IMG/VR virus record: IMGVR_UViG_3300042301_003793
Length of the DNA stretch: 64,000 nucleotides
Origin: a virus
Direction: 5' to 3' (one strand)
In this document: piece by piece, positions 1-64,000 of the stretch
Layout of the letters: each line of letters starts with the position of its first letter
Numbering within the stretch: the first letter of the stretch is position 1
Made by a program: the position numbers and the translations under genes
The notes under the pieces: model-generated
What the model was told of the DNA's origin: nothing
Seen by the model: the letters and a program-made list of their open reading frames with translations, nothing else
Databases searched by the model: none

Positions 1-112
1 GTAGGAATGTTCCATCAGCTTCTATCATATCACGAAGTTCTCTTCTTCGTGGTAGTAAAGTTTTAGATTCGGTTAACGGAATGTATTTTTTTATTTTTTT
101 TGGTAATGCCAT
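1..112 (-). CDS. 5' part of a hypothetical phage protein running off the window edge (MALPKKIKKYIPLTESKTLLPRRRELRDMIEADGTFL...)
   Basis: Manual translation: ATG at 112 just after the stop of 115..627, open to position 1. Confidence 0.6.
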   Translation of the reverse strand, partial: MALPKKIKKYIPLTESKTLLPRRRELRDMIEADGTFL

Positions 113-114
113 TA

Positions 115-627
115 TTATAATGCTCTAAATTCGTTAGGTCCGACTGGTGCCGCAACAATTGTTTTATAAAAAGGTCTGTATCCTTTATATGTATGTTTAA
201 AATCAGATACAACCCTACCGTCATTAACAACCGTATAGTATCTTACAAAATTTTCTGTGTCGTAGTACCCAACATAGTCACCAAGGTCAATGTCTATTCC
301 AAGTTCCTCAAGTGTTTTTAAATAAACAGATATTGTTATATTACCTGGTTCAAGTTGTACGTTTTTAGTAGTACCAACATTTTTATTTTCTGGCGTTGCA
401 ATTTGAACAAATGCTCCAAACTCGATTGGTGGTAAAAATTTAATACCGTCTGATACAGTTTCACCATAAACATCATCAGTTTTTGTTTTTGTTTTATCAA
501 CTTTGTAAAGAACACAAGTAAAATTCAAATCACCAATTAACCACTCTTGACCCATCTCAAGTTCAAGGTTAAAATCACTATCCCCAAAAAATTTACCAAG
601 TCTTGTTATTGGAAGTCTATTTTGCAT
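115..627 (-). CDS. Putative neck/head-closure protein (T4 gp14-like)
   Basis: 170 aa with YGE and LGDYVGY segments resembling gp14/head-closure proteins; gp13-like gene nearby; TATTTAT motif upstream. Confidence 0.5.
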   Translation of the reverse strand: MQNRLPITRLGKFFGDSDFNLELEMGQEWLIGDLNFTCVLYKVDKTKTKTDDVYGETVSDGIKFLPPIEFGAFVQIATPENKNVGTTKNVQLEPGNITISVYLKTLEELGIDIDLGDYVGYYDTENFVRYYTVVNDGRVVSDFKHTYKGYRPFYKTIVAAPVGPNEFRAL

Positions 628-687
628 TTTGTATTATTTATTGATAAATATTGTTTTTATTATTATTTTTATTTATAACTTGCAATT

Positions 688-2448
688 TTGGAATTACAAA
701 AACAATTAATAGAACATAAAGCACTCGATTTGTTGGATTCATATAGTGGAGGTAATAACCATATTCTTTATATGAAAACCAAAAAAGAAACTAATAAAAA
801 GTTTTACCCAACAAGGACTCAAGCAGAATATGTAGTAACGTATTTTGATACAAAACCAAAGGTTGCTCGTAAGTGGGTTGAACTTGACCCTTACTTTGCT
901 AAAAAGTTTGCACAAGAAAGATATTTGTTAGAAACACCAGAAAAAGTTTATATTGAAAAACTACTTGTTGAAAAAGATAAATCATATCATATCTGGGGTA
1001 AGTTTTTTGAAAAAGATAATCTTTCTGAATTTTGGGTTCCCAAATCATCTTTAATTAAATCACAAACTGTGGATGAGGTTAATATTGATTATTCTAAATA
1101 CGAACACAGACCACCCCTATCACACCAGAAAGAAGCTATAGAAAAACTGGTTGGTTCCAGAAGATTTATTTTAGCTGATGATATGGGACTTGGTAAAACA
1201 ACCTCAACAATTATTGCTGCTTTAGAAACTGGCGCAAAGAAAATTTTGATTGTTTGTCCAGCGTCACTTAAAATAAACTGGGAAAGAGAAATTGCAAATT
1301 ATTCAGATAGAACCTGTTTTATTGCTGAAGGTAAAAAATTTTCAACTGAAGCTGATTTTGTTATTGTAAACTATGATATATTAAAAAACTTTCACAGTAA
1401 GGAAGATAAAGAAAACTCATTATTATTACAATCAAAGTTTGAACTTGTGATTTTAGATGAAGCCCATATGGTTTCTAACGCTCAAGCTCAAAGAACAAAA
1501 CTTATAAATGATTTTGTAAAAAATATAAAAAGAGTTTGGTTGTTAACTGGTACACCAATGACATCTAGACCAATTAATTATTATAACTTATTAAATATAA
1601 TTGAAAGTCCAGTAGCACAAAACTGGATGGCTTATGCTATTCGTTATTGTCAAGGATTTCAGTTTAGAGCTGGAAATAGAAAGGTGTGGAATGTTACTGG
1701 AGCGTCAAACCTAGAAGAATTAAGGGATAGAACTTCAAAACAAATTCTGAGAAGATTAAAAGAAAATGTTTTAGATTTACCAGATAAAATTATTACACCA
1801 GTTTATCTAAGGACTTCATCAAAAGAATACAAAGATTTGATGGGGGAATACTACGAATGGTTAGAAAATAAAAAAGAAGAATCATCTTCACTTACCGTTC
1901 AGTTTTCAAAATTAATGAAAGTAAGAAAAGTAATTGCAAATGAAAAAGTAAAAGATACAATTGAGTTTGCACAGAACATTATAGACCAAGGAAAAAAAGT
2001 AATCATATTTACAAATTTCACAGACACGTTGCAGTTAATTCATAATCACTTTGGTAAAGAATCAGTATACCTTGATGGTAGTTGTAATAAAGTACAAAGA
2101 CAGTATGCTGTTGACCAATTCCAGGAAAATGAAAAAATTAAAGTATTTGTTGGTAACCTAAAAGCGGCCGGTGTTGGACTTACTTTAACAGCTGCCGAAG
2201 TTGTAATAATGAATGATTTATCATTCGTACCAGCCGAACACGCTCAAGCAGAAGATAGAGCATATCGTTACGGTCAGAAAAATAATGTTCTTGTTTATTA
2301 CCCAATTTTTGAAAACACAATTGAAGGTGTTATCTATGATATACTAAATAAAAAGAAAAAAGTTATTGGTACTGTAATGGGAGATGAATTACAAGAATCT
2401 GGTGATGTTGTTGAAGAAATACTAAATTTAATAAACAAAAGAAATTAG
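688..2448 (+). CDS. SNF2-family (SMARCAL1/HARP-like) helicase
   Basis: ILADDMGLGKT Walker A, DEAH box, LTGTP, AAGVGLTL, QAEDRAYRYGQ motif VI; TTG start. Confidence 0.9.
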   Translation: MELQKQLIEHKALDLLDSYSGGNNHILYMKTKKETNKKFYPTRTQAEYVVTYFDTKPKVARKWVELDPYFAKKFAQERYLLETPEKVYIEKLLVEKDKSYHIWGKFFEKDNLSEFWVPKSSLIKSQTVDEVNIDYSKYEHRPPLSHQKEAIEKLVGSRRFILADDMGLGKTTSTIIAALETGAKKILIVCPASLKINWEREIANYSDRTCFIAEGKKFSTEADFVIVNYDILKNFHSKEDKENSLLLQSKFELVILDEAHMVSNAQAQRTKLINDFVKNIKRVWLLTGTPMTSRPINYYNLLNIIESPVAQNWMAYAIRYCQGFQFRAGNRKVWNVTGASNLEELRDRTSKQILRRLKENVLDLPDKIITPVYLRTSSKEYKDLMGEYYEWLENKKEESSSLTVQFSKLMKVRKVIANEKVKDTIEFAQNIIDQGKKVIIFTNFTDTLQLIHNHFGKESVYLDGSCNKVQRQYAVDQFQENEKIKVFVGNLKAAGVGLTLTAAEVVIMNDLSFVPAEHAQAEDRAYRYGQKNNVLVYYPIFENTIEGVIYDILNKKKKVIGTVMGDELQESGDVVEEILNLINKRN

Positions 2449-2450
2449 CT

Positions 2451-2480
2451 AATCCCACCTAAAAGTGGGGTTTTTTATTT
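2451..2480 (+). terminator. Intrinsic terminator after helicase
   Basis: AATCCCAC-CTAAAA-GTGGGGTT stem-loop followed by T tract. Confidence 0.75.
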
Positions 2481-2499
2481 TATAATATATTTATAGTTA

Positions 2500-4596
2500 A
2501 TGAAAGTTAAGGTAAAACATATAAAGTGTGAGATGTCCGAAAAAGACAGAAAGTTAGCAAACGATTTTATAAAATTTTTACAAAAAAAATATCCATTAAA
2601 AGAAGAAATTACAATTATTTTTACTGGTGAAAGATTTGGTACAATGACATCTGGAAGTAGAACTCAAGATTCTGAATTAAAAATATTAACTAAAGGAAGA
2701 ATGAATAGAGATATTTTTAGAACTTTAGCACACGAATGGGTACACGAATGGCAAATGAATGTAAAAGGAAAAAAACCAACTAACGATGGTATTGGTGGTC
2801 CTTTGGAAGATGAAGCAAATGCTAAAGCCGGTTTTTTATTAAAGAAATTTGAAAAACGATTTCCAGAAAAAGAAGAAATGATGTATGAAGGTTTAAATAA
2901 AAAAATTAATTTATTAAAAGAAAATATTTTAATTACTGAAAAAGAAAACATCAAAAAAGAATTTCTTTTAGAGATGAAAAAGATTGGAATTGAAAAGTTA
3001 CCGTATTCGTACTCAGCATTAAAACAATTTGTTGATCCAGAAACAATGAACATACATTATAACAAACATTATAAAGGTTATGTTAAAAAATTAAATGATG
3101 CTCTTTCTAAAAAAAATTATAAAGATGTTGATTTAGAAGATATTATAAAATCTATTAGTAAGTACGATACAAAAGTTAGAAACAACGCAGGTGGTGCATT
3201 TAATCACGCATTGTTTTGGAAAATGTTATCACCAAAAAAACAAATCCCAAAAGGTGAGATTTTTGAAAAAATTACCAAACAATATGGTAATATTAAAAAA
3301 ATGAAGGACGAGTTTAATGAAGTTGCTAAAGAAAGGTTTGGTTCTGGTTGGGTTTGGCTTGTTTTAACAAAGACAAATAGATTAAAAATTATGTCCACAC
3401 CAAACCAAGATAATCCACTTATGAATATTATTAAAGATGGTGGATATCCACTTCTTGGTCTTGATTTGTGGGAACACGCATATTATCTTAGATATAGAAA
3501 TAAAAGAGATGAATACATTAAAAAGTTCTGGAACCATATAAATTGGGAATTTGTTAATGAACTTTATGTTGGTAAATCTAAGAAAAAATTAAACGAAACA
3601 TATTTGAGGGTTCTATTAGAAAGTGAAGAGTTTGAACCCGATGTTAAACGAGCGATGAATAGAGAACTACAAAAAATTAGATTAATTCCTTTAGATGCTG
3701 AAGCCGCTGAAGTTGCTATTAATAATATTATAACAACTGAAATTGAAGAACGTGGTTTAAAATTTAATAGAACAATAGAAGGTCTTATGAATTTAGATTT
3801 ATCTGAAACATCAGAAAGAACAAGATTTAGATTTAATAATTATTACCAAAGATTTATTAGAAGTAGATCTAGAGGTTTAGATTTTGAAGCGTTGATTTCT
3901 GGTTTACTTGGTGGACAAATTTCTTCTGGTTTAAACACACCTTATGATTTAGTAACACCAGAAGGATTAAAGATTTCTTGTAAGATAGTAAGAAACACAA
4001 GTGAGTCACCGGTTTTGAAAGGAATTAAAGCATCACTTTCTGGGTATATTAATTCATACACCGGTAGTGAAGAAAATAAAAAATATTTACAGTCAATCGA
4101 AAGTGAGTCTAATTTTATTGCTCAGTTGATTAGCAGTCAAAACCAAGACATTGTTAATGTTGCCGAAGATTTAATTGAGTACTTATTAAGTGATATTGAC
4201 GGTATGTTATTAGGAGTTCCAAATGAAAGTTATAATATATCACTATATTATTATGATAAGAATGCCATTAAAAACATTCTTAAATTACCTGGTATGACGA
4301 CAGCACCAAAATCAAAAAATTCACAACAAATAAGATTTTCAACAAAGATATTAAAATTAACCAATTCTGATGTGGCACCACAAAGAGGTGCAATAAAGTT
4401 TCCAGAAATATCAACCCAAGAATATTCAGAATTTTTATTAGGTGACGATAAAACAAAAGAAGTTCTTGATTTATTTAATAACTTAGGTCAAAAATATGGT
4501 GTTGGTAAATTAGGTGATAACATCCCACAAGATATAATTAGGAACCTTTCTAGAAATGAAAGATTCAAAATAGACGTAAGAAGAATACTAAAATAA
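2500..4596 (+). CDS. Multidomain protein: HExxH domain + Mn-type superoxide dismutase domain + possible PD-(D/E)xK nuclease-like domain
   Basis: AHEWVH near N-terminus; SOD motifs LPYSYSAL, HYNKH, RNNAGGAFNH, FGSGWVWL, TPNQD, DLWEHAYY; C-terminal GLDFE...YD...KISCK. Confidence 0.8.
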   Translation: MKVKVKHIKCEMSEKDRKLANDFIKFLQKKYPLKEEITIIFTGERFGTMTSGSRTQDSELKILTKGRMNRDIFRTLAHEWVHEWQMNVKGKKPTNDGIGGPLEDEANAKAGFLLKKFEKRFPEKEEMMYEGLNKKINLLKENILITEKENIKKEFLLEMKKIGIEKLPYSYSALKQFVDPETMNIHYNKHYKGYVKKLNDALSKKNYKDVDLEDIIKSISKYDTKVRNNAGGAFNHALFWKMLSPKKQIPKGEIFEKITKQYGNIKKMKDEFNEVAKERFGSGWVWLVLTKTNRLKIMSTPNQDNPLMNIIKDGGYPLLGLDLWEHAYYLRYRNKRDEYIKKFWNHINWEFVNELYVGKSKKKLNETYLRVLLESEEFEPDVKRAMNRELQKIRLIPLDAEAAEVAINNIITTEIEERGLKFNRTIEGLMNLDLSETSERTRFRFNNYYQRFIRSRSRGLDFEALISGLLGGQISSGLNTPYDLVTPEGLKISCKIVRNTSESPVLKGIKASLSGYINSYTGSEENKKYLQSIESESNFIAQLISSQNQDIVNVAEDLIEYLLSDIDGMLLGVPNESYNISLYYYDKNAIKNILKLPGMTTAPKSKNSQQIRFSTKILKLTNSDVAPQRGAIKFPEISTQEYSEFLLGDDKTKEVLDLFNNLGQKYGVGKLGDNIPQDIIRNLSRNERFKIDVRRILK

Positions 4597-4627
4597 TTTA
4601 TTGTGATATTTATATAAAAAAATCACA

Positions 4628-5755
4628 ATGGCAATTATTGATGAACCAAACAGAAGTAAATTATACACAAAAGTAAGGCATTTACTTGGTGCACCACTTA
4701 GAAGTGTTGAGTTAGAAGATGAACAAATGGACACTCTTTTAGAATTTTCTATCGACGAGTATTCACAATATGTTCAAGACTGGTTAATTGAATCACAATG
4801 GACCGCACTTTATAATCTTAATTTAGACACACAATCATTAACAAAAGCTTTTACAACTAGAAGTCTTGATTATGAAACAAGATACACATATGCCTATTCA
4901 AAAATCGTAGGTCTACAAGCTGGTGGTGACTCTGTGTTGAAAAAGGATTATATACAATTAGTACCTAAACAACAGATATATGAAATTCCCGCTGGTCGTG
5001 AATTAAACGAATTGTTATGGTATTCTCCACCAGAATTAAATAATATGGTATTTGACCCTTGGTCTTTTGGATCTTTAGGTGTTGGTGGAGGTCTCGGAGG
5101 AGGTGGAGGTTTAGCTCAAATGGGTAATATGGGTGGTAGTTATTTTATGATGCCAGCTTTTGATATGTTATTAAGAATGCAAGAAATTAACATACAAAGA
5201 AGAATTATTGCCGGTGAATTAACATATCGTGTAACAGCATTACCAGAAGGTAAAAAAGCTGTTCATTTAATGAATACACCTGGTGGTAAATTTGACTTTG
5301 GTAATGGGACATTAATGAGAGGTAGAGTTTGGTATTGGTATTACGATGATGGTGGTGATAGAGATAAATGTTTGGCTGAAAATCCAGACATAATAAGACT
5401 ACCATCGGATGTTCCATTTGATAAAATGGGTTGGAACGATTTAAATAATCCAGCACAAGTTTGGGTTAGAAGATGGTTTATTGCTTATTGTAAGGAAACA
5501 TTATCTAGAGTACGAGGTAAGTTTAGTGGAAACTTAAAAACAGGTGAAGGTGGTGATTTAACTATGGATTACACATCACTGGCAACTGAAGCTAAAGATG
5601 AAAAGACAAAACTTATTGATGAACTTATTGGTGCTGAAGGAAGACTTACAAGATTGAAACCAGAAAAAGTTATGGAACGTGAAGCATTACTTGCTGAAAA
5701 CTTAAATAAACAGCTCAAGTTTAGAGCTATGCCAAGACAAATTTATGTGATATGA
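4628..5755 (+). CDS. Neck protein (T4 gp13-like)
   Basis: N-terminal VELEDEQ.. and C-terminal WVRRWFIAYCKE..RGKF..GGDLTMDY..L..EAKDEK pattern typical of gp13-like proteins. Confidence 0.7.
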   Translation: MAIIDEPNRSKLYTKVRHLLGAPLRSVELEDEQMDTLLEFSIDEYSQYVQDWLIESQWTALYNLNLDTQSLTKAFTTRSLDYETRYTYAYSKIVGLQAGGDSVLKKDYIQLVPKQQIYEIPAGRELNELLWYSPPELNNMVFDPWSFGSLGVGGGLGGGGGLAQMGNMGGSYFMMPAFDMLLRMQEINIQRRIIAGELTYRVTALPEGKKAVHLMNTPGGKFDFGNGTLMRGRVWYWYYDDGGDRDKCLAENPDIIRLPSDVPFDKMGWNDLNNPAQVWVRRWFIAYCKETLSRVRGKFSGNLKTGEGGDLTMDYTSLATEAKDEKTKLIDELIGAEGRLTRLKPEKVMEREALLAENLNKQLKFRAMPRQIYVI

Positions 5756-6126
5756 TAAGAGTTGAAAACATAACACCAAGAAAAAATATTGTAAAATATC
5801 AAACACATATTCCGATTGAAATACCAAGTGAGGTTGTGGTGGTACCACAAGTTACTAATAAAGTAATTTCAGAACCAATTTATAAAACTGGTGAAGAATC
5901 TTTATTAATTGTAAGAAACGTAGAACAATCCGAAGTTACTTTAAATTCTGAAACAAGTTCTAAAATTACAATAAAATCTTTATCTAGTGTTATTGTAAAA
6001 ACTGATATTGGTCAAATTGATGAAGAATGGGATGAACTCCTTTTAGAAAAAGGAGCTTGTGTTCAGTTTCAGTTTGTTGAAGGAAACTGGTATATCCTAT
6101 CAAGTGACGGTTTAAAACTTGGTTAA
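5752..6126 (+). CDS. Hypothetical protein (possibly virion)
   Basis: 124-aa ORF coupled by a 4-nt overlap to the neck gene. Confidence 0.65.
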   Translation: MIRVENITPRKNIVKYQTHIPIEIPSEVVVVPQVTNKVISEPIYKTGEESLLIVRNVEQSEVTLNSETSSKITIKSLSSVIVKTDIGQIDEEWDELLLEKGACVQFQFVEGNWYILSSDGLKLG

Positions 6127-8918
6127 ATATATTCTTCCCACCCTTCTTCTGCTAATTCGTAAATATATTGTGGGTTTATACCAACATTTTCCCAAAACTC
6201 AACTTCTCCCTTTTCCATATCGATGAGGTCTTTTTGTATATCATCCTGATCTTTTTCCTCAAATGGAACTCCATTAATTAATTCACACTGGTCTTTTGTA
6301 AAGAATGGTCTTTCTTCTGGATTCTTAACTAAAAGTCCATCTCTTACTTCTTCTTTAAAAACAACAAGTAATGGTTCCACTCTTTTATTAAATGTTGCAA
6401 TCGCTCTTTGAATATTATATTCACCAGTAAGTCCTGGGTTACTTTCTAATTCTTGGGGATTAATTCTATAACAGTTAAGTTGTATAACAGATTCTATCGT
6501 ATCTGGATTTAATTTTGTATTTGAAAAGAAAGTTTTTAGTTGTTCGTCATTCCACCCTTTCTTTGGTTTATTAACTTTCTGAACATCACCGTGTGAAGCT
6601 TTTGTTCCGTTGTTTACATAATAGATTACATCACCAAGATTAACATTAAGACCTTCATTTATTGCAAGTTCCATATGGGCTTGTCGTGACATTAAAGCAC
6701 CGGCCTTTGTTTTAGTTTTACTTCTTTTGATGTAGTCATCAATTGATTGTTTAATTTTTGCCTTACTTGCGATATCCATTAAAGGAATTTTTTGGTCAAA
6801 TATTTTTTGTAGGTATTCATAGTACCATTCAACAAACCCTTGTCCATTACCATTAAGTAATAGTTTAACTCCTTTATCTAAAAATAACTCAATATACTTT
6901 GGCATCTTTTTAGATTTAATTGTATTTCCTGTAAGTTTTACTTTACCATTATGTTCTAATGTTGCATAGTTTTTACGAGCTAAGTTAATACAAGAATCCC
7001 AAGTTCCGTCACAATCAAGACCCATTGTACCACGCATGAACCGGTCGTTAAATTCGGCCACATCAGCATCATACCCAGTATATTCTTTTCCTTCTTTAAC
7101 TAACCAATTTAATCCACGACCAATGTATTTTCTATCCTCAACTCCCCCATCTGGTAATGAAAAGTTCATACCGTCCGTATCACATACAAGTGGAGTGTAC
7201 CCTCTTTTCATAAAGAATTTTAACATCTGTCTTAAATACTGTCTACCAGTACAAGTAATTTGTTCTCCCATATCCATATCACCCCACGGAAATACTTGTG
7301 GGGCGGAAAGAGCACCAAATAAAGAGTTAATAAAAATCTTAATTGGTAACTGTTTTGTATCATAAGATTTGGCCTTCTTTTTATCAATTGATTTGTATTC
7401 TGATGCCAAGTTCTTATACATAATACGGCTATCCCTAAAATAAGATAATAAACCTTTCATTACACCAGTTATGTCCGATTCTGGGAATACATCGTGTGTT
7501 AATTGAATTGAAGGATAAAGGGATGAGTAGTCAAGTTTTAATACGTCTTTTGAATAACCAGTCTTTAATAATCTTGATAATCCACCAACAAAGTTTCTTT
7601 TTTCTTTTTTTGCTGGAATTGCAAGACCATTCTTATACGACCAGGCAAGCATTACAAGCTTCCAGATTGTGGCTGTACCCATTGTTGATACTCTTTCATA
7701 TGTTGTTGGAAGAAGTGATGCTAGAAGAAAGGACCCTTGGTTAAATTCTTCATCAACAAGTAGCGTCTCTTCTAAGTCATCGTCAAGGTAACGTTCAACA
7801 ATATCATCACCCGTTGTTTGAATATAGATGTCAGTTCTTCTTGAACAAACCTCATCTATCTTCTCATCTACACCAACCTTTTTATATTTACCGTTTTCTA
7901 TATTTAACCAGTATAAGTTTTTTTCTTTGTATAAAGAACCAATCTTATCGTGGTCTATGTACACTCGGTCAGCAGCTTCACCATCAATAAATTTTGTGAT
8001 GTATTTAAGACCCGCCTCTTTGATTGACGAATTAATTGCTTGTGCTCTACGAACTGAATGTATAATATCAATAATGTTATAACCCCACATTTGAGTTTGG
8101 GTAAATTTCTCAACCTCATTACCAAGTTTTAACATTGAATCTTTTTGTGTGATTGACCTTTCACCGTGAAGTGACTTTGCAATTTTTTTAATATCAAGAT
8201 TTAACATCTTACATCTTTCGTAAATCCAATACCAGTCAAAGTTTGCTGAGTTATAACCAGAAATGATTGATGGTTTTATTTCGTCTATAATTTTAAAGAA
8301 CTCAACAAGACCTTTTCGTTCTTCGTCTTCATTTGAGCATTCAATTACTTTTCTATAACCTTTATTTGTTTTAATTCCAATCATAAAGATTCTCCCATCT
8401 CTAGGTTCTAGAGATGTGGTCTCAAGGTCAAATACAAGTCTTGTGATATCATTGTAATCTTCAAATCCTTTAAACAACCTTTTTTCTTTTGAAACTAAGA
8501 ATTGTTCTGTCGGTGTTAACATTAAAAACTTGTCTTTTGCTTTTTCACCCCAAGGATCTATACCACCATCTCTAAAAAATTGTGATAGAGCTCTATACCC
8601 TTTTAATGATTTAACAAGGAATGTTAAACCTTTTTCTAATTGTTCATTTCCGTCTGTTCTTAACTTCTCAATAACAATTCCGTATTTGGACATTGCTTCT
8701 TTTTGTAATGCTTTTGAACCTTGATAAAAGTTAAGTCCACGTAAGTCACCGACCCACGCAAATGCTATTAAACTATCTCTAACGATTGATTTTCCCTTTT
8801 CGGGTACTTCTTTGATTTTATAAATGTGGTCTTTTTGATAATCAAACTCTATTGCCACAATGTGTTCTTCAGGGTCGTTTCCTTCTAGAAACGATTTAAT
8901 TTCTTCTGCTGTAATCAT
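6123..8918 (-). CDS. polB: Family B DNA polymerase with 3'-5' exonuclease domain (start probably 8918; ORF track extends to 8963)
   Basis: ExoI DLETT, ExoII YNSANFDW, motif A LDYSSLYPSI, motif B KIFINSLFG, motif C CDTDG. Confidence 0.92.
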   Translation of the reverse strand: MITAEEIKSFLEGNDPEEHIVAIEFDYQKDHIYKIKEVPEKGKSIVRDSLIAFAWVGDLRGLNFYQGSKALQKEAMSKYGIVIEKLRTDGNEQLEKGLTFLVKSLKGYRALSQFFRDGGIDPWGEKAKDKFLMLTPTEQFLVSKEKRLFKGFEDYNDITRLVFDLETTSLEPRDGRIFMIGIKTNKGYRKVIECSNEDEERKGLVEFFKIIDEIKPSIISGYNSANFDWYWIYERCKMLNLDIKKIAKSLHGERSITQKDSMLKLGNEVEKFTQTQMWGYNIIDIIHSVRRAQAINSSIKEAGLKYITKFIDGEAADRVYIDHDKIGSLYKEKNLYWLNIENGKYKKVGVDEKIDEVCSRRTDIYIQTTGDDIVERYLDDDLEETLLVDEEFNQGSFLLASLLPTTYERVSTMGTATIWKLVMLAWSYKNGLAIPAKKEKRNFVGGLSRLLKTGYSKDVLKLDYSSLYPSIQLTHDVFPESDITGVMKGLLSYFRDSRIMYKNLASEYKSIDKKKAKSYDTKQLPIKIFINSLFGALSAPQVFPWGDMDMGEQITCTGRQYLRQMLKFFMKRGYTPLVCDTDGMNFSLPDGGVEDRKYIGRGLNWLVKEGKEYTGYDADVAEFNDRFMRGTMGLDCDGTWDSCINLARKNYATLEHNGKVKLTGNTIKSKKMPKYIELFLDKGVKLLLNGNGQGFVEWYYEYLQKIFDQKIPLMDIASKAKIKQSIDDYIKRSKTKTKAGALMSRQAHMELAINEGLNVNLGDVIYYVNNGTKASHGDVQKVNKPKKGWNDEQLKTFFSNTKLNPDTIESVIQLNCYRINPQELESNPGLTGEYNIQRAIATFNKRVEPLLVVFKEEVRDGLLVKNPEERPFFTKDQCELINGVPFEEKDQDDIQKDLIDMEKGEVEFWENVGINPQYIYELAEEGWEEYI

Positions 8919-8945
8919 AATATATTTTTTGAGTGGTTCATTTGC

Positions 8946-8962
8946 TGTCGTGTAAAACGACA
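8946..8962 (-). promoter_or_regulatory. Hairpin in the polymerase leader
   Basis: TGTCGT-GTAAA-ACGACA perfect 6-bp stem between promoter and ATG 8918. Confidence 0.4.
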
Positions 8963-8979
8963 TTTACCTTACCTAAATA

Positions 8980-9008
8980 AATATATTGATTTACCTAACT
9001 AATGTCAA
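8980..9008 (-). promoter_or_regulatory. Sigma70-like promoter for DNA polymerase
   Basis: Minus strand TTGACA (9008-9003), 17-nt spacer, TATATT (8985-8980). Confidence 0.65.
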
Positions 9009-9036
9009 ATAAAAAACCCCAACTTTTGATTGGGGT
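9008..9036 (-). terminator. Intrinsic terminator ending the fibre transcript upstream of polB
   Basis: ACCCCAA-CTTTTGA-TTGGGGT stem-loop; A tract at 9011-9015 gives a U tract on the minus strand. Confidence 0.7.
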
Positions 9037-9048
9037 GGGTTTAATTTT

Positions 9049-9231
9049 TTAATTTAACAATAAAGCGTGTAATTCTTGCTCAGTCCAAACTTCTTTAAAT
9101 TCAACCTCTTTAAGAACTGGTCCATTTTCAGTTCTGAATCTAATTCCTCTTGGAACTTGTCTAATCGCTTTTACTTTGTGTTCACCAATTGTAATTGGTT
9201 CTTCATACTTAAATAATAATTTGATTTCCAT
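9049..9231 (-). CDS. Small hypothetical protein
   Basis: 60-aa ORF with A-rich start context, co-oriented with the fibre gene. Confidence 0.6.
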   Translation of the reverse strand: MEIKLLFKYEEPITIGEHKVKAIRQVPRGIRFRTENGPVLKEVEFKEVWTEQELHALLLN

Positions 9232-9254
9232 TTTTTTTGTTTTATTTTTATTTA

Positions 9255-12164
9255 TTACGCTATATTTAATACTCCTCCGTTACTCCATACTGTTCCTGGT
9301 GCAAGACCTACCGAACTTGTTGGTATATTACTGATGTGTAAACAATTTACGTGTGTTGTGTTTGCAGCAGTACTAGTAATCCCATTTCCAATAATAAAAG
9401 AACAATCGTTTACAATTTTATTATTACAACCACCAAGTATACCACTAAATTGATTATTTATCGTATTACAATACCCACCACTAATTGTCGAAAGTGGTCC
9501 GTTTGCTGTGTTAATATTTCCACCACCTACAGTTGAAACATCTCCACTTGATGTGTTATTTCGTCCACCACTTACAGTTGAATAACCTCCGCTTGTTGTA
9601 TTTCTATTACCACCACTTACTGTTGAAAAGCAACCTAATGCTAAATGTCCAGAATATCCAGATGATGAACCACCACCACCAATAGTTGAATAACAACCGC
9701 TTGCTGTGTTACAAACACCACCACTTACAGTTGAAATATCTCCACTTGCTGTGTTACAAACACCACCACTTACGGTTGAATAATTACAACTTGATGTGTT
9801 TCTATATCCACCACTTACGGTCGAGCCAGCCCCACTTGATGTGTTTTGATAACCTCCACTTATTGTTGAATAATTTCCACTTGATGTGTTAACATACCCA
9901 CCACTTACGGTTGCAGAATTTCCAGTTGATGTGTTACAATATCCACCACTTACAGTTGAGCGATATCCACTTGATGTGTTATTTATTCCACCACTTACTG
10001 TTGAATACCGACCACTTGATGTGTTATTTCGTCCACCACTTACGGTTGCATGAGTATTGTTTTGTGTTTGGATATTTAACCAAACATCATCCAAAGGTGA
10101 AGATCCACCAAATAATCCACCGTTAAAATATAGTGTTTCACCATTAGAATACCCAGAACCTCCGTTTTGTATTTGAACGGTTTGTAATACACCAAGAACA
10201 AAATCAAAACTAAAGTATGCTCCAGATCCGGTACCACTTGATGTTGATGTTGGTGCAATACTACCATAAGAACTATTTAAAGTTCCACCAGTATATGTAA
10301 AACCAGGTATTCCACTAACATAATTATTTATTCCAGAAACGTTATTTTCTCCACCACCAATAAATGAGTTGTAACTACTTGCGGTATTGTTACATCCACC
10401 AACAATTGATGAAAAAGAACTTTTTACAACATTATCAAAACCACCACCAATAAATGAATAATCACTATTTGTTGTAATTGTGTTATTTTCTCCTCCGGCA
10501 ATTGTTGCAGTTTCACTACCTATAATTGTGTTATCATCACCACCACCGATTGTTGCATATTCGCTATATGTTGATATTGTATTATTTGCACCACCGGCAA
10601 TTGTTGAGTAATCAGCAGATGTTGTATTTTCATAACCACCACTTATTGTTGAGTATTCTCCAGATGCAGTATTTTGACATCCACCGGCAATAGTTGCATA
10701 GTTATTTGTTGTTGTATTTACATTAAATGTTACATCATCAATTCCAGATGTTCCGCCAAATATACTACCATCAAAGAAAAATAAATCATTTGATTCATAA
10801 AAATTTCCTCTATTGTTAACCGTAACATTATTAAGTGTTCCTAAAAAGAATTGAAAATTAAAAGTTGCAGCAAAACCATAAAGTGAATTTGTTGAGGTTG
10901 GTTGTATATTTGTAAATAATCCATTAAGTGTTCCTCCTGTGTATGTTTGGTTATAAACACCGCTTACACCATTTCTAACACCACCTTCATTACATCTACC
11001 ACCAGATATTGTACTATAACAACCATAAGTTGTATTTTGTCTACCACCACTTATTGTTGAATAACAAGAATCAATATTTATAATATTACAACGACCACCA
11101 CCAATTGTTGAACAATTTGCACTACTTATATTTCTACACCCACCACCAATTGTTGACGTATTTCTATATGCGGTATTTAAACAACCACCACCAATTGCAA
11201 TATTATTACCACCATTAGTAGTATTAATTTGTAATGTAACATTATCTTGTGGTATAGCACCACCAAATAATAATCCGTTAAATGTTAAAGTATCGCCACT
11301 AACATATCCTTGACCAATTTGATTAACATATACATTACTTAAGGTTGTTGGTGATGAAAAGTAAAAAGAAAATGTTGAACCAGAACCAAGACCAGAAAGT
11401 GTTGATGATGGTGAAAATGAACCATAAAAACCACTAGATGGAATATTACCGGTAAAAGTTTGGTTATATATTGAATCGACAACGCCATTAATTCCGGATG
11501 TATTACAAGAGCCACCACCAATAACAGAACTATTACCTAACGATGTGTTAAGTATACCACCACTGATTGTTGATACATAACCACTTGCGGTATTTCCAGA
11601 ACCTCCGGCAATAATTGAAATATTACCTAATGCTGCCGAGTTAACACCAATTCTTTGTGTTGAATCTAAACCAGAACCAACTTCATATAATGAAGTTCCA
11701 GTACCACCAGTTGTAAATCCAGTTACACCAAATGACGTTCCGTTATTATCTTTTAGTGTTAATGTACCAGTTGTATTATCATAAGTTCCACCAGTAACAA
11801 ATACATCAGTAGAACCAGTATATAAACCACTAATTGATAAAGAACCATTTTGTCTCCCTAATGTTATTGTACCATTAGAATATGTACCGCCAGTAACATA
11901 AAAATCTGTACCACCAGTATATAAACCATTAATTGATACAGAACCATTTTGTCTATTAAGTGTTATTGTACCGTTAGAATATGTACCACCAGTAACAAAG
12001 TTATCTGATATACCACTTAAAACATAATTTTTAAATTGTACTATTGGTGTTTGTTTTGTTTCACCAGTTACACTACCCAAGTAATTTACAATTGGAATAA
12101 TGTCGTTTGTTGTATAACCTGAATTACCTAAGTATGGTAATTCCGAAATTCTTTTATCTGCCAT
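9255..12164 (-). CDS. Fibre-like virion protein 1 with 15-aa STVSGGxxNTSSGxx repeats
   Basis: MADKRISELP N-terminus, FVTGGTY repeats, 15-residue Gly/Ser/Asn repeats, three inserted beta-rich domains. Confidence 0.7.
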   Translation of the reverse strand: MADKRISELPYLGNSGYTTNDIIPIVNYLGSVTGETKQTPIVQFKNYVLSGISDNFVTGGTYSNGTITLNRQNGSVSINGLYTGGTDFYVTGGTYSNGTITLGRQNGSLSISGLYTGSTDVFVTGGTYDNTTGTLTLKDNNGTSFGVTGFTTGGTGTSLYEVGSGLDSTQRIGVNSAALGNISIIAGGSGNTASGYVSTISGGILNTSLGNSSVIGGGSCNTSGINGVVDSIYNQTFTGNIPSSGFYGSFSPSSTLSGLGSGSTFSFYFSSPTTLSNVYVNQIGQGYVSGDTLTFNGLLFGGAIPQDNVTLQINTTNGGNNIAIGGGCLNTAYRNTSTIGGGCRNISSANCSTIGGGRCNIINIDSCYSTISGGRQNTTYGCYSTISGGRCNEGGVRNGVSGVYNQTYTGGTLNGLFTNIQPTSTNSLYGFAATFNFQFFLGTLNNVTVNNRGNFYESNDLFFFDGSIFGGTSGIDDVTFNVNTTTNNYATIAGGCQNTASGEYSTISGGYENTTSADYSTIAGGANNTISTYSEYATIGGGDDNTIIGSETATIAGGENNTITTNSDYSFIGGGFDNVVKSSFSSIVGGCNNTASSYNSFIGGGENNVSGINNYVSGIPGFTYTGGTLNSSYGSIAPTSTSSGTGSGAYFSFDFVLGVLQTVQIQNGGSGYSNGETLYFNGGLFGGSSPLDDVWLNIQTQNNTHATVSGGRNNTSSGRYSTVSGGINNTSSGYRSTVSGGYCNTSTGNSATVSGGYVNTSSGNYSTISGGYQNTSSGAGSTVSGGYRNTSSCNYSTVSGGVCNTASGDISTVSGGVCNTASGCYSTIGGGGSSSGYSGHLALGCFSTVSGGNRNTTSGGYSTVSGGRNNTSSGDVSTVGGGNINTANGPLSTISGGYCNTINNQFSGILGGCNNKIVNDCSFIIGNGITSTAANTTHVNCLHISNIPTSSVGLAPGTVWSNGGVLNIA

Positions 12165-12211
12165 TTTTTTTTATCTTATAAATAGTTTTATTTTTTTTAA
12201 ATTCATTACTT

Positions 12212-13108
12212 TTAGTAAATTATTTTATCATTGTTTTCTGTCTTTAACACATTTCCGTTTTCAGTGAGTATATAGAAAGTTTCTGGTAACGGACTTGGTG
12301 TTGGTGTTGGAAAAGGTGTTGGTGTTGGTGTTGGTGTAATTGGGAACTGTTCAAATATTTCCCAAGTAGCATCACTTGGTGTCACAACAATATTTCCAAA
12401 CGCGTCATTCCTTGATAAATTATCAAAATTTTCATCTAATATAACTTGTGTCGTTCCAGATGTAAAACCAGTCGATATTGTAAGACCAGTTGATATTGTA
12501 ATTGGATTTCCACTATAAACACCTAATATGTGGTCAAAATTAAATTGTACGTCTTGACCTAGTATTGTTTTATTTGCTGTTAAATAATAATCAACAACAA
12601 CAGACCCAGATGTAACAACGGCCGTTAATTGTAAATTAAGTGGGATTGGTTGTACACAAATTGTTGTTGTAGTCGCAGTAATAACCGGACTTGTATTACA
12701 ACAAGGAAATTCACTAACATAACAATTATTATATTCTAATGAATCACCAATAAAACTTTCTTGTACATTAATATATAGTTTGTCTCTTAAAGGTAGTATT
12801 AAAACACCTTCATCATTTCTAAATAAAAATTGTCCTTCATATCTACCAACCTTTCTTGTATCTGTATTTGAAAACTGATAATAAACATAATATTCTGGTT
12901 CGGCATTTGGGTCCAACATTTCTTTTGCAACAAATCCTGCTGGTCTTGTGATAATCTTTGGTATTCCAGTATCAACATCAACCATTGAAAAGAATATCGC
13001 AGATTCTTCAATAAGACTCATCATTCTATTATAATCACTTCTGCCATCCTTGACAACTTGCATTTTTAATAAAGGAAGAGTTGCATTTTTCTTAATAAAG
13101 AATTCCAT
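12212..13108 (-). CDS. Putative structural protein (BppU-N-like N-terminus, Thr-Pro linker)
   Basis: FFIKKNATLPLL start resembles BppU-type domains; TPTPTPTP linker; C-terminal ILTENGNVLKTEN motif. Confidence 0.55.
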   Translation of the reverse strand: MEFFIKKNATLPLLKMQVVKDGRSDYNRMMSLIEESAIFFSMVDVDTGIPKIITRPAGFVAKEMLDPNAEPEYYVYYQFSNTDTRKVGRYEGQFLFRNDEGVLILPLRDKLYINVQESFIGDSLEYNNCYVSEFPCCNTSPVITATTTTICVQPIPLNLQLTAVVTSGSVVVDYYLTANKTILGQDVQFNFDHILGVYSGNPITISTGLTISTGFTSGTTQVILDENFDNLSRNDAFGNIVVTPSDATWEIFEQFPITPTPTPTPFPTPTPSPLPETFYILTENGNVLKTENNDKIIY

Positions 13109-13203
13109 TTAACTTTTATTCATAAATAGTTAGTTATTTAAAAAATTTTTAATAAAAAAATTAAAAAGGTGAAACTTTTTTATATTGAAAGATATTTATT
13201 AGT

Positions 13204-13359
13204 ATGGGAAGAAAATTAATGGAAGAAAAAGAACGAAAAATTAAATTTGGAATTAGTTTAAATCGTAAAATTTTTGATAGAATGGTTGATGAAAAAGAAA
13301 ATAAATCTCGGTTGATTGAAAAATTATTGAAAGAATATTATGGAAACAAAAATTTGTAA
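13204..13359 (+). CDS. Small ribbon-helix-helix-like protein (not in ORF track)
   Basis: Manual translation MGRKLMEEKERKIKFGISLNRKIFDRMVDEKENKSRLIEKLLKEYYGNKNL (51 aa); alternating strand KFGISL then two helices incl. NKSRLIEKLL. Confidence 0.6.
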   Translation: MGRKLMEEKERKIKFGISLNRKIFDRMVDEKENKSRLIEKLLKEYYGNKNL

Positions 13360-13927
13360 AAAATGTAAAGAAGAAAAAGAAATTTGTGAGTTCTATAAGG
13401 ATAGAAAATCAAAAGACAGTAAAAGGTCAAGATGTAAAAAATGTTTAAATTTACAAAACACTTTATATGTTAAAAAAAATAAAGATAGAGTTAACTCTAT
13501 TAAACAAAAATATGTTGATAATAACAAAGAAAAAGTAAAACAAAGTAAAAAAGAATGGTTTGATAAAAATCCTAACTATAGAAATGAATGGACTATTAAT
13601 AATTATAAAAATGATTTTCTTTTCAGATTAGTCAATATAATGAGAGCAAGAACAAGACTTTTTTTAAAATCAAAAAATATTAGGAAGAAAAACAATACAT
13701 TTGAAATCGTAGGGTGTTCACCTGAATTTTTAAAAGAATATATTGAAAAGCAATTTACTAAAGGTATGAATTGGGAGTTATTTGGTAGTCACATACATAT
13801 TGACCACATAATCCCATTATCTTTTGCAAAAACAGAAGAAGAAACATATAAACTTTGTCATTATACAAATCTCCAACCACTTTGGGCTGAAGATAATTTA
13901 AAAAAAAGTAATAAAATTTTAAATTAA
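13340..13927 (+). CDS. Free-standing HNH-type (homing) endonuclease with N-terminal Zn-finger
   Basis: CKKC...CKKC; HIDHIIPL...HYTNLQPLWAEDNLKK. Confidence 0.8.
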   Translation: METKICKKCKEEKEICEFYKDRKSKDSKRSRCKKCLNLQNTLYVKKNKDRVNSIKQKYVDNNKEKVKQSKKEWFDKNPNYRNEWTINNYKNDFLFRLVNIMRARTRLFLKSKNIRKKNNTFEIVGCSPEFLKEYIEKQFTKGMNWELFGSHIHIDHIIPLSFAKTEEETYKLCHYTNLQPLWAEDNLKKSNKILN

Positions 13928-15585
13928 CTTTCTTTTCTTAATTCTTTAGAATAATGATCAAAGCGTTCATGCTCAACTGGTGTTAATAATAACAAACCAC
14001 CCCTTAATTGATTTTTCTTTGTTAATTGGTAATGATGACTCATCCAAGTATTTTCAAAAGGGTGTGTCCATTTTGTATCCAAAAACATTTTTTTATTACC
14101 TTCTTGACTTATAATATGTGTCCAATTACAATAGTATATTTCACCATCAACATATGGTAATCCTTTATGTGACATTATATTATTAAACTTGGTTTTTGGT
14201 ACATTTGGTTCTAATCCATTGGTTGGTAAATTGGGTTTTTCAGGAAAATACTCATTTCTTTTTTCTTGTGGTAGGTTATACCAGGGCCAACAAGTCCCGT
14301 TGTCACCGTAAAATTCACTATAATTTATTTTGAGAAATTCAAAATCTTCTTTATCCATTATTTCAAAACACTTGTTAAATAAATTTGGTGTGTATCTATT
14401 AAATCCGTTTTTACAAGTTTCATCTGGTTTATTTTGGAAAAACATATCATCCTCTGACCACCACATATATTGTAAATCCGTGTTAGCAAAATGTTCGGCA
14501 ACAAATTGTCTTCCACCACAAATACCCAAATTATTCTTCTTAATGTGTTCAAAACCATATTCATCACATAACTCTTTATACCTTGGTGTTGTTGAAAGAT
14601 CTGTTGAGTTATCAAGTAAATATTTTTTTGTTTTATGTATAAAATTTGGGTCATAACCCAACATTGATTTTATTAAAGTTTCAAATTGTTTTGGTGAGTT
14701 AAACGTGATTACATATAAACCAATATCTCCTTTATATTTTGTTACAACTTTTTTTCCCTTATTTTTAATTACAACCGTATTATTTTTTACGTCTTCAAAA
14801 AATTTATATACCAAACCATTTGATTCTATTTCACAATAATCAATCATTGATGGATAAAGATAAGTCATAATTGTAAAAATACTCTCTTCGGTACCCATTA
14901 AATTTTTATTTAATGTATCAATAAGTAATTGGTAATATAAAACATTTAAGTCAGCAATTTTTTGTTTTGTTCCACCAAAAAATCCACCTCTTGAGACAAA
15001 CTCTGTTTTTGTTTTTGCGTAGTCACACATTTTTTTATAATCAAATCCGTGCACTTCGTTTTCCGCTTCATAAGGAAAAACAACAAACATAAATTTATCA
15101 AATAAACTTTCTATTTTATCTAATACATTATCACGAGTAAAATACCCAAGATTAACCGTGTTAGTTAATCCAGCGTCTATCCAGTAAAGTTTTTCGGAAT
15201 TAAAAGGATCCAAAATAGAAGCGTCGTGTAGTAAAAACATTTTGGACATTACAAGTGGATTGTAATATTCTAATCTTGCTTGTGTTGATTCTTTTAACCA
15301 ACCAGAAATATTATACCAATTTTCATTTGTTCTTATTTTTTGGATTTTATCAAAGTATTCGTTATTTCTAAACCAAGATAAATCCCTATTGATAAATTTT
15401 GTATTAGTTGGGTTTCTATATTTGAATACAAATTCTTCTAAGTGGTTATCACCAAAAATAATTAAATTACAATCTATTTCTAAAAGTTCTTTAAATTTTT
15501 CTAAATAATAATCAAAAGATCTATTCCATCCTTCATTAAGATTACCCCTTCCAATATCCCAAAGACCTGTAACAAGTGTTATCAT
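13924..15585 (-). CDS. HtrL/YibB-like domain fused to a GT-A (GT2-like) domain
   Basis: TLVTGLWDIGRG and YWIDAG (HtrL-like); second half LYVITFN...WWSEDD GT-A pattern. Confidence 0.6.
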   Translation of the reverse strand: MITLVTGLWDIGRGNLNEGWNRSFDYYLEKFKELLEIDCNLIIFGDNHLEEFVFKYRNPTNTKFINRDLSWFRNNEYFDKIQKIRTNENWYNISGWLKESTQARLEYYNPLVMSKMFLLHDASILDPFNSEKLYWIDAGLTNTVNLGYFTRDNVLDKIESLFDKFMFVVFPYEAENEVHGFDYKKMCDYAKTKTEFVSRGGFFGGTKQKIADLNVLYYQLLIDTLNKNLMGTEESIFTIMTYLYPSMIDYCEIESNGLVYKFFEDVKNNTVVIKNKGKKVVTKYKGDIGLYVITFNSPKQFETLIKSMLGYDPNFIHKTKKYLLDNSTDLSTTPRYKELCDEYGFEHIKKNNLGICGGRQFVAEHFANTDLQYMWWSEDDMFFQNKPDETCKNGFNRYTPNLFNKCFEIMDKEDFEFLKINYSEFYGDNGTCWPWYNLPQEKRNEYFPEKPNLPTNGLEPNVPKTKFNNIMSHKGLPYVDGEIYYCNWTHIISQEGNKKMFLDTKWTHPFENTWMSHHYQLTKKNQLRGGLLLLTPVEHERFDHYSKELRKES

Positions 15586-16826
15586 AAATCACCAATTAAT
15601 CTATCACACCAACCTTTTGATTTTGAATGTGGCCAAACAACCCAATATTTCGGTTTTTCTTTTGCGTTAAACTCCCTCCATATTTTTCCATAACCGTCGG
15701 CGTCTGTTTTTATTCTTTTGATTTCTTCTTCTTGTGCGTCCATACGATATATTGTTTCATCTTTATCGTTATGAAATGCAACAACTAAAAAATCATAATC
15801 GTCTTCTGGTATTTTATCTAATGGAATATCTATACAATGTTTGAATATTCTTAAAAAACTTTCTTTCCATTCTTTATCATTTTTATAATCATAAGGATTT
15901 GGTGGATAGTTTTTATCTATTGTATATTGTTGTACGGATCTTTTTTCAAAAAGAACACCGGCGTATTTTTCATAATCACGTATTGTTCTTTCTTTTCCAA
16001 AACCATATTTTAATTTTCCTTTAAATTTTTCACCGTCAACACCTAATACTTTTCTATTTTTACTATGTGAACTTTCATTTTTCTTATACCATACGCTATC
16101 ATCATCCCACTGTTTTGTTCTACCTTTTCTTGTGTACTCGTGATAAATTACAATTTTATGTGGATGGAATAAATCATATCCGTGAGTATAAGCTCTAACA
16201 GCAATTGATATTTCTTCTCCGTGAAAATAATATTCTGGGTCGTGTTGAACTTCTATTGAAAATTCACCTAATGTAAAACAGAAATGTGCCGAATAAAATC
16301 TTGCTGGGATTGGTTTTTTTAATTCTTGCCAACCTGGTATTACTTCTGGTAAAAAGAAAACAACACCTTCTGGTGTAAATCTATCAAATACCATTCTCCA
16401 GGGTTCTGTAACTCTTCCTTGTGGGTCGTTGTCTGGATCAAAAGATGAAACATAACCGGTAAGAAGTGGTTTTTTATAACCATCTTCTTGTAATTCTTTT
16501 AACATATTAATTAATGTCTCATCCCAATTTTTTTCAAAACGCATATGAGAATCTAATTGTAACGTGTATGTTTCACCACTATATAATTGTTGTACTTGAT
16601 GTCTTGCCCAACACACACCAGTGGACGCTGTGTAGACAATATCTAAAATTCTAAATCTATCATCACTCTCATATTCTGAAAGGTCATCAAAACCATCTTC
16701 TGGGTGATATTGTCTTGCAATCCCCAATCTTAAATTTTCTGGGTATTTTGCTTTGTTCAACATATCTTTAATTGTTGGTATAAGCTGGGGGTCTCGATAA
16801 GAGGCTATTTGTACAAATATTGTCAT
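15582..16826 (-). CDS. GT60-like polypeptide/hydroxyproline N-acetylglucosaminyltransferase
   Basis: IFVQIASYRDP, GVCWAR, LQLDSHMRF, FHGEEISIAVRAYTHGYD motifs. Confidence 0.8.
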   Translation of the reverse strand: MTIFVQIASYRDPQLIPTIKDMLNKAKYPENLRLGIARQYHPEDGFDDLSEYESDDRFRILDIVYTASTGVCWARHQVQQLYSGETYTLQLDSHMRFEKNWDETLINMLKELQEDGYKKPLLTGYVSSFDPDNDPQGRVTEPWRMVFDRFTPEGVVFFLPEVIPGWQELKKPIPARFYSAHFCFTLGEFSIEVQHDPEYYFHGEEISIAVRAYTHGYDLFHPHKIVIYHEYTRKGRTKQWDDDSVWYKKNESSHSKNRKVLGVDGEKFKGKLKYGFGKERTIRDYEKYAGVLFEKRSVQQYTIDKNYPPNPYDYKNDKEWKESFLRIFKHCIDIPLDKIPEDDYDFLVVAFHNDKDETIYRMDAQEEEIKRIKTDADGYGKIWREFNAKEKPKYWVVWPHSKSKGWCDRLIGDL

Positions 16827-16842
16827 AGTTAGTTAAAAATAA

Positions 16843-17061
16843 CTAACACTGATAAAAATTAAATATTTCACAATCGTTTGAATCGATAAGTTTTACAAGT
16901 AGCGAACCAACGTTATTTAATGGGGGTGGAACCTCAAAGGTATATGCGGAAATGTATGTTCCGCCGGAAACTAAATAACAATAAGTGTTTGTGACATCAC
17001 AAACATACACATCGTATGGTGGTGTTCCAGTGGTTCCAGATATTGTAATTTCGTGTAACAT
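16843..17061 (-). CDS. Small Cys-containing hypothetical (possibly virion) protein
   Basis: 72-aa ORF tightly packed in the operon. Confidence 0.6.
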   Translation of the reverse strand: MLHEITISGTTGTPPYDVYVCDVTNTYCYLVSGGTYISAYTFEVPPPLNNVGSLLVKLIDSNDCEIFNFYQC

Positions 17062-17062
17062 A

Positions 17063-17581
17063 TTAACTACATATAGGACTTAATGTTGGTGTAGGTGTAT
17101 TAGTCGGTGTATTTGACGGTGTAGGTGTATTAGTCGGTGTATTTGACGGTGTAAAATTTGGAGGCAACGGAGTAACACACAAGTCCCAAGTAGGAGTTGG
17201 TGTAGGTGTTGGTGTTGCAGTTGTTGTTGCCGTCGGAGTATTTGTAGGTGTAGGAGTCTGCGTTGGTGTTGGTGTGTTAGTAGGAGTCTGCGTTGGTGTT
17301 CTAGTAGGTGTTGGAGTTGGTGTTCTAGTAGGTGTATTTGTTGGAGTTGGTGTAGGTGTTGGCCTTGGTACATTTAAAAAGTTTGTACAATTACCACCAT
17401 CTGTTGATATTGTATATGTCCCATAAATTTCTTGTTGGGGTGTTAATAAATCTGGTTGAAAAGTGTATGGAAGTATAACAGAACCAATATTTATTGTAAT
17501 AGTACTATTATCTGGTTTGAATAATATTTGAGCAGGTTCACCGCTAAAATTTACACTTTGTATTGTAATTATCTGACTCAT
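17063..17581 (-). CDS. Thr-Pro-rich mucin-like protein
   Basis: About half the protein is [14 protein letters not shown] repeats; TATTTAT motif upstream. Confidence 0.7.
17088..17153. repeat. Exact 30-bp tandem duplication in the PT tract
   Basis: GGTGTAGGTGTATTAGTCGGTGTATTTGAC at 17088-17117 and 17118-17147, plus a partial third copy. Confidence 0.9.
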
Positions 17582-17612
17582 TGTATTTTTTTATAAATAC
17601 AATCAAACAGAC

Positions 17613-17816
17613 TTATTTTTTAATTTTAATGTATTTGAACCAAACTCTTTCGTGTAAAAAATAAATAATTGGTTTTAATATTAATTCACCTAAACCTAAT
17701 AAAGAAGATATTTCTACTGACGCCCCAAGACAATATGCGACTACAACTGTGGTGATTGTCCCAAAAATTCTATAAGAAATTGTTTTTAATAAATGTCTTT
17801 TTAAGTCTGACTTCAT
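17613..17816 (-). CDS. DUF2061-like small membrane protein
   Basis: RHLLKTISYRIFGT...YFLHERVW pattern; two hydrophobic segments. Confidence 0.7.
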   Translation of the reverse strand: MKSDLKRHLLKTISYRIFGTITTVVVAYCLGASVEISSLLGLGELILKPIIYFLHERVWFKYIKIKK

Positions 17817-17817
17817 T

Positions 17818-18273
17818 TTAATTTTTTTCCAATATCAATAAAACATCATCTTGTATGATTGGGTCAACTAATTTTTTCCAGTAATCATCTTTATTTTTTA
17901 TACAATTTCTAATACCAGTTGCAGAAATCCCACCAATTTCTTTTGGTGGTGTAAATTCATTTACTTCATATCCAACACCGCGACCAAAATTAACAGATTC
18001 AATATCTGGAATAATGATAACTTTAACATCATCACCTTTTGATTTATGGTACTTCTCAATCATAGAAACTGTTTGTTCTGTTGTAAAAGGATTTTTTTCA
18101 TCAGGTTCAATATCTCTAATCATAATTAAAACTGGTACTCCTTCATTTAATTTTTGTTGGATTAACTCAATGTGACCAAAATGATAAGGTTGATAACGAC
18201 CTACAAAAACTGCATACTTTTTACTTTCGTTATTTGTTGGATTTCCTCCGTGGTTTTTCTTTTCCCAACTCAT
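17818..18273 (-). CDS. HxGH nucleotidyltransferase (cytidylyltransferase/NMNAT-like fold)
   Basis: GRYQPYHFGH, NPFT, ISATGIR motifs. Confidence 0.8.
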   Translation of the reverse strand: MSWEKKNHGGNPTNNESKKYAVFVGRYQPYHFGHIELIQQKLNEGVPVLIMIRDIEPDEKNPFTTEQTVSMIEKYHKSKGDDVKVIIIPDIESVNFGRGVGYEVNEFTPPKEIGGISATGIRNCIKNKDDYWKKLVDPIIQDDVLLILEKN

Positions 18274-18725
18274 ATGTGTTTAATTATTTCGTTTAATGAT
18301 TCTTGTGGATTAACACCTGTTGTATTAATATCAACAAAATTTTCTGATGGTTGTTCATACTCATCTGTATGGAAATGTTCTCTGCCTCTAATGTCTGTTG
18401 TATGAACATAAAACTCAACTAATAAATTTTGTAAATCATATTTAAAACTTTCTCTTAATTCTTTGTAAGGTGCAACAAGACTTACAATTACATCGTATCC
18501 TTGTACTAATAAAAATTTTGCAATGTCTTGAGCTCTTTTGATGTTTTCTTCTCTACCTTCTCTACCGTATTTTTGGTTATTGAAAAGTCTTCTTAATTCA
18601 TCACCGTCAATATGGAATACTTTATTTCCATATTCTTTTTCTAAAATTGTTTTTAACATTGTCGCTAATACAGTTTTACCAGCTCCTGGTTGTCCTGTAA
18701 ACCAATAAATCTTTTTTTCTTTCAT
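18270..18725 (-). CDS. cysC: Adenylyl-sulfate kinase (start probably 18725)
   Basis: WFTGQPGAGKT P-loop, IDGDELR, SLVAPY, YEQPSE. Confidence 0.85.
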   Translation of the reverse strand: MKEKKIYWFTGQPGAGKTVLATMLKTILEKEYGNKVFHIDGDELRRLFNNQKYGREGREENIKRAQDIAKFLLVQGYDVIVSLVAPYKELRESFKYDLQNLLVEFYVHTTDIRGREHFHTDEYEQPSENFVDINTTGVNPQESLNEIIKHI

Positions 18726-18727
18726 AA

Positions 18728-19546
18728 TCAAAAATAACCGAATTGGTCGTAAAACCATTGATGTTTTTGTTTTATCCAGTTACAAGCTGGTGTTCCAAGA
18801 ACTTCTTTATAATCTAATTTTAATGGTTCAATTTTAGATTTAATATTATGGTCACCATAAATTCCATAAACAGAATCATCTTCTTGTGTTATTTGTGTAA
18901 CATTATCAAAGTCGTGTTCAAAGTATGGTAACTCAAGATATTTATAAATTCTTTCCATTTCTTTTTTTGGATTTGAAGTGAAGTCTTCGAATTTAACAAA
19001 TAACATTTTATGATTAATACCTTCTTTGAAGATTTGATAAAGTCTTTCGACAGCCAAACCAACTGGTTGTGATTGTGACCAAATATCAATTCTTTTTTCT
19101 GTTGTAGTTCCTTGCATTTGCGCGTGATTAACAACACCAGAATCCATATGTTGACTCTTTCTAAAATTCTTTTCCATTGAGGCAAAGATTCCACGTAAGT
19201 CTCTTACCATACAAATAATCTTTGGTTCTGGATAAAAAGAATTTAAAAACCCATAATGAATACCCCAACCTCTACTTTTATCTAAAACATATGGTTTATC
19301 TGTTACACCATTAAAAAAACCTAACATACCTTGATTACAAAAGTTTAGAAAACCTTGTTTCATTAATTCTGAATCTTGTGCTTTAAACTCAGGTGATGAA
19401 GTGTAGTTTGCTCTTGCAGCATAAACTAATTCTAAAACACCAGATGTTGGTGTTACGTAAAACTCTGGATTTTGTCCCATAACATTTTGAAGTAATGTTG
19501 ATCCAGCTCTTGGTAATGAACTTTGGAAAAATATTTTTTCTACCAT
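18728..19546 (-). CDS. PAPS-dependent sulfotransferase
   Basis: SSLPRAGSTLL (5'-phosphosulfate loop) and VRDLRGIFAS (3'-phosphate motif). Confidence 0.85.
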   Translation of the reverse strand: MVEKIFFQSSLPRAGSTLLQNVMGQNPEFYVTPTSGVLELVYAARANYTSSPEFKAQDSELMKQGFLNFCNQGMLGFFNGVTDKPYVLDKSRGWGIHYGFLNSFYPEPKIICMVRDLRGIFASMEKNFRKSQHMDSGVVNHAQMQGTTTEKRIDIWSQSQPVGLAVERLYQIFKEGINHKMLFVKFEDFTSNPKKEMERIYKYLELPYFEHDFDNVTQITQEDDSVYGIYGDHNIKSKIEPLKLDYKEVLGTPACNWIKQKHQWFYDQFGYF

Positions 19547-19549
19547 AAT

Positions 19550-20434
19550 TTAATTTTTTAGTGTTTCTATTATTTCGTTTATATTAAAGATGTTTGTATC
19601 AAATAAAGGACATTCGTGTATTGTACCATTAAAGTTGTAATCAAATAAGTAACTATCTGGTAACTTAACTGTTGTTGGTAGTTCTGCTATAATGTTTGTG
19701 TGTAATGGATAACCAAATACTTTTGGTGATGTACCAATCCACAATATGGTTGATGGTAGACCCATAGCAGCTGCCGCATGTTGTAAACAAGAATCAATTA
19801 ATAATCTTTTTTGAGCATAAGCTAATAATGAAAATAATTCCATATTAGACATAGGTTCTACGTGAGCCTCAACATTTTGTAAAACATTTGTTTGGTCTCT
19901 ACAAATTTGAATTATGTGATAATATTGTGAAAAGTGGTCAACAATTTTTTGAGCAACATCAAAAGGAATATCCCTTGTCCAAGAATATGGATATGGCTGT
20001 TCTTGTAATGGACCACCGTTTGTTTGAATGACCATTACAGGTTTTTCTCTTTTCCATTTATTAAATGCAACTTGTTGTTGTCTTAAATTAAATGAAAGTG
20101 ATGGCATTTCACCGTTATATTCTAAACCAAAAAGTTTACACCAATTCATAATTAATGGTAACTTTTTTTGGATATGGTCTGTTGTAAAATAAGGTTCGTG
20201 TTTAAAAATTAAACTATCTTTATCTTTAATGTAATCATCATAAAAATATGGTGTCATACCAATTCTATATACTCTATCAATAAAATCTAAATTTAAAAAT
20301 ATTTCTGGGTAAGCACAGACAATAATTAATTCCCTATCTGGGTGATTGTTTTTTATACATTTTGCAACAGCAGTTGATAGAACGTGTTTTCCTAAACCAC
20401 CTTCTAAATGAAATATACTATATTTTTTTTCCAT
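19550..20434 (-). CDS. GT9-like (GT-B) glycosyltransferase
   Basis: EGGLGKHVL and IDSCLQHAAAAMGLPSTILW motifs. Confidence 0.65.
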   Translation of the reverse strand: MEKKYSIFHLEGGLGKHVLSTAVAKCIKNNHPDRELIIVCAYPEIFLNLDFIDRVYRIGMTPYFYDDYIKDKDSLIFKHEPYFTTDHIQKKLPLIMNWCKLFGLEYNGEMPSLSFNLRQQQVAFNKWKREKPVMVIQTNGGPLQEQPYPYSWTRDIPFDVAQKIVDHFSQYYHIIQICRDQTNVLQNVEAHVEPMSNMELFSLLAYAQKRLLIDSCLQHAAAAMGLPSTILWIGTSPKVFGYPLHTNIIAELPTTVKLPDSYLFDYNFNGTIHECPLFDTNIFNINEIIETLKN

Positions 20435-20450
20435 AATAAGATTATAATTT

Positions 20451-21368
20451 TTAATTTTTGTTAGTAAAGATAATTGCTTCGTTAATCTTATCTATTACCA
20501 TTTTTGGTTTTATTTTTGTGTGACATTCGTTTTCTCTTTCTGTTCCTAAAAATATTGGACATTTAGTTTTTATATTTGGAAACATATTAAAACATCCATT
20601 ACAAACATAAGGGTTTGTGACTCTAAAACAATCAAATTCGTTTTGACTTTTTGTAAAATTTGAAATCATAACAACTGGTACGTCATAGGCCCAAGCAAGC
20701 CAAGAAAGACCTGAAGATAAACCAACAAAGAACCTTGAACTAACAATATGGTCAATTGCAACATTTAAATCATCGTGACCGTGAAAACCAATAACATTTT
20801 CTAAATTCATTGTATTTTCATAAGAAATGTTATAAACGTTGTAACCTACATTATGTAATGAATTTACAATTGTTTGCCAACCCTCATTCCCATTATATTT
20901 CCATTGTGAAATTTCTTTAATTGTTTCTGGACCCATAGTAATTTTATTTGGGTCTATTGTTCTTAGTTTTGGAATTACTGGACATTTACCTGGTTTTGTT
21001 TCTTGCGGTAATCGCATTGTATCTTTAGCAGCATAAAACATACCACCTAAAGTGTGTGCCATATTATTTTTATCATAACCAACATCAACTAGTTTATCAA
21101 TTTCTAAAAAACCACTTTCATTTGCGTTAATAAACTCATAGTCTGGTCTATTTGATTTTAATAGGTGTGGAAAAAAAGTTGTAACCCAAACGTACTTTGG
21201 TTTGTGATAATCCATAAAAGCATCCATCAAAGATGAAAAACAAATTGTATCACCTAAACAAAATGAGTCAAAGTGTAATAATAATTCTTTTCCTTCAAAG
21301 GTTTCTAAGTTTGGCTCTCTTTCTTTATAGTTCATCAACTCAGAATTGTCGTAATGTCTTTTAACCAT
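20451..21368 (-). CDS. TibC/Aah (BAHT)-like autotransporter heptosyltransferase homologue
   Basis: CLGDTI, FFVGLSSGLSWLAWA..VPVVMISNFT, and iron-finger-like CNGC..CP..EC. Confidence 0.75.
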   Translation of the reverse strand: MVKRHYDNSELMNYKEREPNLETFEGKELLLHFDSFCLGDTICFSSLMDAFMDYHKPKYVWVTTFFPHLLKSNRPDYEFINANESGFLEIDKLVDVGYDKNNMAHTLGGMFYAAKDTMRLPQETKPGKCPVIPKLRTIDPNKITMGPETIKEISQWKYNGNEGWQTIVNSLHNVGYNVYNISYENTMNLENVIGFHGHDDLNVAIDHIVSSRFFVGLSSGLSWLAWAYDVPVVMISNFTKSQNEFDCFRVTNPYVCNGCFNMFPNIKTKCPIFLGTERENECHTKIKPKMVIDKINEAIIFTNKN

Positions 21369-22104
21369 TTTTATATTTTAAAAGTTTAGAGTAATATTCA
21401 AACCAATATCTTTCTTGCCAGATTGTACCTTCTTCCAAATACACCAATGGTTTTTGTTGCCAAGGTTTTTTTACAATGTAGTGTAAAATTTTAATATGTT
21501 TTGGTAGTCCTGTATTTTTGAATATTTCTTTTGAATATGTTTTTAAGTAATTATATGATACTGGTATTTCAGTTATTTCATCATAAAAATAATTATTAAT
21601 AATATCTTGGTCCAGATGTTCTGTAATCCCATATATTGTTGTAAGATGTATTAAATCATCTGTTATTTTTTCAGATAAATATTTTTTTGAGATAACAAGA
21701 ACACCTGTGTTGTATTGGTCAATATATAAATCTCTAACACCACCAATATCACCATCAAAATCAATTAGATAATCAATGTTTCCTAAAATAACAACATCTG
21801 AATCTAAAAATATAATTTTGTTAAATTCAGTTAATGAAAAAATTTCATATTTAGTATAATCACCAAAAGACATTTGTTTTTCTTTTAGTTTTTCTATTTC
21901 AGAATATTTTTCGGTGTCAAATCTTTTTATGTGTATATTATTGTACATTCTTCTTGAGGCGACTAAATCTTCTGGTGTTAAATCATTTGTGATGATTACA
22001 AATGGTAATTTTTCACTAACAACTCTTGGGTTATTATCTATTAACGATTTTAACATTACCTCAAATCCTATAAGATAATCTTTATTACATACAGTTACAA
22101 ACAT
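21361..22104 (-). CDS. GT8 glycosyltransferase (glycogenin-like)
   Basis: YTKYEIF, IIFLDSD, YNTGVLV, DQDIIN, HYIVKKPW. Confidence 0.85.
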   Translation of the reverse strand: MFVTVCNKDYLIGFEVMLKSLIDNNPRVVSEKLPFVIITNDLTPEDLVASRRMYNNIHIKRFDTEKYSEIEKLKEKQMSFGDYTKYEIFSLTEFNKIIFLDSDVVILGNIDYLIDFDGDIGGVRDLYIDQYNTGVLVISKKYLSEKITDDLIHLTTIYGITEHLDQDIINNYFYDEITEIPVSYNYLKTYSKEIFKNTGLPKHIKILHYIVKKPWQQKPLVYLEEGTIWQERYWFEYYSKLLKYKNG

Positions 22105-22130
22105 ACCTCAAGTATAAAAAAAACATTATA

Positions 22131-22166
22131 AAAATAAAGAACCCCAACTGTTTTAAAATTGGGGTT
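22131..22166 (-). terminator. Intrinsic terminator after fibre gene 2
   Basis: AACCCCAA (22140-22147) / TTGGGGTT (22159-22166) stem; T-rich run follows on the minus strand. Confidence 0.7.
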
Positions 22167-22189
22167 ATTAAAAATTTTATAATTTGTTA

Positions 22190-25100
22190 TTAAGGAACAA
22201 AATATATTCTATTTAAATCTGTTGGACAGTAGTAAACGGATTTTGAAGGTAAACCAGCAGAACTAGTTGGTAAATCAATAATACTTAAACAGTTTACATA
22301 TGTTGTATTTGGACAACTTGTTGTAATTCCATAACCAACAATAAATGAGCAATTGTGTGAAACTGTATTTCCGGATCCACCAAGAATACCAGAATATTGT
22401 GTTGTTATAGTGTTTTGATAACCACCACTTACGGTTGAATTAGTTCCACTTGATGTGTTACATCGTCCACCACTTACGGTTGAATTAGTTCCACTTGATG
22501 TGTTTTGTTGTCCGCCGCCAATTACAGAATAACCTCCGATTGATGTGTTACATCGTCCACCACTTACGGTTGAATAAACTCCACTTGATGTGTTATATAA
22601 ACCACCACCTACAGTTGAAATATCTCCACTTGATAAGTTAAAATAACCACCACTTACGGTTGAATTATTACCACTTGCTGTATTTTGTCGTCCACCATTT
22701 ATATTTGAGTGATAACCAATTGCAGTGTTACATCGCCCCCCACTTACGGTTGAATAACAACCACTTGTTGTGTTTGAAACTCCACCACTTACGGTTGAAA
22801 ATGTATTACTTGCTCTGTTACCACAACCACCACCTACGGTTGCAAAATTATAATCAGTTGTTGATACAAGGAATGATATATCATCAACACCAGAAGTTCC
22901 ACCAAACAATGTTCCGTCAAATAATAAAAAATCACCATCAATATAGTTTTGACCAGCCGCTGAAATGGTAATGCTGTTAACAACACCTGCGGTCAAGTTA
23001 AAGTTAAACAAAGAGCCAAAACCGTTAACACTAGTTGTAAATGAAGAAGATACTCCCGGAAAAATACCAGTTGTTGTTGATCCACTTGTATTTAAATTAT
23101 AATAATTACTTACAGTTCCGTTTATACCTGCAATGTTTACTTTACCACCACCAATTGATGAACCAATAGTACGTGCTGTGTTTTGATAACCACCACTTAC
23201 TGTTGAATAATTCCCACTTGTTGTATTAAATTCTCCACCACCAATAAATGAAAATGGATTACTTGCTGTGTTTTTATAGCCACCACTTACGGTTGAAAAT
23301 GTATTACTTGATTCATTACGAATTCCACCACTTACTGTTGAACTAATCCCACTTGCATTATTACAACCACCACCACTTACAGTTGAAATATCTCCACTTG
23401 CTGTGTTACAATCACCACCACTTACATTTGAACGAATTCCACTTGATGTGTTACAATATCCACCACTTACAGTTGAGTAAAAAGCTGATGCTGTATTTCC
23501 ACAACCTCCGGCAATTGTTGACGCATAACCTGTTGCAAAATTACTATATCCACCGCTCACAGTCGAGTATTCACCCAATGAAGCATTATTACAACCACCA
23601 CCAACAAATGAAAAAGGTCCTGAATTTGTGTTTATTTGTAATGTAACATCATCAGTACCTGATACACCACTAAAATTAGTTCCATCAAAAAATAATGTAT
23701 CACCATTAACATAATTAGAACCACCAGATACAATATTAAGAGATGAAAAAGAACCTGTATTAAAAGTAAAATTAAATACCGCACCCGTACCATATCCAGA
23801 AACAGTTGATGTTGGTGTAATACCACCGTATATACCATTAAAGGTTCCTCCGGTATATACTGTATTGTAGTAATTACTAACAGTATTTTTTATCCCTGCT
23901 TTATTTCCATAACCACCACTTATTGTTGAAAAGTTAGTATACGATGTATTTTGAAAACCTCCACTAACAAGTGAAAAGTTACCAAGAGCGTCATTTAATG
24001 TACCAATTCTTTGTGTTGAATCTACCCCAGAACCAATTTCATAAGGTCCAGAACCAATTCCTCCACCAACAACAACATTACCTTGAGCATCAATACCCAA
24101 ATCATTTATTGACGTACCAGTACTAATAATACCTATATTTAATCCTGGTACATAAACAGTATCATCTGTTGTTCCAGAAATATTTTGTCCACCTAAAATA
24201 ACACTCCTATCTGCTTGTAAAGTAGAGTTATTTGAAAATACCATTGAGCAATCACCAATAACTATGTTATTAGCACCACCGGCAATTGCAGAACAATAAC
24301 CAGAAACTGTATTACTATATCCACCGGCAATATTACTATTAAATCCTATTACTGTATTAAATTGTCCACCGGCAATTGTTGTACCATCAGAATAAGTTTC
24401 ATTTGATAAACCACCTAATATTGATGCGTATGTTCCGTAGTTTTTATTTTGTGAACCACCTGCAACAACAGAAATGTTTGATACCGTTGTGTTTCCACAT
24501 CCACCACCTACAAATGAACCAGATCCTAAGTTTGCGTTATTACATCCACCAACAATAATAGAAAAGTTTGCGTCTGATGTGTTACAGCACCCACCAAGAA
24601 TTGCACTACCACAAGAATCAACCGTATTGTATTCTCCACCACCAACAACTGTAAAATCACAATTTGCGATGTTTGAGTTACCCCCACCAACAAAAGCTGT
24701 TGTGTCGGCTGCTGTGTTAAATCTACCACCAGCAACAATTGCAAAATCTCCAATAGCACTATTCTGTGCTCCACCACCAACGGTTGAGCAAGCATTTAAT
24801 GCAACATTTTCAAAACCACCACCAACAGTTGTGTTATAATCAGAAGCAGTGTTTGATTCTCCACCACCAATTGCCGAATATTTTCCAGAAGAAGTATTGT
24901 TACAACCAGCAACAACAGAAGCATAATTTTGTGATGCAACATTTAAGTAACCACCACCAATAAATGTACAGCTATCTAAAATTGTATTTTTACAACCACC
25001 AACAATTGTTGAAAGGTCGCCATTTATTGTATTTAATTCTCCGCCACCAATAAATGTTGATGATGAATTTGTTGTGTTTGTATTGCAATAACCACCAGTA

Positions 25101-25375
25101 ATTGAACCAAATGTTCCATTATTTGTATTACAATAACCGCCACCGATAAAAGAATAATTCCCAGTTGATTTATTACATCTACCACCAGTAATTACACCCA
25201 TACAACCAGTTGTTGTATTAAAAAAACCACCAACTATTGTTCCGTAGTTTTTATCTGCTGTGTTTGAATACCCACCTAATACTGTTGAATAATTACATCT
25301 AGCAGCATTATTATTATCACATCTAACTGTAGAGTTTATCCCACCTACCGGGTCATCAATTATAACGTAAGCCAT
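22190..25375 (-). CDS. Fibre-like virion protein 2 with 15-aa GGxxN repeats
   Basis: Dozens of S/T-V/I-x-G-G-x-x-N repeats, two inserted beta-rich domains, C-terminus similar to fibre 1. Confidence 0.7.
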   Translation of the reverse strand: MAYVIIDDPVGGINSTVRCDNNNAARCNYSTVLGGYSNTADKNYGTIVGGFFNTTTGCMGVITGGRCNKSTGNYSFIGGGYCNTNNGTFGSITGGYCNTNTTNSSSTFIGGGELNTINGDLSTIVGGCKNTILDSCTFIGGGYLNVASQNYASVVAGCNNTSSGKYSAIGGGESNTASDYNTTVGGGFENVALNACSTVGGGAQNSAIGDFAIVAGGRFNTAADTTAFVGGGNSNIANCDFTVVGGGEYNTVDSCGSAILGGCCNTSDANFSIIVGGCNNANLGSGSFVGGGCGNTTVSNISVVAGGSQNKNYGTYASILGGLSNETYSDGTTIAGGQFNTVIGFNSNIAGGYSNTVSGYCSAIAGGANNIVIGDCSMVFSNNSTLQADRSVILGGQNISGTTDDTVYVPGLNIGIISTGTSINDLGIDAQGNVVVGGGIGSGPYEIGSGVDSTQRIGTLNDALGNFSLVSGGFQNTSYTNFSTISGGYGNKAGIKNTVSNYYNTVYTGGTFNGIYGGITPTSTVSGYGTGAVFNFTFNTGSFSSLNIVSGGSNYVNGDTLFFDGTNFSGVSGTDDVTLQINTNSGPFSFVGGGCNNASLGEYSTVSGGYSNFATGYASTIAGGCGNTASAFYSTVSGGYCNTSSGIRSNVSGGDCNTASGDISTVSGGGCNNASGISSTVSGGIRNESSNTFSTVSGGYKNTASNPFSFIGGGEFNTTSGNYSTVSGGYQNTARTIGSSIGGGKVNIAGINGTVSNYYNLNTSGSTTTGIFPGVSSSFTTSVNGFGSLFNFNLTAGVVNSITISAAGQNYIDGDFLLFDGTLFGGTSGVDDISFLVSTTDYNFATVGGGCGNRASNTFSTVSGGVSNTTSGCYSTVSGGRCNTAIGYHSNINGGRQNTASGNNSTVSGGYFNLSSGDISTVGGGLYNTSSGVYSTVSGGRCNTSIGGYSVIGGGQQNTSSGTNSTVSGGRCNTSSGTNSTVSGGYQNTITTQYSGILGGSGNTVSHNCSFIVGYGITTSCPNTTYVNCLSIIDLPTSSAGLPSKSVYYCPTDLNRIYFVP
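22422..22504. repeat. Exact 38-bp direct repeat with 45-bp period (coding)
   Basis: CCACCACTTACGGTTGAATTAGTTCCACTTGATGTGTT at 22422-22459 and 22467-22504. Confidence 0.85.
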
Positions 25376-25405
25376 ATTTGTTTTTTTTATTTTTAATTTA
25401 TGTTT

Positions 25406-25435
25406 AAACCCCCACTATTAAATGGGGGTTTTTTT
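25406..25435. terminator. Terminator-like hairpin between fibre genes 3 and 2
   Basis: AAACCCCCA-CTATTAAA-TGGGGGTTT; long T tract on the plus side only. Confidence 0.6.
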
Positions 25436-25436
25436 A

Positions 25437-28400
25437 TTAAAGTTTAACCCAAAGTTGAGTACCACCACCTGACGCACTTGTTGTACACCTATAAACAGTA
25501 CCACTTGGAAGTGCTGTAACTTCAGTTTCGGTTGGTAAACTTTTTAAAGTAACTCTTGAACAAGTGTTTGGAGATGAAATACCGCCACCATTAACTGTAA
25601 AGTTATTTACAAAAGTTGTGAAACATTGATCAGTTGTAATGTTACATCCTAAAACGTGTGAATCACTTAAACAAACTGTGTTTGCTCTACCAACGGCCGA
25701 TGAATAAGAGGCAAGATTACTAATGTTGTTTCCACAACCACCTTTAATTGTTGACCAAGGAACATTAGTACCAATTATGTTACTTTCACCACCACCAATT
25801 GTACTACAACAAGAATTGTTTGTATTTAATCTACCACCAACAATACTTGAGTGAGACTGTAATACACAGTTAGATTGACCACCACCAATTGTTGAATAAG
25901 ATTGGATTAGACAGTTAAAAGCTCCACCACCAATTGTTGACGCATAACCTGTTGCAGATATTGAGTTTGAAATACCACCTAAGATACCTGCTACTGTAGA
26001 TGCTGCAGTATTTGTACTACCTAAAACAACAGAACAAGGACCGCTAGCAATGTTTGCTGATCCAGTTCTAAGAGTTGAAAGTGAGCCTGTACCCGCAACA
26101 ACAATTTGAGTTGGAATTGATGTTAAACCAGCTGGTAATCCACTTACAGTTGCAACGCCATTTTGTCTATTTAATGTGATTAAACCGTTAGCGTTATTAT
26201 ATGTACCACCAGTAACAAAGAAATCATTACTTTGGAAACCAGGTACAGTAACATTAGTACCATTGTTTTGACCAAGAGTTAAGGTACCATTTGAATATGT
26301 CCCACCAGTTACAAATGTGTTTTGTGTTTGGAACCCAAGAATACTTACATCGGTAGCACCATTTGATTGTGATAATACTAATTCACCTATTGTTGGGTTA
26401 TATGTACCACCAGTTAAATATTTATCACTATCAATTAATGTTGCTAAATCAACATTAAATGAATTTCCATCATTTCTATCAAATGTAATTTGTGAAAGTA
26501 CGTTATCATACGTACCACCAGTAACGTATGTGTTTTCAGTTACAATTGTAAACGGACCACCATTTGGTGTTAAATTATATTCTAAAGTTGATGTTTGTAC
26601 ATTTGTATTATCATTTCCAGATGTTAATGTACTTCCTGTTACAAAATAATCTGTAAATCCAGTTGCCGTAACTTGAGAGCCATCGGTATTTGTTAAAGTT
26701 AATGTATCACCAACTTTTGTTGCACCAGTCAAATATGTGTCCGTGTATCCAGTTGTAAATCCAGAAATTTGTACTGTATTTCCAGATGTGTTAACAAATG
26801 TTACAACACCTGTATTTGCATCATATGTACCACCAGTTAAACCTAAGTCAGTTGCTAAAACACCTAAATTTACTTGTAAATCATTTCCATCATTAACCGA
26901 TGCTGTTAAAATAAATGAACTATTATCAAATGTTAATCCAGTTAAAAAGTAATCTGTTTGAGATACTACCGAAACAACATTACCAGACGCATCAACACCT
27001 AATGTAGAAACTGGCGTTGTTGCACCAACTGTTTGAATATTTAATTGTGGAACATAAACAGTATCATTTGTTGTACCAGTAATATTTTGTCCACCTATTA
27101 CAGCTGACCTATTTCCTGTTACAACGTTTTGACATCCACCAAGAATCATAGATTGTGTTGCTTGAGCTCTGTTTTCTACACCACCAGCAATAACTGAGTT
27201 ATTTCCAGTCGCAGTATTTCTTAGACCTCCAAGAATTGATGATTCAAAATTAAGAGCAGTATTACATCTACCACCACCAATTGTTGATCTATAACCAGAT
27301 GCGGTATTTCTATATCCACCACTTATTGTGTTATTTATACCAAATGATGTATTAAATGAACCACCACCTACATTTGATCTATTCCCAACTGCTGAGTTAT
27401 ATAAACCACCACCTACTGATGATTGGAAATTATAAGTTTCATTACAATATCCACCACCAATTACTGACGCAAAACCGTATGCTTTATTCCCAAATCCACC
27501 ACCAATTGCGATGCTTCCACCACAACCAGTATTACAACAACCACCAGCAACAGTATCACTCAAATTACAAGTTTTGTTAGATCTACCACCACCTATAGCT
27601 GTGTAGTTACTAAATGTTTGATTATTACAACCACCATTAATTGTTGAGAATGACCCATTTAATTGGTTAACAGCCCCACCATTAATAACACCCATATATC
27701 CAAAGTTGTTGTTAGCAAAACCACCACCAACAAATGAATAATTACCACTAGCAATATTAACAAAACCACCGGCAACAACGTCACTATTATTATTTGCTTG
27801 GTTTTGACAACCACCACCAATTGTACTTGCAAATCCATTTGCATTATTATTAACACCAAACACAGTTGAATATTGACCGTTAGCGTTATTTCCTGAGTTT
27901 TTCCTTACTGAAGAAGAAAATCCATTACCTCCAACAATTACAGCATCTTCAATTCCAGAAATATCTACTGTACCATTTTGTTGTTGGATTGTTAAGGTTG
28001 ATGTTGATGGAGTATAAAAACCACCAGTAACATATGTATCTGTATATCCAGTTAAGAAACCAGTAACACTAAATGTACCACCAGAGTTATTTGTAAAAGT
28101 TGCAGTACCAGAGTTTAAATCATATGTACCACCAGTTACTCTTAAATCACCAGCTAAAATACCTAAATTAACCGTGTAGGCACTATAGTTGTTTAGTTCA
28201 ACTGTTAAGGCGTAAGTACTTTGGTCAAATGTAAATCCAGTTGTAAAGTAATCTGTAGCGCCAGTTGTAAAACCAGTCACAACAAAAGAACCACCCTGGT
28301 TGTTTTCAAATGTTGCACTACCAGTTGAGTTATCATATGTACCTCCCGTAACATATGTGTCGATAGATGTAAACCCAGTTACAAGAACTGATGAACCATC

Positions 28401-29873
28401 TGTATTTGTTAAAGTCAAATTGCCGGCAGTAAATGTACCACCAGTCAAATATGTGTCTGTGTATCCAGTTGTGAAACCAGAAATTTGTACTGTATTTCCA
28501 GATGTGTTTATAAATGTTACAACACCAGTATTTGCGTTATATGTTCCACCTGTTAAACCTAAGTCAGTTGCTAGAACACCAAGATTTATTGTATCACTAA
28601 AACCATCATTTCTTCCAATAGTTAAATCAAAACTATTTGTATCAAATGTTACACCGGTAAAATATTTATCTTCTAAACCAGATATAGAAACATTTGTTCC
28701 GTTTTTCATTTCTAAAGTAAGACCACCAGCATTATAATTAAATGTACCACCAGTCACAAAATTGTCTCCTGTAACAAATCCACCTTGAACCACGTTACTA
28801 CCATTACTATTAATTAATGTTAAAACACCTGTAACATTATCTAATGTTGACGCACTTAAAAATATATCATTATCACCACCAATTACAACATTACCATTAG
28901 CATCTATTCCTAAATTATTAACAGATGTTGTAGTACCAATTGAATCGATATTTAATTTTGGTACATAAACAGTATCAGCTGATGTTCCTGTTAAGCCAGC
29001 ACCACCAAGGATAACCGACCTTGTACCAGTTAGTACATTTCCATTTCCACCAATAGTTGCGGAGTAATTCCCACTAACTTTATTTAATTGACCATTCCCA
29101 ACAAAAGAATTTACACCTCTTGCAATGTTATTATCACCACCAACTATTGTTGATCCTGACATCGCGGTGTTATTATCACCACCAAGAATGTTAGATTTTA
29201 AATTTATTGCTGTGTTGCAGTATCCCCCACCAACAATTGTGTAATCTGACATGGCAGAATTTAAAACACCACCAACAACAATTGCTGATTTTCCATTTGC
29301 AACGTTTTCACAACCACCATTTATGTTAGCAAATGTTCCGTTAAGATTATTACCAAAACCACCAACAATTGAAGAGTAGCTCCCGTTCAAATTATTTAAT
29401 CTACCATTCCCAATAAAAGTGTCGCACCCAATTGCTATATTATTATCCCCACCAACAATACTACTACTACAACATGCTGTGTTATTGTCTCCACCAAGAA
29501 CAATAGATTTCAAACCAATTGCCGTGTTATAATAACCACCACCAATAATTGTATAATCTGATTGTGCTGTATTAAATGCACCACCATTAACAATCGATGA
29601 TTTACCATTTGCAAAGTTACTACATCCACCACCAATATTACTTAGTAATCCGTTAGAACGGTTAAGGTAACCACCATTTATACTTGAATAACTTCCGTTT
29701 GCCGTATTTCCTCTACCACCGGCAATTGTTGAGTATCCGGTATTTCCACTTGTCGTGTTTGCTCTACCCCCAGAAACGGTAGAATAAAGAGCTGAAGCAG
29801 AATTTGTTTGCCCACTCCTAACTGTTGTTGTTAATCCACCTACTGGATCTGTAATAATAACATAATTTGACAT
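25437..29873 (-). CDS. Fibre-like virion protein 3 (1478 aa) with GGxxN and xVTGGTY repeats
   Basis: Three GGxxN repeat blocks alternating with YVTGGTY beta-repeat blocks; N-terminus similar to fibre 2. Confidence 0.7.
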   Translation of the reverse strand: MSNYVIITDPVGGLTTTVRSGQTNSASALYSTVSGGRANTTSGNTGYSTIAGGRGNTANGSYSSINGGYLNRSNGLLSNIGGGCSNFANGKSSIVNGGAFNTAQSDYTIIGGGYYNTAIGLKSIVLGGDNNTACCSSSIVGGDNNIAIGCDTFIGNGRLNNLNGSYSSIVGGFGNNLNGTFANINGGCENVANGKSAIVVGGVLNSAMSDYTIVGGGYCNTAINLKSNILGGDNNTAMSGSTIVGGDNNIARGVNSFVGNGQLNKVSGNYSATIGGNGNVLTGTRSVILGGAGLTGTSADTVYVPKLNIDSIGTTTSVNNLGIDANGNVVIGGDNDIFLSASTLDNVTGVLTLINSNGSNVVQGGFVTGDNFVTGGTFNYNAGGLTLEMKNGTNVSISGLEDKYFTGVTFDTNSFDLTIGRNDGFSDTINLGVLATDLGLTGGTYNANTGVVTFINTSGNTVQISGFTTGYTDTYLTGGTFTAGNLTLTNTDGSSVLVTGFTSIDTYVTGGTYDNSTGSATFENNQGGSFVVTGFTTGATDYFTTGFTFDQSTYALTVELNNYSAYTVNLGILAGDLRVTGGTYDLNSGTATFTNNSGGTFSVTGFLTGYTDTYVTGGFYTPSTSTLTIQQQNGTVDISGIEDAVIVGGNGFSSSVRKNSGNNANGQYSTVFGVNNNANGFASTIGGGCQNQANNNSDVVAGGFVNIASGNYSFVGGGFANNNFGYMGVINGGAVNQLNGSFSTINGGCNNQTFSNYTAIGGGRSNKTCNLSDTVAGGCCNTGCGGSIAIGGGFGNKAYGFASVIGGGYCNETYNFQSSVGGGLYNSAVGNRSNVGGGSFNTSFGINNTISGGYRNTASGYRSTIGGGRCNTALNFESSILGGLRNTATGNNSVIAGGVENRAQATQSMILGGCQNVVTGNRSAVIGGQNITGTTNDTVYVPQLNIQTVGATTPVSTLGVDASGNVVSVVSQTDYFLTGLTFDNSSFILTASVNDGNDLQVNLGVLATDLGLTGGTYDANTGVVTFVNTSGNTVQISGFTTGYTDTYLTGATKVGDTLTLTNTDGSQVTATGFTDYFVTGSTLTSGNDNTNVQTSTLEYNLTPNGGPFTIVTENTYVTGGTYDNVLSQITFDRNDGNSFNVDLATLIDSDKYLTGGTYNPTIGELVLSQSNGATDVSILGFQTQNTFVTGGTYSNGTLTLGQNNGTNVTVPGFQSNDFFVTGGTYNNANGLITLNRQNGVATVSGLPAGLTSIPTQIVVAGTGSLSTLRTGSANIASGPCSVVLGSTNTAASTVAGILGGISNSISATGYASTIGGGAFNCLIQSYSTIGGGQSNCVLQSHSSIVGGRLNTNNSCCSTIGGGESNIIGTNVPWSTIKGGCGNNISNLASYSSAVGRANTVCLSDSHVLGCNITTDQCFTTFVNNFTVNGGGISSPNTCSRVTLKSLPTETEVTALPSGTVYRCTTSASGGGTQLWVKL
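26725..28586. repeat. Internal ~146-bp near-identical duplication in fibre 3 (26725-26870 and 28441-28586)
   Basis: Both copies encode LGVLATDLGLTGGTYxANTGVVTFxNTSGNTVQISGFTTGYTDTYLTG. Confidence 0.85.
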
Positions 29874-29953
29874 TATTTATTTTTTTTTCGTTTATTTTAT
29901 TTTTTAATAAATATTAAGAATTATACAAAGTATTGTTTTTTATATAAAAAAAA

Positions 29954-32818
29954 TTAAGAACCAACTTCTGTTGCAAGACAAATTTCTCCATTTTCTCTAA
30001 TAAGTCTAGTCATATCGTTAAAAGATATATAAGCATGACCACCAAGACCCCAAGATTTTCCCCAACTATTTTTAATTCTAAAAACTTTTTTATTTAAGTC
30101 CACACCATTTATAAGATAAGCGTGACCACCAACAAATCTACCAGTTAATCTTATGTTTCCATTTCTATCTGGAAAAAACATTCCATTATACCAATTTGTA
30201 CCAACTACAACAGGACCAACCTTTAATACTGTATTTACAAGTGTTGATAAATCAAATGCCCAATAATAAGATTTTACTTTACCAATTTGTTGTAAATATT
30301 TTACAGCACCCCTAACTGATGTACCATTATAATTTTCACCTGGCCATTGGTCTAATTTTTGTGCATTAAAATAAATTGTACTTGGATGTACAACTGGTGG
30401 TTTGCCGGACTGTTGAACCGGTCCATCTTCCAACCAATGTGACCAGGAATACCCAACACATTGTGGTAGTGCTCCTTGATTACCCCACCATCCATTTGCG
30501 TCCCAAAATCTTTGTGTTAATATTTGTGGTTTTGTTGAGATTGACTGTATTAATTTTTGATTATTTTTAATTAGGTAATTTAAATCTCTTTTGTCTTCAA
30601 CATAAATTCTTCCTAATTCAAAAGGTAATGTTGATGCACTTGATGGTGTTATTTCAGTTTCACCACTTATTGTATATGTAAAATCATTTGTTAAACAAAT
30701 TTCTGTATCACAATCTGGACAGAAAGGATTAAACAATCTAAATTTATCTTTTAGTATATTAAAGTTGTGTCTTATTTCAGAAGAATCTAAAGGTTGTACA
30801 TACATCCTAAATTGTGAAATACCCCCTTCAAACGTACCACCAAATTCTTTTTCCAATAATATATTTGTTGTAAGACCAGACAATGATGTACCAGATAAAA
30901 CAGATGTTGGGAACAACTCTGGGTCCTGTATAAAATCACTACTTAAATTTTCACAAGTTGATGGTACTAAATTTTCGTGAAGTCCTTGTGTACCACCACC
31001 CCAAGAAATGTTAAATGGAACCCCAACTTGTTTTTCTTTGTCTGTCGGTAATGCCCTTGGGATTAGTTCTTCAAAATCTTTTATTGTGTATATTAATTTA
31101 CCATTAACATAAATTAGTAATTTACCTTTTCTATATTTTTCATCTAATAACCAACTATCATTTAACTTAACAGTTTCTATTTGTTCAGATTCTTTTTTAC
31201 CGTTTGAATATGGTGGAGCAATTAAAGTAAAACTATTGTTTGCTAAACTTTCAAGGTATTCTTTTTTTGTAATATCTCCTAGACCACCAAACCACCATAA
31301 GTCACAGTTATCTAAATTTGTATATCGTTTCCAGACAACATCTAATAAAAACCAATGTTCTTGTTCTATAAATGCTGGATTTTGTTGTTCACAATAAGAA
31401 TATATTGGTGGTGTACACCATTCTTGGATTGTATAACCGGTAACAAATGTTGTTCCAGTTCCAGTTACTGTATTTCCAGTTGTAATACATTCACCAGTAA
31501 ATCTTAAAACTTTTATACCTATACCTGGATTTTGTGGGTCACCACATAATTTGAATGAGATGTTATTCGACATTGAATCGAGTAGCGGGTCTTTTTCGCA
31601 AGTATCCTCTACGGATGTAAACCCAGAAGTAGGACAATCCAAACAATCAAGACAAGTATCACAAGTTGTACAAGTCGGTGTACATTCAGGAAGTGGTGTA
31701 TCACAACTTGGTGTAGGACTAGGAAGTGGTGTAGGTGTTGGTGTTGGTTGTATTACATCACCACAATAGTGTGTCTGACATTCCCAACCACAAGTTTCAC
31801 AAGCAAATTGATTACAACCACAACCACACGTTGCTGCACTCATAGGATTACCTTTACAAGAACCACAACCATAATTTATATGTGGGTCGTGAATACCATT
31901 TAACGAACGTGGTGGATAAAGATATATACACCTACTATTTGTAATATTTAAATTACAACAAGCACAAGTCTGTAAACAATTTGCAAGCGGTGTTGTAACT
32001 CTTGTATAACCAGTAAAACATCTTGGTGTTCCGTCAGCATAGTGATAAAACTTATTTTCAGCTCTAGTTCCCCAATAGAAAAAAGTATTTTTATTATTTG
32101 GATATAATCCGTTTAGTGTTGTTTCACCAGAACTTGGTAAGTATTCATTACACAATCTTGGTTTTAAAAGTAACTCAACACTCCATCCTTTGTTCATTCT
32201 TTCTGGGAAAATATCATAGTCAAAACCAAACAATTTATAAAATCCTTGATAAAAACCACCATATAATTCGTGATAAACACCTTCTGTTGCCCCAGTCTTA
32301 CTGATGACTTCATATAATGTCTGAGCACTAAACGCCTCAAACCTATTTAAATTTGTTGTATGCCCCGTAACTTGAAAAAGTTTAAGTCTTCTATCGTAAT
32401 ACATTCTATCAAACTTAACTCCGTCCTCAAATATACCATTTGTAAAATATATTGTTTGACCACTCATTGTATCGACTAATCCATTATCAATACCGGTAAA
32501 TCCAATATCACAAGAAGTTGATGCAGTAAAAAAACAAAAATTAGAATTTTCTGGGTTATAATAATTTTGTGAAACAAAAATGTTGTTTTTATTATAATTT
32601 TTATATTTTAAATTAAGTTTTTGTGCTGTTAATGAATCGTTTATATCAAAATAAAACGGAAGCTTGTTACCGTAGGTTTGTGCTATAATATATGGTGAAA
32701 ATATAACTTCTTCTTTATAGTCCCTTTCATCCGAAGCTAGGGACATATCCATACTATCAGATACTAAACCTATATTGATTTTTTTATAAACATATTGATT
32801 AATATTCTGTTGTGACAT
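29954..32818 (-). CDS. Putative structural protein with LamG-like region, Cys-rich/PT linker and C-terminal papain-like (C1) cysteine peptidase (start probably 32818)
   Basis: NQGALPQCVGYS (Gln/Cys), GGHAYLING (His), IKNSWGKSWG (Asn); LLIYVNG and FEGGISQFRMY resemble LamG. Confidence 0.7.
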   Translation of the reverse strand: MSQQNINQYVYKKINIGLVSDSMDMSLASDERDYKEEVIFSPYIIAQTYGNKLPFYFDINDSLTAQKLNLKYKNYNKNNIFVSQNYYNPENSNFCFFTASTSCDIGFTGIDNGLVDTMSGQTIYFTNGIFEDGVKFDRMYYDRRLKLFQVTGHTTNLNRFEAFSAQTLYEVISKTGATEGVYHELYGGFYQGFYKLFGFDYDIFPERMNKGWSVELLLKPRLCNEYLPSSGETTLNGLYPNNKNTFFYWGTRAENKFYHYADGTPRCFTGYTRVTTPLANCLQTCACCNLNITNSRCIYLYPPRSLNGIHDPHINYGCGSCKGNPMSAATCGCGCNQFACETCGWECQTHYCGDVIQPTPTPTPLPSPTPSCDTPLPECTPTCTTCDTCLDCLDCPTSGFTSVEDTCEKDPLLDSMSNNISFKLCGDPQNPGIGIKVLRFTGECITTGNTVTGTGTTFVTGYTIQEWCTPPIYSYCEQQNPAFIEQEHWFLLDVVWKRYTNLDNCDLWWFGGLGDITKKEYLESLANNSFTLIAPPYSNGKKESEQIETVKLNDSWLLDEKYRKGKLLIYVNGKLIYTIKDFEELIPRALPTDKEKQVGVPFNISWGGGTQGLHENLVPSTCENLSSDFIQDPELFPTSVLSGTSLSGLTTNILLEKEFGGTFEGGISQFRMYVQPLDSSEIRHNFNILKDKFRLFNPFCPDCDTEICLTNDFTYTISGETEITPSSASTLPFELGRIYVEDKRDLNYLIKNNQKLIQSISTKPQILTQRFWDANGWWGNQGALPQCVGYSWSHWLEDGPVQQSGKPPVVHPSTIYFNAQKLDQWPGENYNGTSVRGAVKYLQQIGKVKSYYWAFDLSTLVNTVLKVGPVVVGTNWYNGMFFPDRNGNIRLTGRFVGGHAYLINGVDLNKKVFRIKNSWGKSWGLGGHAYISFNDMTRLIRENGEICLATEVGS

Positions 32819-32870
32819 CTTTTTTATTAATAAATACAACAATTCAAAGTATTTATATTAAAACTATTTT

Positions 32871-33986
32871 ATGATTGAGCTGAATAAAGAATATTTTAAA
32901 AAACCTTATTATTTCTTTTTGAAAGACAAAGGGAGTAAAATTTCATTATATTATTCGGTTTCTAGTACATTAAACGAAGCCAAAGAAAAAGATGAAAAAA
33001 TTGATATACCTAAAACACAAGAAAAAAAAGTTAAAAATCTTGTTGGTAATATTCTTAAGAGCAACAAAACTTTTAGTGCGGCAAGCATTAAAAACGCTTT
33101 TAAAAAGATGCTGGATAACACGAAAAAAGAAGTAGGCGAAACAAAACTTCTTGCTAAGATTTTAGCTAAAGCCTTAAATTCTTATGTAAAAGAAGGTGAA
33201 TTAAATTTAGATGAAGACGATATTGTTTTTATAAAATCACAATCAAAAGACATATTAAAAATTTTACCTCTAGTTGTTTTTCAAATTGTACCTGGTTCAA
33301 CTATAGCAACACCATTTATTGTTGCGTTAGCGGAAAAAATTGGTATAAAATTAACCAGTAAAGTTCCAGAAAAATATAAAAAAGATTCAAAAAAAGAAGG
33401 TGGTGAAATAGATGAATTAGTTGATGCCGATGGTAGTATGTCTAGTTCTAATATTCCAATTTTAGACCAAGGACAACATACACAATGGACACAAGATATG
33501 AGGGCTGGTTTAAATAGAATGGCTAATGGTAACTTTCCGTTTAAAGCTAGAATTTATTTTGGTGAGTCAGAAGAAAAACAAGAACCGTTGGAAGAAGAAG
33601 ATTTTTCTGATGCTTATGGGTATGAAGAAATTGACGATGATAATATAAAAACATTTAAAGGTTGTATTGCTGTTTTTAAAAACTTAGAAATTGCAGACCC
33701 GTTTGAAAGGTATGAAAGATGTATGTCTTTTGGTTTTGATCCAGAACTTGACGAAGAAGGAAAACAAAGAATTGTTGAACTAAGAAAAGAAAAAATGAGA
33801 CATATGATTGATGAACTTTTACTTAATAAAAAGTCAAAAGATAAAGACATCAAAACAAAAGACAGTAATGATGATTCACCAATTAACAAAATTTTAATGC
33901 GCAATTTAGAATCGGTAAAAAAATTAGCAGAAAAAGAAGGAATAAGTTTAGATAAACTAATAAAACATCTTAAAGACGGTGAATAA
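32871..33986 (+). CDS. Hypothetical protein (hydrophobic segment weakly LETM1-like)
   Basis: 371-aa ORF; DILKILPLVVFQIVPGSTIATPF segment; TATTTAT upstream. Confidence 0.55.
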   Translation: MIELNKEYFKKPYYFFLKDKGSKISLYYSVSSTLNEAKEKDEKIDIPKTQEKKVKNLVGNILKSNKTFSAASIKNAFKKMLDNTKKEVGETKLLAKILAKALNSYVKEGELNLDEDDIVFIKSQSKDILKILPLVVFQIVPGSTIATPFIVALAEKIGIKLTSKVPEKYKKDSKKEGGEIDELVDADGSMSSSNIPILDQGQHTQWTQDMRAGLNRMANGNFPFKARIYFGESEEKQEPLEEEDFSDAYGYEEIDDDNIKTFKGCIAVFKNLEIADPFERYERCMSFGFDPELDEEGKQRIVELRKEKMRHMIDELLLNKKSKDKDIKTKDSNDDSPINKILMRNLESVKKLAEKEGISLDKLIKHLKDGE

Positions 33987-34449
33987 AGATTTATATAACC
34001 AAACAATTCATTTACCAAAAGAGATAACTGAATATCTTGAAACTTGTTTTAATCACGTTGGTAATTCTGATGCAAATACCGAAGGGCACAATAGAAATCA
34101 AGAATTAAGAGATACTGGATATGTAACTTATCAACAATTAGGTAGAATTAAAAATTGGTTTGATAATTATAGTGGAGATGGAAAAGACGCGCCATATGTA
34201 TTAAATGGTGCTGATTATATGAGAAGTTGGGTTGATAGGACGCTTGAATCAATGAGAAATGGTGACCAAATGTCTAAACAAATTAGACAAGATTACCACC
34301 CAGAACCAATTGATGATAAATTAGTTGATGATATGGGTTGGTTGGCAGATATGAATAGACCATCAAAAGAACATAGTAAGTTCCAAGATGATATTAAAAT
34401 AACAGAAAACCTTAAAAGGATAAACGAAATAATGAAAAAACTACTTTAA
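33979..34449 (+). CDS. Hypothetical protein
   Basis: 156-aa ORF, overlapping operon arrangement. Confidence 0.65.
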   Translation: MNKDLYNQTIHLPKEITEYLETCFNHVGNSDANTEGHNRNQELRDTGYVTYQQLGRIKNWFDNYSGDGKDAPYVLNGADYMRSWVDRTLESMRNGDQMSKQIRQDYHPEPIDDKLVDDMGWLADMNRPSKEHSKFQDDIKITENLKRINEIMKKLL

Positions 34450-34736
34450 TGGCAACAAGTGAAAGATTAGATTTTAGTCAACCAATGAATGATCTTGGTA
34501 TGATTGGTGAAGACCAAAGAAAAAAGTTAATCCCAAAAAATGATTATAAACCAACAAATTCTTATTCGGCAACTAATAAAGATGCAATTTCCGATGGTGA
34601 TGAATTTGGTAAAGGTACTGGAACATTTTTGGATACCGCTAACGGTGGGTCATCCACAGACGTGTTTGAAAGAATTAATGAAATAAAAATTAATGAATAT
34701 CAAAAGGACAAACCATACACGACACCAACAGCTTAA
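34449..34736 (+). CDS. Hypothetical protein
   Basis: 95-aa ORF, TAATG coupling on both sides. Confidence 0.65.
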   Translation: MATSERLDFSQPMNDLGMIGEDQRKKLIPKNDYKPTNSYSATNKDAISDGDEFGKGTGTFLDTANGGSSTDVFERINEIKINEYQKDKPYTTPTA

Positions 34737-35116
34737 TGAAACTTTACAATGTATATAATAACCTTATTGTTGAAGTAGCTTCTATAAATAGTATTGTAGA
34801 TGCTATTAAGAAACGTCAACGAGTTATTGTTTACTATGATGGTGACGAACCAGGTGGAAAAGGATTAAGAATTATAGAACCTGTTTGTTATGGTTATAGT
34901 AAGGCTGGAAATCCAGTTTTACGAGCTTGGGATTTGGAAGGTGCGTCACATAGAGCTTACTTAGGTAAAAAACCATTACCAAGTTGGCGATTGTTTAGGG
35001 TTGATAAAATAATTACATTTAAACCAACAACCGAAACTTTTAACGAACCAAGACCAAATTATAATCCGGCTGGAGATAAAAGTATGACGAGGATAATAAT
35101 AAACGCAGTATTTTAA
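34736..35116 (+). CDS. Stand-alone WYL-like domain protein
   Basis: IIEPVCYG..LRAW..WRLFRVDKI pattern. Confidence 0.65.
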   Translation: MKLYNVYNNLIVEVASINSIVDAIKKRQRVIVYYDGDEPGGKGLRIIEPVCYGYSKAGNPVLRAWDLEGASHRAYLGKKPLPSWRLFRVDKIITFKPTTETFNEPRPNYNPAGDKSMTRIIINAVF

Positions 35117-35121
35117 ATAAA

Positions 35122-35709
35122 ATGAAATCAGAACAAGATTTAATAAATAAACTTATGATTTCCAAAAAAATAATGGAAAAACATAATGAAATTGGCAGAG
35201 GGTCAGTAACCCAACCAACAAGTTTTAACACACCACAAGTTGACGAGTTCCAACCAGTGAGTGGAAATTACAATATTCCACAAGAATTTTTATCGGAAAA
35301 TGAAGTAAAAATGCAAAGTAATGTTTCGCAAGGATCATCAGAAGAAAGAATTAAAAATTCAAAACTACCTGACGAAATAAAAAGACTTATGTTAGAACAT
35401 CCCATTGAACAACCAACATCTTATAACGGTAGTGCAACATTATCTAATGAACTTGTTGAGAAAGCATCAAGATTAATGGGTACAAATCAAACACAAAAAT
35501 CTGTAGCACCACAAAAAACACAAACAGTTAACGTTTCAATAAATTATGATGAGGTTAGAAATATAGTAAGAGAGACTGTTGAAGATGTGTTAAAAGAAAA
35601 CGGACTTCTTGTTGAATCAACAACTAGGTCTAACGAAGCTTTTAAATTTAGAGTTGGTAATCACATATTTGAAGGTAAGGTAACTAATATTAAAAAGATA
35701 AGTAAGTAA
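35122..35709 (+). CDS. Hypothetical protein
   Basis: 195-aa ORF followed by terminator. Confidence 0.65.
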   Translation: MKSEQDLINKLMISKKIMEKHNEIGRGSVTQPTSFNTPQVDEFQPVSGNYNIPQEFLSENEVKMQSNVSQGSSEERIKNSKLPDEIKRLMLEHPIEQPTSYNGSATLSNELVEKASRLMGTNQTQKSVAPQKTQTVNVSINYDEVRNIVRETVEDVLKENGLLVESTTRSNEAFKFRVGNHIFEGKVTNIKKISK

Positions 35710-35730
35710 TTAATTTTTGCGTATCATCAG

Positions 35731-35760
35731 ACCTCAACATAATTGTTGGGGTTTTTTGTT
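35731..35760 (+). terminator. Intrinsic terminator
   Basis: ACCTCAACA-TAAT-TGTTGGGGT followed by TTTTTGTT. Confidence 0.7.
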
Positions 35761-35766
35761 TTATAG

Positions 35767-35795
35767 TTGATATTTTAATTAAATATGGGTATATT
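35767..35795 (+). promoter_or_regulatory. Possible sigma70-like promoter for the large glycosylation operon
   Basis: TTGATA (35767-35772), 17 nt, TATATT (35790-35795), immediately after the terminator. Confidence 0.45.
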
Positions 35796-35814
35796 TTTTC
35801 TTATAAAATTAATT

Positions 35815-37029
35815 ATGGAAAAGATAAATGTACTAGTACTCCCTAGTGACCAATCAGGAGTAGGAAAATTCAGATCAGTTGACCCCCACGTTAAATTACA
35901 AAATATGTATCCAGATGATTTCCATGTGGATATTGACTACGAACCAAAAATAAATGATATAAATTACTGGAAAAAATACCAAATTGTACATTTTCATAGA
36001 AGTATCGGGACTGATTATGATAACTGCCCTAACATAATAAAAATGTTACAATCAATGGGTATTGTTGTTGTTGCTGATATTGATGATTATTGGTTACCAA
36101 CAAAAGAACATCCGATTCATCAGTTGATTATTCAAAACAAATTACACGAAAAGATAACAACAAATCTTAAAGCGGCTGATTGTGTTATTACAACAACAGA
36201 ACTTTTTGCAAATGAGATAAAAAAATACAATAAAAATGTAATTGTATTACCAAATGCTGTTGACCCAGCTGACCCACAATTTAATGAACCAACACCAACG
36301 TCTGATAAAATTAGAATTGGTTGGCTAGGTGGTTCTTCACACTTACACGATTTAAAATTACTTGATGGTATGGTTTCTAAACTTTCACCATTCCAAGATA
36401 AATTACAATATTATGTTTGTGGTTTTGATATTCGTGGTACTGTAACAGAAATTAACCAACAAACAGGACAAAAAACACAAAGATCAATAAAACCAGAAGA
36501 AACTGTTTGGGTTAAATACGAACAAATTTTTACAGACAATTACAAAATTATTACACCAAAGTACAAAGATTATTTAGATACATTTACAGAAAATGATTAT
36601 CCTGGTGTTTTAGATGAAAACTATGTTAGAGTTTGGACAAGACCTGTCACAAGTTATGCAAAAAACTATTCTAAATTTGATATTTCTTTAGCACCAATTA
36701 AAAACCATATCTTTAACCGAATGAAGTCTCAACTTAAAGTTATTGAGGCTGGGTTTTATAAAAAAGCATTAATTGCATCAAATGTTGGTCCCTACACGAT
36801 TGATTTAAAACATGCACTTAAGAATGGACAATTTACAGATGGAAACGCATTACTTGTAAATGAAAATAATAATCACAGTGATTGGGCAAAAAATATTAAA
36901 AAGTTAGTTGAAAATCCTAATATGATTACAGATCTTGGTGAAAGATTGTATGAAACAGTAAAGGATAGATACGACTTAAATAAAGTTACAGAAACAAGAG
37001 CACAATTTTACAAATCTTTAATTAAATAA
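35815..37029 (+). CDS. GT-B (GT4-like) glycosyltransferase (start probably 35815)
   Basis: DIDDYW, RIGWLGGSSHLHDL, FDISLAPI..FNRMKSQLKVIEAG..ALIAS. Confidence 0.75.
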   Translation: MEKINVLVLPSDQSGVGKFRSVDPHVKLQNMYPDDFHVDIDYEPKINDINYWKKYQIVHFHRSIGTDYDNCPNIIKMLQSMGIVVVADIDDYWLPTKEHPIHQLIIQNKLHEKITTNLKAADCVITTTELFANEIKKYNKNVIVLPNAVDPADPQFNEPTPTSDKIRIGWLGGSSHLHDLKLLDGMVSKLSPFQDKLQYYVCGFDIRGTVTEINQQTGQKTQRSIKPEETVWVKYEQIFTDNYKIITPKYKDYLDTFTENDYPGVLDENYVRVWTRPVTSYAKNYSKFDISLAPIKNHIFNRMKSQLKVIEAGFYKKALIASNVGPYTIDLKHALKNGQFTDGNALLVNENNNHSDWAKNIKKLVENPNMITDLGERLYETVKDRYDLNKVTETRAQFYKSLIK

Positions 37030-37031
37030 AA

Positions 37032-37733
37032 ATGATTAATATTCCAATAACAAAAATTTTATTTCTAGATATTGAAACTGTTGGTGGTTGTCCAGATTTT
37101 GAATCCTGTCAAAAGTTTAGTCCAGAAATTGCGGACCAGTTTAATAAATATTTTGATTGGTTTTTAAAAAGATTTCCAGAAGACAATGGTTTAACAAAAG
37201 ACGAAGTTTTTACAAAAAGAGCGGCACTTGTTCCAGAGTTTGCAAAAATTGTTTGTGTATCTGTTGCATTTGTTTTAGATAACGGCGAAACAAAAAAACA
37301 ATCTTTTTCTGGTGAAGATGAAAAAAAACTATTAAAAGAAGTTAGAACATTACTTGATAGATGTGAAAACCTTGGGTTTTATCTTTGCGGTCATAACTTA
37401 AAGAATTTTGATATTCCGATGCTTGCAAAAAGAATGATTATAAATGGAATCCGCCCCTCAAAAATTCTTCCGTCTTATGATACAAAACCTTGGGAAATAA
37501 AAGCAATTGATACAAAAGAAATTTGGCAGTATGGTTCTTATACATCAATAGGTTCTTTAGATTTATTATGTTCTTGTCTTAATATACCAACACCAAAGGA
37601 CGGTGAAATAACTGGTGCTAATGTACATTCTGCATACTGGGAAGAACAAAAAATAAAAGAAATTACAGAATACTGTGAAAAAGATGTGGAGGTATTAATC
37701 GAAGCAATAATGAAATTAAAAAGTTTAGAATGA
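37032..37733 (+). CDS. DnaQ/PolB-related 3'-5' exonuclease
   Basis: FLDIETV, GHNLKNFDIP, YCEKDV (DEDDy). Confidence 0.8.
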   Translation: MINIPITKILFLDIETVGGCPDFESCQKFSPEIADQFNKYFDWFLKRFPEDNGLTKDEVFTKRAALVPEFAKIVCVSVAFVLDNGETKKQSFSGEDEKKLLKEVRTLLDRCENLGFYLCGHNLKNFDIPMLAKRMIINGIRPSKILPSYDTKPWEIKAIDTKEIWQYGSYTSIGSLDLLCSCLNIPTPKDGEITGANVHSAYWEEQKIKEITEYCEKDVEVLIEAIMKLKSLE

Positions 37734-38293
37734 GTGATAATATAGAAAATTTGTTTGACGATTCAATCGCAGATATTGATTACAATAAAATATTAAATGA
37801 ATTTGGAATAGACGTTGAAACCCTTGAAAAAGAACTTGGTGTTTATCAACCGACAATAGATTTAAAATTTTCAAAAGAAAACAATGGAGTATTAACGCCA
37901 GAATACGCATATCCATCAGATTCTGGATTTGATTTATATTCAACAGAAGAATTAACAATTGAACCATTTGGAAGAGTATTAGTACCGACCGGATTACGAG
38001 TTGATATACCAGAAAATTATGAAATCCAAGTTAGATCAAAAAGTGGTTTGGCACTTAAACAAGGATTGATGGTTTTAAATTCACCAGGTACTGTTGACCA
38101 GGGATATACAGGTGAAATTAAAGTTATACTTTTTAACACAACAAATAGTAATGTAAAAATATTAAAAGGACAAAAGGTCGCACAAGCTGTTTTATGTCCT
38201 GTTGTTAGCGGAAGGTGGGTTAGATTAAAAGAAATTAAAAACGTAGAAGACAAAGATAGGTCTGATAAAGGATTTGGAAGTACAGGAATATGA
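37730..38293 (+). CDS. dut: Trimeric dUTPase
   Basis: SGFDL, RSKSGLA, GTVDQGY, AQAV, RSDKGFGSTG. Confidence 0.92.
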   Translation: MSDNIENLFDDSIADIDYNKILNEFGIDVETLEKELGVYQPTIDLKFSKENNGVLTPEYAYPSDSGFDLYSTEELTIEPFGRVLVPTGLRVDIPENYEIQVRSKSGLALKQGLMVLNSPGTVDQGYTGEIKVILFNTTNSNVKILKGQKVAQAVLCPVVSGRWVRLKEIKNVEDKDRSDKGFGSTGI

Positions 38294-39813
38294 TTACAAT
38301 AGGATATTCAACAAGACAACATAACCCAACTTTAATAGAATATTATAAAAAAGCTTGTGGTGGTGGAAAGAAAATTGAGGTTATTGAAAAAGTTAATAAC
38401 GGTGAAAAAGGACTTGCTCAAGTTTACAACGAAATATTAAATGAAGCTCAAAATAATATTGTGGTTTTTTGTCACGATGATATTGAGTTTGATACAAATA
38501 ATTGGGGTGAAAAATTATTAAAGCTTTTTAATAAAAATCCAGAGTTTGGTATAATTGGAATTGCTGGGACAACAGATTTAATTGATGGTCGTTGGTGGAC
38601 ACTAAAAGAATCAATGACTGGTATTGTTTCACACAAACACGAAGGTAAAAAATGGACAAATACTTATTCACAAGACCAGGGAAACAAACTAAAAGAAGTT
38701 GTTGTTCTTGATGGATTATTTTTTGCTGTTGATAAGACAAGAATCCAAAGGGGATTTGATGACTCATTTGAAGGTTTCCATTTTTATGAAATTCCTTTTT
38801 GTCTTGAAAACTATTTGAATGGTGTTAAACTTGCTGTTACAACACAAATTCGTGTGACGCATATGTCTATTGGTCAAACAAATGAACAATGGGAAAAAAA
38901 TAAAATTAAGTTCGAAGAAAAGTATAAAGAAGCTATACCAATTAGATTAACAAATAATAAAACTTTGGAAGAAAAGATGGTCCTTGATATATCTAAAGTT
39001 GGTATTGGTATGACCACATATAAAGCCGAACATAGAATAAAACAATCGGCATTTACGGTACCAAAATGGATGAAGAATTTTGTAATTGTAAACGATGGTA
39101 CACCATACGATAGCTCTTCATATCCAGAACAAGCACACATCATACAACACGAAAAAAACCAGTGTGTTGGTGCGGCAAAAAATACCGCAATGAAATATCT
39201 TTTAGAACAAGGATGTGAACACATATTTTTAATGGAAGATGATATTTTAATTAAAGATGAAAAAGTTTTTGAAGAATATATTAGACATTCAGTTTTATCT
39301 GGTATAAAACATTTAAATTTTGCATTACACGGACCAGCAAATAAAAAAGGATCAACTGGTTTTACAACACTTGAAGATAGACAAGATGTTGATGGTGAAC
39401 CAAACCCAAGAATGATTATGCCTTATCCAGAAGGAATTAAAATTGTTCTTTATCCAAACTGTGTTGGTGCTTTTTCATATTACCACAAATCGGTTTTAGA
39501 CAAGATTGGTTTATTTGATCCAGTATTTAAAAATGCTTGGGAACACGTAGAACACACTTACCAAGCAATTAAAAATAAATTCCATCCTCCTTTCTGGTAT
39601 TTTGCCGACATTGAAAATAGTTGGAAGTTTTTAACCGACATTCCAAATTCAATACAGGAAAGTACAATTGCCAGAACACCAGAATGGAATGAAAATTTTA
39701 GAGTTGGTACAGAACACTATAAGAAAAAACACGGTATGGCACCAACAGAAACACCAGTTGTTCATCCACAAGTTGTTTACAACACAATAAATTATTTATA
39801 CTCAACAAGATAA
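38290..39813 (+). CDS. Two-domain GT-A glycosyltransferase
   Basis: VFCHDDI / GIIGIAG / LDGLFFA domain, then IVNDGT..GAAKN..FLMEDD domain. Confidence 0.75.
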   Translation: MITIGYSTRQHNPTLIEYYKKACGGGKKIEVIEKVNNGEKGLAQVYNEILNEAQNNIVVFCHDDIEFDTNNWGEKLLKLFNKNPEFGIIGIAGTTDLIDGRWWTLKESMTGIVSHKHEGKKWTNTYSQDQGNKLKEVVVLDGLFFAVDKTRIQRGFDDSFEGFHFYEIPFCLENYLNGVKLAVTTQIRVTHMSIGQTNEQWEKNKIKFEEKYKEAIPIRLTNNKTLEEKMVLDISKVGIGMTTYKAEHRIKQSAFTVPKWMKNFVIVNDGTPYDSSSYPEQAHIIQHEKNQCVGAAKNTAMKYLLEQGCEHIFLMEDDILIKDEKVFEEYIRHSVLSGIKHLNFALHGPANKKGSTGFTTLEDRQDVDGEPNPRMIMPYPEGIKIVLYPNCVGAFSYYHKSVLDKIGLFDPVFKNAWEHVEHTYQAIKNKFHPPFWYFADIENSWKFLTDIPNSIQESTIARTPEWNENFRVGTEHYKKKHGMAPTETPVVHPQVVYNTINYLYSTR

Positions 39814-39814
39814 T

Positions 39815-40576
39815 ATGATAGATTTTAAAGACGTAACTTTCATTATCCCAGTAAGGTTTGATAGTGAAGATAGAAAAAGAAATTTTAGAATTACAATTGC
39901 ATTTCTAGAAAAACATTTTGATACCAACATAATTGTTATGGAGTCAGACAAGACTTCAAATGAAGAATTTGTTAAATCAATATCAGAAAAATTAACTTAT
40001 GTTTTTGAAAAAAATGATAGTCATTTATTTCATAGAACAAAAATGTTAAATGATATGACCAAGATGTCTAAAACAAATTTTGTTGTAAACTACGATATTG
40101 ATGTTTTATTTAAACCAGAACAGTACGTTGCATCTAGATTTGCCTTGGGTACTGGTGCTGATTTTGTTTTTCCGTATGCTGGTAAATTCTATGATATACC
40201 ACCAACATATTTTGATAATATATCAAATAACGAATTTGATAAGATTAGTTTAGACTCTTGTACATTATTTAATCCAAATTCATTGGGTGGTGCAATATTC
40301 TTTAAAAAAGACTCTTACACTAAAATTGGTTTGGAAAATGAAAACTTTGTTTCCTGGGGTCACGAAGACTGGGAAAGAATTGGAAGAATAGAAAAAATGG
40401 GTCATAAAATTTATCGAATAGATGGTGTATTATATCATTTAACACACCAAAGAACACATAACAGTTCTGATGCAAACCCTATGTATAACCATAATGGAAA
40501 TGAATATAGAAAAGTTATGTCGATGAATAGAGAACAATTAGTGGAACACATAAAAACTTGGGATTGGATTAAATGA
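39815..40576 (+). CDS. GT2/GT7-like glycosyltransferase
   Basis: FIIPVR, NYDID, GGAIF, WGHED. Confidence 0.75.
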   Translation: MIDFKDVTFIIPVRFDSEDRKRNFRITIAFLEKHFDTNIIVMESDKTSNEEFVKSISEKLTYVFEKNDSHLFHRTKMLNDMTKMSKTNFVVNYDIDVLFKPEQYVASRFALGTGADFVFPYAGKFYDIPPTYFDNISNNEFDKISLDSCTLFNPNSLGGAIFFKKDSYTKIGLENENFVSWGHEDWERIGRIEKMGHKIYRIDGVLYHLTHQRTHNSSDANPMYNHNGNEYRKVMSMNREQLVEHIKTWDWIK

Positions 40577-41340
40577 TTGGCGTTAATTTAGCTGGAGGTT
40601 TAGGGAACTACTTGTTTCAAATATCAGCGGCATACAGTTTTGCTCTTGATAACAATGACAGTTTAGTGGTTGATGAAAGTAAAATTGTAACAGTTCATAA
40701 ACACATGTCAACCTACAAAACTAATATTTTTAGAAATTTAAACTATGGTTTAGTTTTTTATGAAAACCAATATCAAGAACCATTTTTTCATTATAAAAAA
40801 ATTCCGAACTTAAAAAATTTATTTATAAATGGGTATTTTCAGAGTGAAAAATATTTTTTAAAATACCGTGAAGAATTATTAAAATTATTTTCAATTGATG
40901 ATTTTAATAAAAGTTTACTTGAAAAAAAATATGGTCATATTGATTTTGAGGATTCCTGTTCTATTCACGTTCGTCGAGGTGATTATTTAAAATATGCAAA
41001 TATACACCCAACTTTAACACCAGAGTACTACCAAAAATGTATTAGTGAAACTACATCTAAAAACATATTAATTTTTTCTGATGATATTTTGTGGTGTAAA
41101 GAAAATTTAATTTTCCAGGATAAAAATGTAATTTTTATTGAGGGGAATACAGACTATAATGATTTATGGTTAATGTCTATGTGTCGTGAAAATGTTATTG
41201 CAAATTCTACATTTTCTTGGTGGGGCGCTTGGTTAAATAATAACAAAAACAAAAAAGTGTTTGCACCAAAAATTTGGTTTGGTGCGCATTCAAAACACAT
41301 TACAGATGATTTAATACCAAAAGAATGGAAAAAAATATAA
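40573..41340 (+). CDS. GT11 alpha-1,2-fucosyl/colitosyltransferase-like
   Basis: GGLGNYLFQ, GYFQSEKYF, HVRRGDY, NSTFSWWGAWL. Confidence 0.88.
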   Translation: MIGVNLAGGLGNYLFQISAAYSFALDNNDSLVVDESKIVTVHKHMSTYKTNIFRNLNYGLVFYENQYQEPFFHYKKIPNLKNLFINGYFQSEKYFLKYREELLKLFSIDDFNKSLLEKKYGHIDFEDSCSIHVRRGDYLKYANIHPTLTPEYYQKCISETTSKNILIFSDDILWCKENLIFQDKNVIFIEGNTDYNDLWLMSMCRENVIANSTFSWWGAWLNNNKNKKVFAPKIWFGAHSKHITDDLIPKEWKKI

Positions 41341-42083
41341 AAGCGACAACGTTGGGTACTTTACACAAAGAACTTTTTTTTAATAAAAAAGTTTCAATAG
41401 CTTTTGATTTACCAACAACTATAGTCGATGCCGACTTTAAGGTTCTGGTACAGATAGAACCACCATCAATTAAAGACATAGTACAAATGATTATATATAG
41501 TCAAAATAAATTTGATATAATTTTTGCTTGGAATAATGACATACTTAATAAATGTCCGAATAGTGTTTTATTCCCTTTTGGGTCTTGTTGGATTAATGAA
41601 GAAGACCAAAAAATAAATGAAAAGACAAAAGAAATTTCAATTATAGCCTCACCCGCAAGCAGAACAGTTGGTCATAAATTAAGACACGACATTATACAAA
41701 GTAATATTATGGAATTGGATTTATTTGGTGGTGGTTATAATCCGATTGAAAATAAAATTACTGCACTTAAAGATTACAGGTTCTCAATCATTATTGAAAA
41801 TGAAAAAATAGACAACTGGTTTACAGAAAAAATTATAGATTGTCTTATGACCGGAACAATTCCTATTTATTGGGGATGTCCAAATATTGGTAATTATTTT
41901 GATACTAGGGGTTTTATAATTGTAGATTCCATTGAGGAGTTAATATCTAAAAAAAATATGTTAAACGAAACTACATATTCTGAAATGTTACCCTATATTA
42001 AAATTAACTTTGAATTGGCAAAAAAATATACGGATTTTTGGTCAAGAATAGAAGAAGAAATAAATAAAAAATTAAACGCATGA
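41325..42083 (+). CDS. GT10 fucosyltransferase-like
   Basis: YRFSIIIENEKIDNWFTEKIIDCLMTGTIPIYWG. Confidence 0.8.
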   Translation: MEKNIKATTLGTLHKELFFNKKVSIAFDLPTTIVDADFKVLVQIEPPSIKDIVQMIIYSQNKFDIIFAWNNDILNKCPNSVLFPFGSCWINEEDQKINEKTKEISIIASPASRTVGHKLRHDIIQSNIMELDLFGGGYNPIENKITALKDYRFSIIIENEKIDNWFTEKIIDCLMTGTIPIYWGCPNIGNYFDTRGFIIVDSIEELISKKNMLNETTYSEMLPYIKINFELAKKYTDFWSRIEEEINKKLNA

Positions 42084-42769
42084 AATTTTCAATTGTAATA
42101 CCAACATACGAATATAATGGGTTAGCAACTAAATTGTTAGATAAATTACTAGAAAGTATTAATCAACAAACTTTTAATGATTTTGAAATTATTGTCGTGG
42201 ATCATAGTTTAGATGATGTTATAGAAAAGTATTTAGAGAGTTACCCAAACTTAAAAATAAAGTACATAAAAAACAACATTGGTAGAGGTAACTCATCTAT
42301 TAATATGAACGTTGGAATTAAAAATTCTCTTGGTGAGTTTATCAAAGTAATGCATATGGATGATTGGTTTTGTAATCCTAAAACTTTAGAGTTAATAAAT
42401 AATGCAATTAATGAAAACACATTAAAAAAATGGGGTGGTGTTGGTTTTAATCATTTTTACGAAAACTTACAGACAACTGATAGACCAATTTTACCATATA
42501 TTGATTCAAATATTAGAACATTAATTGGCTGTCCAAGCGTTTCTTTTTTTATTAACGATAAAGAATCTTTAAATCTTTTTGACGAAAACTTAATCATAAT
42601 TAATGATTCAGATATGCACATAAGATTAGGTAAAAAATATGGTGAACCAATTTTTATTAACGAATATTGTGTGACGGTAAGAATGTCAGATAATCAAGTT
42701 TCTAATTTAGTTTCACACGAAAAACACACAAATGAAATAAACTATTATAAAACAAAAAACTTCTTATGA
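42080..42769 (+). CDS. GT2 glycosyltransferase
   Basis: FSIVIPTY, IIVVDHS, MHMDD. Confidence 0.8.
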   Translation: MKFSIVIPTYEYNGLATKLLDKLLESINQQTFNDFEIIVVDHSLDDVIEKYLESYPNLKIKYIKNNIGRGNSSINMNVGIKNSLGEFIKVMHMDDWFCNPKTLELINNAINENTLKKWGGVGFNHFYENLQTTDRPILPYIDSNIRTLIGCPSVSFFINDKESLNLFDENLIIINDSDMHIRLGKKYGEPIFINEYCVTVRMSDNQVSNLVSHEKHTNEINYYKTKNFL

Positions 42770-43446
42770 ATTTACTATCAGAAATCGCAAATAAATATGC
42801 GTCAGATAAAGGTACTATTGCACCATCGGTTGGGCATCACGGACCAAGACTCCATTTTACCTCCGTTTACGGTGAATATATGGAAAAAATTAGATTTGAA
42901 AAACTTAACATTTTAGAAATCGGTGTTGGTTCAGGACCATCACTAAGAATGTGGTATGATTATTTCCCAAATTCAACTATCCATGCAATTGATGTTGTAA
43001 ACCAAAATGATAAAAATAATGAAAGAGTAACAACTTATGTTTGTGATCAATCAAGTAGAGCTGAATTAGATGAATTAGCATCAAGAATTGGCGGGTTTGA
43101 TATTATCATAGATGATGGTTCACACGTTATTTCACACCAACAAATTTCACTTGGTACTTTATTTAAATATCTTAAAGAAGGTGGACAGTATTGGGTTGAG
43201 GATTTACATACTTCTGACTCTGAAGTATGGCAAGGAAAAAATCTATATGGTTACGATATGTCTTTTAAAGAAGGTGAAGATAGTGTTTCTGTTTTAGAAT
43301 CTTTTATTGGGACAAAAAAATTTAATAGTCCATTTTTAAATGAAAACGAAAATCAATACTTAACAGATAACGTAAAAGAATGTAAAATGTTTGAATTACC
43401 GAAAACAATGTGGGGTATAAATAAATTATGTTTATTGACAAAATGA
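42766..43446 (+). CDS. SAM-dependent (sugar O-)methyltransferase
   Basis: ILEIGVGSG, FDIIIDDGSH, GGQYWVEDL. Confidence 0.8.
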   Translation: MNLLSEIANKYASDKGTIAPSVGHHGPRLHFTSVYGEYMEKIRFEKLNILEIGVGSGPSLRMWYDYFPNSTIHAIDVVNQNDKNNERVTTYVCDQSSRAELDELASRIGGFDIIIDDGSHVISHQQISLGTLFKYLKEGGQYWVEDLHTSDSEVWQGKNLYGYDMSFKEGEDSVSVLESFIGTKKFNSPFLNENENQYLTDNVKECKMFELPKTMWGINKLCLLTK

Positions 43447-44105
43447 AAAAATATTGTGGTGATTTGATTTGCACTGACGCAAACACTGATTTTATGATCA
43501 AGGATGATTTTATGGTTTCATACAATGAAGTTGTAAACACAGATACTAAAGGTTATTTGGGTAATTACGATATTAGATGGAGAATACACACAATTCTCTG
43601 GGCTGCTCACACCGTTAAAGATTTAGAAGGTGATTTTGTTGATTGTGGTGGTGGATTTGGATTTTTTATGTCGTCAATATATAAGTACTTGGATTTTGAG
43701 AATATAAGTAAACAGTATTTTATGTTTGATAGTTTTAAAGGAACAAGTCCTGAATACGATAACACTAATCATTTTTCTAAATATGGAAGTTGGTATGATG
43801 ATGTTGTTAGAAATCATAGTAATAAAAAAAATCTATCAATTATTGAGGGGTATTTACCAAGCACACTTAAAACGGTAGACATTAAAAAGATTTGTTTTTT
43901 GAGTGTTGATTTAAATTCGTATAAACCGGAGATTGAGTGTATGGAAGTACTTTGGGATAAAATAGTGCCCGGTGGTATTATTGTTTTGGATGACTATGGG
44001 TTTCCAGGTTGTGAATCACAACTTTATCACCATAATGAATTTATAGAGAAAAAAAATAAAAAAATATTAACATTACCTACGGGCCAAGGTTTAATTATTA
44101 AATAA
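43428..44105 (+). CDS. TylF/MycF-family O-methyltransferase
   Basis: EGDFVDCG, FDSFKG, VDLNSY, PGGIIVLDDYG. Confidence 0.8.
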   Translation: MFIDKMKKYCGDLICTDANTDFMIKDDFMVSYNEVVNTDTKGYLGNYDIRWRIHTILWAAHTVKDLEGDFVDCGGGFGFFMSSIYKYLDFENISKQYFMFDSFKGTSPEYDNTNHFSKYGSWYDDVVRNHSNKKNLSIIEGYLPSTLKTVDIKKICFLSVDLNSYKPEIECMEVLWDKIVPGGIIVLDDYGFPGCESQLYHHNEFIEKKNKKILTLPTGQGLIIK

Positions 44106-44107
44106 AA

Positions 44108-44632
44108 ATGATAGTAGGAGAATACACATACGGACAACAAAATATTAAAAAAATTTTTGTAAATGAGTTTCCTAACGTAAATTTAATAATTGGTAAATTT
44201 TGTAGTATTGCTTCAAATGTTAGTGTATATTACGGACATGGTTACCACGATTCAAATAATGTATCAACCTACCCTTTTGGGTATGTTCATAATAATATTT
44301 TTTTATCTAACAAATTAAACAACGGTAAAACAAATGGTGATATAATTATCGGCAATGATGTGTGGATAGGAGATAACGTTACCATAATGAGTGGTTGTAA
44401 GATTGGGGATGGTTCAGTTTTAGCAACTAATTCTCATGTTGTTAATAATGTTCCGCCTTATTCTATATATGGTGGTAATCCCGCTAAATTAATTAAGTAT
44501 CGTTTTGATGAGGATACTATTGAAAAACTGATGTTAATAAAATGGTGGAATTGGGATTTGGAAAAAATTAAACAAAATCTTCATTTATTAAATAATAATA
44601 ATATAAATAAATTTATTGAGTCACATTTATGA
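44108..44632 (+). CDS. Hexapeptide-repeat O-acetyltransferase (CatB/Vat-like)
   Basis: IGKFCSIA, IGNDVWIG, GGNPAKLIKYRF. Confidence 0.85.
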   Translation: MIVGEYTYGQQNIKKIFVNEFPNVNLIIGKFCSIASNVSVYYGHGYHDSNNVSTYPFGYVHNNIFLSNKLNNGKTNGDIIIGNDVWIGDNVTIMSGCKIGDGSVLATNSHVVNNVPPYSIYGGNPAKLIKYRFDEDTIEKLMLIKWWNWDLEKIKQNLHLLNNNNINKFIESHL

Positions 44633-45564
44633 AAATATTAATAACTGGTGGTGCTGGTTTTATTGGTACCAAAATTTGTAATAAATTAAAAGAAAGTTTT
44701 GAAATAATTGTTTTAGATAATTTTTCAGAACAGGTACACGGTAATGAAAAACCAAAGTTACTTGAAGGTGTTGAATACGTTTTTGGCGATGTTACAAATA
44801 TTGATGACTGGAAAAAGGTTATATCAAAAAACCCAGACTATATTATTCATCTGGCGGCAGAAACTGGTACTGGACAATCTATGGATGAAATCACTAGATA
44901 TGTTAATACCAATGTTGTAGGAACTTCAGTTATGTTAGAATTTTTAAACAAAAATGAAAATAATGTAAAAAAAATAATTCTATCATCAACAAGGGCAGTT
45001 TATGGTGATTTGGAAAATAACTCTGAAACATCAATAGTCGACCCAAAATCTGTTTATGCTGTAACAAAACTTGCTCAAGAAAACTTAATAAAAACATCAA
45101 GTAAAGTTCCTTATACAATTTTAAGATATCAAAATGTTTTTGGTGATGGGCAAAGTTTAAATAACCCGTACACTGGTATCATAAGTATTTTTAGTAATTT
45201 ATTTTTAGAGAATAAATCGGTTACGATATTTGATAATGGAATACCGACAAGAGATTTTATTTATGTTGAGGATGTTGTAGATGTAACAATAAAATGTTTA
45301 GAAAACACCTCAACTAATTATAAAACATATGACGTTGGTACTGGGACTGAAATAAAAATTTTAGATGTTACACATAAACTAAAAAAATTGTCTAATAGTA
45401 CATCTGAAATTATAATAACTGATTACCATAGAGATGGTGATATAATGTTTGCTAAAGCTAACACAACAAAAATAAAAACTGATTTAAATTGGGAACCAAA
45501 ATTTACAATTGAAGATGGGTTAAAATTTTTTTATAATTGGTTTAAAGCGGAAAAAAATTTATGA
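44629..45564 (+). CDS. NAD-dependent epimerase/dehydratase (extended SDR)
   Basis: ITGGAGFIG, HLAAETGTGQSM, YAVTK, RDFIYVEDV. Confidence 0.85.
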   Translation: MKILITGGAGFIGTKICNKLKESFEIIVLDNFSEQVHGNEKPKLLEGVEYVFGDVTNIDDWKKVISKNPDYIIHLAAETGTGQSMDEITRYVNTNVVGTSVMLEFLNKNENNVKKIILSSTRAVYGDLENNSETSIVDPKSVYAVTKLAQENLIKTSSKVPYTILRYQNVFGDGQSLNNPYTGIISIFSNLFLENKSVTIFDNGIPTRDFIYVEDVVDVTIKCLENTSTNYKTYDVGTGTEIKILDVTHKLKKLSNSTSEIIITDYHRDGDIMFAKANTTKIKTDLNWEPKFTIEDGLKFFYNWFKAEKNL

Positions 45565-46469
45565 AAATATTAATAACTGGTGGTAGTGGTTTAGTTGGTA
45601 ACAACTTAAAAAAATATCTCCCAGATGGTATTTATCTTTCCTCAAAAGATTATGATTTAACAAAAGAATCGGATGTAATTAGTATGTTTGAAAATCATAA
45701 ACCAAATGTTGTAATTCATTTAGCGGCAAAGGTTGGTGGTATTTTAGACAACATAAATAAACCAGCAGAATATTTTACAGAAAATGTTTTAATGAATACT
45801 TTATTAATTGAGTATGCAAGAAAATATAATGTAGACAGATTTATTGGGATTTTGAGTACTTGTATCTTTCCAGATATTATGGAATCCTACCCGATGAAAG
45901 AAACAGATTTACACTTTGGCCCACCAACAAGTACTAATTTTTCATATGGGTATGCAAAAAGAAGTATGGCAGTACAAATAGATGCGTACAACAAACAATA
46001 TGGTACAAAATATCAATACTTAATTCCTTGTAATTTATATGGGTTAGGTGATAAAGACCACGAATCTAATAGTCATTTTATTACAGCATTGGTTAAAAAA
46101 ATTTTTATAGCAAAACAAAATAATGAAAAACATATAACCTTATTTGGTGATGGTACACCATTAAGACAGTTTATGTTTGCCGATGATTTTGCAAAAATAA
46201 TATATGAAGTAATTACCAAAAATATTTATGAAAATTTTAATATTGCCGGTAATGAAAATTTAACAATAAAAAAAATGGCTGAAATTGCTTTAGACTCTTG
46301 TGATGCCAAAGATTTGGAAATAAGGTGGGATTTAACAAAACCAAATGGTCAATATAGAAAGGATGTTTGTACAAATAAATTAAAATCTTTACTAGCAGAA
46401 TTTGAACCATTATCCTTATCTCAAGGAATAAAATTAGTTTATAAAAGTTATTATGATAAAGTTAGTTAA
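45561..46469 (+). CDS. fcl: GDP-L-fucose synthase / ColC-like epimerase-reductase
   Basis: ITGGSGLVG, HLAAKVGGI, LSTCIFP, YGYAKR, PCNLYG, GDGTPLRQF. Confidence 0.85.
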   Translation: MKILITGGSGLVGNNLKKYLPDGIYLSSKDYDLTKESDVISMFENHKPNVVIHLAAKVGGILDNINKPAEYFTENVLMNTLLIEYARKYNVDRFIGILSTCIFPDIMESYPMKETDLHFGPPTSTNFSYGYAKRSMAVQIDAYNKQYGTKYQYLIPCNLYGLGDKDHESNSHFITALVKKIFIAKQNNEKHITLFGDGTPLRQFMFADDFAKIIYEVITKNIYENFNIAGNENLTIKKMAEIALDSCDAKDLEIRWDLTKPNGQYRKDVCTNKLKSLLAEFEPLSLSQGIKLVYKSYYDKVS

Positions 46470-47604
46470 CGACACAATAAATAAAGAAGATATTAATGCT
46501 CTAGTTGAATGGTTATCTCAAGATGAAATACCTAGATTAACTAAGGGTGATTTAACATTAAAGTTGGAGGATTTATGGGCGAAAAAAATTGGAACAAAAT
46601 ATTCTGTATTTGTTAATTCTGGATCTTCCTCAATACTTCTTGCCCTTGCCGCACTTAAGTATTCAAATAAATTAAAGAATGAAAAAGTTGTTGTTCCAGG
46701 TTTGAGTTGGGCAACAGATGTTAGTTCACCAATGTTACTTGGTATGCAACCAATTATGTGTGATTGTAATTTAGATGATTTATCTTGTGATTTAGAAAAT
46801 CTAGAACAAATCTTTAAAACAGAATCACCATCGACACTAATATTAGTGTCGCCATTAGGGTTAGTACCAGATATGGAAAAAATAGTTTCAATGTGTGAAA
46901 AATATGATGTTATATTATTGGAAGATGTTTGTGAAAGCATGGGATCTAAACACAAAGAAAGATATTTAGGTTCTTTTGGTTTTGCATCATTTTTTTCAAT
47001 GTATTTTGGTCACCATTTAAGTACTATTGAAGGTGGGTTTATCAACACAAATGATGAAGATTTTTACCACACATTACTAATGATGAGAAGTCACGGTTGG
47101 GATAGAGATTTACCAAAAGAAAAACAAATCGAATTAAGACAAAAATATAATGTGGATGATTTTGATTCTTTGTATAATTTTTATTTACCAGGTTTTAATT
47201 TGAGGTCAACAGACTTACAAGCGTTTATTGGTTTAAGAGCTATTGAAAAATTGGATGGGTATTCAAAAAGAAGAAATCAAAACTTTTTTGAGTATAGAAA
47301 TAATATTAAAATAAACGAACTTACAATACCAATTAATGAAACTAATTTTATATCAAATTTTGCATATCCAATTGTATCATTAAATAAAAAAGAAATTGTT
47401 AGTAGGTTAATTGAAAATGGTGTTGAGGTACGTCCTTTGATTGCTGGTAATATGTCAAATAAACCTATGTGGTATGAAAACTATGGGCTTGTTAGTTTAC
47501 CAAATTGTGAAAAAGTAAATGAGTATGGTTTTTATATTCCAAACCACCAAAATCTTACATCAGAAGAAATAAACTTTATTTGTAAAATAATTAATAATGC
47601 ATAG
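46453..47604 (+). CDS. colD: ColD-like GDP-4-keto-6-deoxymannose 3-dehydratase (PLP enzyme, His at the Lys position)
   Basis: LLEDVCESMG, SMYFGHHLSTIEGG, MRSHGWDRDLP, LPGFNLR, EVRPLIAGN. Confidence 0.7.
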   Translation: MIKLVNDTINKEDINALVEWLSQDEIPRLTKGDLTLKLEDLWAKKIGTKYSVFVNSGSSSILLALAALKYSNKLKNEKVVVPGLSWATDVSSPMLLGMQPIMCDCNLDDLSCDLENLEQIFKTESPSTLILVSPLGLVPDMEKIVSMCEKYDVILLEDVCESMGSKHKERYLGSFGFASFFSMYFGHHLSTIEGGFINTNDEDFYHTLLMMRSHGWDRDLPKEKQIELRQKYNVDDFDSLYNFYLPGFNLRSTDLQAFIGLRAIEKLDGYSKRRNQNFFEYRNNIKINELTIPINETNFISNFAYPIVSLNKKEIVSRLIENGVEVRPLIAGNMSNKPMWYENYGLVSLPNCEKVNEYGFYIPNHQNLTSEEINFICKIINNA

Positions 47605-48376
47605 ATTATATAAACCCGCCAGGTCTAAAGAGGCAAACAGAGGTTTATTTTCATATCTAACAGAATCTGTGTTAAATATGGTAAACTTTATTAAGTTAAA
47701 TGGGGACGTTGATATAAAATATTATCACGATTTGTTTGATATACCGGGTTACGGAAATAAAAATATGTTTGACATCTCTTTATTTCAAGACGAAAATGAT
47801 TTTAAAGTAAATAATCATCTTTACACAAATATAGAATTGTTTCCAAACGATTTAAACCTTGATTGTTATAATGTAGAAAACCTTAATCAGGATATTAGAT
47901 TGATAAGTGAAAAAATAATCAAAGATTTTTTTATACCTAATGAAACTTTAAATGAATTATTTAATAAAAGACATAGTCAAATTAACTTTAATACAACCGT
48001 TGGGGTTCATAGGAGATCAACAGATATTTGGAGTCACTATAAAATTGTAAACATAGAAGATATTTTTAATGAGGTTGAGTCTAATGAATTTGATAATGTT
48101 TTTTTAATGTGTGATAACATTTATGACACCAATAAATTTAAACTAAGATATGGGAATAAGCTAATAACTTATGATATGTTTACTTCCAAAAATATGATTT
48201 TACCTTTTTTTAAAATAAATAACCCAATTGAAGATATCCATAATCATATTATGGAGTTACTATTCGGAGTTTTTACGTTATCTAAAACAAAAAATTTTAT
48301 ATGCACAAAATCTAACATTTCTTCTTTTTGTATTTTATCTAATTCTAAATTAAACTATAAATTACTTACTAAATGA
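47597..48376 (+). CDS. NodZ/O-fucosyltransferase-like GT-B protein
   Basis: VGVHRRSTD, FLMCDN, FICTKSNIS. Confidence 0.6.
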   Translation: MHRLYKPARSKEANRGLFSYLTESVLNMVNFIKLNGDVDIKYYHDLFDIPGYGNKNMFDISLFQDENDFKVNNHLYTNIELFPNDLNLDCYNVENLNQDIRLISEKIIKDFFIPNETLNELFNKRHSQINFNTTVGVHRRSTDIWSHYKIVNIEDIFNEVESNEFDNVFLMCDNIYDTNKFKLRYGNKLITYDMFTSKNMILPFFKINNPIEDIHNHIMELLFGVFTLSKTKNFICTKSNISSFCILSNSKLNYKLLTK

Positions 48377-49374
48377 AAATAGCGCTTATAACAGGAATAA
48401 ATGGACAGGATGGTTCATATCTAGCAGAATTTTTGCTTAATAAAGGGTATGAAGTACACGGAACTTTAAAAAGAAATTCAGTTTCTGAAAACCAAACATC
48501 AAGACTTGATGATATTTATGACCAACTAAAATTACATTATGCTGATTTAACAGATTTGTCATCTTTAATTAATGTTATACAAAAAACAAAACCAAACGAA
48601 ATTTATAATTTGGCAGCACAATCACATGTTCGTATTTCATTTGACCAACCAATATATACTGCAAACGCTACTGGTTTAGGAACATTGAATATGTTAGAAG
48701 CAATTAAACTTGTTGACCCAACAATTAAGTTATACCAAGCGTCTTCTTCTGAAATGTTTGGAAACAATATTGATGAAGACGGATACCAAAGGGAATCAAC
48801 ACCGATGTCTCCAGTATCACCTTACGGATGTGCAAAAGTATTTTCATATAACATTTGTAGAAACTATAGAAATTCTTACAATATGTTTATATCAAATGGA
48901 ATTTTATTTAATCACGAATCACCAAGACGTGGAACAAACTTTGTAACAAATAAGGTTTGTAAGGAAGCGGTAAAAATTAAACTAGGTTTATCAAACCAAT
49001 TAAAACTTGGTAATTTAGATGCTACAAGAGATTGGGGACATGCAAAAGATTATGTTGAGGCAATGTGGATGATATTACAACAAGATGTTCCAGACGATTT
49101 TGTTTGCTCAACAGGGATTTCTCACTCAGTAAAAGAACTTGTTGAATATGTGTTTAATAAGTTAGAGTTAGACTGGAAAAAATATTTAACAATTGATGAA
49201 AAATTTTATAGACCCGAAGAACTTTCCGATTTGAAGGGTGACTCAAAAAAACTAAGGGATATCACCGGGTGGACACCGACGTATACGTTCGAAACAATGC
49301 TAGACGAGATGATAGACTATTGGCTAAACAAACTAAAAAAAGACTATGACCAGAAAGAAAGTTACACAGAATGA
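48373..49374 (+). CDS. gmd: GDP-mannose 4,6-dehydratase
   Basis: ALITGINGQDGSYLAE, YQASSSEMFG, SPYGCAK, LFNHESPRRG, RDWGHAKDYV. Confidence 0.93.
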   Translation: MKIALITGINGQDGSYLAEFLLNKGYEVHGTLKRNSVSENQTSRLDDIYDQLKLHYADLTDLSSLINVIQKTKPNEIYNLAAQSHVRISFDQPIYTANATGLGTLNMLEAIKLVDPTIKLYQASSSEMFGNNIDEDGYQRESTPMSPVSPYGCAKVFSYNICRNYRNSYNMFISNGILFNHESPRRGTNFVTNKVCKEAVKIKLGLSNQLKLGNLDATRDWGHAKDYVEAMWMILQQDVPDDFVCSTGISHSVKELVEYVFNKLELDWKKYLTIDEKFYRPEELSDLKGDSKKLRDITGWTPTYTFETMLDEMIDYWLNKLKKDYDQKESYTE

Positions 49375-50077
49375 TGAATCAGAATCAAAACCATTTTCAA
49401 GAAAAGAATTTATAAACTCTGTAATTAAAAAAAGACAAAAAAATAAATTTTTATCAGAACATCAGGAAACTTACTATGACATATTAAAATCAAATGAAAT
49501 AACAATAGCTTCTGGACCTGCTGGAGTTGGTAAATCATTTATTGCAATGAAAGCAGCTGTTGATTTACTTATGGACCCAAATAATTCATATGAAAAAATC
49601 ATAATTGTTAGACCCGCGGTTGAGGCCGAAGAAAAACTTGGGGCACTTCCTGGTAACCTAGAAGAAAAGTTAGATCCATATATTTTTCCATCTTATTATC
49701 TTTTAAATAAAATTATCGGTAAAGACGCTAGAGAAAAATTAAAAGATGCTGAAATCATTGAGGTATTTGCTCTTGCATATATGAGAGGTATGAATATAGA
49801 CAATTCAATCCTGATATTTGAAGAAGCACAAAATTCAACACCAAATCAAATGAAGTTACTCTTGACAAGAATAGGTTACAATAGTAAATTCTTTATATCT
49901 GGAGACTTAGAACAAACTGATAGATATAAAGACAAAAGACAATCTGGACTTTATGATGCCATACAAAGATTTAATGGTATTCCAGATATTGGTGTTTATG
50001 ATTTTAGAAATGCTAAAAATGTTCGTAACCCATTAATTAGTAAAATTTTAGCAAAATATGATGAAAATAGGGATTGA
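49346..50077 (+). CDS. phoH: PhoH family protein
   Basis: GPAGVGKS, LGALPG, LAYMRG, EEAQN, LTRIG, SGDLEQTD. Confidence 0.92.
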   Translation: MTRKKVTQNDESESKPFSRKEFINSVIKKRQKNKFLSEHQETYYDILKSNEITIASGPAGVGKSFIAMKAAVDLLMDPNNSYEKIIIVRPAVEAEEKLGALPGNLEEKLDPYIFPSYYLLNKIIGKDAREKLKDAEIIEVFALAYMRGMNIDNSILIFEEAQNSTPNQMKLLLTRIGYNSKFFISGDLEQTDRYKDKRQSGLYDAIQRFNGIPDIGVYDFRNAKNVRNPLISKILAKYDENRD

Positions 50078-50738
50078 GATTAATGGTGTTTTAAGAGATA
50101 CTATAGAAAAATTTAAACAGGTTTATGAAAAACATTTAATTGATTCTACTGAATTTGAATCTGTTGATAAAAAGTATGAACTAACGTTTTCTGGTGAAAC
50201 AAATGAGGTTGTTGAGATTAACGAAGATTTAACAATTAATAATTTTGAATATAAAATTTTAAATCCGGTAACTTCATTAAGTCTATTAGACCATTTTGCT
50301 TTTCCATCAAAAGATGATTTATATAATTTTATGTATAAAGAATATACTATGGAATTGTTTGGTCACGCACCATCATCAGAAATGAATACGTTTAATGTTC
50401 TTAATGAGTTATATTATGATTTAAGAGATGAATATGATTTACTCATAGTTTCTGATGAGATTGGTAAATCAAAACCAGCTTCACTTTTCTTCCTTTCAAA
50501 ATTTGGTTGTTTATTAGAAAAAATAATTTTTTATTCTGAAACAACAAAGAATGATATGTGGGACAATGTAGATATTTTAATCACATCAAATCCAGATTTA
50601 ATACTTAACAAACCAGAAGGTAAAATTGTTGTAAAATTTTTACGTGATTACAATAAAAACATTAAGTCTGAATTGGAAATATCTACTTTATCAGATTTTA
50701 ACTTATTATTAAAAAAAATAACTAAAGAATATGTTTAA
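50058..50738 (+). CDS. HAD/5'-nucleotidase-like protein with degenerate motif I
   Basis: KIGIEINGVLRD in place of IxxDxDGV. Confidence 0.5.
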   Translation: MMKIGIEINGVLRDTIEKFKQVYEKHLIDSTEFESVDKKYELTFSGETNEVVEINEDLTINNFEYKILNPVTSLSLLDHFAFPSKDDLYNFMYKEYTMELFGHAPSSEMNTFNVLNELYYDLRDEYDLLIVSDEIGKSKPASLFFLSKFGCLLEKIIFYSETTKNDMWDNVDILITSNPDLILNKPEGKIVVKFLRDYNKNIKSELEISTLSDFNLLLKKITKEYV

Positions 50739-51030
50739 AATATTTAATGAAATCTATTACGTTGACATTGATGCTATTGATGAATATGTACAATTTACGG
50801 CTGAAGTGCTGGAAGATGATGTCGAAACTGAAGGTGATGTCGCAGAACTAAAAGAAGAAAAACAAATTCATTTAGTAAAATATGAATTGGTTAAAAATTT
50901 CTTAGAAACTGTATTAACAGAAGCAAATGAAGTTGATGAAGATTTAGGTATGAAATCAAACGAAGTTTCTATACCATTTAAAATTGCATTTAATTCGTTA
51001 TTAATTAAGAAAATAATAAATAAAATATAA
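50731..51030 (+). CDS. Hypothetical protein
   Basis: 99-aa acidic ORF in operon. Confidence 0.65.
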   Translation: MFKIFNEIYYVDIDAIDEYVQFTAEVLEDDVETEGDVAELKEEKQIHLVKYELVKNFLETVLTEANEVDEDLGMKSNEVSIPFKIAFNSLLIKKIINKI

Positions 51031-51037
51031 AAAAAGT

Positions 51038-52099
51038 ATGAATACCGAACAGATAAAAAAATTAGAAAAAGCGGTTCAAAGTATGAAGGACAAAAAATCT
51101 AGATTGTATTTTGTTGTCCAAGATACCAAAGGAAACGCAAAAGGTTCAGTTAGACTGACTTATCAAATTGCAATGACGTTAAAAAAGAATGGTTATAATC
51201 CAATCATCCTTCACGAAAACAAAGAATATATTGGTGTTGCTGAATGGTTAGGCGAAAACTATATGTCAGAACTACAACACAAATCAATAGATGATGGTAA
51301 TTTAGAAATTTCACCAGATGACATTCTTATCATCCCTGAAATTTTTGGTTACATTATGGACCAAGTTAAAAAATTACCTTGTGGTAAAGTTGTATTAGCA
51401 CAAGCTTATGACCATATTTTTGAAACGTTGCAACCAGGTGAGAACTGGCAACAACTTGGGTTTTTTAAATGTATAACAACTTCTGAAACTCAGAAAAAAT
51501 ACATTGAGCAATTTATGAGAAAAGTTTCATTTGAAATTATTGAGCCAGTAATTAGCGAGTGTTTTGTAAAAAATGAAAAACCAGCAAAAACTATTATTTC
51601 TATTCATTCAAGAGATCAAAGAGATACTGTTAATTTAATTAAACAGTTTTATGTTAAATTCCCACAATATAGATGGATTACATTTAGAGATTTAAGAGGT
51701 CTTACAGAAAATGAATTTGCTCAAGCACTAAAAGAAAGTTTTGTTTCTGTTTGGATTGATCAGACAAGTGGTTTTGGTACTTTCCCACTAGAATCTATGA
51801 AATCTGGTGTTCCTGTAATCGGTATGTTACCTCACTTACAGCCAGAATGGTTAAACGAAGATAATGGAATTTGGTTAGCAAACAAAAATTCATTGGTTGA
51901 GGTTATTGCTGATTTCACACAAAATTGGTTAGAAGATAACTTAAACCCAGAACTTTTTGAAGCTATGGATAAAACAGTTAGTAAACATTCTGACTTGGAT
52001 AAATTTGAACATAATGTTTTAAGTGTTTTTTCAGAAATGATTGAAACAAGAATGAAAACATTCGAAGAACAACTAAATAAATTTGAAACAATTGATTAA
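51038..52099 (+). CDS. GT-B (GT4-like) glycosyltransferase
   Basis: ILIIPE..G; GFGTFPLESMKSGVPVIG. Confidence 0.65.
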   Translation: MNTEQIKKLEKAVQSMKDKKSRLYFVVQDTKGNAKGSVRLTYQIAMTLKKNGYNPIILHENKEYIGVAEWLGENYMSELQHKSIDDGNLEISPDDILIIPEIFGYIMDQVKKLPCGKVVLAQAYDHIFETLQPGENWQQLGFFKCITTSETQKKYIEQFMRKVSFEIIEPVISECFVKNEKPAKTIISIHSRDQRDTVNLIKQFYVKFPQYRWITFRDLRGLTENEFAQALKESFVSVWIDQTSGFGTFPLESMKSGVPVIGMLPHLQPEWLNEDNGIWLANKNSLVEVIADFTQNWLEDNLNPELFEAMDKTVSKHSDLDKFEHNVLSVFSEMIETRMKTFEEQLNKFETID

Positions 52100-52100
52100 T

Positions 52101-52907
52101 ATGGAAAGTAAAAATACAATATCGGTTATATTACCAATAAAGTCTGGTAAAGCAATAGACTTTGAAGAATTTTTTGAAAAGGCAATAACTTCAGTAAAAA
52201 ACCAAGAAGGTTTAGTTAGTGAATTAATAATTGTACACGTAGGTGAAGATTATTTTAGAAATTATGTTTCTGCTTTTGATTTTGGAGACATAAATGTATT
52301 CATCGAAGAATATGATGGTACTCCTAGTTTTGCAAACCAGGTTAATTACGGTGTAAGTAAAGCGACATCTGAATGGGTTTCTATTTTAGAGTTCGATGAT
52401 GAATATTCAAATATATGGTTTAAGAACGCAAAAAGTTATATGGATATCTATGGTGATGTTGACGCTTTTTTACCAATTGTTGTTGATGTAGATTATAAAG
52501 GTGTTTTTGTTGGGTTTACTAATGAGGCAACTTTTGCCGCAAACTTCTCAACTGAAATGGGATACTTAGACAATGAAACTCTACTTACATATCAAAACTT
52601 TCAAATATCTGGAATGGTGATAAGAAAAAAATCTTTTGTTGATTTTGGAATGTTAAAAGACTCATTTAAGTTAACATTTGGATATGAGTTCTTATTAAGA
52701 ATGACTAATAACAACGTTAAAATTATGACGATTCCAAGAATTGGTTATAAACATATGAACTTAAGAGAGGGGTCAATTTTCTGGAACTACAAAAATAGTG
52801 ACGATAGATTGTCTGAAGATGAGGTAAAATTTTGGATTGATTCAGCTAAAAAAGAATATCTATACATCAAAGAACGAGATATAAAATATGAACCACAAGA
52901 AGTTTAA
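52101..52907 (+). CDS. GT2-like glycosyltransferase (start probably 52101)
   Basis: ISVILPI, VNYGVSKATSEWVSILEFDDEY. Confidence 0.7.
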   Translation: MESKNTISVILPIKSGKAIDFEEFFEKAITSVKNQEGLVSELIIVHVGEDYFRNYVSAFDFGDINVFIEEYDGTPSFANQVNYGVSKATSEWVSILEFDDEYSNIWFKNAKSYMDIYGDVDAFLPIVVDVDYKGVFVGFTNEATFAANFSTEMGYLDNETLLTYQNFQISGMVIRKKSFVDFGMLKDSFKLTFGYEFLLRMTNNNVKIMTIPRIGYKHMNLREGSIFWNYKNSDDRLSEDEVKFWIDSAKKEYLYIKERDIKYEPQEV

Positions 52908-53659
52908 TGTTGATTAATGAAGAGAACAACGAACAATGTGATGATAAGAAAAAGAAAGGAAGAAAACCAAAAGTAAAAAATTATTTTGCTGAAATAGAAG
53001 AGAATGCCGTAAGAGATTATCTTAAAGCAACCACATTTGAGGAAAAAAATAAAATTTACAATGATTTTTTAAAACATCCTTTAGATAAAATGATATCGTC
53101 AATAATACGACGATACAAATTATACAGAAAAGATATGGATTACGAAGAAGTCCATATTGATACACATTCTTTTTTGATGACTAAAATTGATAAATTTAAA
53201 CCATCAAAAGAAAAAAAAGCATATTCATATTTTGGTACTATTTGTAAAAATTATTTGATGGGTCAAATAATGAAAGATCAAAAAGAAATGAACAGAAAAA
53301 TTTCGTATGAAGACATTTCTAGTGATTTACAAAATAGTCCTGATATGGTTTATTATATCGATAATGAAGATATTACTAGTGAAGAAATTATGAAAAAATT
53401 TCTTGAAAAATTAAAATTTTCATTAGATGATAAAAAAATAACAGAACAAGAACATAAACTTGGTCAGTCGTTATTTGATCTTTTTGAAAATTACAAAAAC
53501 CTTTTTATTGAAACAAATAACAACAATAAATTTAATAAAAATATAATTTTATTTGAATTAAGGGAGATGACAAATCTCACAACAAAAGAAATTAGGTCTT
53601 CAATGAAAAGATATAAAAAATTATATTCTGAATTATTACAGGATATTTTGAAAGATTAG
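52907..53659 (+). CDS. Phage sigma factor (T4 gp55-like)
   Basis: NYF near N-terminus; region-2-like KIDKFKPSKEKKAYSYFGTICKNYL. Confidence 0.7.
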   Translation: MLINEENNEQCDDKKKKGRKPKVKNYFAEIEENAVRDYLKATTFEEKNKIYNDFLKHPLDKMISSIIRRYKLYRKDMDYEEVHIDTHSFLMTKIDKFKPSKEKKAYSYFGTICKNYLMGQIMKDQKEMNRKISYEDISSDLQNSPDMVYYIDNEDITSEEIMKKFLEKLKFSLDDKKITEQEHKLGQSLFDLFENYKNLFIETNNNNKFNKNIILFELREMTNLTTKEIRSSMKRYKKLYSELLQDILKD

Positions 53660-53670
53660 TATTTATTATT

Positions 53671-54039
53671 ATGCCAAGACCTCAAAAAAAACAAATTAAT
53701 CTAACAAAGGAATCAATGTTATCTTTGATGCAAGAAATCTATAATGAACTTGTAGAACAAAGAAATACAGCAATTAGAATCCAAAATAAAATGTTGACTA
53801 TGATGAAAGAACCAGAAGATATGACTCTTATTGGTCCTGTAATTGAAAAACAACAAAAAATAATAAATGATTGTGTTGAAAAAAAACTCTCACTTTCAAA
53901 GCTTCAAGCACAAATCTGGCAAAAATCAAATGATAGAGATGAAGAATTTACTTTATCTGATTTAGATTTAGATGATAGTGTTATGAAATCATTGATAGAA
54001 AAAGACACATCAGATAAAAGTTACAAAATGAAAAAATAA
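53671..54039 (+). CDS. Hypothetical protein
   Basis: 122-aa ORF, TATTTAT upstream. Confidence 0.65.
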   Translation: MPRPQKKQINLTKESMLSLMQEIYNELVEQRNTAIRIQNKMLTMMKEPEDMTLIGPVIEKQQKIINDCVEKKLSLSKLQAQIWQKSNDRDEEFTLSDLDLDDSVMKSLIEKDTSDKSYKMKK

Positions 54040-55994
54040 TGCCAATTGATATTCAAGAAGGATATGAAGCTATTGGTGGTTCGATACAAAAAAATCAAAC
54101 CTACAAACAACTTTCTAAAGACTATAAAAAGTTAAAGAAGAAGGTAGGGAGTTCTTTTGAAAAAAAGAAATCAAAAGTCACAAAACGTTTTGAAAAGGGA
54201 AAATCTAAATTTAATAAGTGGCAAAAAAAACAAAATAGTCAGTTAGATGAGTTATTAAAAATAAAATTCCTTTCAGCTAATGATCAATTTACAGACGGTT
54301 TAAAAGACCTTGACCCAAATAAGTTAGAAAAATTTAAAAAGGGTGGGGATGTAAAAAAATATATTATTGGTAAATTTATCACAGCATTAAACGAATTAAA
54401 ACCAAAAATATTAGACTTATTACAACAAGAGATTTTTAATACAACTGGTTGTTCTGATGACCAAGAATACCAACCAAATCAAGACTTATATATTAACGTA
54501 AAATCAATAGACTTTTTAGGGTTATTAAAAGTTGACCCAACAAGTAATATTGGTAAAATTTCATATGAAGAGGCTAATTTAAATTTTCCTAATTATCCAT
54601 TTTCAATGAATAAGGAATTGTACCAAAGAATACAAAATATTAACCAACAATTTTCTGTTCAGTACTCGTCAAATTACCAAGGTAAGTCATTACAAGATTT
54701 ATTTGATATTGAATATACTGAATTGGACAATAATGGTGTTTCTGGAAATTACTTTAAAGTAACACCAAAACAAAGGGTTAGTGGTCAAAAAATAAAAGAA
54801 TTTGTTAAAGATTATTACCAATCAATAGAAATTATAGACTTCAAAAATATTTTTGCAAATTTAATGAATATCCTTACTGGTGCAATTTCTATTGAGAAGG
54901 GTGATGGAAAAAATGATTTGGGTGATTTTTATAAAGTATCATTAGTAATACAAAGAATATTAGGTTTATGTTTTGACGGAACAAAAGAAATTGATGTTTC
55001 TGGTTCTGCTAAAATTTCAGAAAACGATAATATTGACGATTCTTTTTTTGAATTTGATGAACTTGAGACTTTATTTATTGACCAATCTATTTCTGACGTT
55101 TTAAATGGTGTTGTTGAATTTGAGGAATGTTTAACAATTAAATTACCGGTTGATACTACAGCAATAGTTACAGCCGTATCAAATCTAATTTTTGTCCCTG
55201 GTTCAAATAATTCAAACACAATCGAAGACGCAACTAATATAACAAATTCATTAACTCAAAATCCAGATTGGTTACCGTTACAAATAAACATTGATGAATC
55301 GATGATTAAAGAGTTTCCAAAAGCGGTTGTATTTGCACTATTAACACCAAAAGTAATATTACCTTTGGCGATAGTACTTTTAGCTTTAGGTAATCAAGGA
55401 CTTAATTTAGTAAAATCATATGTTGATTTTTTCAAAAAATTTAAAGATTTGGTTGTTAATTTGGTTTCAAAAATTTATGCAATTTTTATTAAAATTATTT
55501 TTGACTTAGTTGTTCAGGACATTAAACAATTAATTTCAACAATAACTGTCGATATAAAATTAGAAAAAAATAAAAAATCTTTATCAATAATATTTGCATT
55601 AACACAAATACTATTAAAAATTGCAGACATTATTGTTGATGTTCGTGAATGTAAAAGTGTTATAGATAATTTATTAAAATTATTAAAATTAGCATCTAGA
55701 GGTTTTGGAAATCAAATACCACTTCCTTTATTATTAGCAACAAGATTTTTAAGTGGTTTTTCATCAACTAGGGCTTATCTTAATGTTATTGAAGAATTTG
55801 AAAAACTTGGAATACCAACTGGACCACTTCCTGATGGTACGCCAAATAAATTCGTAATTGCAATGAAAGCACTTATTGACGGTATGGATAAAGAAGAAGC
55901 AGAAAATGGTCAAGTACAAATTGCAATTGACCCACTATCAATAACACCAATTGGTACAACATTACCAAGTATTGCGTTTGGAAAAAAAGTATAA
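54039..55994 (+). CDS. Large hypothetical protein (possibly tail/baseplate associated)
   Basis: 651-aa ORF with hydrophobic segments, upstream of gp5-like gene. Confidence 0.6.
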   Translation: MPIDIQEGYEAIGGSIQKNQTYKQLSKDYKKLKKKVGSSFEKKKSKVTKRFEKGKSKFNKWQKKQNSQLDELLKIKFLSANDQFTDGLKDLDPNKLEKFKKGGDVKKYIIGKFITALNELKPKILDLLQQEIFNTTGCSDDQEYQPNQDLYINVKSIDFLGLLKVDPTSNIGKISYEEANLNFPNYPFSMNKELYQRIQNINQQFSVQYSSNYQGKSLQDLFDIEYTELDNNGVSGNYFKVTPKQRVSGQKIKEFVKDYYQSIEIIDFKNIFANLMNILTGAISIEKGDGKNDLGDFYKVSLVIQRILGLCFDGTKEIDVSGSAKISENDNIDDSFFEFDELETLFIDQSISDVLNGVVEFEECLTIKLPVDTTAIVTAVSNLIFVPGSNNSNTIEDATNITNSLTQNPDWLPLQINIDESMIKEFPKAVVFALLTPKVILPLAIVLLALGNQGLNLVKSYVDFFKKFKDLVVNLVSKIYAIFIKIIFDLVVQDIKQLISTITVDIKLEKNKKSLSIIFALTQILLKIADIIVDVRECKSVIDNLLKLLKLASRGFGNQIPLPLLLATRFLSGFSSTRAYLNVIEEFEKLGIPTGPLPDGTPNKFVIAMKALIDGMDKEEAENGQVQIAIDPLSITPIGTTLPSIAFGKKV

Positions 55995-55996
55995 AT

Positions 55997-56206
55997 ATGG
56001 AAAAGGTTACAAAAGAAGAAATATTAGAAACGGTATCAAAATACAAGGAAAAATCGAATAAAGATTTAGAAATTGCCCTTGAATTTATAAACACGGAATT
56101 TGAAAAGACAAAAGAAAATCTTATTAAGTTAACCGACCATTTAGATAAGTTAGAAATTACATATAATACAATATTAAAGGAATATAAAAATAGAAATGCA
56201 AGATAA
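55997..56206 (+). CDS. Small coiled-coil hypothetical protein
   Basis: 69-aa ORF in operon. Confidence 0.6.
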   Translation: MEKVTKEEILETVSKYKEKSNKDLEIALEFINTEFEKTKENLIKLTDHLDKLEITYNTILKEYKNRNAR

Positions 56207-57752
56207 AAGAATAGTTCTTCCTGGTAAGGTTTTAGATAATGTTGATCCGCTAATGTTGGGAAGAGTAAGAATTGAACCCCAAACAAAACTTGAAAACCAG
56301 TCAGTACCAACAAAACCAGATGGTTCACCAAAATCAGTTGATGATTATGCTTGGACTTCAGAAGACCCATTTATCTTTATTCCGTTATTGCCATATTATG
56401 TTAATCAAGTTCCAGAAGTCGGCGAATACGTTAATATTATTTATTCAACAAGAGTTGAACCTTTATCAAATAATAAATTTTATGTTCAAGGACCTTTAAG
56501 TAGACCTTGGAATAACGAAAGAGAAACATTTTTAAACGCCCAATCAGTTTTAGATAATGGGACATCAATTCAAAAAAGTTACGAACCTAGAAATAGTAAA
56601 ACTGGTGTTGTACAAGAAATTGTAAAAGACATATACCCATTGCCTGGTGATAATGCACTTTTAAGTCGAGGTACAACAGATGTTGTATTAAAGAAAAATG
56701 ATGTTTTATTAAGAGCTGGTAAATATAGAAAAATAGTTGTAGAACAATCAAGTGGTGTTGGTGAAATTACACAACCAAATGTTAGACCATACGATAAAAG
56801 ATCCTTCTTACAATTATCAATATTTGACCAAGAATTGGTAGATGTTGGCACCGAAACTATTGATATAACAAAGTTTGTTGATAAAGATGTGAAAAACTTT
56901 GTTGAATGGGATATTTCAAATATTAACCTTACCGCAAATACTGTTGGTGGTTATGTACAAGTAAGTACTGTAAAAAATGTTACAACATCTGATTTTGGGT
57001 TTAATACTGGTACTACCGTAAATTGTACTTTAATCCCTAATTCAAAATATGCGTTTACTGGATTAAGTGTTGAGGATTCCATTATTTTTATTAATACGTA
57101 TATTAGAGGTTTTAATAAAGGTTTTATCAATATTGATGGTTATAACAAATACCCAAATTCTGGAAATTTAATAGGACAATTTCCCTTTGTTTTTGGTCCA
57201 AGTATTTCAACCAACGCAAAAATATTAGACACAAGTCCAAGTCCAACAATAGATTCTGTGAAAAATAGTGTGGTAATTAACATTTATAACAAAATAAAAC
57301 TTTTTGACTCAAGCGATCAACCAGGTTTTGCTGTTATTTGGGATTATAATAGGGTTGGCCCACAGACAATTAAAAGCTCAGCAGATATTGAAAGAGCAGA
57401 ATATAAAGATAATCCAGTTACTTATGGAACAATGGGTGGTGATTTTCTTTATTTTCTTACTCACCAAACAACTGATGATAAATTTACAATCGATTTAAAA
57501 AACACTTTATATGGTATTGACCAACCGACATTTACAGATTATCTAAAAGATAGGACAAATTCTATGGTTAGAGGTGAAGAACTATATAATCTATTAGATA
57601 AAATAATAAGATGGATATCAGGACATGTTCATAACCCAATTGAACCGCCTTGTTATCTATCTGGTGAAGGTGAAAATAGTGTTAGTCTAGACGACATACA
57701 AAAAGAATTAAACTCAAAAAGATTTTTAAATCCAAATATTCGAATTAATTGA
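56196..57752 (+). CDS. Baseplate hub/spike protein (gp5/VgrG OB-fold-like)
   Basis: GKVLDNVDPLMLGRVRI and PEVGEYVNII (gp5 N-terminal OB-fold pattern); C-terminal GHVH. Confidence 0.65.
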   Translation: MQDKRIVLPGKVLDNVDPLMLGRVRIEPQTKLENQSVPTKPDGSPKSVDDYAWTSEDPFIFIPLLPYYVNQVPEVGEYVNIIYSTRVEPLSNNKFYVQGPLSRPWNNERETFLNAQSVLDNGTSIQKSYEPRNSKTGVVQEIVKDIYPLPGDNALLSRGTTDVVLKKNDVLLRAGKYRKIVVEQSSGVGEITQPNVRPYDKRSFLQLSIFDQELVDVGTETIDITKFVDKDVKNFVEWDISNINLTANTVGGYVQVSTVKNVTTSDFGFNTGTTVNCTLIPNSKYAFTGLSVEDSIIFINTYIRGFNKGFINIDGYNKYPNSGNLIGQFPFVFGPSISTNAKILDTSPSPTIDSVKNSVVINIYNKIKLFDSSDQPGFAVIWDYNRVGPQTIKSSADIERAEYKDNPVTYGTMGGDFLYFLTHQTTDDKFTIDLKNTLYGIDQPTFTDYLKDRTNSMVRGEELYNLLDKIIRWISGHVHNPIEPPCYLSGEGENSVSLDDIQKELNSKRFLNPNIRIN

Positions 57753-57772
57753 TATTTATATTAAAAAAGTAA

Positions 57773-59230
57773 ATGTCGATTCATAATTCATATTTCAGTA
57801 GAAATAATACTATTGTTTATAGTGGTGAAACAAACACGGGTAGAAATCCTATAATTGAGTTATTTTATGCCGATGGAGGTGTAAAAATACCTATTGGGTT
57901 TTCTAGATGTATATTTGATATTGATTTAACAGAACTTCAAGAAAAGTATAACCAAAAAATTATTTCAACTGGCTGTACAACAAATATAAGACACGTATTA
58001 CGTATGATTAATACGTCATCATTTAGTAGAGATTTTTTAAACACAAAAACATCAGAAGAAAAGGAAAGGGCAACATCGTTTGATTTAATTGTCTGGAGAA
58101 TACCTTATGAAGATTTTAATGAAACTTTACCTCAATATTGGGACGAAGGTGTTGGTTATGATTTTTCTGATTTAGATTCCGTACCTGGTGATAGAAATTA
58201 CTCAACAAGACCATCAAATTGGTATTTAAGACAAACTCTTACACCTTGGCAAGAACAAGGTATTTACAATAACGAAAACTACGGAAATTTTCCATTTTCG
58301 GCATTAACAATTGTTGGTATTCAACACTTTGAATTTGGTAATGAAGATTTGGAGATTGATATGACAAGTGAAATTGAAGCGATTTTGGATGGTTCATTTG
58401 TTAATCCAGTTGGTTGGGGGATATCTTTTTTACCTCAACTTGAAAATTTAACTGGGACAACAACATCATATTATGTTGGTTTTTTTTCTAGACATACTCA
58501 AACATTTTATGAACCAAGACTTGAAACAATCTATGATGATTTAATCCAGGATAATAGAAATAACTTTTCATTAGGTAAGGTTAACAAATTATATCTTTAT
58601 ACATATGAGGATGGTGATTTTGTAAATTTGGACGAAATACCAAAAGTAACAATTGCAGATCAAACTGGAACACCAATACCCGGACTTATTAATTTAGATA
58701 GTTGCCAAAGAACAAAAGGTGTTTATGAAATTGCAATACCACCATTATTAAATTATCACTCACCTTGTATTTTTACAGATACTTGGAGTAACATAAAATT
58801 AAATAATTTTTCTTTACCAAATGTTGTTAATGAATTTGTAATCAAACCATTAGAAAGTTCATTACAGTTTGGGACAACAACAAATGATCCATCAATCTAT
58901 GGGTTTGATTTTTATGGTATTAAACAAGATGAAAAAATATTAAATACAGATATCAGAAAAGTTGGTGTGATAATTAAAAAGGCATACACAAAAAACCAAC
59001 AACTACCAAAAGTTGAGGCTTATTATAGGGTGTATGTTAGAGAGGGTCAAACTGAAGTGCAAGTACAAGACTGGACAATGTTAAATAGAACACCAAATGA
59101 ATACTACTTAATTTTTGATACAAGAGATAAGATACCTAATGAATATTATATAGACTTAAAGGTAATTTCTTCTGGTGAAGTAAATACTTATAAAAGAACA
59201 ATAAAGTTTCAAATAGTGAATAAAAAATAA
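57773..59230 (+). CDS. Putative structural protein
   Basis: 485-aa beta-rich ORF next to the baseplate gene, TATTTAT upstream. Confidence 0.55.
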   Translation: MSIHNSYFSRNNTIVYSGETNTGRNPIIELFYADGGVKIPIGFSRCIFDIDLTELQEKYNQKIISTGCTTNIRHVLRMINTSSFSRDFLNTKTSEEKERATSFDLIVWRIPYEDFNETLPQYWDEGVGYDFSDLDSVPGDRNYSTRPSNWYLRQTLTPWQEQGIYNNENYGNFPFSALTIVGIQHFEFGNEDLEIDMTSEIEAILDGSFVNPVGWGISFLPQLENLTGTTTSYYVGFFSRHTQTFYEPRLETIYDDLIQDNRNNFSLGKVNKLYLYTYEDGDFVNLDEIPKVTIADQTGTPIPGLINLDSCQRTKGVYEIAIPPLLNYHSPCIFTDTWSNIKLNNFSLPNVVNEFVIKPLESSLQFGTTTNDPSIYGFDFYGIKQDEKILNTDIRKVGVIIKKAYTKNQQLPKVEAYYRVYVREGQTEVQVQDWTMLNRTPNEYYLIFDTRDKIPNEYYIDLKVISSGEVNTYKRTIKFQIVNKK

Positions 59231-59245
59231 AAAAATATATAAAAA

Positions 59246-59866
59246 ATGGCAACTTATATTATAAACCAATGTTTAACCAATATTTCATATAATGTTTCTG
59301 GAACAACATTTTCAGAAGGAGAAACAATAGGGTTTTTTATTGGTGAAGATTTCTTTTGTGGCATTGTTGGACAAGTAACAACCGAACCTATAACACCACT
59401 TTCATTATACGATTCTACTTTTACAGATTGTTGTGAGTGTTTAAATAGTTTTACAGAATCTTTAAATTTTAAATTTATAAAATGTGGTACATTAGAAGAA
59501 ATTAATATAGAATCAACTAACTTTTGCGAACAATTTGGTACACCAACAACAGGTATTACTTATGAAATACAATTTGATTCTGATGTACCATTTTGTGCAA
59601 CTTTCGAAGGGTTAAGCGAATTGGGTGAAACAAATTATTCATACGTTTCAGGACCTTTTTTAATTTGTGAAGAGTGTGGACAAGAGCCACCAAGAAGTGC
59701 AAATACAGAATCTACAATTTGTGAAATTTGTTGTGATTGTGGTGCAACCGGTAGCACAGTAAATCAAATAACACCACCACATCCAGTTTGGACTGATGGT
59801 TATGGAACTGAAGTAACTCAATTAAATATGGTTACATTAGGTGGACCTAATGGGTTAAACAATTAA
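59246..59866 (+). CDS. Cys-repeat protein (two modules + conserved tail)
   Basis: Two C..C..CxxC modules; C-terminus shared with 59880..62669. Confidence 0.65.
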   Translation: MATYIINQCLTNISYNVSGTTFSEGETIGFFIGEDFFCGIVGQVTTEPITPLSLYDSTFTDCCECLNSFTESLNFKFIKCGTLEEINIESTNFCEQFGTPTTGITYEIQFDSDVPFCATFEGLSELGETNYSYVSGPFLICEECGQEPPRSANTESTICEICCDCGATGSTVNQITPPHPVWTDGYGTEVTQLNMVTLGGPNGLNN

Positions 59867-62590
59867 AAAAATATAAAAAATGGCAAGTAATGCAATTTAT
59901 TGTTATAGTGACATTGAGTTAAATGTAAATTTAAATGGAGAAACAGTTACCGTAGATGAAATCTGGTCGGCTTGGGATGATGTATCATCCCCTGAACAAA
60001 CAAAAAGGTATTGTGTTAAAATGACTGATACTAATGATCCTGGTGGTTCACCATTATTAGTACAATCTTACACAGATTGTTATGATTGTTTAACAAACAA
60101 TTATGCAATATATAATTTTTCTAATTGTATCAGAGGTGGTCTTGATTTAAATTTTATAATAACAGCCGAAGAATTTGGGTCACTACCAAATACAGGGGAA
60201 ATATTTTATATGACAATACAACGAATTGGAAGAAGTGGTCAAATAGAGGAATATACAAGTTGTTTTCAATTTAGAGAGTTAACAATGTTATCTAAAGCGG
60301 ATTATGAAAAAAACCTTAACGCAGGGAGTAGTTTTTTTACACTAACAACAACGCCAGTATTAGAAACAGGTTGTCAAGATTGTCTTGCAAATAATTCTTT
60401 TACATATGAAGTTAAAAGGTGTTTAGGTGGTGATACAGATTATGTGTCATTAATTAATGATACATATATTGGTCATATAATATCTTATTCAAATGGGTTT
60501 GAACAATATTGTGGAACCGTACAACAAATTGGTACTGGAACACCTATTTGGACATTTATTAATGATTATGGTTTAGGTGGCGACGATGGTAGTGCAACTT
60601 GTGATCAGTGTCTTGCAACTGAAAACGAAAAGATATTACTTGTAAGTTGTACAGATTCTGAAGTTTCACAAGTTGTTTGGGCTTCAGCTTTATATGATGG
60701 AGGTGAAGTTTCAAACCTATCATTAGATACTGGTTGTTTTATTGTAAGCGGTTTAACAGAACTTGATGTTACAATAAATACATTTTTAAACTTTGACCCA
60801 CAACCTGGTTGTGAACCTTGTATTGAGTGTAATGGAATTGTTTATTCTTATGAAACTTGTTATGGTGTTTCTGGATTTACAGAACAAGGCTTTATTGGTT
60901 TTGGTAGCGAAAGTGAAGAACCTTTAGCTGTTGGTTATAATCCAGACACACAACATATGTATGTTACAACACAATCAACAAGAATGATTATTATTGATCC
61001 GGGAACAAACACAGAGTCTTCAAGAAATTCAATACCTAATATACAAGCTCAAGATATATTATATTATAATACAGATTTAATGTATCTAACAAATTCAACA
61101 GGTAGTGGTGGTATAATTGGGTACGATACTTCACTTGGTGTTATAGGAACAACAACAGCATATAGTTTAAGTGGTGTATATGTATATTCATATCAACTTG
61201 ATGGCGATTTACCAAATAATAGATTATTTGTTACTTGTAGTGATTATTCTGTAAAAATATTTGATACAAATACAAATACAGTCGCGTCTTCAATCTCAAC
61301 AGCAAGTGGATACCTTGAGCAATTTTTAGCTTACGACCCAATAAACAATGAAATATACACAACCGTAAGTAATTATTATACCGTTGAAGTTTATGATGTT
61401 GCAACACTATCACATTTACAATCAATTGGGTTAACAGATGGGCCATATGATATTGCTTACGCACCAAATAGTAGTAATATGTATGTTACTTGTAGTGGTT
61501 ATAACAATGTAAAAGTAATTGATACAAACACAAAAACGGTTATTAAAACAATTAATACGACAGAAAATCCAGGAAAAATAAGATATAATAGTACTGATGG
61601 TTATATGTATGTAACAACGTCAAGTGGTTTATTAATTATTAACCCGTTAATAGATGAAATTGTAGTACAAACCACTGGTTTAGGTGGTTCAATGTGTTGT
61701 TTTGGTTTTGATTTTTATGGTTTAAATAATAGACCATACGTTAATACAAATGATTATACTGGTGATGACGGTTTAAGGTATTTTGAACTTCAAAACAATG
61801 GTTCACAAAGTGGCTATATTAAATCACACCAATATTTACCAAACAATTCAGTTTTTTACAATCCAGCAATTAATGAATGTTGCAATATTACTGGAACCGC
61901 CTCTGGATATGATGGTGAAGATACATTATATAGTGTTGTTACATTTACAGGAAATGATGACGATTGTTTAGAATGTGCAACTAATGGTCAACCAAATATA
62001 CAAATATGGAACGCGTCAGCATGTACGGCATCAAATGTCTATATTACTCTTTATGTCACAACAGATTTGACAGCAGTACAAGGTGATATTGTTAAAACAA
62101 TGTGGGGATCAAATGAATTTGGTTGTGTTCAATTATTAAATACCGTATCTTCTTATAGTGGTTATTACACTTACTTTAATACACAAAATAATGGTTCTGG
62201 AACAACATTAAGATATGATAGTTGTGAAAATTGTAATTCACAAGGACTTATTGCTGTTACACTTGTAAGTTGTGAGGCACCATATACAGAACAATTTGTT
62301 AGTATAACTTTAAATAATTATTTACAGATTTATAACGTTGGTGGTTTAACAAATTATAGTGTTAGCGACCAAAATGGAAATTGTTTTACAATTACAAATT
62401 TATGCCCAATACCTTTAACTGAAGAAAGTTTTACACCGGTTGAGTTTTATTTGAATTGTTTTATTTGTTCTGATGAAAATCCAGACAATGCTCCAAGAAG
62501 TGCAAATACAGAATCTACAATTTGTGAAATTTGTTGTGATTGTGGTGCAACCGGTAGCACAGTAAATCAAATAACACCACCACATCCAGT
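59690..62590. repeat. Exact 98-bp direct repeat (59690-59787 and 62493-62590)
   Basis: Base-by-base identity from CCAAGAAGTGCAAATAC to CACATCCAGT. Confidence 0.92.
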
Positions 62591-62669
62591 ATGGACAGAC
62601 GGTTATGGTACTCCTGTTACACAACTTAATATGATTGTTCTTGGAGGGCCTAATGGATTAAACGCATAA
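59880..62669 (+). CDS. Cys-repeat protein with inserted YVTN/YncE-like beta-propeller
   Basis: Seven CxxC-ending modules; MYVT, LFVT, IYTT, MYVT blades with VKIFDT/VKVIDT. Confidence 0.65.
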   Translation: MASNAIYCYSDIELNVNLNGETVTVDEIWSAWDDVSSPEQTKRYCVKMTDTNDPGGSPLLVQSYTDCYDCLTNNYAIYNFSNCIRGGLDLNFIITAEEFGSLPNTGEIFYMTIQRIGRSGQIEEYTSCFQFRELTMLSKADYEKNLNAGSSFFTLTTTPVLETGCQDCLANNSFTYEVKRCLGGDTDYVSLINDTYIGHIISYSNGFEQYCGTVQQIGTGTPIWTFINDYGLGGDDGSATCDQCLATENEKILLVSCTDSEVSQVVWASALYDGGEVSNLSLDTGCFIVSGLTELDVTINTFLNFDPQPGCEPCIECNGIVYSYETCYGVSGFTEQGFIGFGSESEEPLAVGYNPDTQHMYVTTQSTRMIIIDPGTNTESSRNSIPNIQAQDILYYNTDLMYLTNSTGSGGIIGYDTSLGVIGTTTAYSLSGVYVYSYQLDGDLPNNRLFVTCSDYSVKIFDTNTNTVASSISTASGYLEQFLAYDPINNEIYTTVSNYYTVEVYDVATLSHLQSIGLTDGPYDIAYAPNSSNMYVTCSGYNNVKVIDTNTKTVIKTINTTENPGKIRYNSTDGYMYVTTSSGLLIINPLIDEIVVQTTGLGGSMCCFGFDFYGLNNRPYVNTNDYTGDDGLRYFELQNNGSQSGYIKSHQYLPNNSVFYNPAINECCNITGTASGYDGEDTLYSVVTFTGNDDDCLECATNGQPNIQIWNASACTASNVYITLYVTTDLTAVQGDIVKTMWGSNEFGCVQLLNTVSSYSGYYTYFNTQNNGSGTTLRYDSCENCNSQGLIAVTLVSCEAPYTEQFVSITLNNYLQIYNVGGLTNYSVSDQNGNCFTITNLCPIPLTEESFTPVEFYLNCFICSDENPDNAPRSANTESTICEICCDCGATGSTVNQITPPHPVWTDGYGTPVTQLNMIVLGGPNGLNA

Positions 62670-62673
62670 TAAT

Positions 62674-63138
62674 ATGAAGAATTTAGATAGAATAATTAGA
62701 AAAGTTTTAAGAGAAGAAGAACATGGGTCATCAAGATATATGTTCTTCTCAAATCTTCAACAAATGAGAAGACAGTGTGATTTATTGTTAGATTTAGACC
62801 AACAAATGGTAGAATCTATTTTAGAAAACGGTCACGATTGGGCTCAAGACCATATAGCCGAAGCAAAAAATAATATGGATCAAGTATTTGATTTTATTAT
62901 GAACGAATCAAAAAAGGATGGTATGGAAATGTCTATGAATATTGATGATAAGGATATGGTTATGTCAGAAGGAAGAAAGAAAACCGGAACAAAACTATGT
63001 GCCAGAGGAAAAGCTGCGGCTAAAGCTAAGTATGATGTTTACCCCAGCGCATATTCAAATGGCTACGGAATTCAGGTTTGCCAAGGAAAAAAACCTGGAC
63101 TTGATGGTAAAAAACATTGTTCTGGAGTTTATTGTTAA
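62674..63138 (+). CDS. Hypothetical protein (possible internal head protein)
   Basis: IIRKVLREE N-terminus, modular segments. Confidence 0.6.
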   Translation: MKNLDRIIRKVLREEEHGSSRYMFFSNLQQMRRQCDLLLDLDQQMVESILENGHDWAQDHIAEAKNNMDQVFDFIMNESKKDGMEMSMNIDDKDMVMSEGRKKTGTKLCARGKAAAKAKYDVYPSAYSNGYGIQVCQGKKPGLDGKKHCSGVYC

Positions 63139-63154
63139 AAAAATATCAAAATAG

Positions 63155-63187
63155 TTTGGTGTTGTAATTATTTTTTCTGTATCTTTG
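63155..63187 (+). promoter_or_regulatory. Bacteroidota-type housekeeping promoter
   Basis: TTTG (63155-63158), 21 nt, TATCTTTG (63180-63187), matching TTTG-N19-21-TAnnTTTG. Confidence 0.55.
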
Positions 63188-63205
63188 TATTATTAAAATA
63201 AAGAT

Positions 63206-63637
63206 ATGACAAAAAGAATAATTAGATTTTTTAAAAGATTAAAACTTAGATTTTATTTATTTGGTAAAAAAGGTAAGATGTTTAAAACATATGAAGAAGA
63301 AGTTTCCTCATATGAAAAGACATGTTTCCAGATTTGTTTACAAATGATAAAACACCCATCAACCAAATTTATGATTGCACCAATGTCTAATAAAAGGTAT
63401 ATTGAAAATAAAGAAATGGACCTTTTTATTACGATGGACTATGGTAGAGTTGATATTACGAATCACGTATACCATTATAGTGTAAAATTGACAGGTAGAG
63501 ATTGGGAAAGAGTTACATATATTTATGATATGGAAACAGAAAAAAGACGTTTAAAATATGAAGAAATAATCAACTCTCAGATTAAAAATTCATTACACAA
63601 TGTATTAGAGAGAATTTCAAATAATGTTAACAAATAA
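63206..63637 (+). CDS. Hypothetical protein
   Basis: 143-aa ORF. Confidence 0.65.
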   Translation: MTKRIIRFFKRLKLRFYLFGKKGKMFKTYEEEVSSYEKTCFQICLQMIKHPSTKFMIAPMSNKRYIENKEMDLFITMDYGRVDITNHVYHYSVKLTGRDWERVTYIYDMETEKRRLKYEEIINSQIKNSLHNVLERISNNVNK

Positions 63638-63647
63638 TTTATATAAT

Positions 63648-63905
63648 ATGAAAAAGTTAGTTTTAGTTTTCACAATGTTTTTAGCTTTGAACTCATTTGG
63701 TCAAACCGTAGAAAACAATCATTCAGAAAATATTGTTTCGGATACCATAAATGTTATGGGTCAACATTTAAATTTCACTTCAGAATATTCTAAAGAAATG
63801 GAAACGTGGTCTAAAGAAAGATTAGAACATTTTAACAAAACTTTTGTATATACTAGAGGTAATTTTAGAATACCAGATAAACCTCTTACATTATATAAAC
63901 CTTAA
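63648..63905 (+). CDS. Small secreted hypothetical protein (start probably 63648)
   Basis: MKKLVLVFTMFLALNSFG-Q signal peptide. Confidence 0.6.
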   Translation: MKKLVLVFTMFLALNSFGQTVENNHSENIVSDTINVMGQHLNFTSEYSKEMETWSKERLEHFNKTFVYTRGNFRIPDKPLTLYKP

Positions 63906-64000
63906 TTTATAGACTATTAAAGTATGTTTCCCAAGATGGGTCAGTACCATAATCCATAGAACAAAAATATAAATGACTTTTTCTAAGACCAATTAAAAAC

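Follow-up and report, generated by a model that had tools for sequence, protein, structure and literature searches.

What does a bacteriophage glycosylate when a single region of its genome carries some fourteen glycosyltransferase (GT) genes: its own proteins, the surface of its host or its DNA? This question is raised by positions 13924-52907 of a 64,000-nt stretch of viral DNA (hereafter, the window). An earlier note, made from the letters of the window, had described two GT clusters that would build sulfated, methylated and acetylated glycans on the virion. Judged from its sequence, the source element is an uncultured jumbo phage of freshwater type and roughly 300 kb. The phage origin was borne out by PHROG matches in the element (helicase, PolB, endonuclease VII and peptidase) and by relatives of 290-322 kb, rated 97-100% complete, in which a tail-sheath domain is present. 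The GC content of the lineage is 30%.

Glycosyltransferase genes form a conserved core with hypervariable islands

Profile searches agreed with the initial count of about 14 GT-like genes, giving 11 firm assignments, 2 probable ones (all Pfam scores under the gathering cut-off) and 1 lead. No transmembrane segment was found in any GT of the window. GT genes do occur in both areas that had been called clusters, but comparison of about 160 related viral contigs revealed a layered arrangement, in which conserved stretches of the span alternate with hypervariable ones. The GT60 enzyme and an HtrL/GT2 fusion, a tandem GT-A enzyme and a GT-B/GT2 pair belong to the lineage core, and between them lie hypervariable islands with fucose/colitose genes or with sulfation/TibC-like genes. 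Cluster 1 is on the minus strand and cluster 2 on the plus strand, separated by ~13 kb of fibre and other genes, and cluster 2 is itself broken up by exonuclease, dUTPase, PhoH and unknown genes.

This arrangement could reflect a mixed system, in which the GT60/HtrL module would act on mucin-like phage proteins and the variable islands on a different target (the host surface, a released exopolymer, or non-virion phage proteins freed at lysis), so that there would be no single 'two-cluster' pathway. The quite different evolutionary behaviour of conserved and variable parts, the opposite strands and distance of the clusters, and the lack of a chemical tie between them point in that direction. 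Against this, a single class of acceptors is more parsimonious and the GT60 module directly adjoins the variable sulfation/TibC-like island, and we consider a mixed system improbable.

A conserved GT60/HtrL pair is encoded downstream of Thr/Pro-rich proteins

Characterised enzymes of the GT60 CAZy family act on polypeptides. The GT60-like gene reported in the earlier note (15582-16826, minus strand) is a lineage-core member of this family (PF11397, E = 1e-70, 239 bits against a cut-off of 21), with homologs at 68-93% identity in 213 IMG/VR contigs and more than 7000 clusters of metagenomic homologs at 90% identity. The gene at 13924-15585, on the same strand, encodes a 553-aa protein that joins an HtrL_YibB domain (PF09612, 5e-21, residues 2-249) to a C-terminal half whose GT2-like assignment comes from an atlas lead only; present in 78 of 80 related loci, this fusion is lineage-core as well. 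The GT60 enzyme is 45-49% identical to XacN1 ORF334 and to its homologs in Xoo-sp13 and in the Stenotrophomonas phages CM1 and RAS14, and a full-length comparison of the fusion with XacN1 ORF330 and the Xoo-sp13 homolog gives 42.6% identity. XacN1-type phages, which keep the pair at 47% and 43% identity, infect Xanthomonas and Stenotrophomonas, and the present lineage, with its GC content of 30%, probably has a host of a very different kind. That the pair has been kept in phages of such different hosts suggests that its acceptor travels with the phage.

Two small genes precede the GT60 gene on the minus strand. The first encodes p72 (16843-17061), a conserved domain protein of 72 aa whose domain is Thr/Pro-tailed in relatives, and the second the Thr/Pro-rich, mucin-like protein already recognised in the earlier note (17063-17581), a candidate acceptor in which an N-terminal domain of 73 aa (tpN) is followed by ~100 aa of TPTPTP repeats; a signal peptide or transmembrane segment was sought in this protein and none was found. 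In the synteny comparison across related jumbo phages, which the earlier note had proposed as a check, the p72 domain was present in 34 of 58 distinct loci. In 27 loci its gene lies less than 3 kb upstream of the GT60 gene on the same strand, usually ending 20-72 nt before it, and the tails in relatives range from 0 to 2570 aa (Thr plus Pro fraction of at least 0.30 in 11 loci). The tpN domain was present in 18 of the 58 loci, every time upstream of and co-oriented with the GT60 gene, with tails of 28-842 aa (fraction of at least 0.30 in 12 loci). This synteny of p72 and tpN with GT60 across the lineage is a new result. Thr/Pro tracts, which could be plain linkers, are widespread around the locus in relatives, with a modest enrichment just upstream of the GT60 gene. 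A TPTPTP tract is also found at the C terminus of the 298-aa product of 12212-13108 (minus strand), a conserved gene present in 71 of 80 loci.

A variable sulfation and TibC-like module adjoins beta-roll fibre genes

The next genes, all on the minus strand, form a variable module. A small DUF2061 membrane protein (17613-17816; PF09834, 4e-16), which in most of its 10 loci is accompanied by sulfation genes, is followed by an HxGH nucleotidyltransferase of 151 aa and unassigned substrate (17818-18273; CTP_transf_like, 5e-7). The latter contains HFGH and ISATGIR motifs, scores 31.7 bits with TIGR00125 (cut-off 27.7), matches NMNAT models at 2.5e-13, far under their cut-offs, and co-varies with the APS kinase/sulfotransferase and GT9-like/TibC-like genes. 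The PAPS/sulfotransferase module announced in the earlier note was recovered as an APS kinase (18270-18758; PF01583, 4e-19) and a sulfotransferase (18728-19546; PF13469, 1e-19; PF00685, 3e-11) that weakly matches NoeE (1e-5). Both genes occur in only about 9 of 80 related loci, as does a GT8-family gene (21361-22104; PF01501, 2e-25). No ATP sulfurylase was recognised among the sugar and tailoring genes of the stretch.

Two more GT genes complete the module. The product of 19550-20434 is a probable GT9-type (heptosyltransferase-like) GT-B (PF01075, 4e-4, below cut-off), without a match in a sequence-profile search of the PDB and with weak similarity to the TibC-like family (hhalign E = 3e-4, probability 39%). 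The gene at 20451-21368 encodes the second protein-directed family named in the earlier note, a TibC/Aah-like (BAHT-like) iron-finger GT (TIGR04414, 2.9e-34; 118.6 bits against an equivalog cut-off of 200). It matches TibC by phmmer (1e-14) with the four cysteines aligned, and these residues of the iron finger (C256, C259, C270 and C282) do not vary across 14 homologs. The best PDB match of its AF2 model (pLDDT 82) is TibC (TMq 0.77, E = 1e-17), against 0.52 for WaaC/WaaF. It is ~100 aa shorter than TibC, and the first ~80 positions at the N terminus of the family model have no counterpart in it. ADP-heptose genes were not seen.

Translations confirmed the Ser/Gly fibres that had been noted around cluster 1: two beta-roll fibre-like proteins of 1061 aa (22190-25375, minus strand) and 1478 aa (25437-29873, minus strand), with PF21300 E-values of 1e-7 and 4e-3 and tens of repeats of the S-T-V-S-G-G type. 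A third beta-roll fibre is encoded at 9255-12164 (minus strand). Beta-roll fibres were found in 4 of 13 loci with a TibC-like gene and in 2 of 45 without it (Fisher p = 0.019, loci not being phylogenetically independent), an association that comes from one subclade. The two adjoining fibres are candidate acceptors: by analogy with Aah/TibC, the TibC-like enzyme may glycosylate their serines.

The tandem GT-A enzyme and the dUTPase-PhoH island

The cluster 2 genes described here are on the plus strand. The conserved left flank of the variable island is a probable GT4-like GT-B (35785-37029) with weak Pfam matches in the correct order (Glyco_transf_4 N-terminal, Glyco_trans_1_4/Glycos_transf_1 C-terminal), present in all related loci that extend to this position. 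The tandem GT-A enzyme of 507 aa (38290-39813; PF13712, Glyco_tranf_2_5, 9e-27; PF00535, 2e-11) has homologs at 38-93% identity in 32 of 32 islands with both borders. Its AF2 model (pLDDT 73) contains two GT-A domains, and the best PDB matches are the two-GT-A enzymes K4CP, PmHS2, LARGE1, LH3/ColGalT1 and Mimivirus R699 (E = 1e-11 to 1e-9, TM only about 0.26).

This enzyme is also the main candidate for a different role, the glycosylation of modified bases in phage DNA as a defence against restriction. Phage GTs with a role in DNA hypermodification are familiar (Pyle et al. 2024, as cited in PMC12619734), the 507-aa gene directly follows the exonuclease and dUTPase genes, the second domain weakly resembles a TET-associated glycosyltransferase (E = 0.004, below cut-off) and relatives encode a thymidylate-synthase-family enzyme. 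However, the latter looks like an ordinary ThyA and not a hydroxymethylase (331 bits in relative G004 against the ThyA equivalog cut-off of 325, which G001 nearly passes), and the structural neighbours listed above act on polysaccharides or proteins and do not include a DNA GT. No Tet/JBP domain turned up in four relatives, a weak negative given that control genomes gave no match either. To our knowledge, fucose, colitose, sulfate or methyl tailoring has no precedent in DNA glycans. Overall, we regard a DNA acceptor as very improbable.

The genes that follow encode a Glyco_transf_7C protein (GT7C/GT2-like; 39815-40576; 1e-7), a GT11 (40573-41340; 5e-30), a GT10 (41325-42083; 4e-8) and a GT2 (42080-42769; 1e-14). 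Regarding the two O-methyltransferases of the earlier note, the product of 43428-44105 is of TylF type (8e-14), whereas for that of 42766-43446 the assignment goes no further than a generic class-I methyltransferase, with scores below Pfam cut-offs. The presumed O-acetyltransferase (44108-44632) is a Vat/CatB-like hexapeptide acetyltransferase (1e-45) that may modify either O or N. The nucleotide-sugar genes are present as described, namely an SDR with GalE/RmlB-like family resemblance (44629-45564), an Fcl/ColC-like reductase (45561-46469; 199 bits, below the cut-off of 500), ColD (46453-47604; best PDB match E. coli O55 ColD, 2e-58), which keeps His at the column of the catalytic Lys of related aminotransferases, and Gmd (48373-49374; NCBIfam equivalog, 417.7 against 415). 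A 259-aa FUT8/NodZ/O-FucT-like protein (47597-48376) is a lead from language-model features only. Downstream of PhoH lie the core GT-B of 353 aa (51038-52099), whose 23-homolog profile matches the glycosyltransferase PDB 8xsg (4e-14), and the core GT2 of 274 aa (52083-52907; PF00535, 2e-7); both are present in 80 of 80 PhoH loci. The dUTPase-PhoH island measures between 2.9 kb and over 10 kb in relatives, with Gmd in 35, Fcl-like in 38, ColD in 15, GT11 in 20 and GT10 in 13 of 80 loci, and locus L128 carries instead WbqC, DegT, methyltransferase, hexapeptide, PhyH and GT2 genes.

Possible acceptors: host surface or phage proteins

A hypervariability in size and content like that of O-antigen loci, together with classic O-antigen/LPS families (Gmd, ColD, Fcl-like, GT11, GT10, GT2, GT8, and WbqC in a relative), suggests that the clusters, or at least the hypervariable islands, may remodel the host envelope (O-antigen, capsule or host glycoproteins). 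The benefit would be a block to superinfection or a changed recognition by grazers or phages, as proposed for the 'LPS' islands of cyanophages and pelagiphages. Islands of GT and nucleotide-sugar genes beside fibre genes are known in cyanomyophages, pelagimyophages and jumbo phages, where they are conventionally read as modifying host O-antigen or capsule (PMC12801897, PMC7029224, PMC7824862), and cyanophages of the same kind carry annotated sulfotransferases (S-SKS1, S-SRM01 and S-SCSM1). For the cited phages, too, that reading is a proposal. Five or six of the GT genes are lineage-core and not accessory, the GT60/HtrL pair is kept across phages of very different hosts, and both the GT60 and the TibC-like families indicate protein acceptors. 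Moreover, neither the window nor four relatives (97-100% complete) contain an initiating transferase, flippase, polymerase or ligase (Wzx, Wzy/WaaL, Bac_transf and WecA-type genes), while control genomes were matched. The missing export genes are not decisive, because soluble GTs can act on host undecaprenyl-linked intermediates and borrow host flippases and ligases. Taken together, we consider remodelling of the host envelope possible but rather unlikely.

Glycosylation of phage proteins or virions is the best reading, to which we would give an even chance. It is suggested by GT60 and TibC/Aah homologs, since characterised members of both families act on polypeptides, by the synteny of p72 and tpN with GT60, by the position of the genes amid fibre genes and Thr/Pro-tract proteins, by the absence of export genes and of transmembrane segments in the GTs, and by virion bands of phage XacN1 that are positive in periodic acid-Schiff (PAS) staining. 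Points against it are the usual reading of similar islands as modifying the host surface, the wide spread of Thr/Pro tracts around the locus, the single subclade behind the association of TibC-like gene and fibres, the truncation and sub-cut-off score of the TibC-like protein, and the lack of a biochemical tie between cluster 1 and cluster 2. The comparative data suggest that at least part of the gene set decorates Thr/Pro-rich and fibre proteins of the phage, not the host surface, so that the interpretation in the earlier note is supported in part.

We propose a layered, cytoplasmic, phage-encoded glycosylation with the phage's own proteins, perhaps in the virion, as main acceptors. The core (GT60 and the HtrL/GT2 fusion, the tandem GT-A enzyme and the GT-B/GT2 pair) would prime phage proteins, likely the two small-domain Thr/Pro-tailed proteins upstream of GT60 and the Thr/Pro tracts of the fibre region. 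Strain-variable islands would then diversify the glycans: one would contribute GDP-fucose/GDP-colitose, fucosyltransferase-type GTs and methyl and acetyl transferases, and the other PAPS-dependent sulfation and GT8, GT9-like and TibC-like enzymes, with donors that, apart from the GDP-sugar intermediates, are putative.

Comparison with known systems

The earlier note had held such pathways to be much less described in tailed phages, which is overstated given the cyanomyophage, pelagimyophage and jumbo-phage islands, XacN1 and the mycobacteriophages, whose virion glycosylation has been described (Freeman et al. 2023, as cited in PMC12619734). Glycosylation of XacN1 virions was already suggested in 2018, when at least two PAS-positive bands were credited by the authors to ORF328/ORF334 (PMC5852040); as an assay, PAS staining is weak, and its bands carry no protein assignment. 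XacN1 is a cultured Xanthomonas phage and shares orthologs of the GT60 enzyme and the HtrL fusion with the lineage described here.

Results

Pfam, NCBIfam, PDB-sequence and structure searches bore out the inventory of glycosyltransferase (GT), sugar and tailoring genes that the earlier note had drawn up between positions 13924 and 52907. The number of GT genes, put there at about 14, resolved into 11 firm genes, two probable ones scoring below the Pfam gathering score (GT9-like, 19550-20434, and GT4-like, 35785-37029) and one FUT8/NodZ-like lead (47597-48376) that comes from language-model features only. Two-domain products are apparent for two of the GT genes; a structural model points to this in one case, a lead only in the other. 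For the GT60-like (15582-16826), HtrL-fusion (13924-15585) and GT9-like proteins, sequence search found no relative of solved structure. Among the sugar-nucleotide genes, Gmd exceeds its equivalog cut-off (TIGR01472, 417.7 bits versus 415), while the best PDB matches of the DegT-family gene are E. coli O55 ColD (2gms and 3gr9, 2e-58), whose diagnostic His in place of the aminotransferase Lys it keeps (GHHLSTIEGG aligned with ColD SHHIATMEGG). The gene previously called Fcl/ColC (45561-46469) encodes an Fcl-like reductase, and its match to the Fcl model (199.5 bits, cut-off 500) does not separate Fcl from ColC. Judged from these matches, GDP-fucose, GDP-colitose or both are possible products of the set.

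The proposed PAPS/sulfotransferase module was recovered in part. An APS kinase (69.7 bits, Pfam cut-off 21.1) and a sulfotransferase (71.6 bits, cut-off 27) are present, and no ATP sulfurylase family was detected in the window, so that the three-activity sulfation set is incomplete; APS is presumably supplied by the host. A 151-aa HxGH nucleotidyltransferase (17818-18273, minus strand) was considered as a minimal ATP sulfurylase or an ADP-heptose-type adenylyltransferase but assigned to neither, since it matches just the generic HxGH family and, below threshold, NMNAT models. Its gene and that of a 67-aa DUF2061 membrane protein (17613-17816, minus strand; 4e-16) belong, like the genes of the APS kinase and the sulfotransferase, to one variable module, and the enzyme could serve nucleotide-sugar donor synthesis or sulfate activation. 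At one related locus, L007, the nucleotidyltransferase is accompanied by GT9-like, TibC-like and GT8 genes only.

The window has a G+C content of about 30% and tightly packed genes, and a nucleotide search with 22 kb of it against 50,697 phage records gave no match. By PHROG and Pfam it encodes a helicase, a family-B DNA polymerase (PolB), endonuclease VII, an exonuclease, dUTPase, PhoH and a papain-like peptidase, the polymerase sharing just 23-28% identity with its counterparts in Salinibacter and Anabaena phages. With the GT60-like protein we retrieved 213 IMG/VR contigs at 68-93% identity, some of them 290-322 kb long and rated 97-100% complete, and with PhoH several hundred contigs. The lineage is environmentally common, since public metagenomes contain over 7000 clusters, at 90% identity, of the GT60-like protein alone. 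A Terminase_6C search of the relatives found nothing, and the phage tail-sheath domain, present in all four complete relatives tested, was taken in its place as phage marker. A histone H1-like protein, Hc1 (PF07432, 4e-18 to 6e-21), was found in each of the four near-complete relatives G001-G004 and, among 14 control genomes, in Bacteroides thetaiotaomicron only. Moraphages (Perez-Hernandez et al. 2025, PMC12619734) are jumbo phages of aquatic habitats, about 200-307 kb in size, whose predicted hosts are Bacteroidota; their core genes include those of a contractile tail and four GT orthogroups, and the PF07432 protein is found in their complete genomes. The relatives of the window resemble them in size, Hc1 and sheath domain, and five or six GT genes are core to the lineage of the window. 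Judged by described features rather than by sequence, this lineage may belong with the moraphages. The glycan genes of moraphages are given possible roles in list form, without further analysis (PMC12619734).

Where the earlier note had seen two clusters, the related loci instead show conserved and variable layers. Near the GT60 gene, the HtrL fusion (78 of 80 loci), a 298-aa protein containing a Thr/Pro tract (71 of 80) and PolB (55 of 80) are conserved, and the GT8, TibC-like, GT9-like, sulfotransferase, APS kinase and nucleotidyltransferase genes are variable (about 9-26 of 80). The block downstream of PhoH, which includes a GT-B and GT2 pair (51038-52907), occurs in 80/80 loci. The stretch between dUTPase and PhoH, hereafter the island, measures between 2.9 kb and over 10 kb among relatives and holds Gmd in 35, the Fcl-like gene in 38, ColD in 15, GT11 in 20 and GT10 in 13 of the 80 loci, a tandem GT-A enzyme of 507 aa (38290-39813, plus strand) being the sole gene found in every island. 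In place of the fucose/colitose set, the island of one relative (L128:1268-9941) has WbqC-like, DegT-fragment, methyltransferase, hexapeptide acyltransferase, GH130-like, PhyH dioxygenase and GT2 genes. Across relatives, the islands are a constant theme with varying chemistry.

Searches of Pfam, PHROG and phage databases with the conserved block at 52907-59230 were without match. A 651-aa protein encoded at 54039-55994 (plus strand) is present in 80/80 relatives and has three hydrophobic segments within residues 427-533, and in a 929-aa protein (59880-62669, plus strand) residues 446-587 give a WD40-type beta-propeller signal; no family could be assigned to either protein. An endonuclease VII/HNH-type gene (13340-13927, plus strand) separates the 298-aa gene from the HtrL fusion and runs in the opposite direction to both; it occurs in just 6 of 80 related loci, as expected for a mobile homing-endonuclease insertion.

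The GT60-like protein matches PF11397 ('GlcNAc') with 239.3 bits (gathering cut-off 21, E 1e-70), and all listed homologs carry this domain. The GT60 family is known for polypeptide O-GlcNAc transfer, in which alpha-GlcNAc passes from UDP-GlcNAc to Ser/Thr/Hyp; for the enzyme of the window, such an activity would have indirect support in the conserved synteny with genes for Thr/Pro-tailed proteins. Next to the GT60-like gene we found two kinds of candidate partner. Between the Thr-Pro and GT60 genes, a 72-aa ORF (p72, 16843-17061) encodes a conserved domain, which is present at 34 of the 58 distinct loci. At 27 loci it shares the strand of the GT60 gene and lies no more than 3 kb upstream, its end usually 20-72 nt short of that gene. 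Among relatives, p72 bears tails of up to 2570 residues, with a Thr plus Pro content of at least 30% in 11 loci. A second conserved domain, tpN, is formed by residues 1-73 of the Thr-Pro protein (17063-17581) and was found in 18 loci upstream of and co-oriented with the GT60 gene, with tails of 28-842 residues that reach at least 30% Thr plus Pro (maximum 68%) in 12 loci. Neither p72 nor the Thr-Pro protein has a signal peptide or a TM segment. The two domains look alike by eye and were considered as one family, an idea that was rejected; we treat them as two families because neither BLASTP (E 2.8) nor a p72 HMM relates them. A conserved small domain with a mucin-like tail of variable length beside GT60 offers the best comparative evidence here for a putative protein acceptor. 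Thr/Pro tracts are frequent all over the fibre region, which weakens the Thr/Pro argument near GT60.

The GT60/HtrL module also occurs in cultured phages. Orthologs of the GT60-like protein at 45-49% identity are encoded by the jumbo phage XacN1 (ORF334, annotated as 'glycosyltransferase family protein'), Xoo-sp13 and the Stenotrophomonas phages CM1/RAS14, and the HtrL fusion has orthologs, 43% identical over the full length, in the Xanthomonas phages XacN1 (ORF330) and Xoo-sp13. In XacN1 and Xoo-sp13 these genes lie near PolB, as in the window. The window phage and the XacN1-type phages are distant relatives at best, because their PolB proteins are barely similar. XacN1-type loci differ in having a carbamoyltransferase between the two orthologs, only two GTs are annotated in XacN1, and a tblastn search of the 19-kb stretches around the GT60 ortholog in XacN1-type phages gave no match to the other glycan genes of the window. 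The hosts of the XacN1-type phages are Gammaproteobacteria, and that the GT60/HtrL pair is kept in phages of such different hosts argues for a phage-borne acceptor. At least two PAS-positive bands have been seen in XacN1 virions and credited by the authors to phage GTs (PMC5852040).

A further protein-type candidate is the TibC-like gene (20451-21368). Its product matches the Aah/TibC model TIGR04414 with 118.6 bits (E 2.9e-34) over model positions 80-373 of 374, the first ~80 being absent; as this score lies under the NCBIfam equivalog cut-off of 200, we class the protein as a homolog and not an equivalog. The homology spans residues 24-297 of the protein, which is about 100 aa shorter than Aah/TibC. 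Four Cys align with the iron finger of TibC (C-x2-C ... C ... C); C256, C259, C270 and C282 are invariant in 14 homologs, and the same loop has low pLDDT in the AlphaFold model (pLDDT 82). The best Foldseek matches of this model, along the whole chain, were TibC (4rap/4rb4, TMq 0.74-0.77, E 1e-17), whereas the LPS heptosyltransferases WaaC/WaaF/GT9 reached a TMq of just 0.52-0.59. The product is a shortened BAHT-like homolog, as predicted from its sequence and fold. In parallel with Aah/TibC and AIDA-I/TibA, the TibC-like gene adjoins genes for Ser-rich beta-solenoid proteins; the window contains neither an autotransporter gene nor an ADP-heptose pathway gene. Beta-roll Ser/Gly fibres accompany the TibC-like gene in 4 of 13 loci and are found in 2 of 45 loci without it (P = 0.019), an association that is weak because it comes essentially from one subclade.

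The model of the 507-aa island enzyme contains two GT-A domains, and the closest structures all share this layout: chondroitin polymerase K4CP, heparosan synthase 2 (PmHS2), LARGE1, LH3/ColGalT1 and Mimivirus R699. The likeness is at the level of architecture only, because the E-values are good but the TM scores low. K4CP, PmHS2 and LARGE1 are alternating-copolymer synthases. Their domain architecture in the modelled enzyme, together with the sulfotransferase, raises the idea that a glycosaminoglycan-like product might be made.

The main rival explanation, which we consider possible but somewhat unlikely, is that these enzymes remodel the host surface. Against a self-contained polysaccharide pathway of this kind, the clusters hold no multi-pass membrane proteins and the GTs no TM segment, and Wzx, Wzy/WaaL, Bac_transf and WecA-type genes were found neither in the window nor in the four complete relatives. 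In these relatives, rated 97-100% complete, the families searched for were PF02397, PF00953, PF01943 and PF04932, for which 9-13 control genomes gave matches. Missing export genes are compatible with host-surface remodelling that uses the machinery of the host. As for glycosylation of the phage's DNA, the thymidylate-synthase homologs that relatives encode resemble ordinary ThyA, which speaks against it; a Tet/JBP search of the relatives gave no match, but the control genomes were likewise without match.

The motif TATTTATA was tried as an argument for late promoters and dropped, its 16 copies in the window comparing with 15 expected, so that over-representation across the window is absent. 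Seven of the 16, at 670, 2488, 4607, 12177(-), 17592(-), 32850 and 57753, precede a start codon by 10-25 nt in the orientation of the gene; the genes concerned are those for the helicase, an SOD fusion, the gene at 4628, the fibre gene 9255-12164, the Thr-Pro gene and the genes at 32871 and 57773. The motif looks like a promoter-like element common to replication and fibre genes. The SOD fusion, a 698-aa protein (2500-4596, plus strand) whose gene occurs in 23 of 80 related loci, has a complete Fe/Mn superoxide dismutase domain at residues 165-354 (PF00081 2e-22, PF02777 1e-38) between long, uncharacterised N- and C-terminal regions. In a 962-aa protein (29954-32842, minus strand), which may be a virion-associated enzyme, the C-terminal part is a papain-like peptidase (phrog_16701 4e-55; PF00112 3e-4), the middle is rich in Cys and a short TPTPTP linker is present.

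Discussion

The earlier interpretation is partly supported. The explanation that fits best is a phage-encoded system that glycosylates proteins of the phage itself in the cytoplasm and owes its diversity to variable islands; we give it about an even chance. Islands of GT and sugar-nucleotide genes in aquatic phages are routinely labelled 'LPS genes', with host modification as their presumed role. Glycosylation of the phage's own proteins is worth weighing because of the protein-type GTs, the mucin-tailed partner, the missing export genes and the GT60/HtrL pair kept across hosts. If true, virion glycocalyces would affect adsorption, particle stability and recognition by grazers and lectins, and the counting of such 'auxiliary metabolic genes' in viromics would be affected. 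The XacN1-type phages, being cultured and having the same GT60/HtrL pair and PAS-positive virion bands, are a tractable test system.

A more specific proposal, that this abundant, freshwater-type jumbo-phage lineage makes its own mucins, is rather doubtful. According to it, the GT60-type enzyme would O-glycosylate, in the cytoplasm, Thr/Pro tails of up to ~2500 residues carried on small docking domains, and strain-specific islands would then add fucose/colitose, methyl, acetyl and sulfate to the tail glycans. Much as Aah/TibC modify autotransporter adhesins, the minimal TibC-type enzyme would hyperglycosylate the beta-roll tail fibres, and the virion surface would become a hypervariable glycocalyx under diversifying selection.

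The earlier note had held such pathways to be much less described in tailed phages, a claim that proved overstated, and the general phenomenon is already known, because aquatic-phage islands of GT and sugar genes beside fibre genes, cyanophage sulfotransferases and mycobacteriophage virion glycosylation are on record. The accessible text of three papers (PMC12801897, PMC7029224, PMC7824862) describes hypervariable islands in cyanomyophages, pelagimyophages and jumbo phages, with GT10, GT11, GT2, GT8, nucleotide-sugar enzymes and HIGH-family nucleotidyltransferases beside tail-fibre genes, and reads them, without experiments, as modification of host O-antigen or capsule. Examples are P-SSM2, S-SCSM1 and S-SCSM2R, the last with 13 GTs, GT10 and GT11 among them, as well as the 'capsular polysaccharide modification systems' of Iyer et al. 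2021. Sulfotransferases are annotated in the cyanophages S-SKS1, S-SRM01 and S-SCSM1. Among the contents that this text describes for cyano- and pelagimyophage islands we found no GT60 or TibC-like enzyme, no colitose branch of the ColD type and no conserved partner gene with a mucin-like product. In the lineage of the window, several GTs are core.

Virion glycosylation in mycobacteriophages (Freeman et al. 2023) is cited in PMC12619734 and PMC12801897. In these phages, phage GTs decorate structural proteins in the cytoplasm without lipid carriers, the same scheme as is proposed for the window. The mycobacteriophage system reportedly relies on one to a few GTs that modify capsid and tail-tube subunits at their C-terminal ends, in actinobacterial hosts, and is said to work without sugar-nucleotide synthesis, sulfation or mucin-like partner proteins. 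Giant viruses, such as chlorovirus PBCV-1 with its capsid glycans and Mimivirus with its fibril glycans, also have Gmd, an Fcl-type reductase, many cytoplasmic GTs and methyltransferases. They make the glycans of their virion proteins independently of host membranes (Van Etten et al., cited in PMC5852040). Their eukaryotic-virus acceptors differ, and the likeness to the window lies in enzyme superfamilies and in Mimivirus R699 as a structural neighbour. What is new in the window is the combination of a core GT60/HtrL module and conserved mucin-like partners with a colitose branch of the ColD type, a sulfation module and, next to beta-roll fibres, a minimal TibC-type enzyme.

Follow-up and report, generated by a model that had tools for sequence, protein, structure and literature searches.

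A candidate minimal ATP sulfurylase in a putative sulfation cassette of a large uncultured phage

A sulfation cassette of four genes is proposed for this phage sequence, by which a small HxGH nucleotidyltransferase (NT) would adenylylate sulfate, a kinase would convert the resulting APS to PAPS, and a sulfotransferase would sulfate an acceptor; we place the probability of this reading at roughly 0.7. All sulfate assimilation, dissimilation, and sulfation begin with ATP sulfurylase, and to our knowledge genome annotation and metabolic models use only two types of the enzyme, Sat and CysDN. Judging from comparison with hundreds of genomes, NT is probably an undescribed, minimal third kind, and no published description of the NT family was found in the literature. 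NT would be a much reduced relative of the NMN adenylyltransferase (NMNAT) of archaea, non-orthologous to Sat and CysDN, with the reaction ATP + sulfate -> APS + PPi. PAPS would then be formed by the short APS kinase, which is translationally coupled to NT and would phosphorylate APS at its 3'-OH, thereby pulling the unfavourable sulfurylase step forward, and the sulfotransferase would use PAPS for sulfation. The likeliest acceptor would be a glycan made by glycosyltransferases of the same operon and attached to phage proteins (fibre or particle) or to a surface polymer of the host; it is only from this glycosyltransferase context that we infer sulfated glycans as the product.

The cassette derives from a large uncultured aquatic phage, and lies within a glycosyltransferase operon that has fibre genes on both sides. 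Four translationally coupled genes follow one another on the minus strand of the window (the whole stretch of 64,000 nucleotides that was analysed): a sulfotransferase that is a predicted PAPS user (18728-19546; 272 aa), a short APS-kinase-family kinase (18270-18725; 151 aa counted from the ATG at 18725), NT, the candidate minimal ATP sulfurylase (17818-18273; 151 aa), and a small predicted membrane protein, DUF2061 (17613-17816; 67 aa). For the kinase, the longest open reading frame spans 18270-18758, and the likelier start is the ATG at 18725 (MKEKKIYWFTGQPGAGKT), 2 nt past the sulfotransferase stop. The NT start overlaps the kinase stop (ATGA), and DUF2061 starts 1 nt past the NT stop. Upstream of the cassette, in the same operon and on the same strand, are three abutting or overlapping genes with Pfam/NCBIfam matches to glycosyltransferases: GT9-like (19550-20434), TibC-like (20451-21368), and GT8 (21361-22104). 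Related phages also have these genes ahead of the cassette, and the order sulfotransferase-kinase-NT-DUF2061 recurs in related phage contigs, so the arrangement is not a product of chance. Between a fibre gene and the cassette-bearing operon is a terminator-like hairpin (22140-22166, minus strand) with a 10-bp stem and a T-rich tail, identified by consensus match only. A promoter scan of the region gave results no better than shuffled sequence, and megablast found nothing matching the region among plasmids and phages.

The sequence-only reading had described these four genes as contiguous and the window as devoid of CysD/CysN or Sat; open reading frames and family scores confirm the former, and a six-frame search bears out the latter. 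With Flavobacteriales CysC, CysD, and CysN and three Sat proteins as tblastn queries (E<=1), no similarity to Sat, CysD, or CysN was detected in any frame of the 64-kb window; the only significant matches (E ~1e-13) were to the kinase gene, and one additional CysC match (E=0.52) is at chance level. Nor were Sat, CysD, or CysN found in three related phage genomes of 95-100% completeness, one of which carries the same cassette. A canonical sulfurylase elsewhere in the genome, which would have counted against the proposal, was thus found neither in the window nor in these near-complete relatives.

The sulfotransferase matches PF13469 (71.6 bits), PF00685 (43.9 bits), and phrog_27463 (142.8 bits), and contains a 5'-phosphosulfate loop (P12-R-A-G-S-T17) and a 3'-phosphate motif (R115-D-x-R118...S123), which we take, from established knowledge of sulfotransferases, to be the 5'-PSB and 3'-PB motifs; it therefore combines the profile match and both motifs of a PAPS-dependent sulfotransferase. 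A sulfotransferase is found within 6 kb of NT in only 29 of 79 phage loci. The kinase scores 69.7 bits against PF01583 (APS_kinase; cut-off 21.1), and alignment with canonical CysC reveals that the Walker A motif, D40-G-D42, R45, R58, and N61 are invariant. Thus, the profile match and the catalytic and APS-site residues of an APS kinase are present, whereas the features of a full-length equivalog with a mobile lid are not: the lid is shortened by 14+4 = 18 residues relative to canonical CysC, and NCBIfam adenylyl-sulfate kinase models give ~72 bits, below their cut-offs of 127-244. The low scores and trimmed lid place the window kinase in a divergent subgroup, and its substrate can consequently be assigned with less certainty than those of the canonical partners encoded elsewhere; the trimmed enzyme presumably still uses APS.

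NT has an H31-F-G-H34 motif and matches PF01467 (30.5 bits), the only Pfam family detected at E<=0.01; there was no match to PF01747 (Sat). Its AF2 model (pLDDT 94.7) has the fold of HIGH-type nucleotidyltransferases, which, like the HxxH motif, is common to all enzymes of that group. The closest fold is that of an archaeal NMNAT (1f9a: Z 13.9, rmsd 2.5 A over 131 residues, 30% identity), ahead of Thermus thermophilus Sat (1v47: Z 9.9, 129 residues aligned) and other Sat structures (Z 6.7-8.1). All residues that are at least 80% conserved in the family are present in NT (numbering +14): R26, H31, H34, R53, P62, and D90, as well as G97-R98-x-V100-G101-Y102, S117, T119, and R122. Across the family, conservation is 96-99% for the catalytic HxGH and SxTxxR residues and ~95% for R53 and R98. 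Arg53 and the GRGVGY loop (G97-Y102) are family-specific, and the additional conserved arginines R53 and R98 would suit a small anionic acceptor. The catalytic activity of NT is itself a prediction.

Sat-type ATP sulfurylases (PF01747; such as 1v47 and yeast 1j70) catalyse the reaction proposed for NT, and share with it the HIGH nucleotidyltransferase fold, the HxxH motif, and an ISxTxxR-type motif; both are also fused or adjacent to APS kinase, and both occur in cysH operons. However, Sat proteins are roughly 350-570 aa in length compared with 151 aa for NT, which has only ~20 residues ahead of its first strand. The N-terminal PUA-like domain and the GRDHAG/QxRN sulfate-site motifs of Sat are absent from the NT sequence and model, in which GRGVGY and VRD are found instead. 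Alignment of the NT family with five Sat sequences (hhalign) covered only 35 C-terminal columns, comprising the ISxTxxR region, at a probability of 16%; because the alignment is limited to this region, we do not equate GRGVGY with GRDHAG. Against a sulfurylase function, the nearest characterised enzymes in both sequence and fold are NMNAT and PPAT rather than Sat.

Gene context links NT closely to APS kinase. An APS-kinase homologue is encoded directly upstream of NT in 78 of 79 phage loci (45-96% NT identity), the sole exception being interrupted by a contig end, and closely related phages have a canonical CysC (228 bits) as the partner. Among the best 150 NT cluster representatives (50% identity), 46 are fused to an APS-kinase domain, in the order kinase-NT (34) or NT-kinase (12), with PF01583 scores of up to 230 bits; phrog_10255 is likewise a fusion of NT and an APS-kinase domain. 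The single-chain kinase-NT fusions have the domain order of bifunctional PAPS synthases (metazoan PAPSS1/2, 1x6v; compare bacterial Sat-CysC fusions such as that of Aquifex, 2gks), which constitute the same two-step unit (ATP + sulfate -> APS -> PAPS). Unlike those synthases, the phage would divide the activities between separate, translationally coupled genes, the sulfurylase half would belong to another, far smaller family, and the kinase lid is trimmed.

The association with DUF2061 is narrower. The gene product matches PF09834 (59.6 bits, cut-off 23.1; covering positions 1-51 of 52), and is encoded next to or near NT in 59 of 79 phage loci; no homologue was found within ~8 kb of NT in 80 cellular loci. 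It may anchor or assist the module, as the sequence-only reading proposed, on the strength of its co-occurrence with NT in phages. Invariant charged residues are R7, H8, K11, R16, E44, K48, H55, E56, and R57, and the longer homologues consist of DUF2061 only, with no fusions to other domains. Complex prediction for the kinase and NT with DUF2061 as partner returned a score of 0.00 ("no answer"), which speaks neither for nor against binding.

In cellular genomes, NT takes the place of known ATP sulfurylases. Across 301 sampled Flavobacteriales genomes, NT is encoded in 12, none of which has CysD or Sat, and 11 of the 12 have a single canonical cysC directly upstream of NT; by comparison, 117 of 122 genomes with cysC but without NT encode CysD or Sat. 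The usual order in this group is cysC-cysD-cysN, and marine Flavobacteriales with NT have cysC-NT-(unknown)-cysQ-wzx followed by three sulfotransferase genes, such that NT occupies the position of cysDN. CysDN (as in E. coli and most Flavobacteriales) thus shares with NT its operon position after cysC, and the two are mutually exclusive, as expected of proteins with the same role. CysDN has an unrelated fold, however, combining a PAPS-reductase-like ATP pyrophosphatase with a GTPase, and it draws on GTP hydrolysis to drive the reaction; NT has no such partner. In the phylum of genome G006 (Dadabacteria/Thermodesulfobacteriota; 101 genomes), NT is encoded in 66 genomes, Sat in 18, and CysD in 12, with zero overlap; five genomes lack all three. 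These profiles are raw counts that ignore phylogeny, and many of the genomes are MAGs (~25 are single-chromosome assemblies); each NT, Sat, or CysD state may therefore represent one or a few clades, so that independent replacements are few (at least three lineages) and the Fisher values exaggerate the statistical support.

Complete NT-bearing chromosomes encode one canonical CysC, a CysH-type reductase, and sulfite reductase, and neither Sat nor CysD. Four MAGs labelled Nitrospiraceae/Nitrospirales have in common the order sulfite reductase, cysH, NT, with NT last in the operon and no adjacent APS kinase; an Rrf2 regulator gene precedes these genes in three of them, and the fourth ends at a contig end. 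For 50 NT-bearing cellular genomes overall, CysC was identified in 48, CysD in none, and Sat in four; three MAGs labelled Nitrospiraceae encode NT plus a Sat-CysC fusion, and the exclusion between NT and Sat is therefore not absolute. The claim drawn from the phage sequence, that NT may supply APS and so complete a route to PAPS, is thereby supported by four lines of evidence: adjacency or fusion to APS kinase (the sequence-only reading had itself suggested counting how often the family neighbours or fuses to cysC), replacement of cysDN, the sulfite reductase-cysH operon, and exclusion of Sat and CysD in two groups. It is likely that the NT family (130-160 residues, NMNAT-derived) constitutes a third, independent, and smallest known class of ATP sulfurylase, used by phages, marine Flavobacteriales, Dadabacteria/Thermodesulfobacteriota, and MAGs labelled Nitrospiraceae, and present in many fusions.

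The resemblance of NT to NMNAT raises the alternative that it is a conventional nucleotidyltransferase for NMN (or for another cofactor or a sugar-phosphate), carried as a phage auxiliary metabolic gene that happens to lie beside sulfation genes. Archaeal-type NMNATs (NadM; 1f9a from M. jannaschii, 1ej2 from M. thermautotrophicum; TIGR01527) are the best structural and sequence neighbours of NT and provide its best named matches; they share the ATP-site motifs GRxQPxHxGH and SxTxxR (SxTxIR) as well as NPFT. Moreover, phage NMNATs are known, and phrog_3462 is a weak match to NT. Nevertheless, the NMNAT models score far below their cut-offs (45.2 bits vs. 181.2 for TIGR01527, and 50 bits vs. 127 for NF002243), with the match confined to positions 21-111, and NT has VRD where archaeal NMNAT has GSAQ. 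In the profile alignment, residue 76 of 1f9a is followed directly by residue 110; NMNAT residues 77-109, a segment of ~30 residues that is presumably the nicotinamide/NMN-binding part, are missing, and NT has only SVNYGRGV in their place. The neighbours of NT in phage, Flavobacteriales, and Nitrospiraceae-labelled loci are sulfur genes rather than genes of NAD salvage. NAMPT was detected in one of five related phage records, at 230 kb from NT, and in none of the other four, including a complete phage relative with the same cassette, which further weakens an NMNAT function. Given these tests, together with the near-universal APS-kinase adjacency or fusion and the exclusion of Sat and CysD, an identity that had been named in advance as counting against the proposal is rejected for NMNAT itself, and the broader alternative is very improbable.

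A second alternative retains the functional pairing but changes the chemistry: NT would attach a nucleotide to a different small anion or to a phospho-compound, the kinase would add the 3'-phosphate to give a PAPS-like donor, and the sulfotransferase-fold enzyme would transfer a group other than sulfate. Candidate groups are phosphoramidates, as in the MeOPN pathway of Campylobacter jejuni, or phosphonates. In that pathway, the APS-kinase homologue Cj1415, which acts on another nucleotide donor, and the cytidylyltransferase Cj1416 provide a 3'-phosphorylated nucleotide donor for a surface glycan, and the combination of a nucleotidyltransferase with an APS-kinase homologue resembles the phage pair. 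APS-kinase homologues with other substrates therefore exist, and the divergence of the window kinase is compatible with such a role, as is the position of NT in Dadabacteria, between a class-I glutamine amidotransferase-like gene and a methyltransferase gene. However, the MeOPN pathway requires a glutamine kinase and an amidohydrolase and employs a different nucleotidyltransferase family, and no glutamine-kinase-like gene was identified among the Pfam-scanned open reading frames, which cover part of the window. PEP mutase was not found in five related phage records, which weakens the phosphonate version. The NT orthologues at 60-76% identity have as partners canonical CysC (230-240 bits), cysQ, cysH, and sulfite reductase, in addition to sulfotransferases, and their exclusion of Sat and CysD makes sense for sulfate only. 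As the phage sulfotransferase also retains PAPS-type motifs, a non-sulfate donor is unlikely. It is likewise doubtful, and slightly more so, that NT binds or processes adenine nucleotides within the PAPS pathway without being a sulfurylase, whether as a subunit that regulates or scaffolds APS kinase or as an enzyme that handles APS or PAPS, with APS supplied by the host or by an unrecognised enzyme. That NT is adjacent or fused to APS kinase proves a functional connection between the two, not a reaction. In addition, cysDN is present in most Flavobacteriales, which as potential hosts could provide APS. Such a role would nonetheless leave unexplained the complete chromosomes with NT, CysC, CysH, and sulfite reductase that lack Sat and CysD, the three-way exclusion of NT, Sat, and CysD, the cysH-NT operon, and the strong conservation of the HxGH and SxTxxR catalytic residues.

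If NT is an ATP sulfurylase, it would close an apparent pathway gap in some complete chromosomes, which have the genes for APS kinase, PAPS/APS reductase, and sulfite reductase and none for a known sulfurylase, and it would alter the inference of sulfur auxotrophy for abundant marine lineages. Lineages that are now scored as being without sulfate activation would be able to assimilate or donate sulfate, and biotechnology would gain a compact PAPS synthase made of two genes or a single chain. For the phages, it would mean that PAPS can be made unaided, and that large phages are self-sufficient for sulfating glycans, probably those on their own particles or fibres.

The window has a G+C content of ~30% and encodes, among others, a family-B DNA polymerase, a SNF2 helicase, long repeat fibres and many glycosyltransferases; its closest relatives are IMG/VR viral contigs of 180–385 kb. 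A four-gene, head-to-tail cassette on the minus strand (17613–19546) encodes, in order, a sulfotransferase with PAPS-type motifs (PF13469/PF00685), a short APS-kinase-family kinase (PF01583, 69.7 bits; likely start an ATG at 18725), the 151-aa HxGH nucleotidyltransferase (NT; 17818–18273; PF01467; motifs GRYQPYHFGH and ISATGIR) and a 67-aa DUF2061 protein, the successive junctions being a 2-nt spacer, a 4-nt ATGA overlap and a 1-nt spacer. The cassette continues an operon that begins, after a terminator-like hairpin (22140–22166), with three glycosyltransferase genes, and that extends beyond the cassette to a Pro/Thr-rich protein and two more glycosyltransferase-like genes. The kinase gene is the sole significant match in tblastn searches of the window with CysC, CysD, CysN, and Sat queries; ORFs, domain matches and tblastn together confirm the sequence-only reading of a four-gene cassette with no Sat, CysD or CysN gene in the window.

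The Pro/Thr-rich protein (172 aa, mostly Pro/Thr repeats; 17063–17581, minus strand) lies directly downstream of DUF2061 and is followed by a 72-aa Cys-containing ORF (16843–17061, minus strand). Neither has a Pfam match, and the Thr-rich tract of the former is a plausible candidate acceptor for O-glycosylation or sulfation. Elsewhere in the window, an Fe/Mn superoxide dismutase domain (PF00081 and PF02777) is present in full within a 698-aa phage protein (2500–4596, plus strand), flanked by ~160 and ~340 unmatched residues. The C-terminus of a 962-aa protein (29954–32842, minus strand) gives a weak papain-like (Peptidase_C1) match, and in the related contig L001 this protein likewise stands ahead of the block of fibre and glycosyltransferase genes.

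As a check on the earlier proposal that this small NMNAT-like protein supplies APS, we counted how often NT adjoins or is fused to an APS kinase. A kinase homologue lies directly upstream of NT in 78 of 79 viral loci (the remaining locus ends at a contig end), and in some of these loci the two form one ORF. Among the best 150 representatives of the NT family at 50% identity, 46 are fusions with APS kinase (34 kinase-NT and 12 NT-kinase), with PF01583 scores reaching 230 bits; phrog_10255 is also a kinase/NT fusion. That the fusions occur in either order strongly indicates that NT and APS kinase share a pathway. In loci L013–L019 (e.g., L013:5031–5996), a 76%-identical NT is partnered by a canonical APS kinase (228 bits) to which a C-terminal HAD-like hydrolase region is fused; DUF2061 is present and a sulfotransferase is absent within 6 kb. 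Overall, DUF2061 occurs in 59 of the 79 viral loci, and a sulfotransferase lies ≤6 kb from NT in only 29. DUF2061 is phage-specific within the sample compared and has nine invariant charged residues, and no fusions to other domains were found among its homologues.

NT-family members are also fused to other domains (P0254, 432 aa; P0139, 249 aa). The C-terminus of one such fusion is DHHA1-like (a weak match, below cut-off) and resembles the NrnA-type PAP phosphatase family, another carries DUF6717, and several proteins of ~375 aa (including P0128, P0171, and P0214) have an unmatched 236-aa N-terminus.

A sulfurylase encoded elsewhere in the phage genome, which the sequence-only reading had set against its own proposal, was sought in five related viral records, and no Sat or PAPS-reductase-family (CysD) gene was found; three of these records are 95–100% complete, one of which carries the same cassette. 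The host could supply APS to the phage, although this leaves the constant NT-kinase pairing unexplained.

Cellular genomes also carry the NT family, at 60–76% identity. NT occurs in 12 of 301 Flavobacteriales genomes, with a single canonical cysC immediately upstream in 11. None of the 12 encodes CysD or Sat, versus 117 of 122 cysC-positive genomes without NT (Fisher p = 1e-12, uncorrected for phylogeny); in three of the other five, the cysC matches are cut off at contig ends. The common Flavobacteriales order is cysC-cysD-cysN; in NT-bearing genomes it is cysC, NT, a conserved uncharacterized gene, cysQ (PAP phosphatase family), a Wzx-type flippase and three sulfotransferases. This cysC-NT-cysQ cluster is of the sulfated-polysaccharide type, a known sulfurylase being the one part missing. 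The conserved gene between NT and cysQ (236 aa; L101:8525–9235, with counterparts in L088, L093, L097, and L142) has a weak DeoC/LacD-like match as its sole match. CysC is unmatched in just one of the 12 NT-bearing genomes, where the NT match (G269:C54:2503–2871) is shorter, contains a TAA stop and may be a decaying copy.

In a second sample, the 101 genomes of the phylum of G006 (Dadabacteria/Thermodesulfobacteriota), NT is present in 66, Sat in 18 and CysD in 12 with zero overlap, and only five have none of the three (Fisher p = 8e-21, uncorrected for phylogeny). Complete NT-bearing chromosomes of this phylum encode one canonical CysC, a CysH-type reductase and sulfite reductase, and lack Sat and CysD. 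In Dadabacteria (e.g., L139:7115–9369), NT lies away from cysC, with a class-I glutamine amidotransferase/peptidase C26-like gene on one side and a SAM methyltransferase on the other. Across 50 NT-bearing cellular genomes, CysC is encoded in 48, CysD in none and Sat in four. All these co-occurrence profiles may reflect a few clades, and many surveyed genomes are MAGs. Of the four genomes with Sat, three are Nitrospiraceae-labelled MAGs that encode a separate Sat-CysC fusion; in these and in one MAG labelled Nitrospirales, NT comes last, after sulfite reductase(-TusA) and cysH, with an Rrf2 regulator at the head where the contig reaches. This operon is conserved at L094:4107–8462 and in L090, L091, and L095 (the L094 sulfite reductase is an 822-aa, TusA-fused protein with a weak HEPN match), and the place of NT in it is that of a sulfate-activating enzyme.

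The top named matches of NT are archaeal NMNAT/NadM models, at 45–50 bits against cut-offs of 127–181, and NCBIfam holds no specific model for the family. A confident AlphaFold model (pLDDT 94.7, built from 27 family members) has as fold neighbours M. jannaschii NMNAT (Z 13.9), PPAT (Z 12.9) and T. thermophilus Sat (Z 9.9); the likeness to Sat extends to the common fold and the ISxTxxR motif. The family profile covers NMNAT residues 5–76 and 110–154, whereas residues 77–109, the segment with the nicotinamide contacts in published NMNAT structures, are represented in NT by only eight residues (SVNYGRGV). In 118 representatives of the family, R26, H31, H34, S117, and R122 of the ATP site are 96–99% conserved, and R53 and R98 equally so; NMNAT lacks both arginines, R53 lying in VRD, where NMNAT has GSAQ, and R98 in G97-R-x-V-G-Y102. 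The window NT carries all seven residues. We infer that the acceptor pocket, smaller and lined by extra arginines, fits a small anion. Its scores, the missing segment and the gene context, with NAMPT absent from the complete phage relative, all speak against NT being a plain NMNAT.

We also considered whether the kinase-NT pair makes a PAPS-like, non-sulfate donor (phosphoramidate or phosphonate), as the divergent window kinase with its trimmed lid might suggest; however, NT orthologues pair with canonical CysC, cysQ, cysH, and sulfite reductase and exclude Sat and CysD, and no PEP mutase was found in five related phage records. A non-catalytic or accessory role for NT in the PAPS pathway would leave the pathway hole on complete chromosomes unfilled. 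Comparative genomics instead supports the proposal that NT supplies APS, to which we assign a probability of about 0.7. Our literature search found no description of the family, and, judged from sequence comparison, NT is most likely an ATP sulfurylase of a new, minimal class; together with the adjacent kinase it would make up a split PAPS synthase.

Follow-up and report, generated by a model that had tools for sequence, protein, structure and literature searches.

A TibC-like glycosyltransferase encoded beside beta-roll repeat fibres in a marine phage, with a predicted role in fibre O-glycosylation

TibC and Aah, the BAHT glycosyltransferases described by NCBIfam TIGR04414 (hepto_Aah_TibC) and by the TibC structures 4RAP and 4RB4, are the sole characterised members of their group and act directly on protein serines, TibC modifying Ser313 (QN-S-GG) and Ser322 (NT-S-AA) of TibA (PMC4358343). 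Their partners are autotransporters with a 19-residue beta-helix. In the AIDA-I of an E. coli plasmid we counted 46 SGG motifs with a 19-residue period and, in 79% of units, a Ser directly before GG, in agreement with a preliminary description of the present locus, which had stated that AIDA-I repeats contain SGG motifs. To our knowledge, no BAHT modifies UspA1 of Moraxella catarrhalis (head structures 3PR7 and 3NTN). UspA1 has an unusual 15-residue layer with an extra Gly (PMC9543794). The GT9 lipopolysaccharide (LPS) heptosyltransferases WaaC and WaaF (2H1H, 1PSW) belong to the same GT-B superfamily and have an LGD-type catalytic Asp, but they differ in having no Cys finger and in using a lipid-linked oligosaccharide as acceptor. 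Virion glycosylation has reportedly also been found in mycobacteriophages. In these, capsid and tail-tube subunits are modified at their C-termini, according to the passage on them in PMC12619734 (citing Freeman et al. 2023).

The locus described here lies in a window of 64,000 nucleotides, the whole stretch of DNA that was analysed, from a large (jumbo) uncultured marine phage. Its features are as follows.

9255..12164, minus strand: fibre 3, a 969-aa paralogue in which three insert domains accompany 34 repeat units
18270..18758, minus strand: APS kinase (PF01583, E=3.6e-19), predicted to supply PAPS to the sulfotransferase
18728..19546, minus strand: sulfotransferase (PF13469, E=1.4e-19; phrog_27463, E=3e-41)
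19550..20434, minus strand: GT-B enzyme of 294 aa, remotely GT9-like, which has LGK where LGD would be expected and lacks CxxC
20451..21368, minus strand: BAHT-like glycosyltransferase of 305 aa (P0001), a barrel-less member of the TibC/Aah superfamily
21361..22104, minus strand: GT8-family glycosyltransferase (PF01501, E=2e-25), candidate glycan extender
22140..22166, minus strand: terminator-like hairpin from a consensus scan, a 10-bp stem followed by a T-rich tail
22190..25375, minus strand: fibre 1, 1061 aa with 49 repeat units, two insert domains of about 100 aa and a conserved C-terminal region
25437..29873, minus strand: fibre 2, 1478 aa with 41 repeat units in three blocks
35785..52907, plus strand: glycan-synthesis island, recognised by Pfam and NCBIfam scans

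P0001 is a true homologue of TibC and Aah, with a resemblance far beyond chance. A phmmer search of the PDB returned TibC 4RAP/4RB4 as its sole matches (E=1.2e-14), and TIGR04414 matched over profile positions 80-373 of 374 (E=2.9e-34), at about 23-30% identity to TibC and Aah. The AlphaFold (AF2) model (pLDDT 94.8) was matched to TibC by Foldseek at E~1e-18 and TM 0.76-0.79, and by VIA-align at Z 28.2, with an rmsd of 2.4 over 289 aligned residues. The profile and structure comparisons thus upheld the homology that had been proposed. An ordinary GT9 LPS enzyme lacking the iron finger was ruled out: the GT9 LPS heptosyltransferases, WaaC and WaaF among them, reached only Z 18.6-20.1 at 12-14% identity, 8 Z units below TibC, PF01075 (GT9) scored 16.1 bits against a gathering cut-off of 22, and the finger is intact.

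The distant relationship to GT9 enzymes could also suggest that P0001 alters the host envelope, by placing heptose or another sugar on the LPS core or on a surface protein and so blocking superinfection or changing the receptor. LPS-type gene islands are frequent in large marine phages (for cyanophages, see the discussion in PMC12801897). We consider such a role improbable, as both fold and sequence are much nearer the protein-modifying TibC than WaaC/WaaF, the gene lies within a fibre operon and its family is associated with fibre genes. Nor did the ORFs scanned include any recognisable flippase, polymerase or lipid-linked initiating transferase.

The preliminary description had pointed to a segment, GLSSGLSWLAWA, and a Cys cluster in this reading frame, and both are present: the segment comprises residues 216-227, and the cluster reads C256-N-G-C259, C270-P and E281-C282. 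The four Cys align with TibC Cys339/342/358/370 in the phmmer alignment and do not vary among 46 diverse homologues or among the 118 members of the P0001 clade. D40, in FCLGDT, corresponds to the catalytic base Asp110 of TibC and is invariant in 118/118 members; W223, in the donor-site motif GLSSGLSW, and S/T149 correspond to TibC Trp305 and Thr226 and are conserved throughout the clade. S218, also invariant, is the Aah-type residue at the position of TibC Pro300.

P0001 is nevertheless not a canonical BAHT, and the TibC/BAHT-like label holds for a homologue with the finger and the LGD Asp, not for a full family member. Its score of 118.6 bits lies below the curated equivalog cut-off of 200 bits, which is set for whole proteins. 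The protein begins at about TibC residue 75-80, Aah and longer relatives having 60-90 additional N-terminal residues, and the N-terminal beta-barrel (TibC residues 1-97; PF21129, TibC_1st) gave no Pfam match. The thumb is 8 residues shorter: the alignment has a 3-residue gap exactly at TibC 263-265 and a 5-residue gap exactly at TibC 271-275, and it lacks the dodecamer-building hydrophobic tip (Phe265, Val266). As the barrel is missing and the thumb is short, P0001 is predicted from its sequence to be probably non-dodecameric. TibC requires both parts to act on TibA, which counts against the same activity here.

The donor site is altered as well. The position of TibC Arg286 is occupied by Ala in 80 clade members and by Ser in 38, and that of Lys230 is unconserved (N, D, E or K), with an invariant Lys151 three residues earlier that would replace it functionally, if anything does. 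Out of the full ADP-heptose contact set (Arg286, Trp305, Thr226, Lys230), Arg286 is thus lost and Lys230 displaced, which makes ADP-heptose a doubtful donor. Consistent with this doubt, which had been raised earlier, no ADP-heptose gene was recognisable in the window, as had been claimed, or in five related half-genomes.

These two changes are also what might be seen in a protein that is no transferase, and instead serves, with its metal finger, in the assembly or targeting of beta-solenoid fibres. In Burkholderia, the BAHT-like BimC has been suggested to play such a part for the trimeric autotransporter BimA. In TibC the finger touches a substrate helix, and the length of the clade's branch, about 2 substitutions per site, points to a change of function. 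We judge this explanation very improbable, because every one of the 118 members retains the catalytic Asp, GLSSGLSW, S/T149, Lys151 and Glu244, a pattern expected of an active enzyme. BimC itself is mentioned in PMC11499645.

Like the genes of TibC and Aah, the P0001 gene lies near a gene for a Ser-Gly-rich, periodic beta-solenoid protein, but here that protein is a phage fibre with a 15-residue beta-roll and no autotransporter anchor. Its ORF is 822 nt from the stop of fibre 1, matching the earlier estimate of about 0.8 kb, and the third fibre gene reported at 9255 was recovered, its C-terminal region aligning with that of fibre 1. The three fibres contain 124 GGxxN units in total, with the consensus S-T-[IV]-[GSA]-G-G-x-x-N-T-[AS]-S-G-x-x, and successive units are spaced by exactly 15 residues in 39 (fibre 1), 27 (fibre 2) and 19 (fibre 3) cases. 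The "dozens of STVSGG/STISGG repeats" noted before are therefore real as 15-residue units, but less so in the literal sense for fibre 2, as strict S[TAVI][VIL][SGA]GG hexamers number 20 in fibre 1, 9 in fibre 2 and 20 in fibre 3. Fibre 2 also contains repeats of another kind, about 33 residues long (TGGTY...TF.N..G). Per 100 aa, the fibres have 1.6-4.6 Ser-Gly dipeptides, compared with 0.3 for other proteins of the window and 5.2 for AIDA-I.

The fibre repeats form a 15-residue left-handed beta-roll homologous to the heads of UspA1/YadA-type trimeric autotransporters. The UspA1 head 3PR7 matched fibre 1 at E=1.8e-31, and the UspA1 head matched fibre 2 at E=4.3e-25. In the AF2 model of fibre 1 residues 846-1061, strands of 4-5 residues alternate with 3-residue turns, STVS and xNTA lying in strands, with GGx and SGx forming turns; for fibre 1 a VIA-wide search found the UspA1, BpaC, CbpF and YadA heads at Z 13.7-16.6. 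The predicted strand-turn-strand-turn layer is shared with these heads, and the 15-residue layer with its additional Gly is shared with UspA1. The AIDA-type beta-helix assumed in the preliminary description was rejected on this evidence. Unlike UspA1 and YadA, the fibres are phage-encoded, carry inserts of about 100 aa and end in C-termini that align to a phage-specific motif; a Pfam scan of the three whole fibres gave only a weak beta-roll family and no YadA-type membrane anchor, and no coiled-coil stalk was detected in them. They would presumably be carried on the virion as tail fibres.

In IMG/VR, a periodic G/S/T/N-rich fibre ORF was found within 10 kb in 55 of 89 viral BAHT-like loci (17/25 clusters at 70% identity) and within 2.5 kb in 37 of the 89, compared with 0/80 in a control set of GMD loci of equal total length. 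In other BAHT-like lineages the associated fibre is collagen-like, and about 18/80 bacterial homologues are directly followed by a protein with a 19-residue period. Within the short clade, 20/24 loci have the order fibre-(fibre)-GT8-BAHT, at identities as low as 48% and with high-GC lineages included, and related phages also retain the longer order fibre-fibre-GT8-BAHT-GT9-like-sulfotransferase. Synteny inside the short clade may partly stem from common descent. One relative (L022) has kept the glycosyltransferase operon, with a fibre lacking GGxxN repeats in that slot. Because this synteny is kept and fibres accompany the enzyme in 55/89 loci versus 0/80, we regard predicted O-glycosylation of the fibres by P0001 as the best reading and as moderately probable.

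During infection P0001, predicted to be active in the cytoplasm as an inverting GT-B protein O-glycosyltransferase of minimal form, would most likely move a sugar from a nucleotide donor onto serine hydroxyls of the phage's own fibres (22190-25375, 25437-29873 and 9255-12164). The acceptor serines would be those at the strand-to-turn junctions (x-S-G-G, N-T-x-S-G) of the beta-roll repeats, which present the same Ser contexts as the TibA Ser313 and Ser322 sites. The GT8 and GT9-like enzymes, the sulfotransferase and the APS kinase may then extend and sulfate the glycan, leaving fibres covered in (sulfated) O-glycans.

Viewed from the fibre side, a BAHT-like gene was found within 10 kb in only 6/79 fibre loci. 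Five complete (99-100%) phage genomes encode relatives of the fibres and have no BAHT-like gene; therefore, the fibres do not need the enzyme. Ser occupies repeat positions 4 and 12 in 26% and 33% of units in phages with the enzyme, and in 19-22% and 50-63% in phages without it. Ser is not commoner in enzyme-bearing phages; the repeat serines are features of the fold and give no acceptor signature. These results would also suit a different target for P0001, either another virion protein, such as a nearby Pro/Thr-rich mucin-like one, or a protein-bound sugar that it extends. The homologous domain of most phages is part of a larger protein that also has GT4, GT32-like and methyltransferase domains, like enzymes that build a glycan in several steps, and the island contains PT-rich proteins and a GT60-like polypeptide GlcNAc-transferase (PF11397, E=1e-70). 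We hold this explanation to be rather unlikely, as the neighbour found across the family is a Ser/Gly-rich periodic fibre and not a PT-rich protein, the GT60-like enzyme is a more natural initiator for PT-rich tracts, and TibC and Aah act on protein serines directly.

The earlier suggestion that the phage had repurposed an autotransporter enzyme supposes a direction of transfer that is hypothetical: the P0001 clade is phage-only and lies on its long branch among other viral forms in an unrooted tree, and such BAHT-like domains are present on at least 577 IMG/VR contigs. Its nearest tree neighbours are TibC-like domains fused to GT4 and methyltransferase domains. Fused phage proteins of this kind (the "FkbM methyltransferase" of Microcystis phage Mel-JY01 and IMG/VR L031, L036 and L066) share with P0001 the catalytic domain, finger, short thumb and a giant periodic Ser/Gly-rich fibre as neighbour. 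In contrast to the free-standing P0001, whose helper enzymes are separate genes, they carry the domain at the C-terminus of multi-enzyme proteins of 700-1450 aa, some keep a TibC-type barrel, and their fibres consist of proline-free collagen-like triplets (Gly-Thr/Ser-Ser)n instead of a beta-roll.

As a tentative wider proposal, iron-finger TibC-type enzymes could form a widespread phage O-glycosylation system serving at least two fibre architectures, with the minimal form described here starting a sulfated glycan from a donor other than ADP-heptose. If so, the two architectures would be the beta-roll here and the proline-free collagen-like fibre elsewhere, and P0001 would be a minimal, probably non-dodecameric starter whose glycan is extended and sulfated by the GT8, GT9-like, sulfotransferase and PAPS enzymes. 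We found no published account of phage TibC-type fibre glycosylation in the literature. In mycobacteriophages, phage-encoded glycosyltransferases whose genes lie between structural genes reportedly attach O-glycans to virion proteins of the phage itself, as is proposed for the present phage; the passage in PMC12619734 makes no mention of a TibC-type iron-finger enzyme.

Unlike the TibC and Aah loci, the phage operon continues with further glycosyltransferase and sulfation genes. It is tightly packed. The GT8 gene, between fibre 1 and the P0001 gene, overlaps the latter by 8 nt and is directly upstream of it in all close relatives. The GT9-like gene follows P0001 after a 16-nt gap; its product matched PF01075 below the cut-off (E=4e-4) and phrog_8954, aligned with the BAHT-like profile at 80% probability in hhalign, and found no match in a PDB sequence search. 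The sulfotransferase gene comes next, after 3 nt, and is kept beside the three glycosyltransferase genes in relatives. The island may be a source of donor sugars and further transferases: it encodes GT4-like, GT2, GT7C-like, GT11, GT10 and GT2 transferases, two methyltransferases, an acetyltransferase, a GalE/RmlB-like SDR, a GDP-fucose-synthase-like enzyme, a DegT aminotransferase and a GDP-mannose 4,6-dehydratase. The hairpin is weak evidence, as terminator-like sites in the region numbered 8, versus 6.3 expected, in the consensus scan. It separates fibre 1 from the GT8 gene, and so the glycosyltransferase operon may be partly transcribed on its own, an arrangement that speaks against coupling to the fibres.

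A PDB sequence search with P0001, the 305-aa BAHT-like (bacterial autotransporter heptosyltransferase) protein encoded at 20451-21368 on the minus strand, matched TibC only (4RAP and 4RB4, E=1.2e-14), and C256, C259, C270 and C282 of P0001 aligned with the four iron-binding cysteines of TibC. These are Cys339, 342, 358 and 370 in TibC (PMC4358343). NCBIfam TIGR04414 gave E=2.9e-34 and 118.6 bits (cut-off 200) over profile positions 80-373 only, and the Pfam GT9 match was sub-threshold. With the AlphaFold model of P0001, obtained from 46 homologues (pLDDT 94.8), Foldseek placed TibC at the top (E ~1e-18, TM 0.76-0.79) and LPS heptosyltransferases only at E ~1e-7, while VIA-align gave Z 28.2 for TibC (rmsd 2.4 Å, 289 residues) and Z 18.6-20.1 for GT9 enzymes. 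The TibC-like identity proposed in the preliminary description was thus borne out by both structure comparisons and the four aligned cysteines, and the model of P0001 is not that of a standard GT9 enzyme lacking the finger. P0001 can be placed securely in the TibC superfamily, of which it is a minimal and divergent member.

P0001 was compared by alignment with an E. coli Aah and diverse homologues. The N-terminal beta-barrel of TibC (residues 1-97) is absent from P0001, the loop within the Cys finger is shorter, and the beta-hairpin thumb is 8 residues shorter, with loss of the Phe265/Val266 tip that TibC requires for dodecamer formation. In all 118 aligned members of the short clade, the phage-only branch that includes P0001, D40 (TibC Asp110), P147-E148-[ST]149-x-K151, G216-L-S-S-G-L, W223 (Trp305), E244, R249 and the four finger cysteines were invariant. 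The position of the heptose-binding Arg286 was Ala or Ser in all 118 members and that of Lys230 was variable, while the stereoselectivity site (Pro300 in TibC, Ser294 in Aah) is Ser218 in P0001. Read from the alignment, this pattern would be that of an active transferase with a remodelled donor site. Three cysteines outside the finger, C37, C43 and C247, were also found in 118/118 members and are candidates for another metal site or for a disulfide.

The neighbouring minus-strand genes run in the order fibre, fibre, GT8, BAHT-like, GT9-like, sulfotransferase, APS kinase, small nucleotidyltransferase, GT60-like and HtrL-type. The GT8 and BAHT-like genes overlap by 8 nt, the GT9-like gene follows after 16 nt and the sulfotransferase gene 3 nt later. 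The fibre and GT8 genes are separated by a terminator-like hairpin. The possibility of a second BAHT at 19550-20434 was rejected, since that ORF has LGK, lacks CxxC and is no more than a remote GT9-like relative. The last two genes of the block suggest a second, mucin-type route of protein glycosylation:

15582-16826, minus strand: GT60-type 'GlcNAc' transferase (PF11397, E=1e-70; phrog_24687, E=7e-162)
13924-15585, minus strand: HtrL/YibB-like protein

The sugar genes of the window encode a GDP-mannose dehydratase, a GDP-fucose-synthase-like protein, a GalE/RmlB-like SDR, a DegT aminotransferase, an acetyltransferase and methyltransferases. Domain scans recognised no ADP-heptose enzyme within the window, as had been noted from the sequence at the outset, and no gmhA was found in five related contigs (each 39-52% complete). 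The SDR at 44629-45564 was examined as an ADP-heptose epimerase and set aside, as its scores favoured a GalE or RmlB type and were all under the cut-offs. Because no ADP-heptose enzyme or gmhA was seen and Arg286 is missing, a donor other than ADP-heptose appears plausible.

Three repeat proteins of the window carry GGxxN units at 15-residue spacing:

22190-25375, minus strand: fibre of 1061 aa, 49 units
25437-29873, minus strand: fibre of 1478 aa, 41 units
9255-12164, minus strand: fibre of 969 aa, 34 units

The repeat consensus is S-T-[IV]-[GSA]-G-G-x-x-N-T-[AS]-S-G-x-x. The trimeric-autotransporter head of UspA1 (3PR7) was matched by the 1061-aa (E=1.8e-31) and 1478-aa (E=4.3e-25) fibres; UspA1 is the one solved head with mostly 15-residue layers, which arise from an extra Gly (PMC9543794). 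In the AlphaFold model of residues 846-1061 of the 1061-aa fibre (pLDDT 77.9), strands S-T-V-S and x-N-T-A alternate with the 3-residue turns G-G-x and S-G-x. Foldseek returned nothing significant for this model, and the VIA-wide scan gave Z 13.7-16.6 for the UspA1, BpaC, CbpF and YadA heads and Z 12.3 for 4Q1Q, a fragment of TibA glycosylated by TibC. No membrane anchor was found in the three fibres by Pfam scan. The fibres are therefore beta-rolls of the adhesin-head type and not AIDA-type beta-helices; the preliminary description had inferred a beta-helical tail fibre. Marine phage tail fibres with YadA-like domains have been reported earlier (PMC3909814).

The beta-roll is split by an insert domain of about 100 aa (…NYxxGDxLxFxGxxFGGxSGxDDV…), of which the 1061-aa fibre has two copies and the 969-aa fibre three; a PDB sequence search with this domain gave no match:

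22832-23143, minus strand: one copy of the insert domain, with paralogous segments in 22190-25375 and 9255-12164

Outside the beta-roll, the 1478-aa and 969-aa fibres are made up of another repeat, about 33 residues long (…VTGGTYxxxTGxxTFxNxxGxxxxVTGFTTG…). Cys occupies repeat position 7 or 8 in 15-18% of units at 22190-29873, and ladders or disulfides of these residues could run along the beta-roll.

TibC modifies Ser313 (Q-N-S-G-G) and Ser322 (N-T-S-A-A) of TibA, serines only (PMC4358343). The expected SGG-type motifs of AIDA-I were confirmed, with 46 in one copy, where Ser precedes GG in 79% of units. Corresponding contexts in the fibre repeats are x-S-G-G, where 26% of units have Ser at position 4, and N-T-x-S-G, where 33% have it at position 12. 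The strand/turn map of the model places both candidate acceptors at strand-to-turn junctions. Ser-Gly dipeptides per 100 residues numbered 1.6-4.6 in the fibres, 0.3 in other window proteins and 5.2 in AIDA-I. We looked for an acceptor signature as a Ser excess at positions 4 and 12 in enzyme-bearing phages, and Ser use was no higher there; the repeat serines are part of the fold, modified or not.

Homologues of P0001 numbered 1928 in the protein collection, mostly of about 300 aa, many carrying the automatic JGI label 'autotransporter strand-loop-strand O-heptosyltransferase'. One or two genes for 15-residue-repeat fibres lay within 10 kb in 20/24 short-clade IMG/VR loci (48-90% identity, high-GC lineages included), usually 0.8 kb upstream with the GT8 gene in between. 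Among the exceptions, two loci had no upstream flank, and locus L022 had another kind of fibre in the slot. The L022 slot fibre (535 aa) is without GGxxN repeats, and a second sulfotransferase gene precedes GT8 (L022:6768-9250 and 11816-12637); this natural variant is useful for acceptor specificity.

The BAHT-like domain was found on at least 577 viral contigs. Its distant viral forms (30-36% identity) are C-terminal domains of 700-1450-aa proteins with GT4, GT32-like and methyltransferase domains, and they adjoin giant proline-free collagen-like fibres of Gly-[Ser/Thr]-[Ser/Thr/Asn] triplets. By one criterion used throughout, an ORF counted as a periodic fibre when it encoded 250 aa or more and held a 150-aa window in which G+S+T+N made up 60% or more and self-identity reached 0.3 at some lag between 3 and 30. 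Such genes lay within 10 kb of the BAHT-like gene in 55/89 loci (1.45 Mb), within 2.5 kb in 37/89, and in 17/25 clusters at 70% identity, compared with 0/80 control loci of GDP-mannose dehydratase (1.44 Mb; Fisher's test, p=3e-21 by locus and 7e-14 by cluster). BAHT-like genes in phages thus co-occur with periodic fibres well above the control level; in other lineages these fibres are collagen-like.

Cellular genomes gave at least 556 matches to P0001, all at 35% identity or below, and a protein with a 19-residue period directly followed about 18 of the 80 cellular homologues examined, as in the classical pairing. One Selenomonadaceae MAG carries five tandem BAHT-like genes (L183:8238-14542). 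The short clade was recovered with 100/100 support; its stem measured about 2 substitutions per site, and it adjoined other viral forms, apart from the Aah-containing cellular clade; the tree has a midpoint root only, so that no direction of transfer can be claimed.

From the side of the fibres, relatives of the C-terminal part of the fibre were found on 218 viral contigs by a locus scan with a 5-sequence alignment, a 10-sequence alignment being too divergent. The enzyme lay within 10 kb at only 6/79 fibre loci, and occurred in 2/15 long fibre-bearing contigs searched whole and in 0/5 of those rated 99-100% complete. A tblastn search of the phage collection with the fibre (216 aa and full length) gave no match, for which the BLAST low-complexity filter is a possible cause. 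Since most fibre-bearing loci and complete genomes have no enzyme, it is an accessory of some fibre-bearing phages; likewise, only some autotransporters have a BAHT.

With slightly better than even confidence, we suggest that P0001 O-glycosylates the phage's own beta-roll fibres, the best-supported mechanism as drawn from genomic association and motif logic only. To our knowledge, BAHT enzymes have been described only alongside virulence autotransporters of bacteria, and glycosylation of phage-particle proteins has been proved experimentally in few cases, e.g. mycobacteriophages. Literature searches on phage BAHT/TibC-like enzymes and glycosylated phage fibres turned up no account of BAHT-like enzymes in phages. 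If the mechanism is true, a whole branch of the BAHT family would decorate phages' own host-recognition fibres. This would matter for receptor binding, for how well marine virus particles withstand proteases and grazers, and for how sticky they are. The form without barrel and thumb would also be a natural minimal enzyme, with which the parts of TibC needed for catalysis could be told apart from those needed for dodecamer-based processivity. Through the link to a PAPS and sulfotransferase module, the hypothesis that the glycoprotein fibres are sulfated can be tested directly.

The window is gene-dense with a G+C of about 30%, and encodes a family-B DNA polymerase, a helicase, PhoH, dUTPase and many sugar enzymes. 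No close relative was found among deposited phages, and megablast of 18-30 kb against the phage collection gave no match. Completeness is rated at 39-52% for related IMG/VR contigs, which are 115-160 kb long; a jumbo phage with a genome of about 290 kb is therefore probable. On the plus strand, a 929-aa protein (59880-62669) has a WD40-like beta-propeller segment at residues 446-587, with every score below the Pfam cut-offs, and a 698-aa protein (2500-4596) contains a complete Fe/Mn superoxide dismutase domain (PF00081 and PF02777, residues 165-354) between unannotated N- and C-terminal regions. Adjoining the fibres on the minus strand, a 962-aa protein (29954-32842) ends in a papain-like C1 peptidase domain (PF00112 weak; phrog_16701, E=4e-55).
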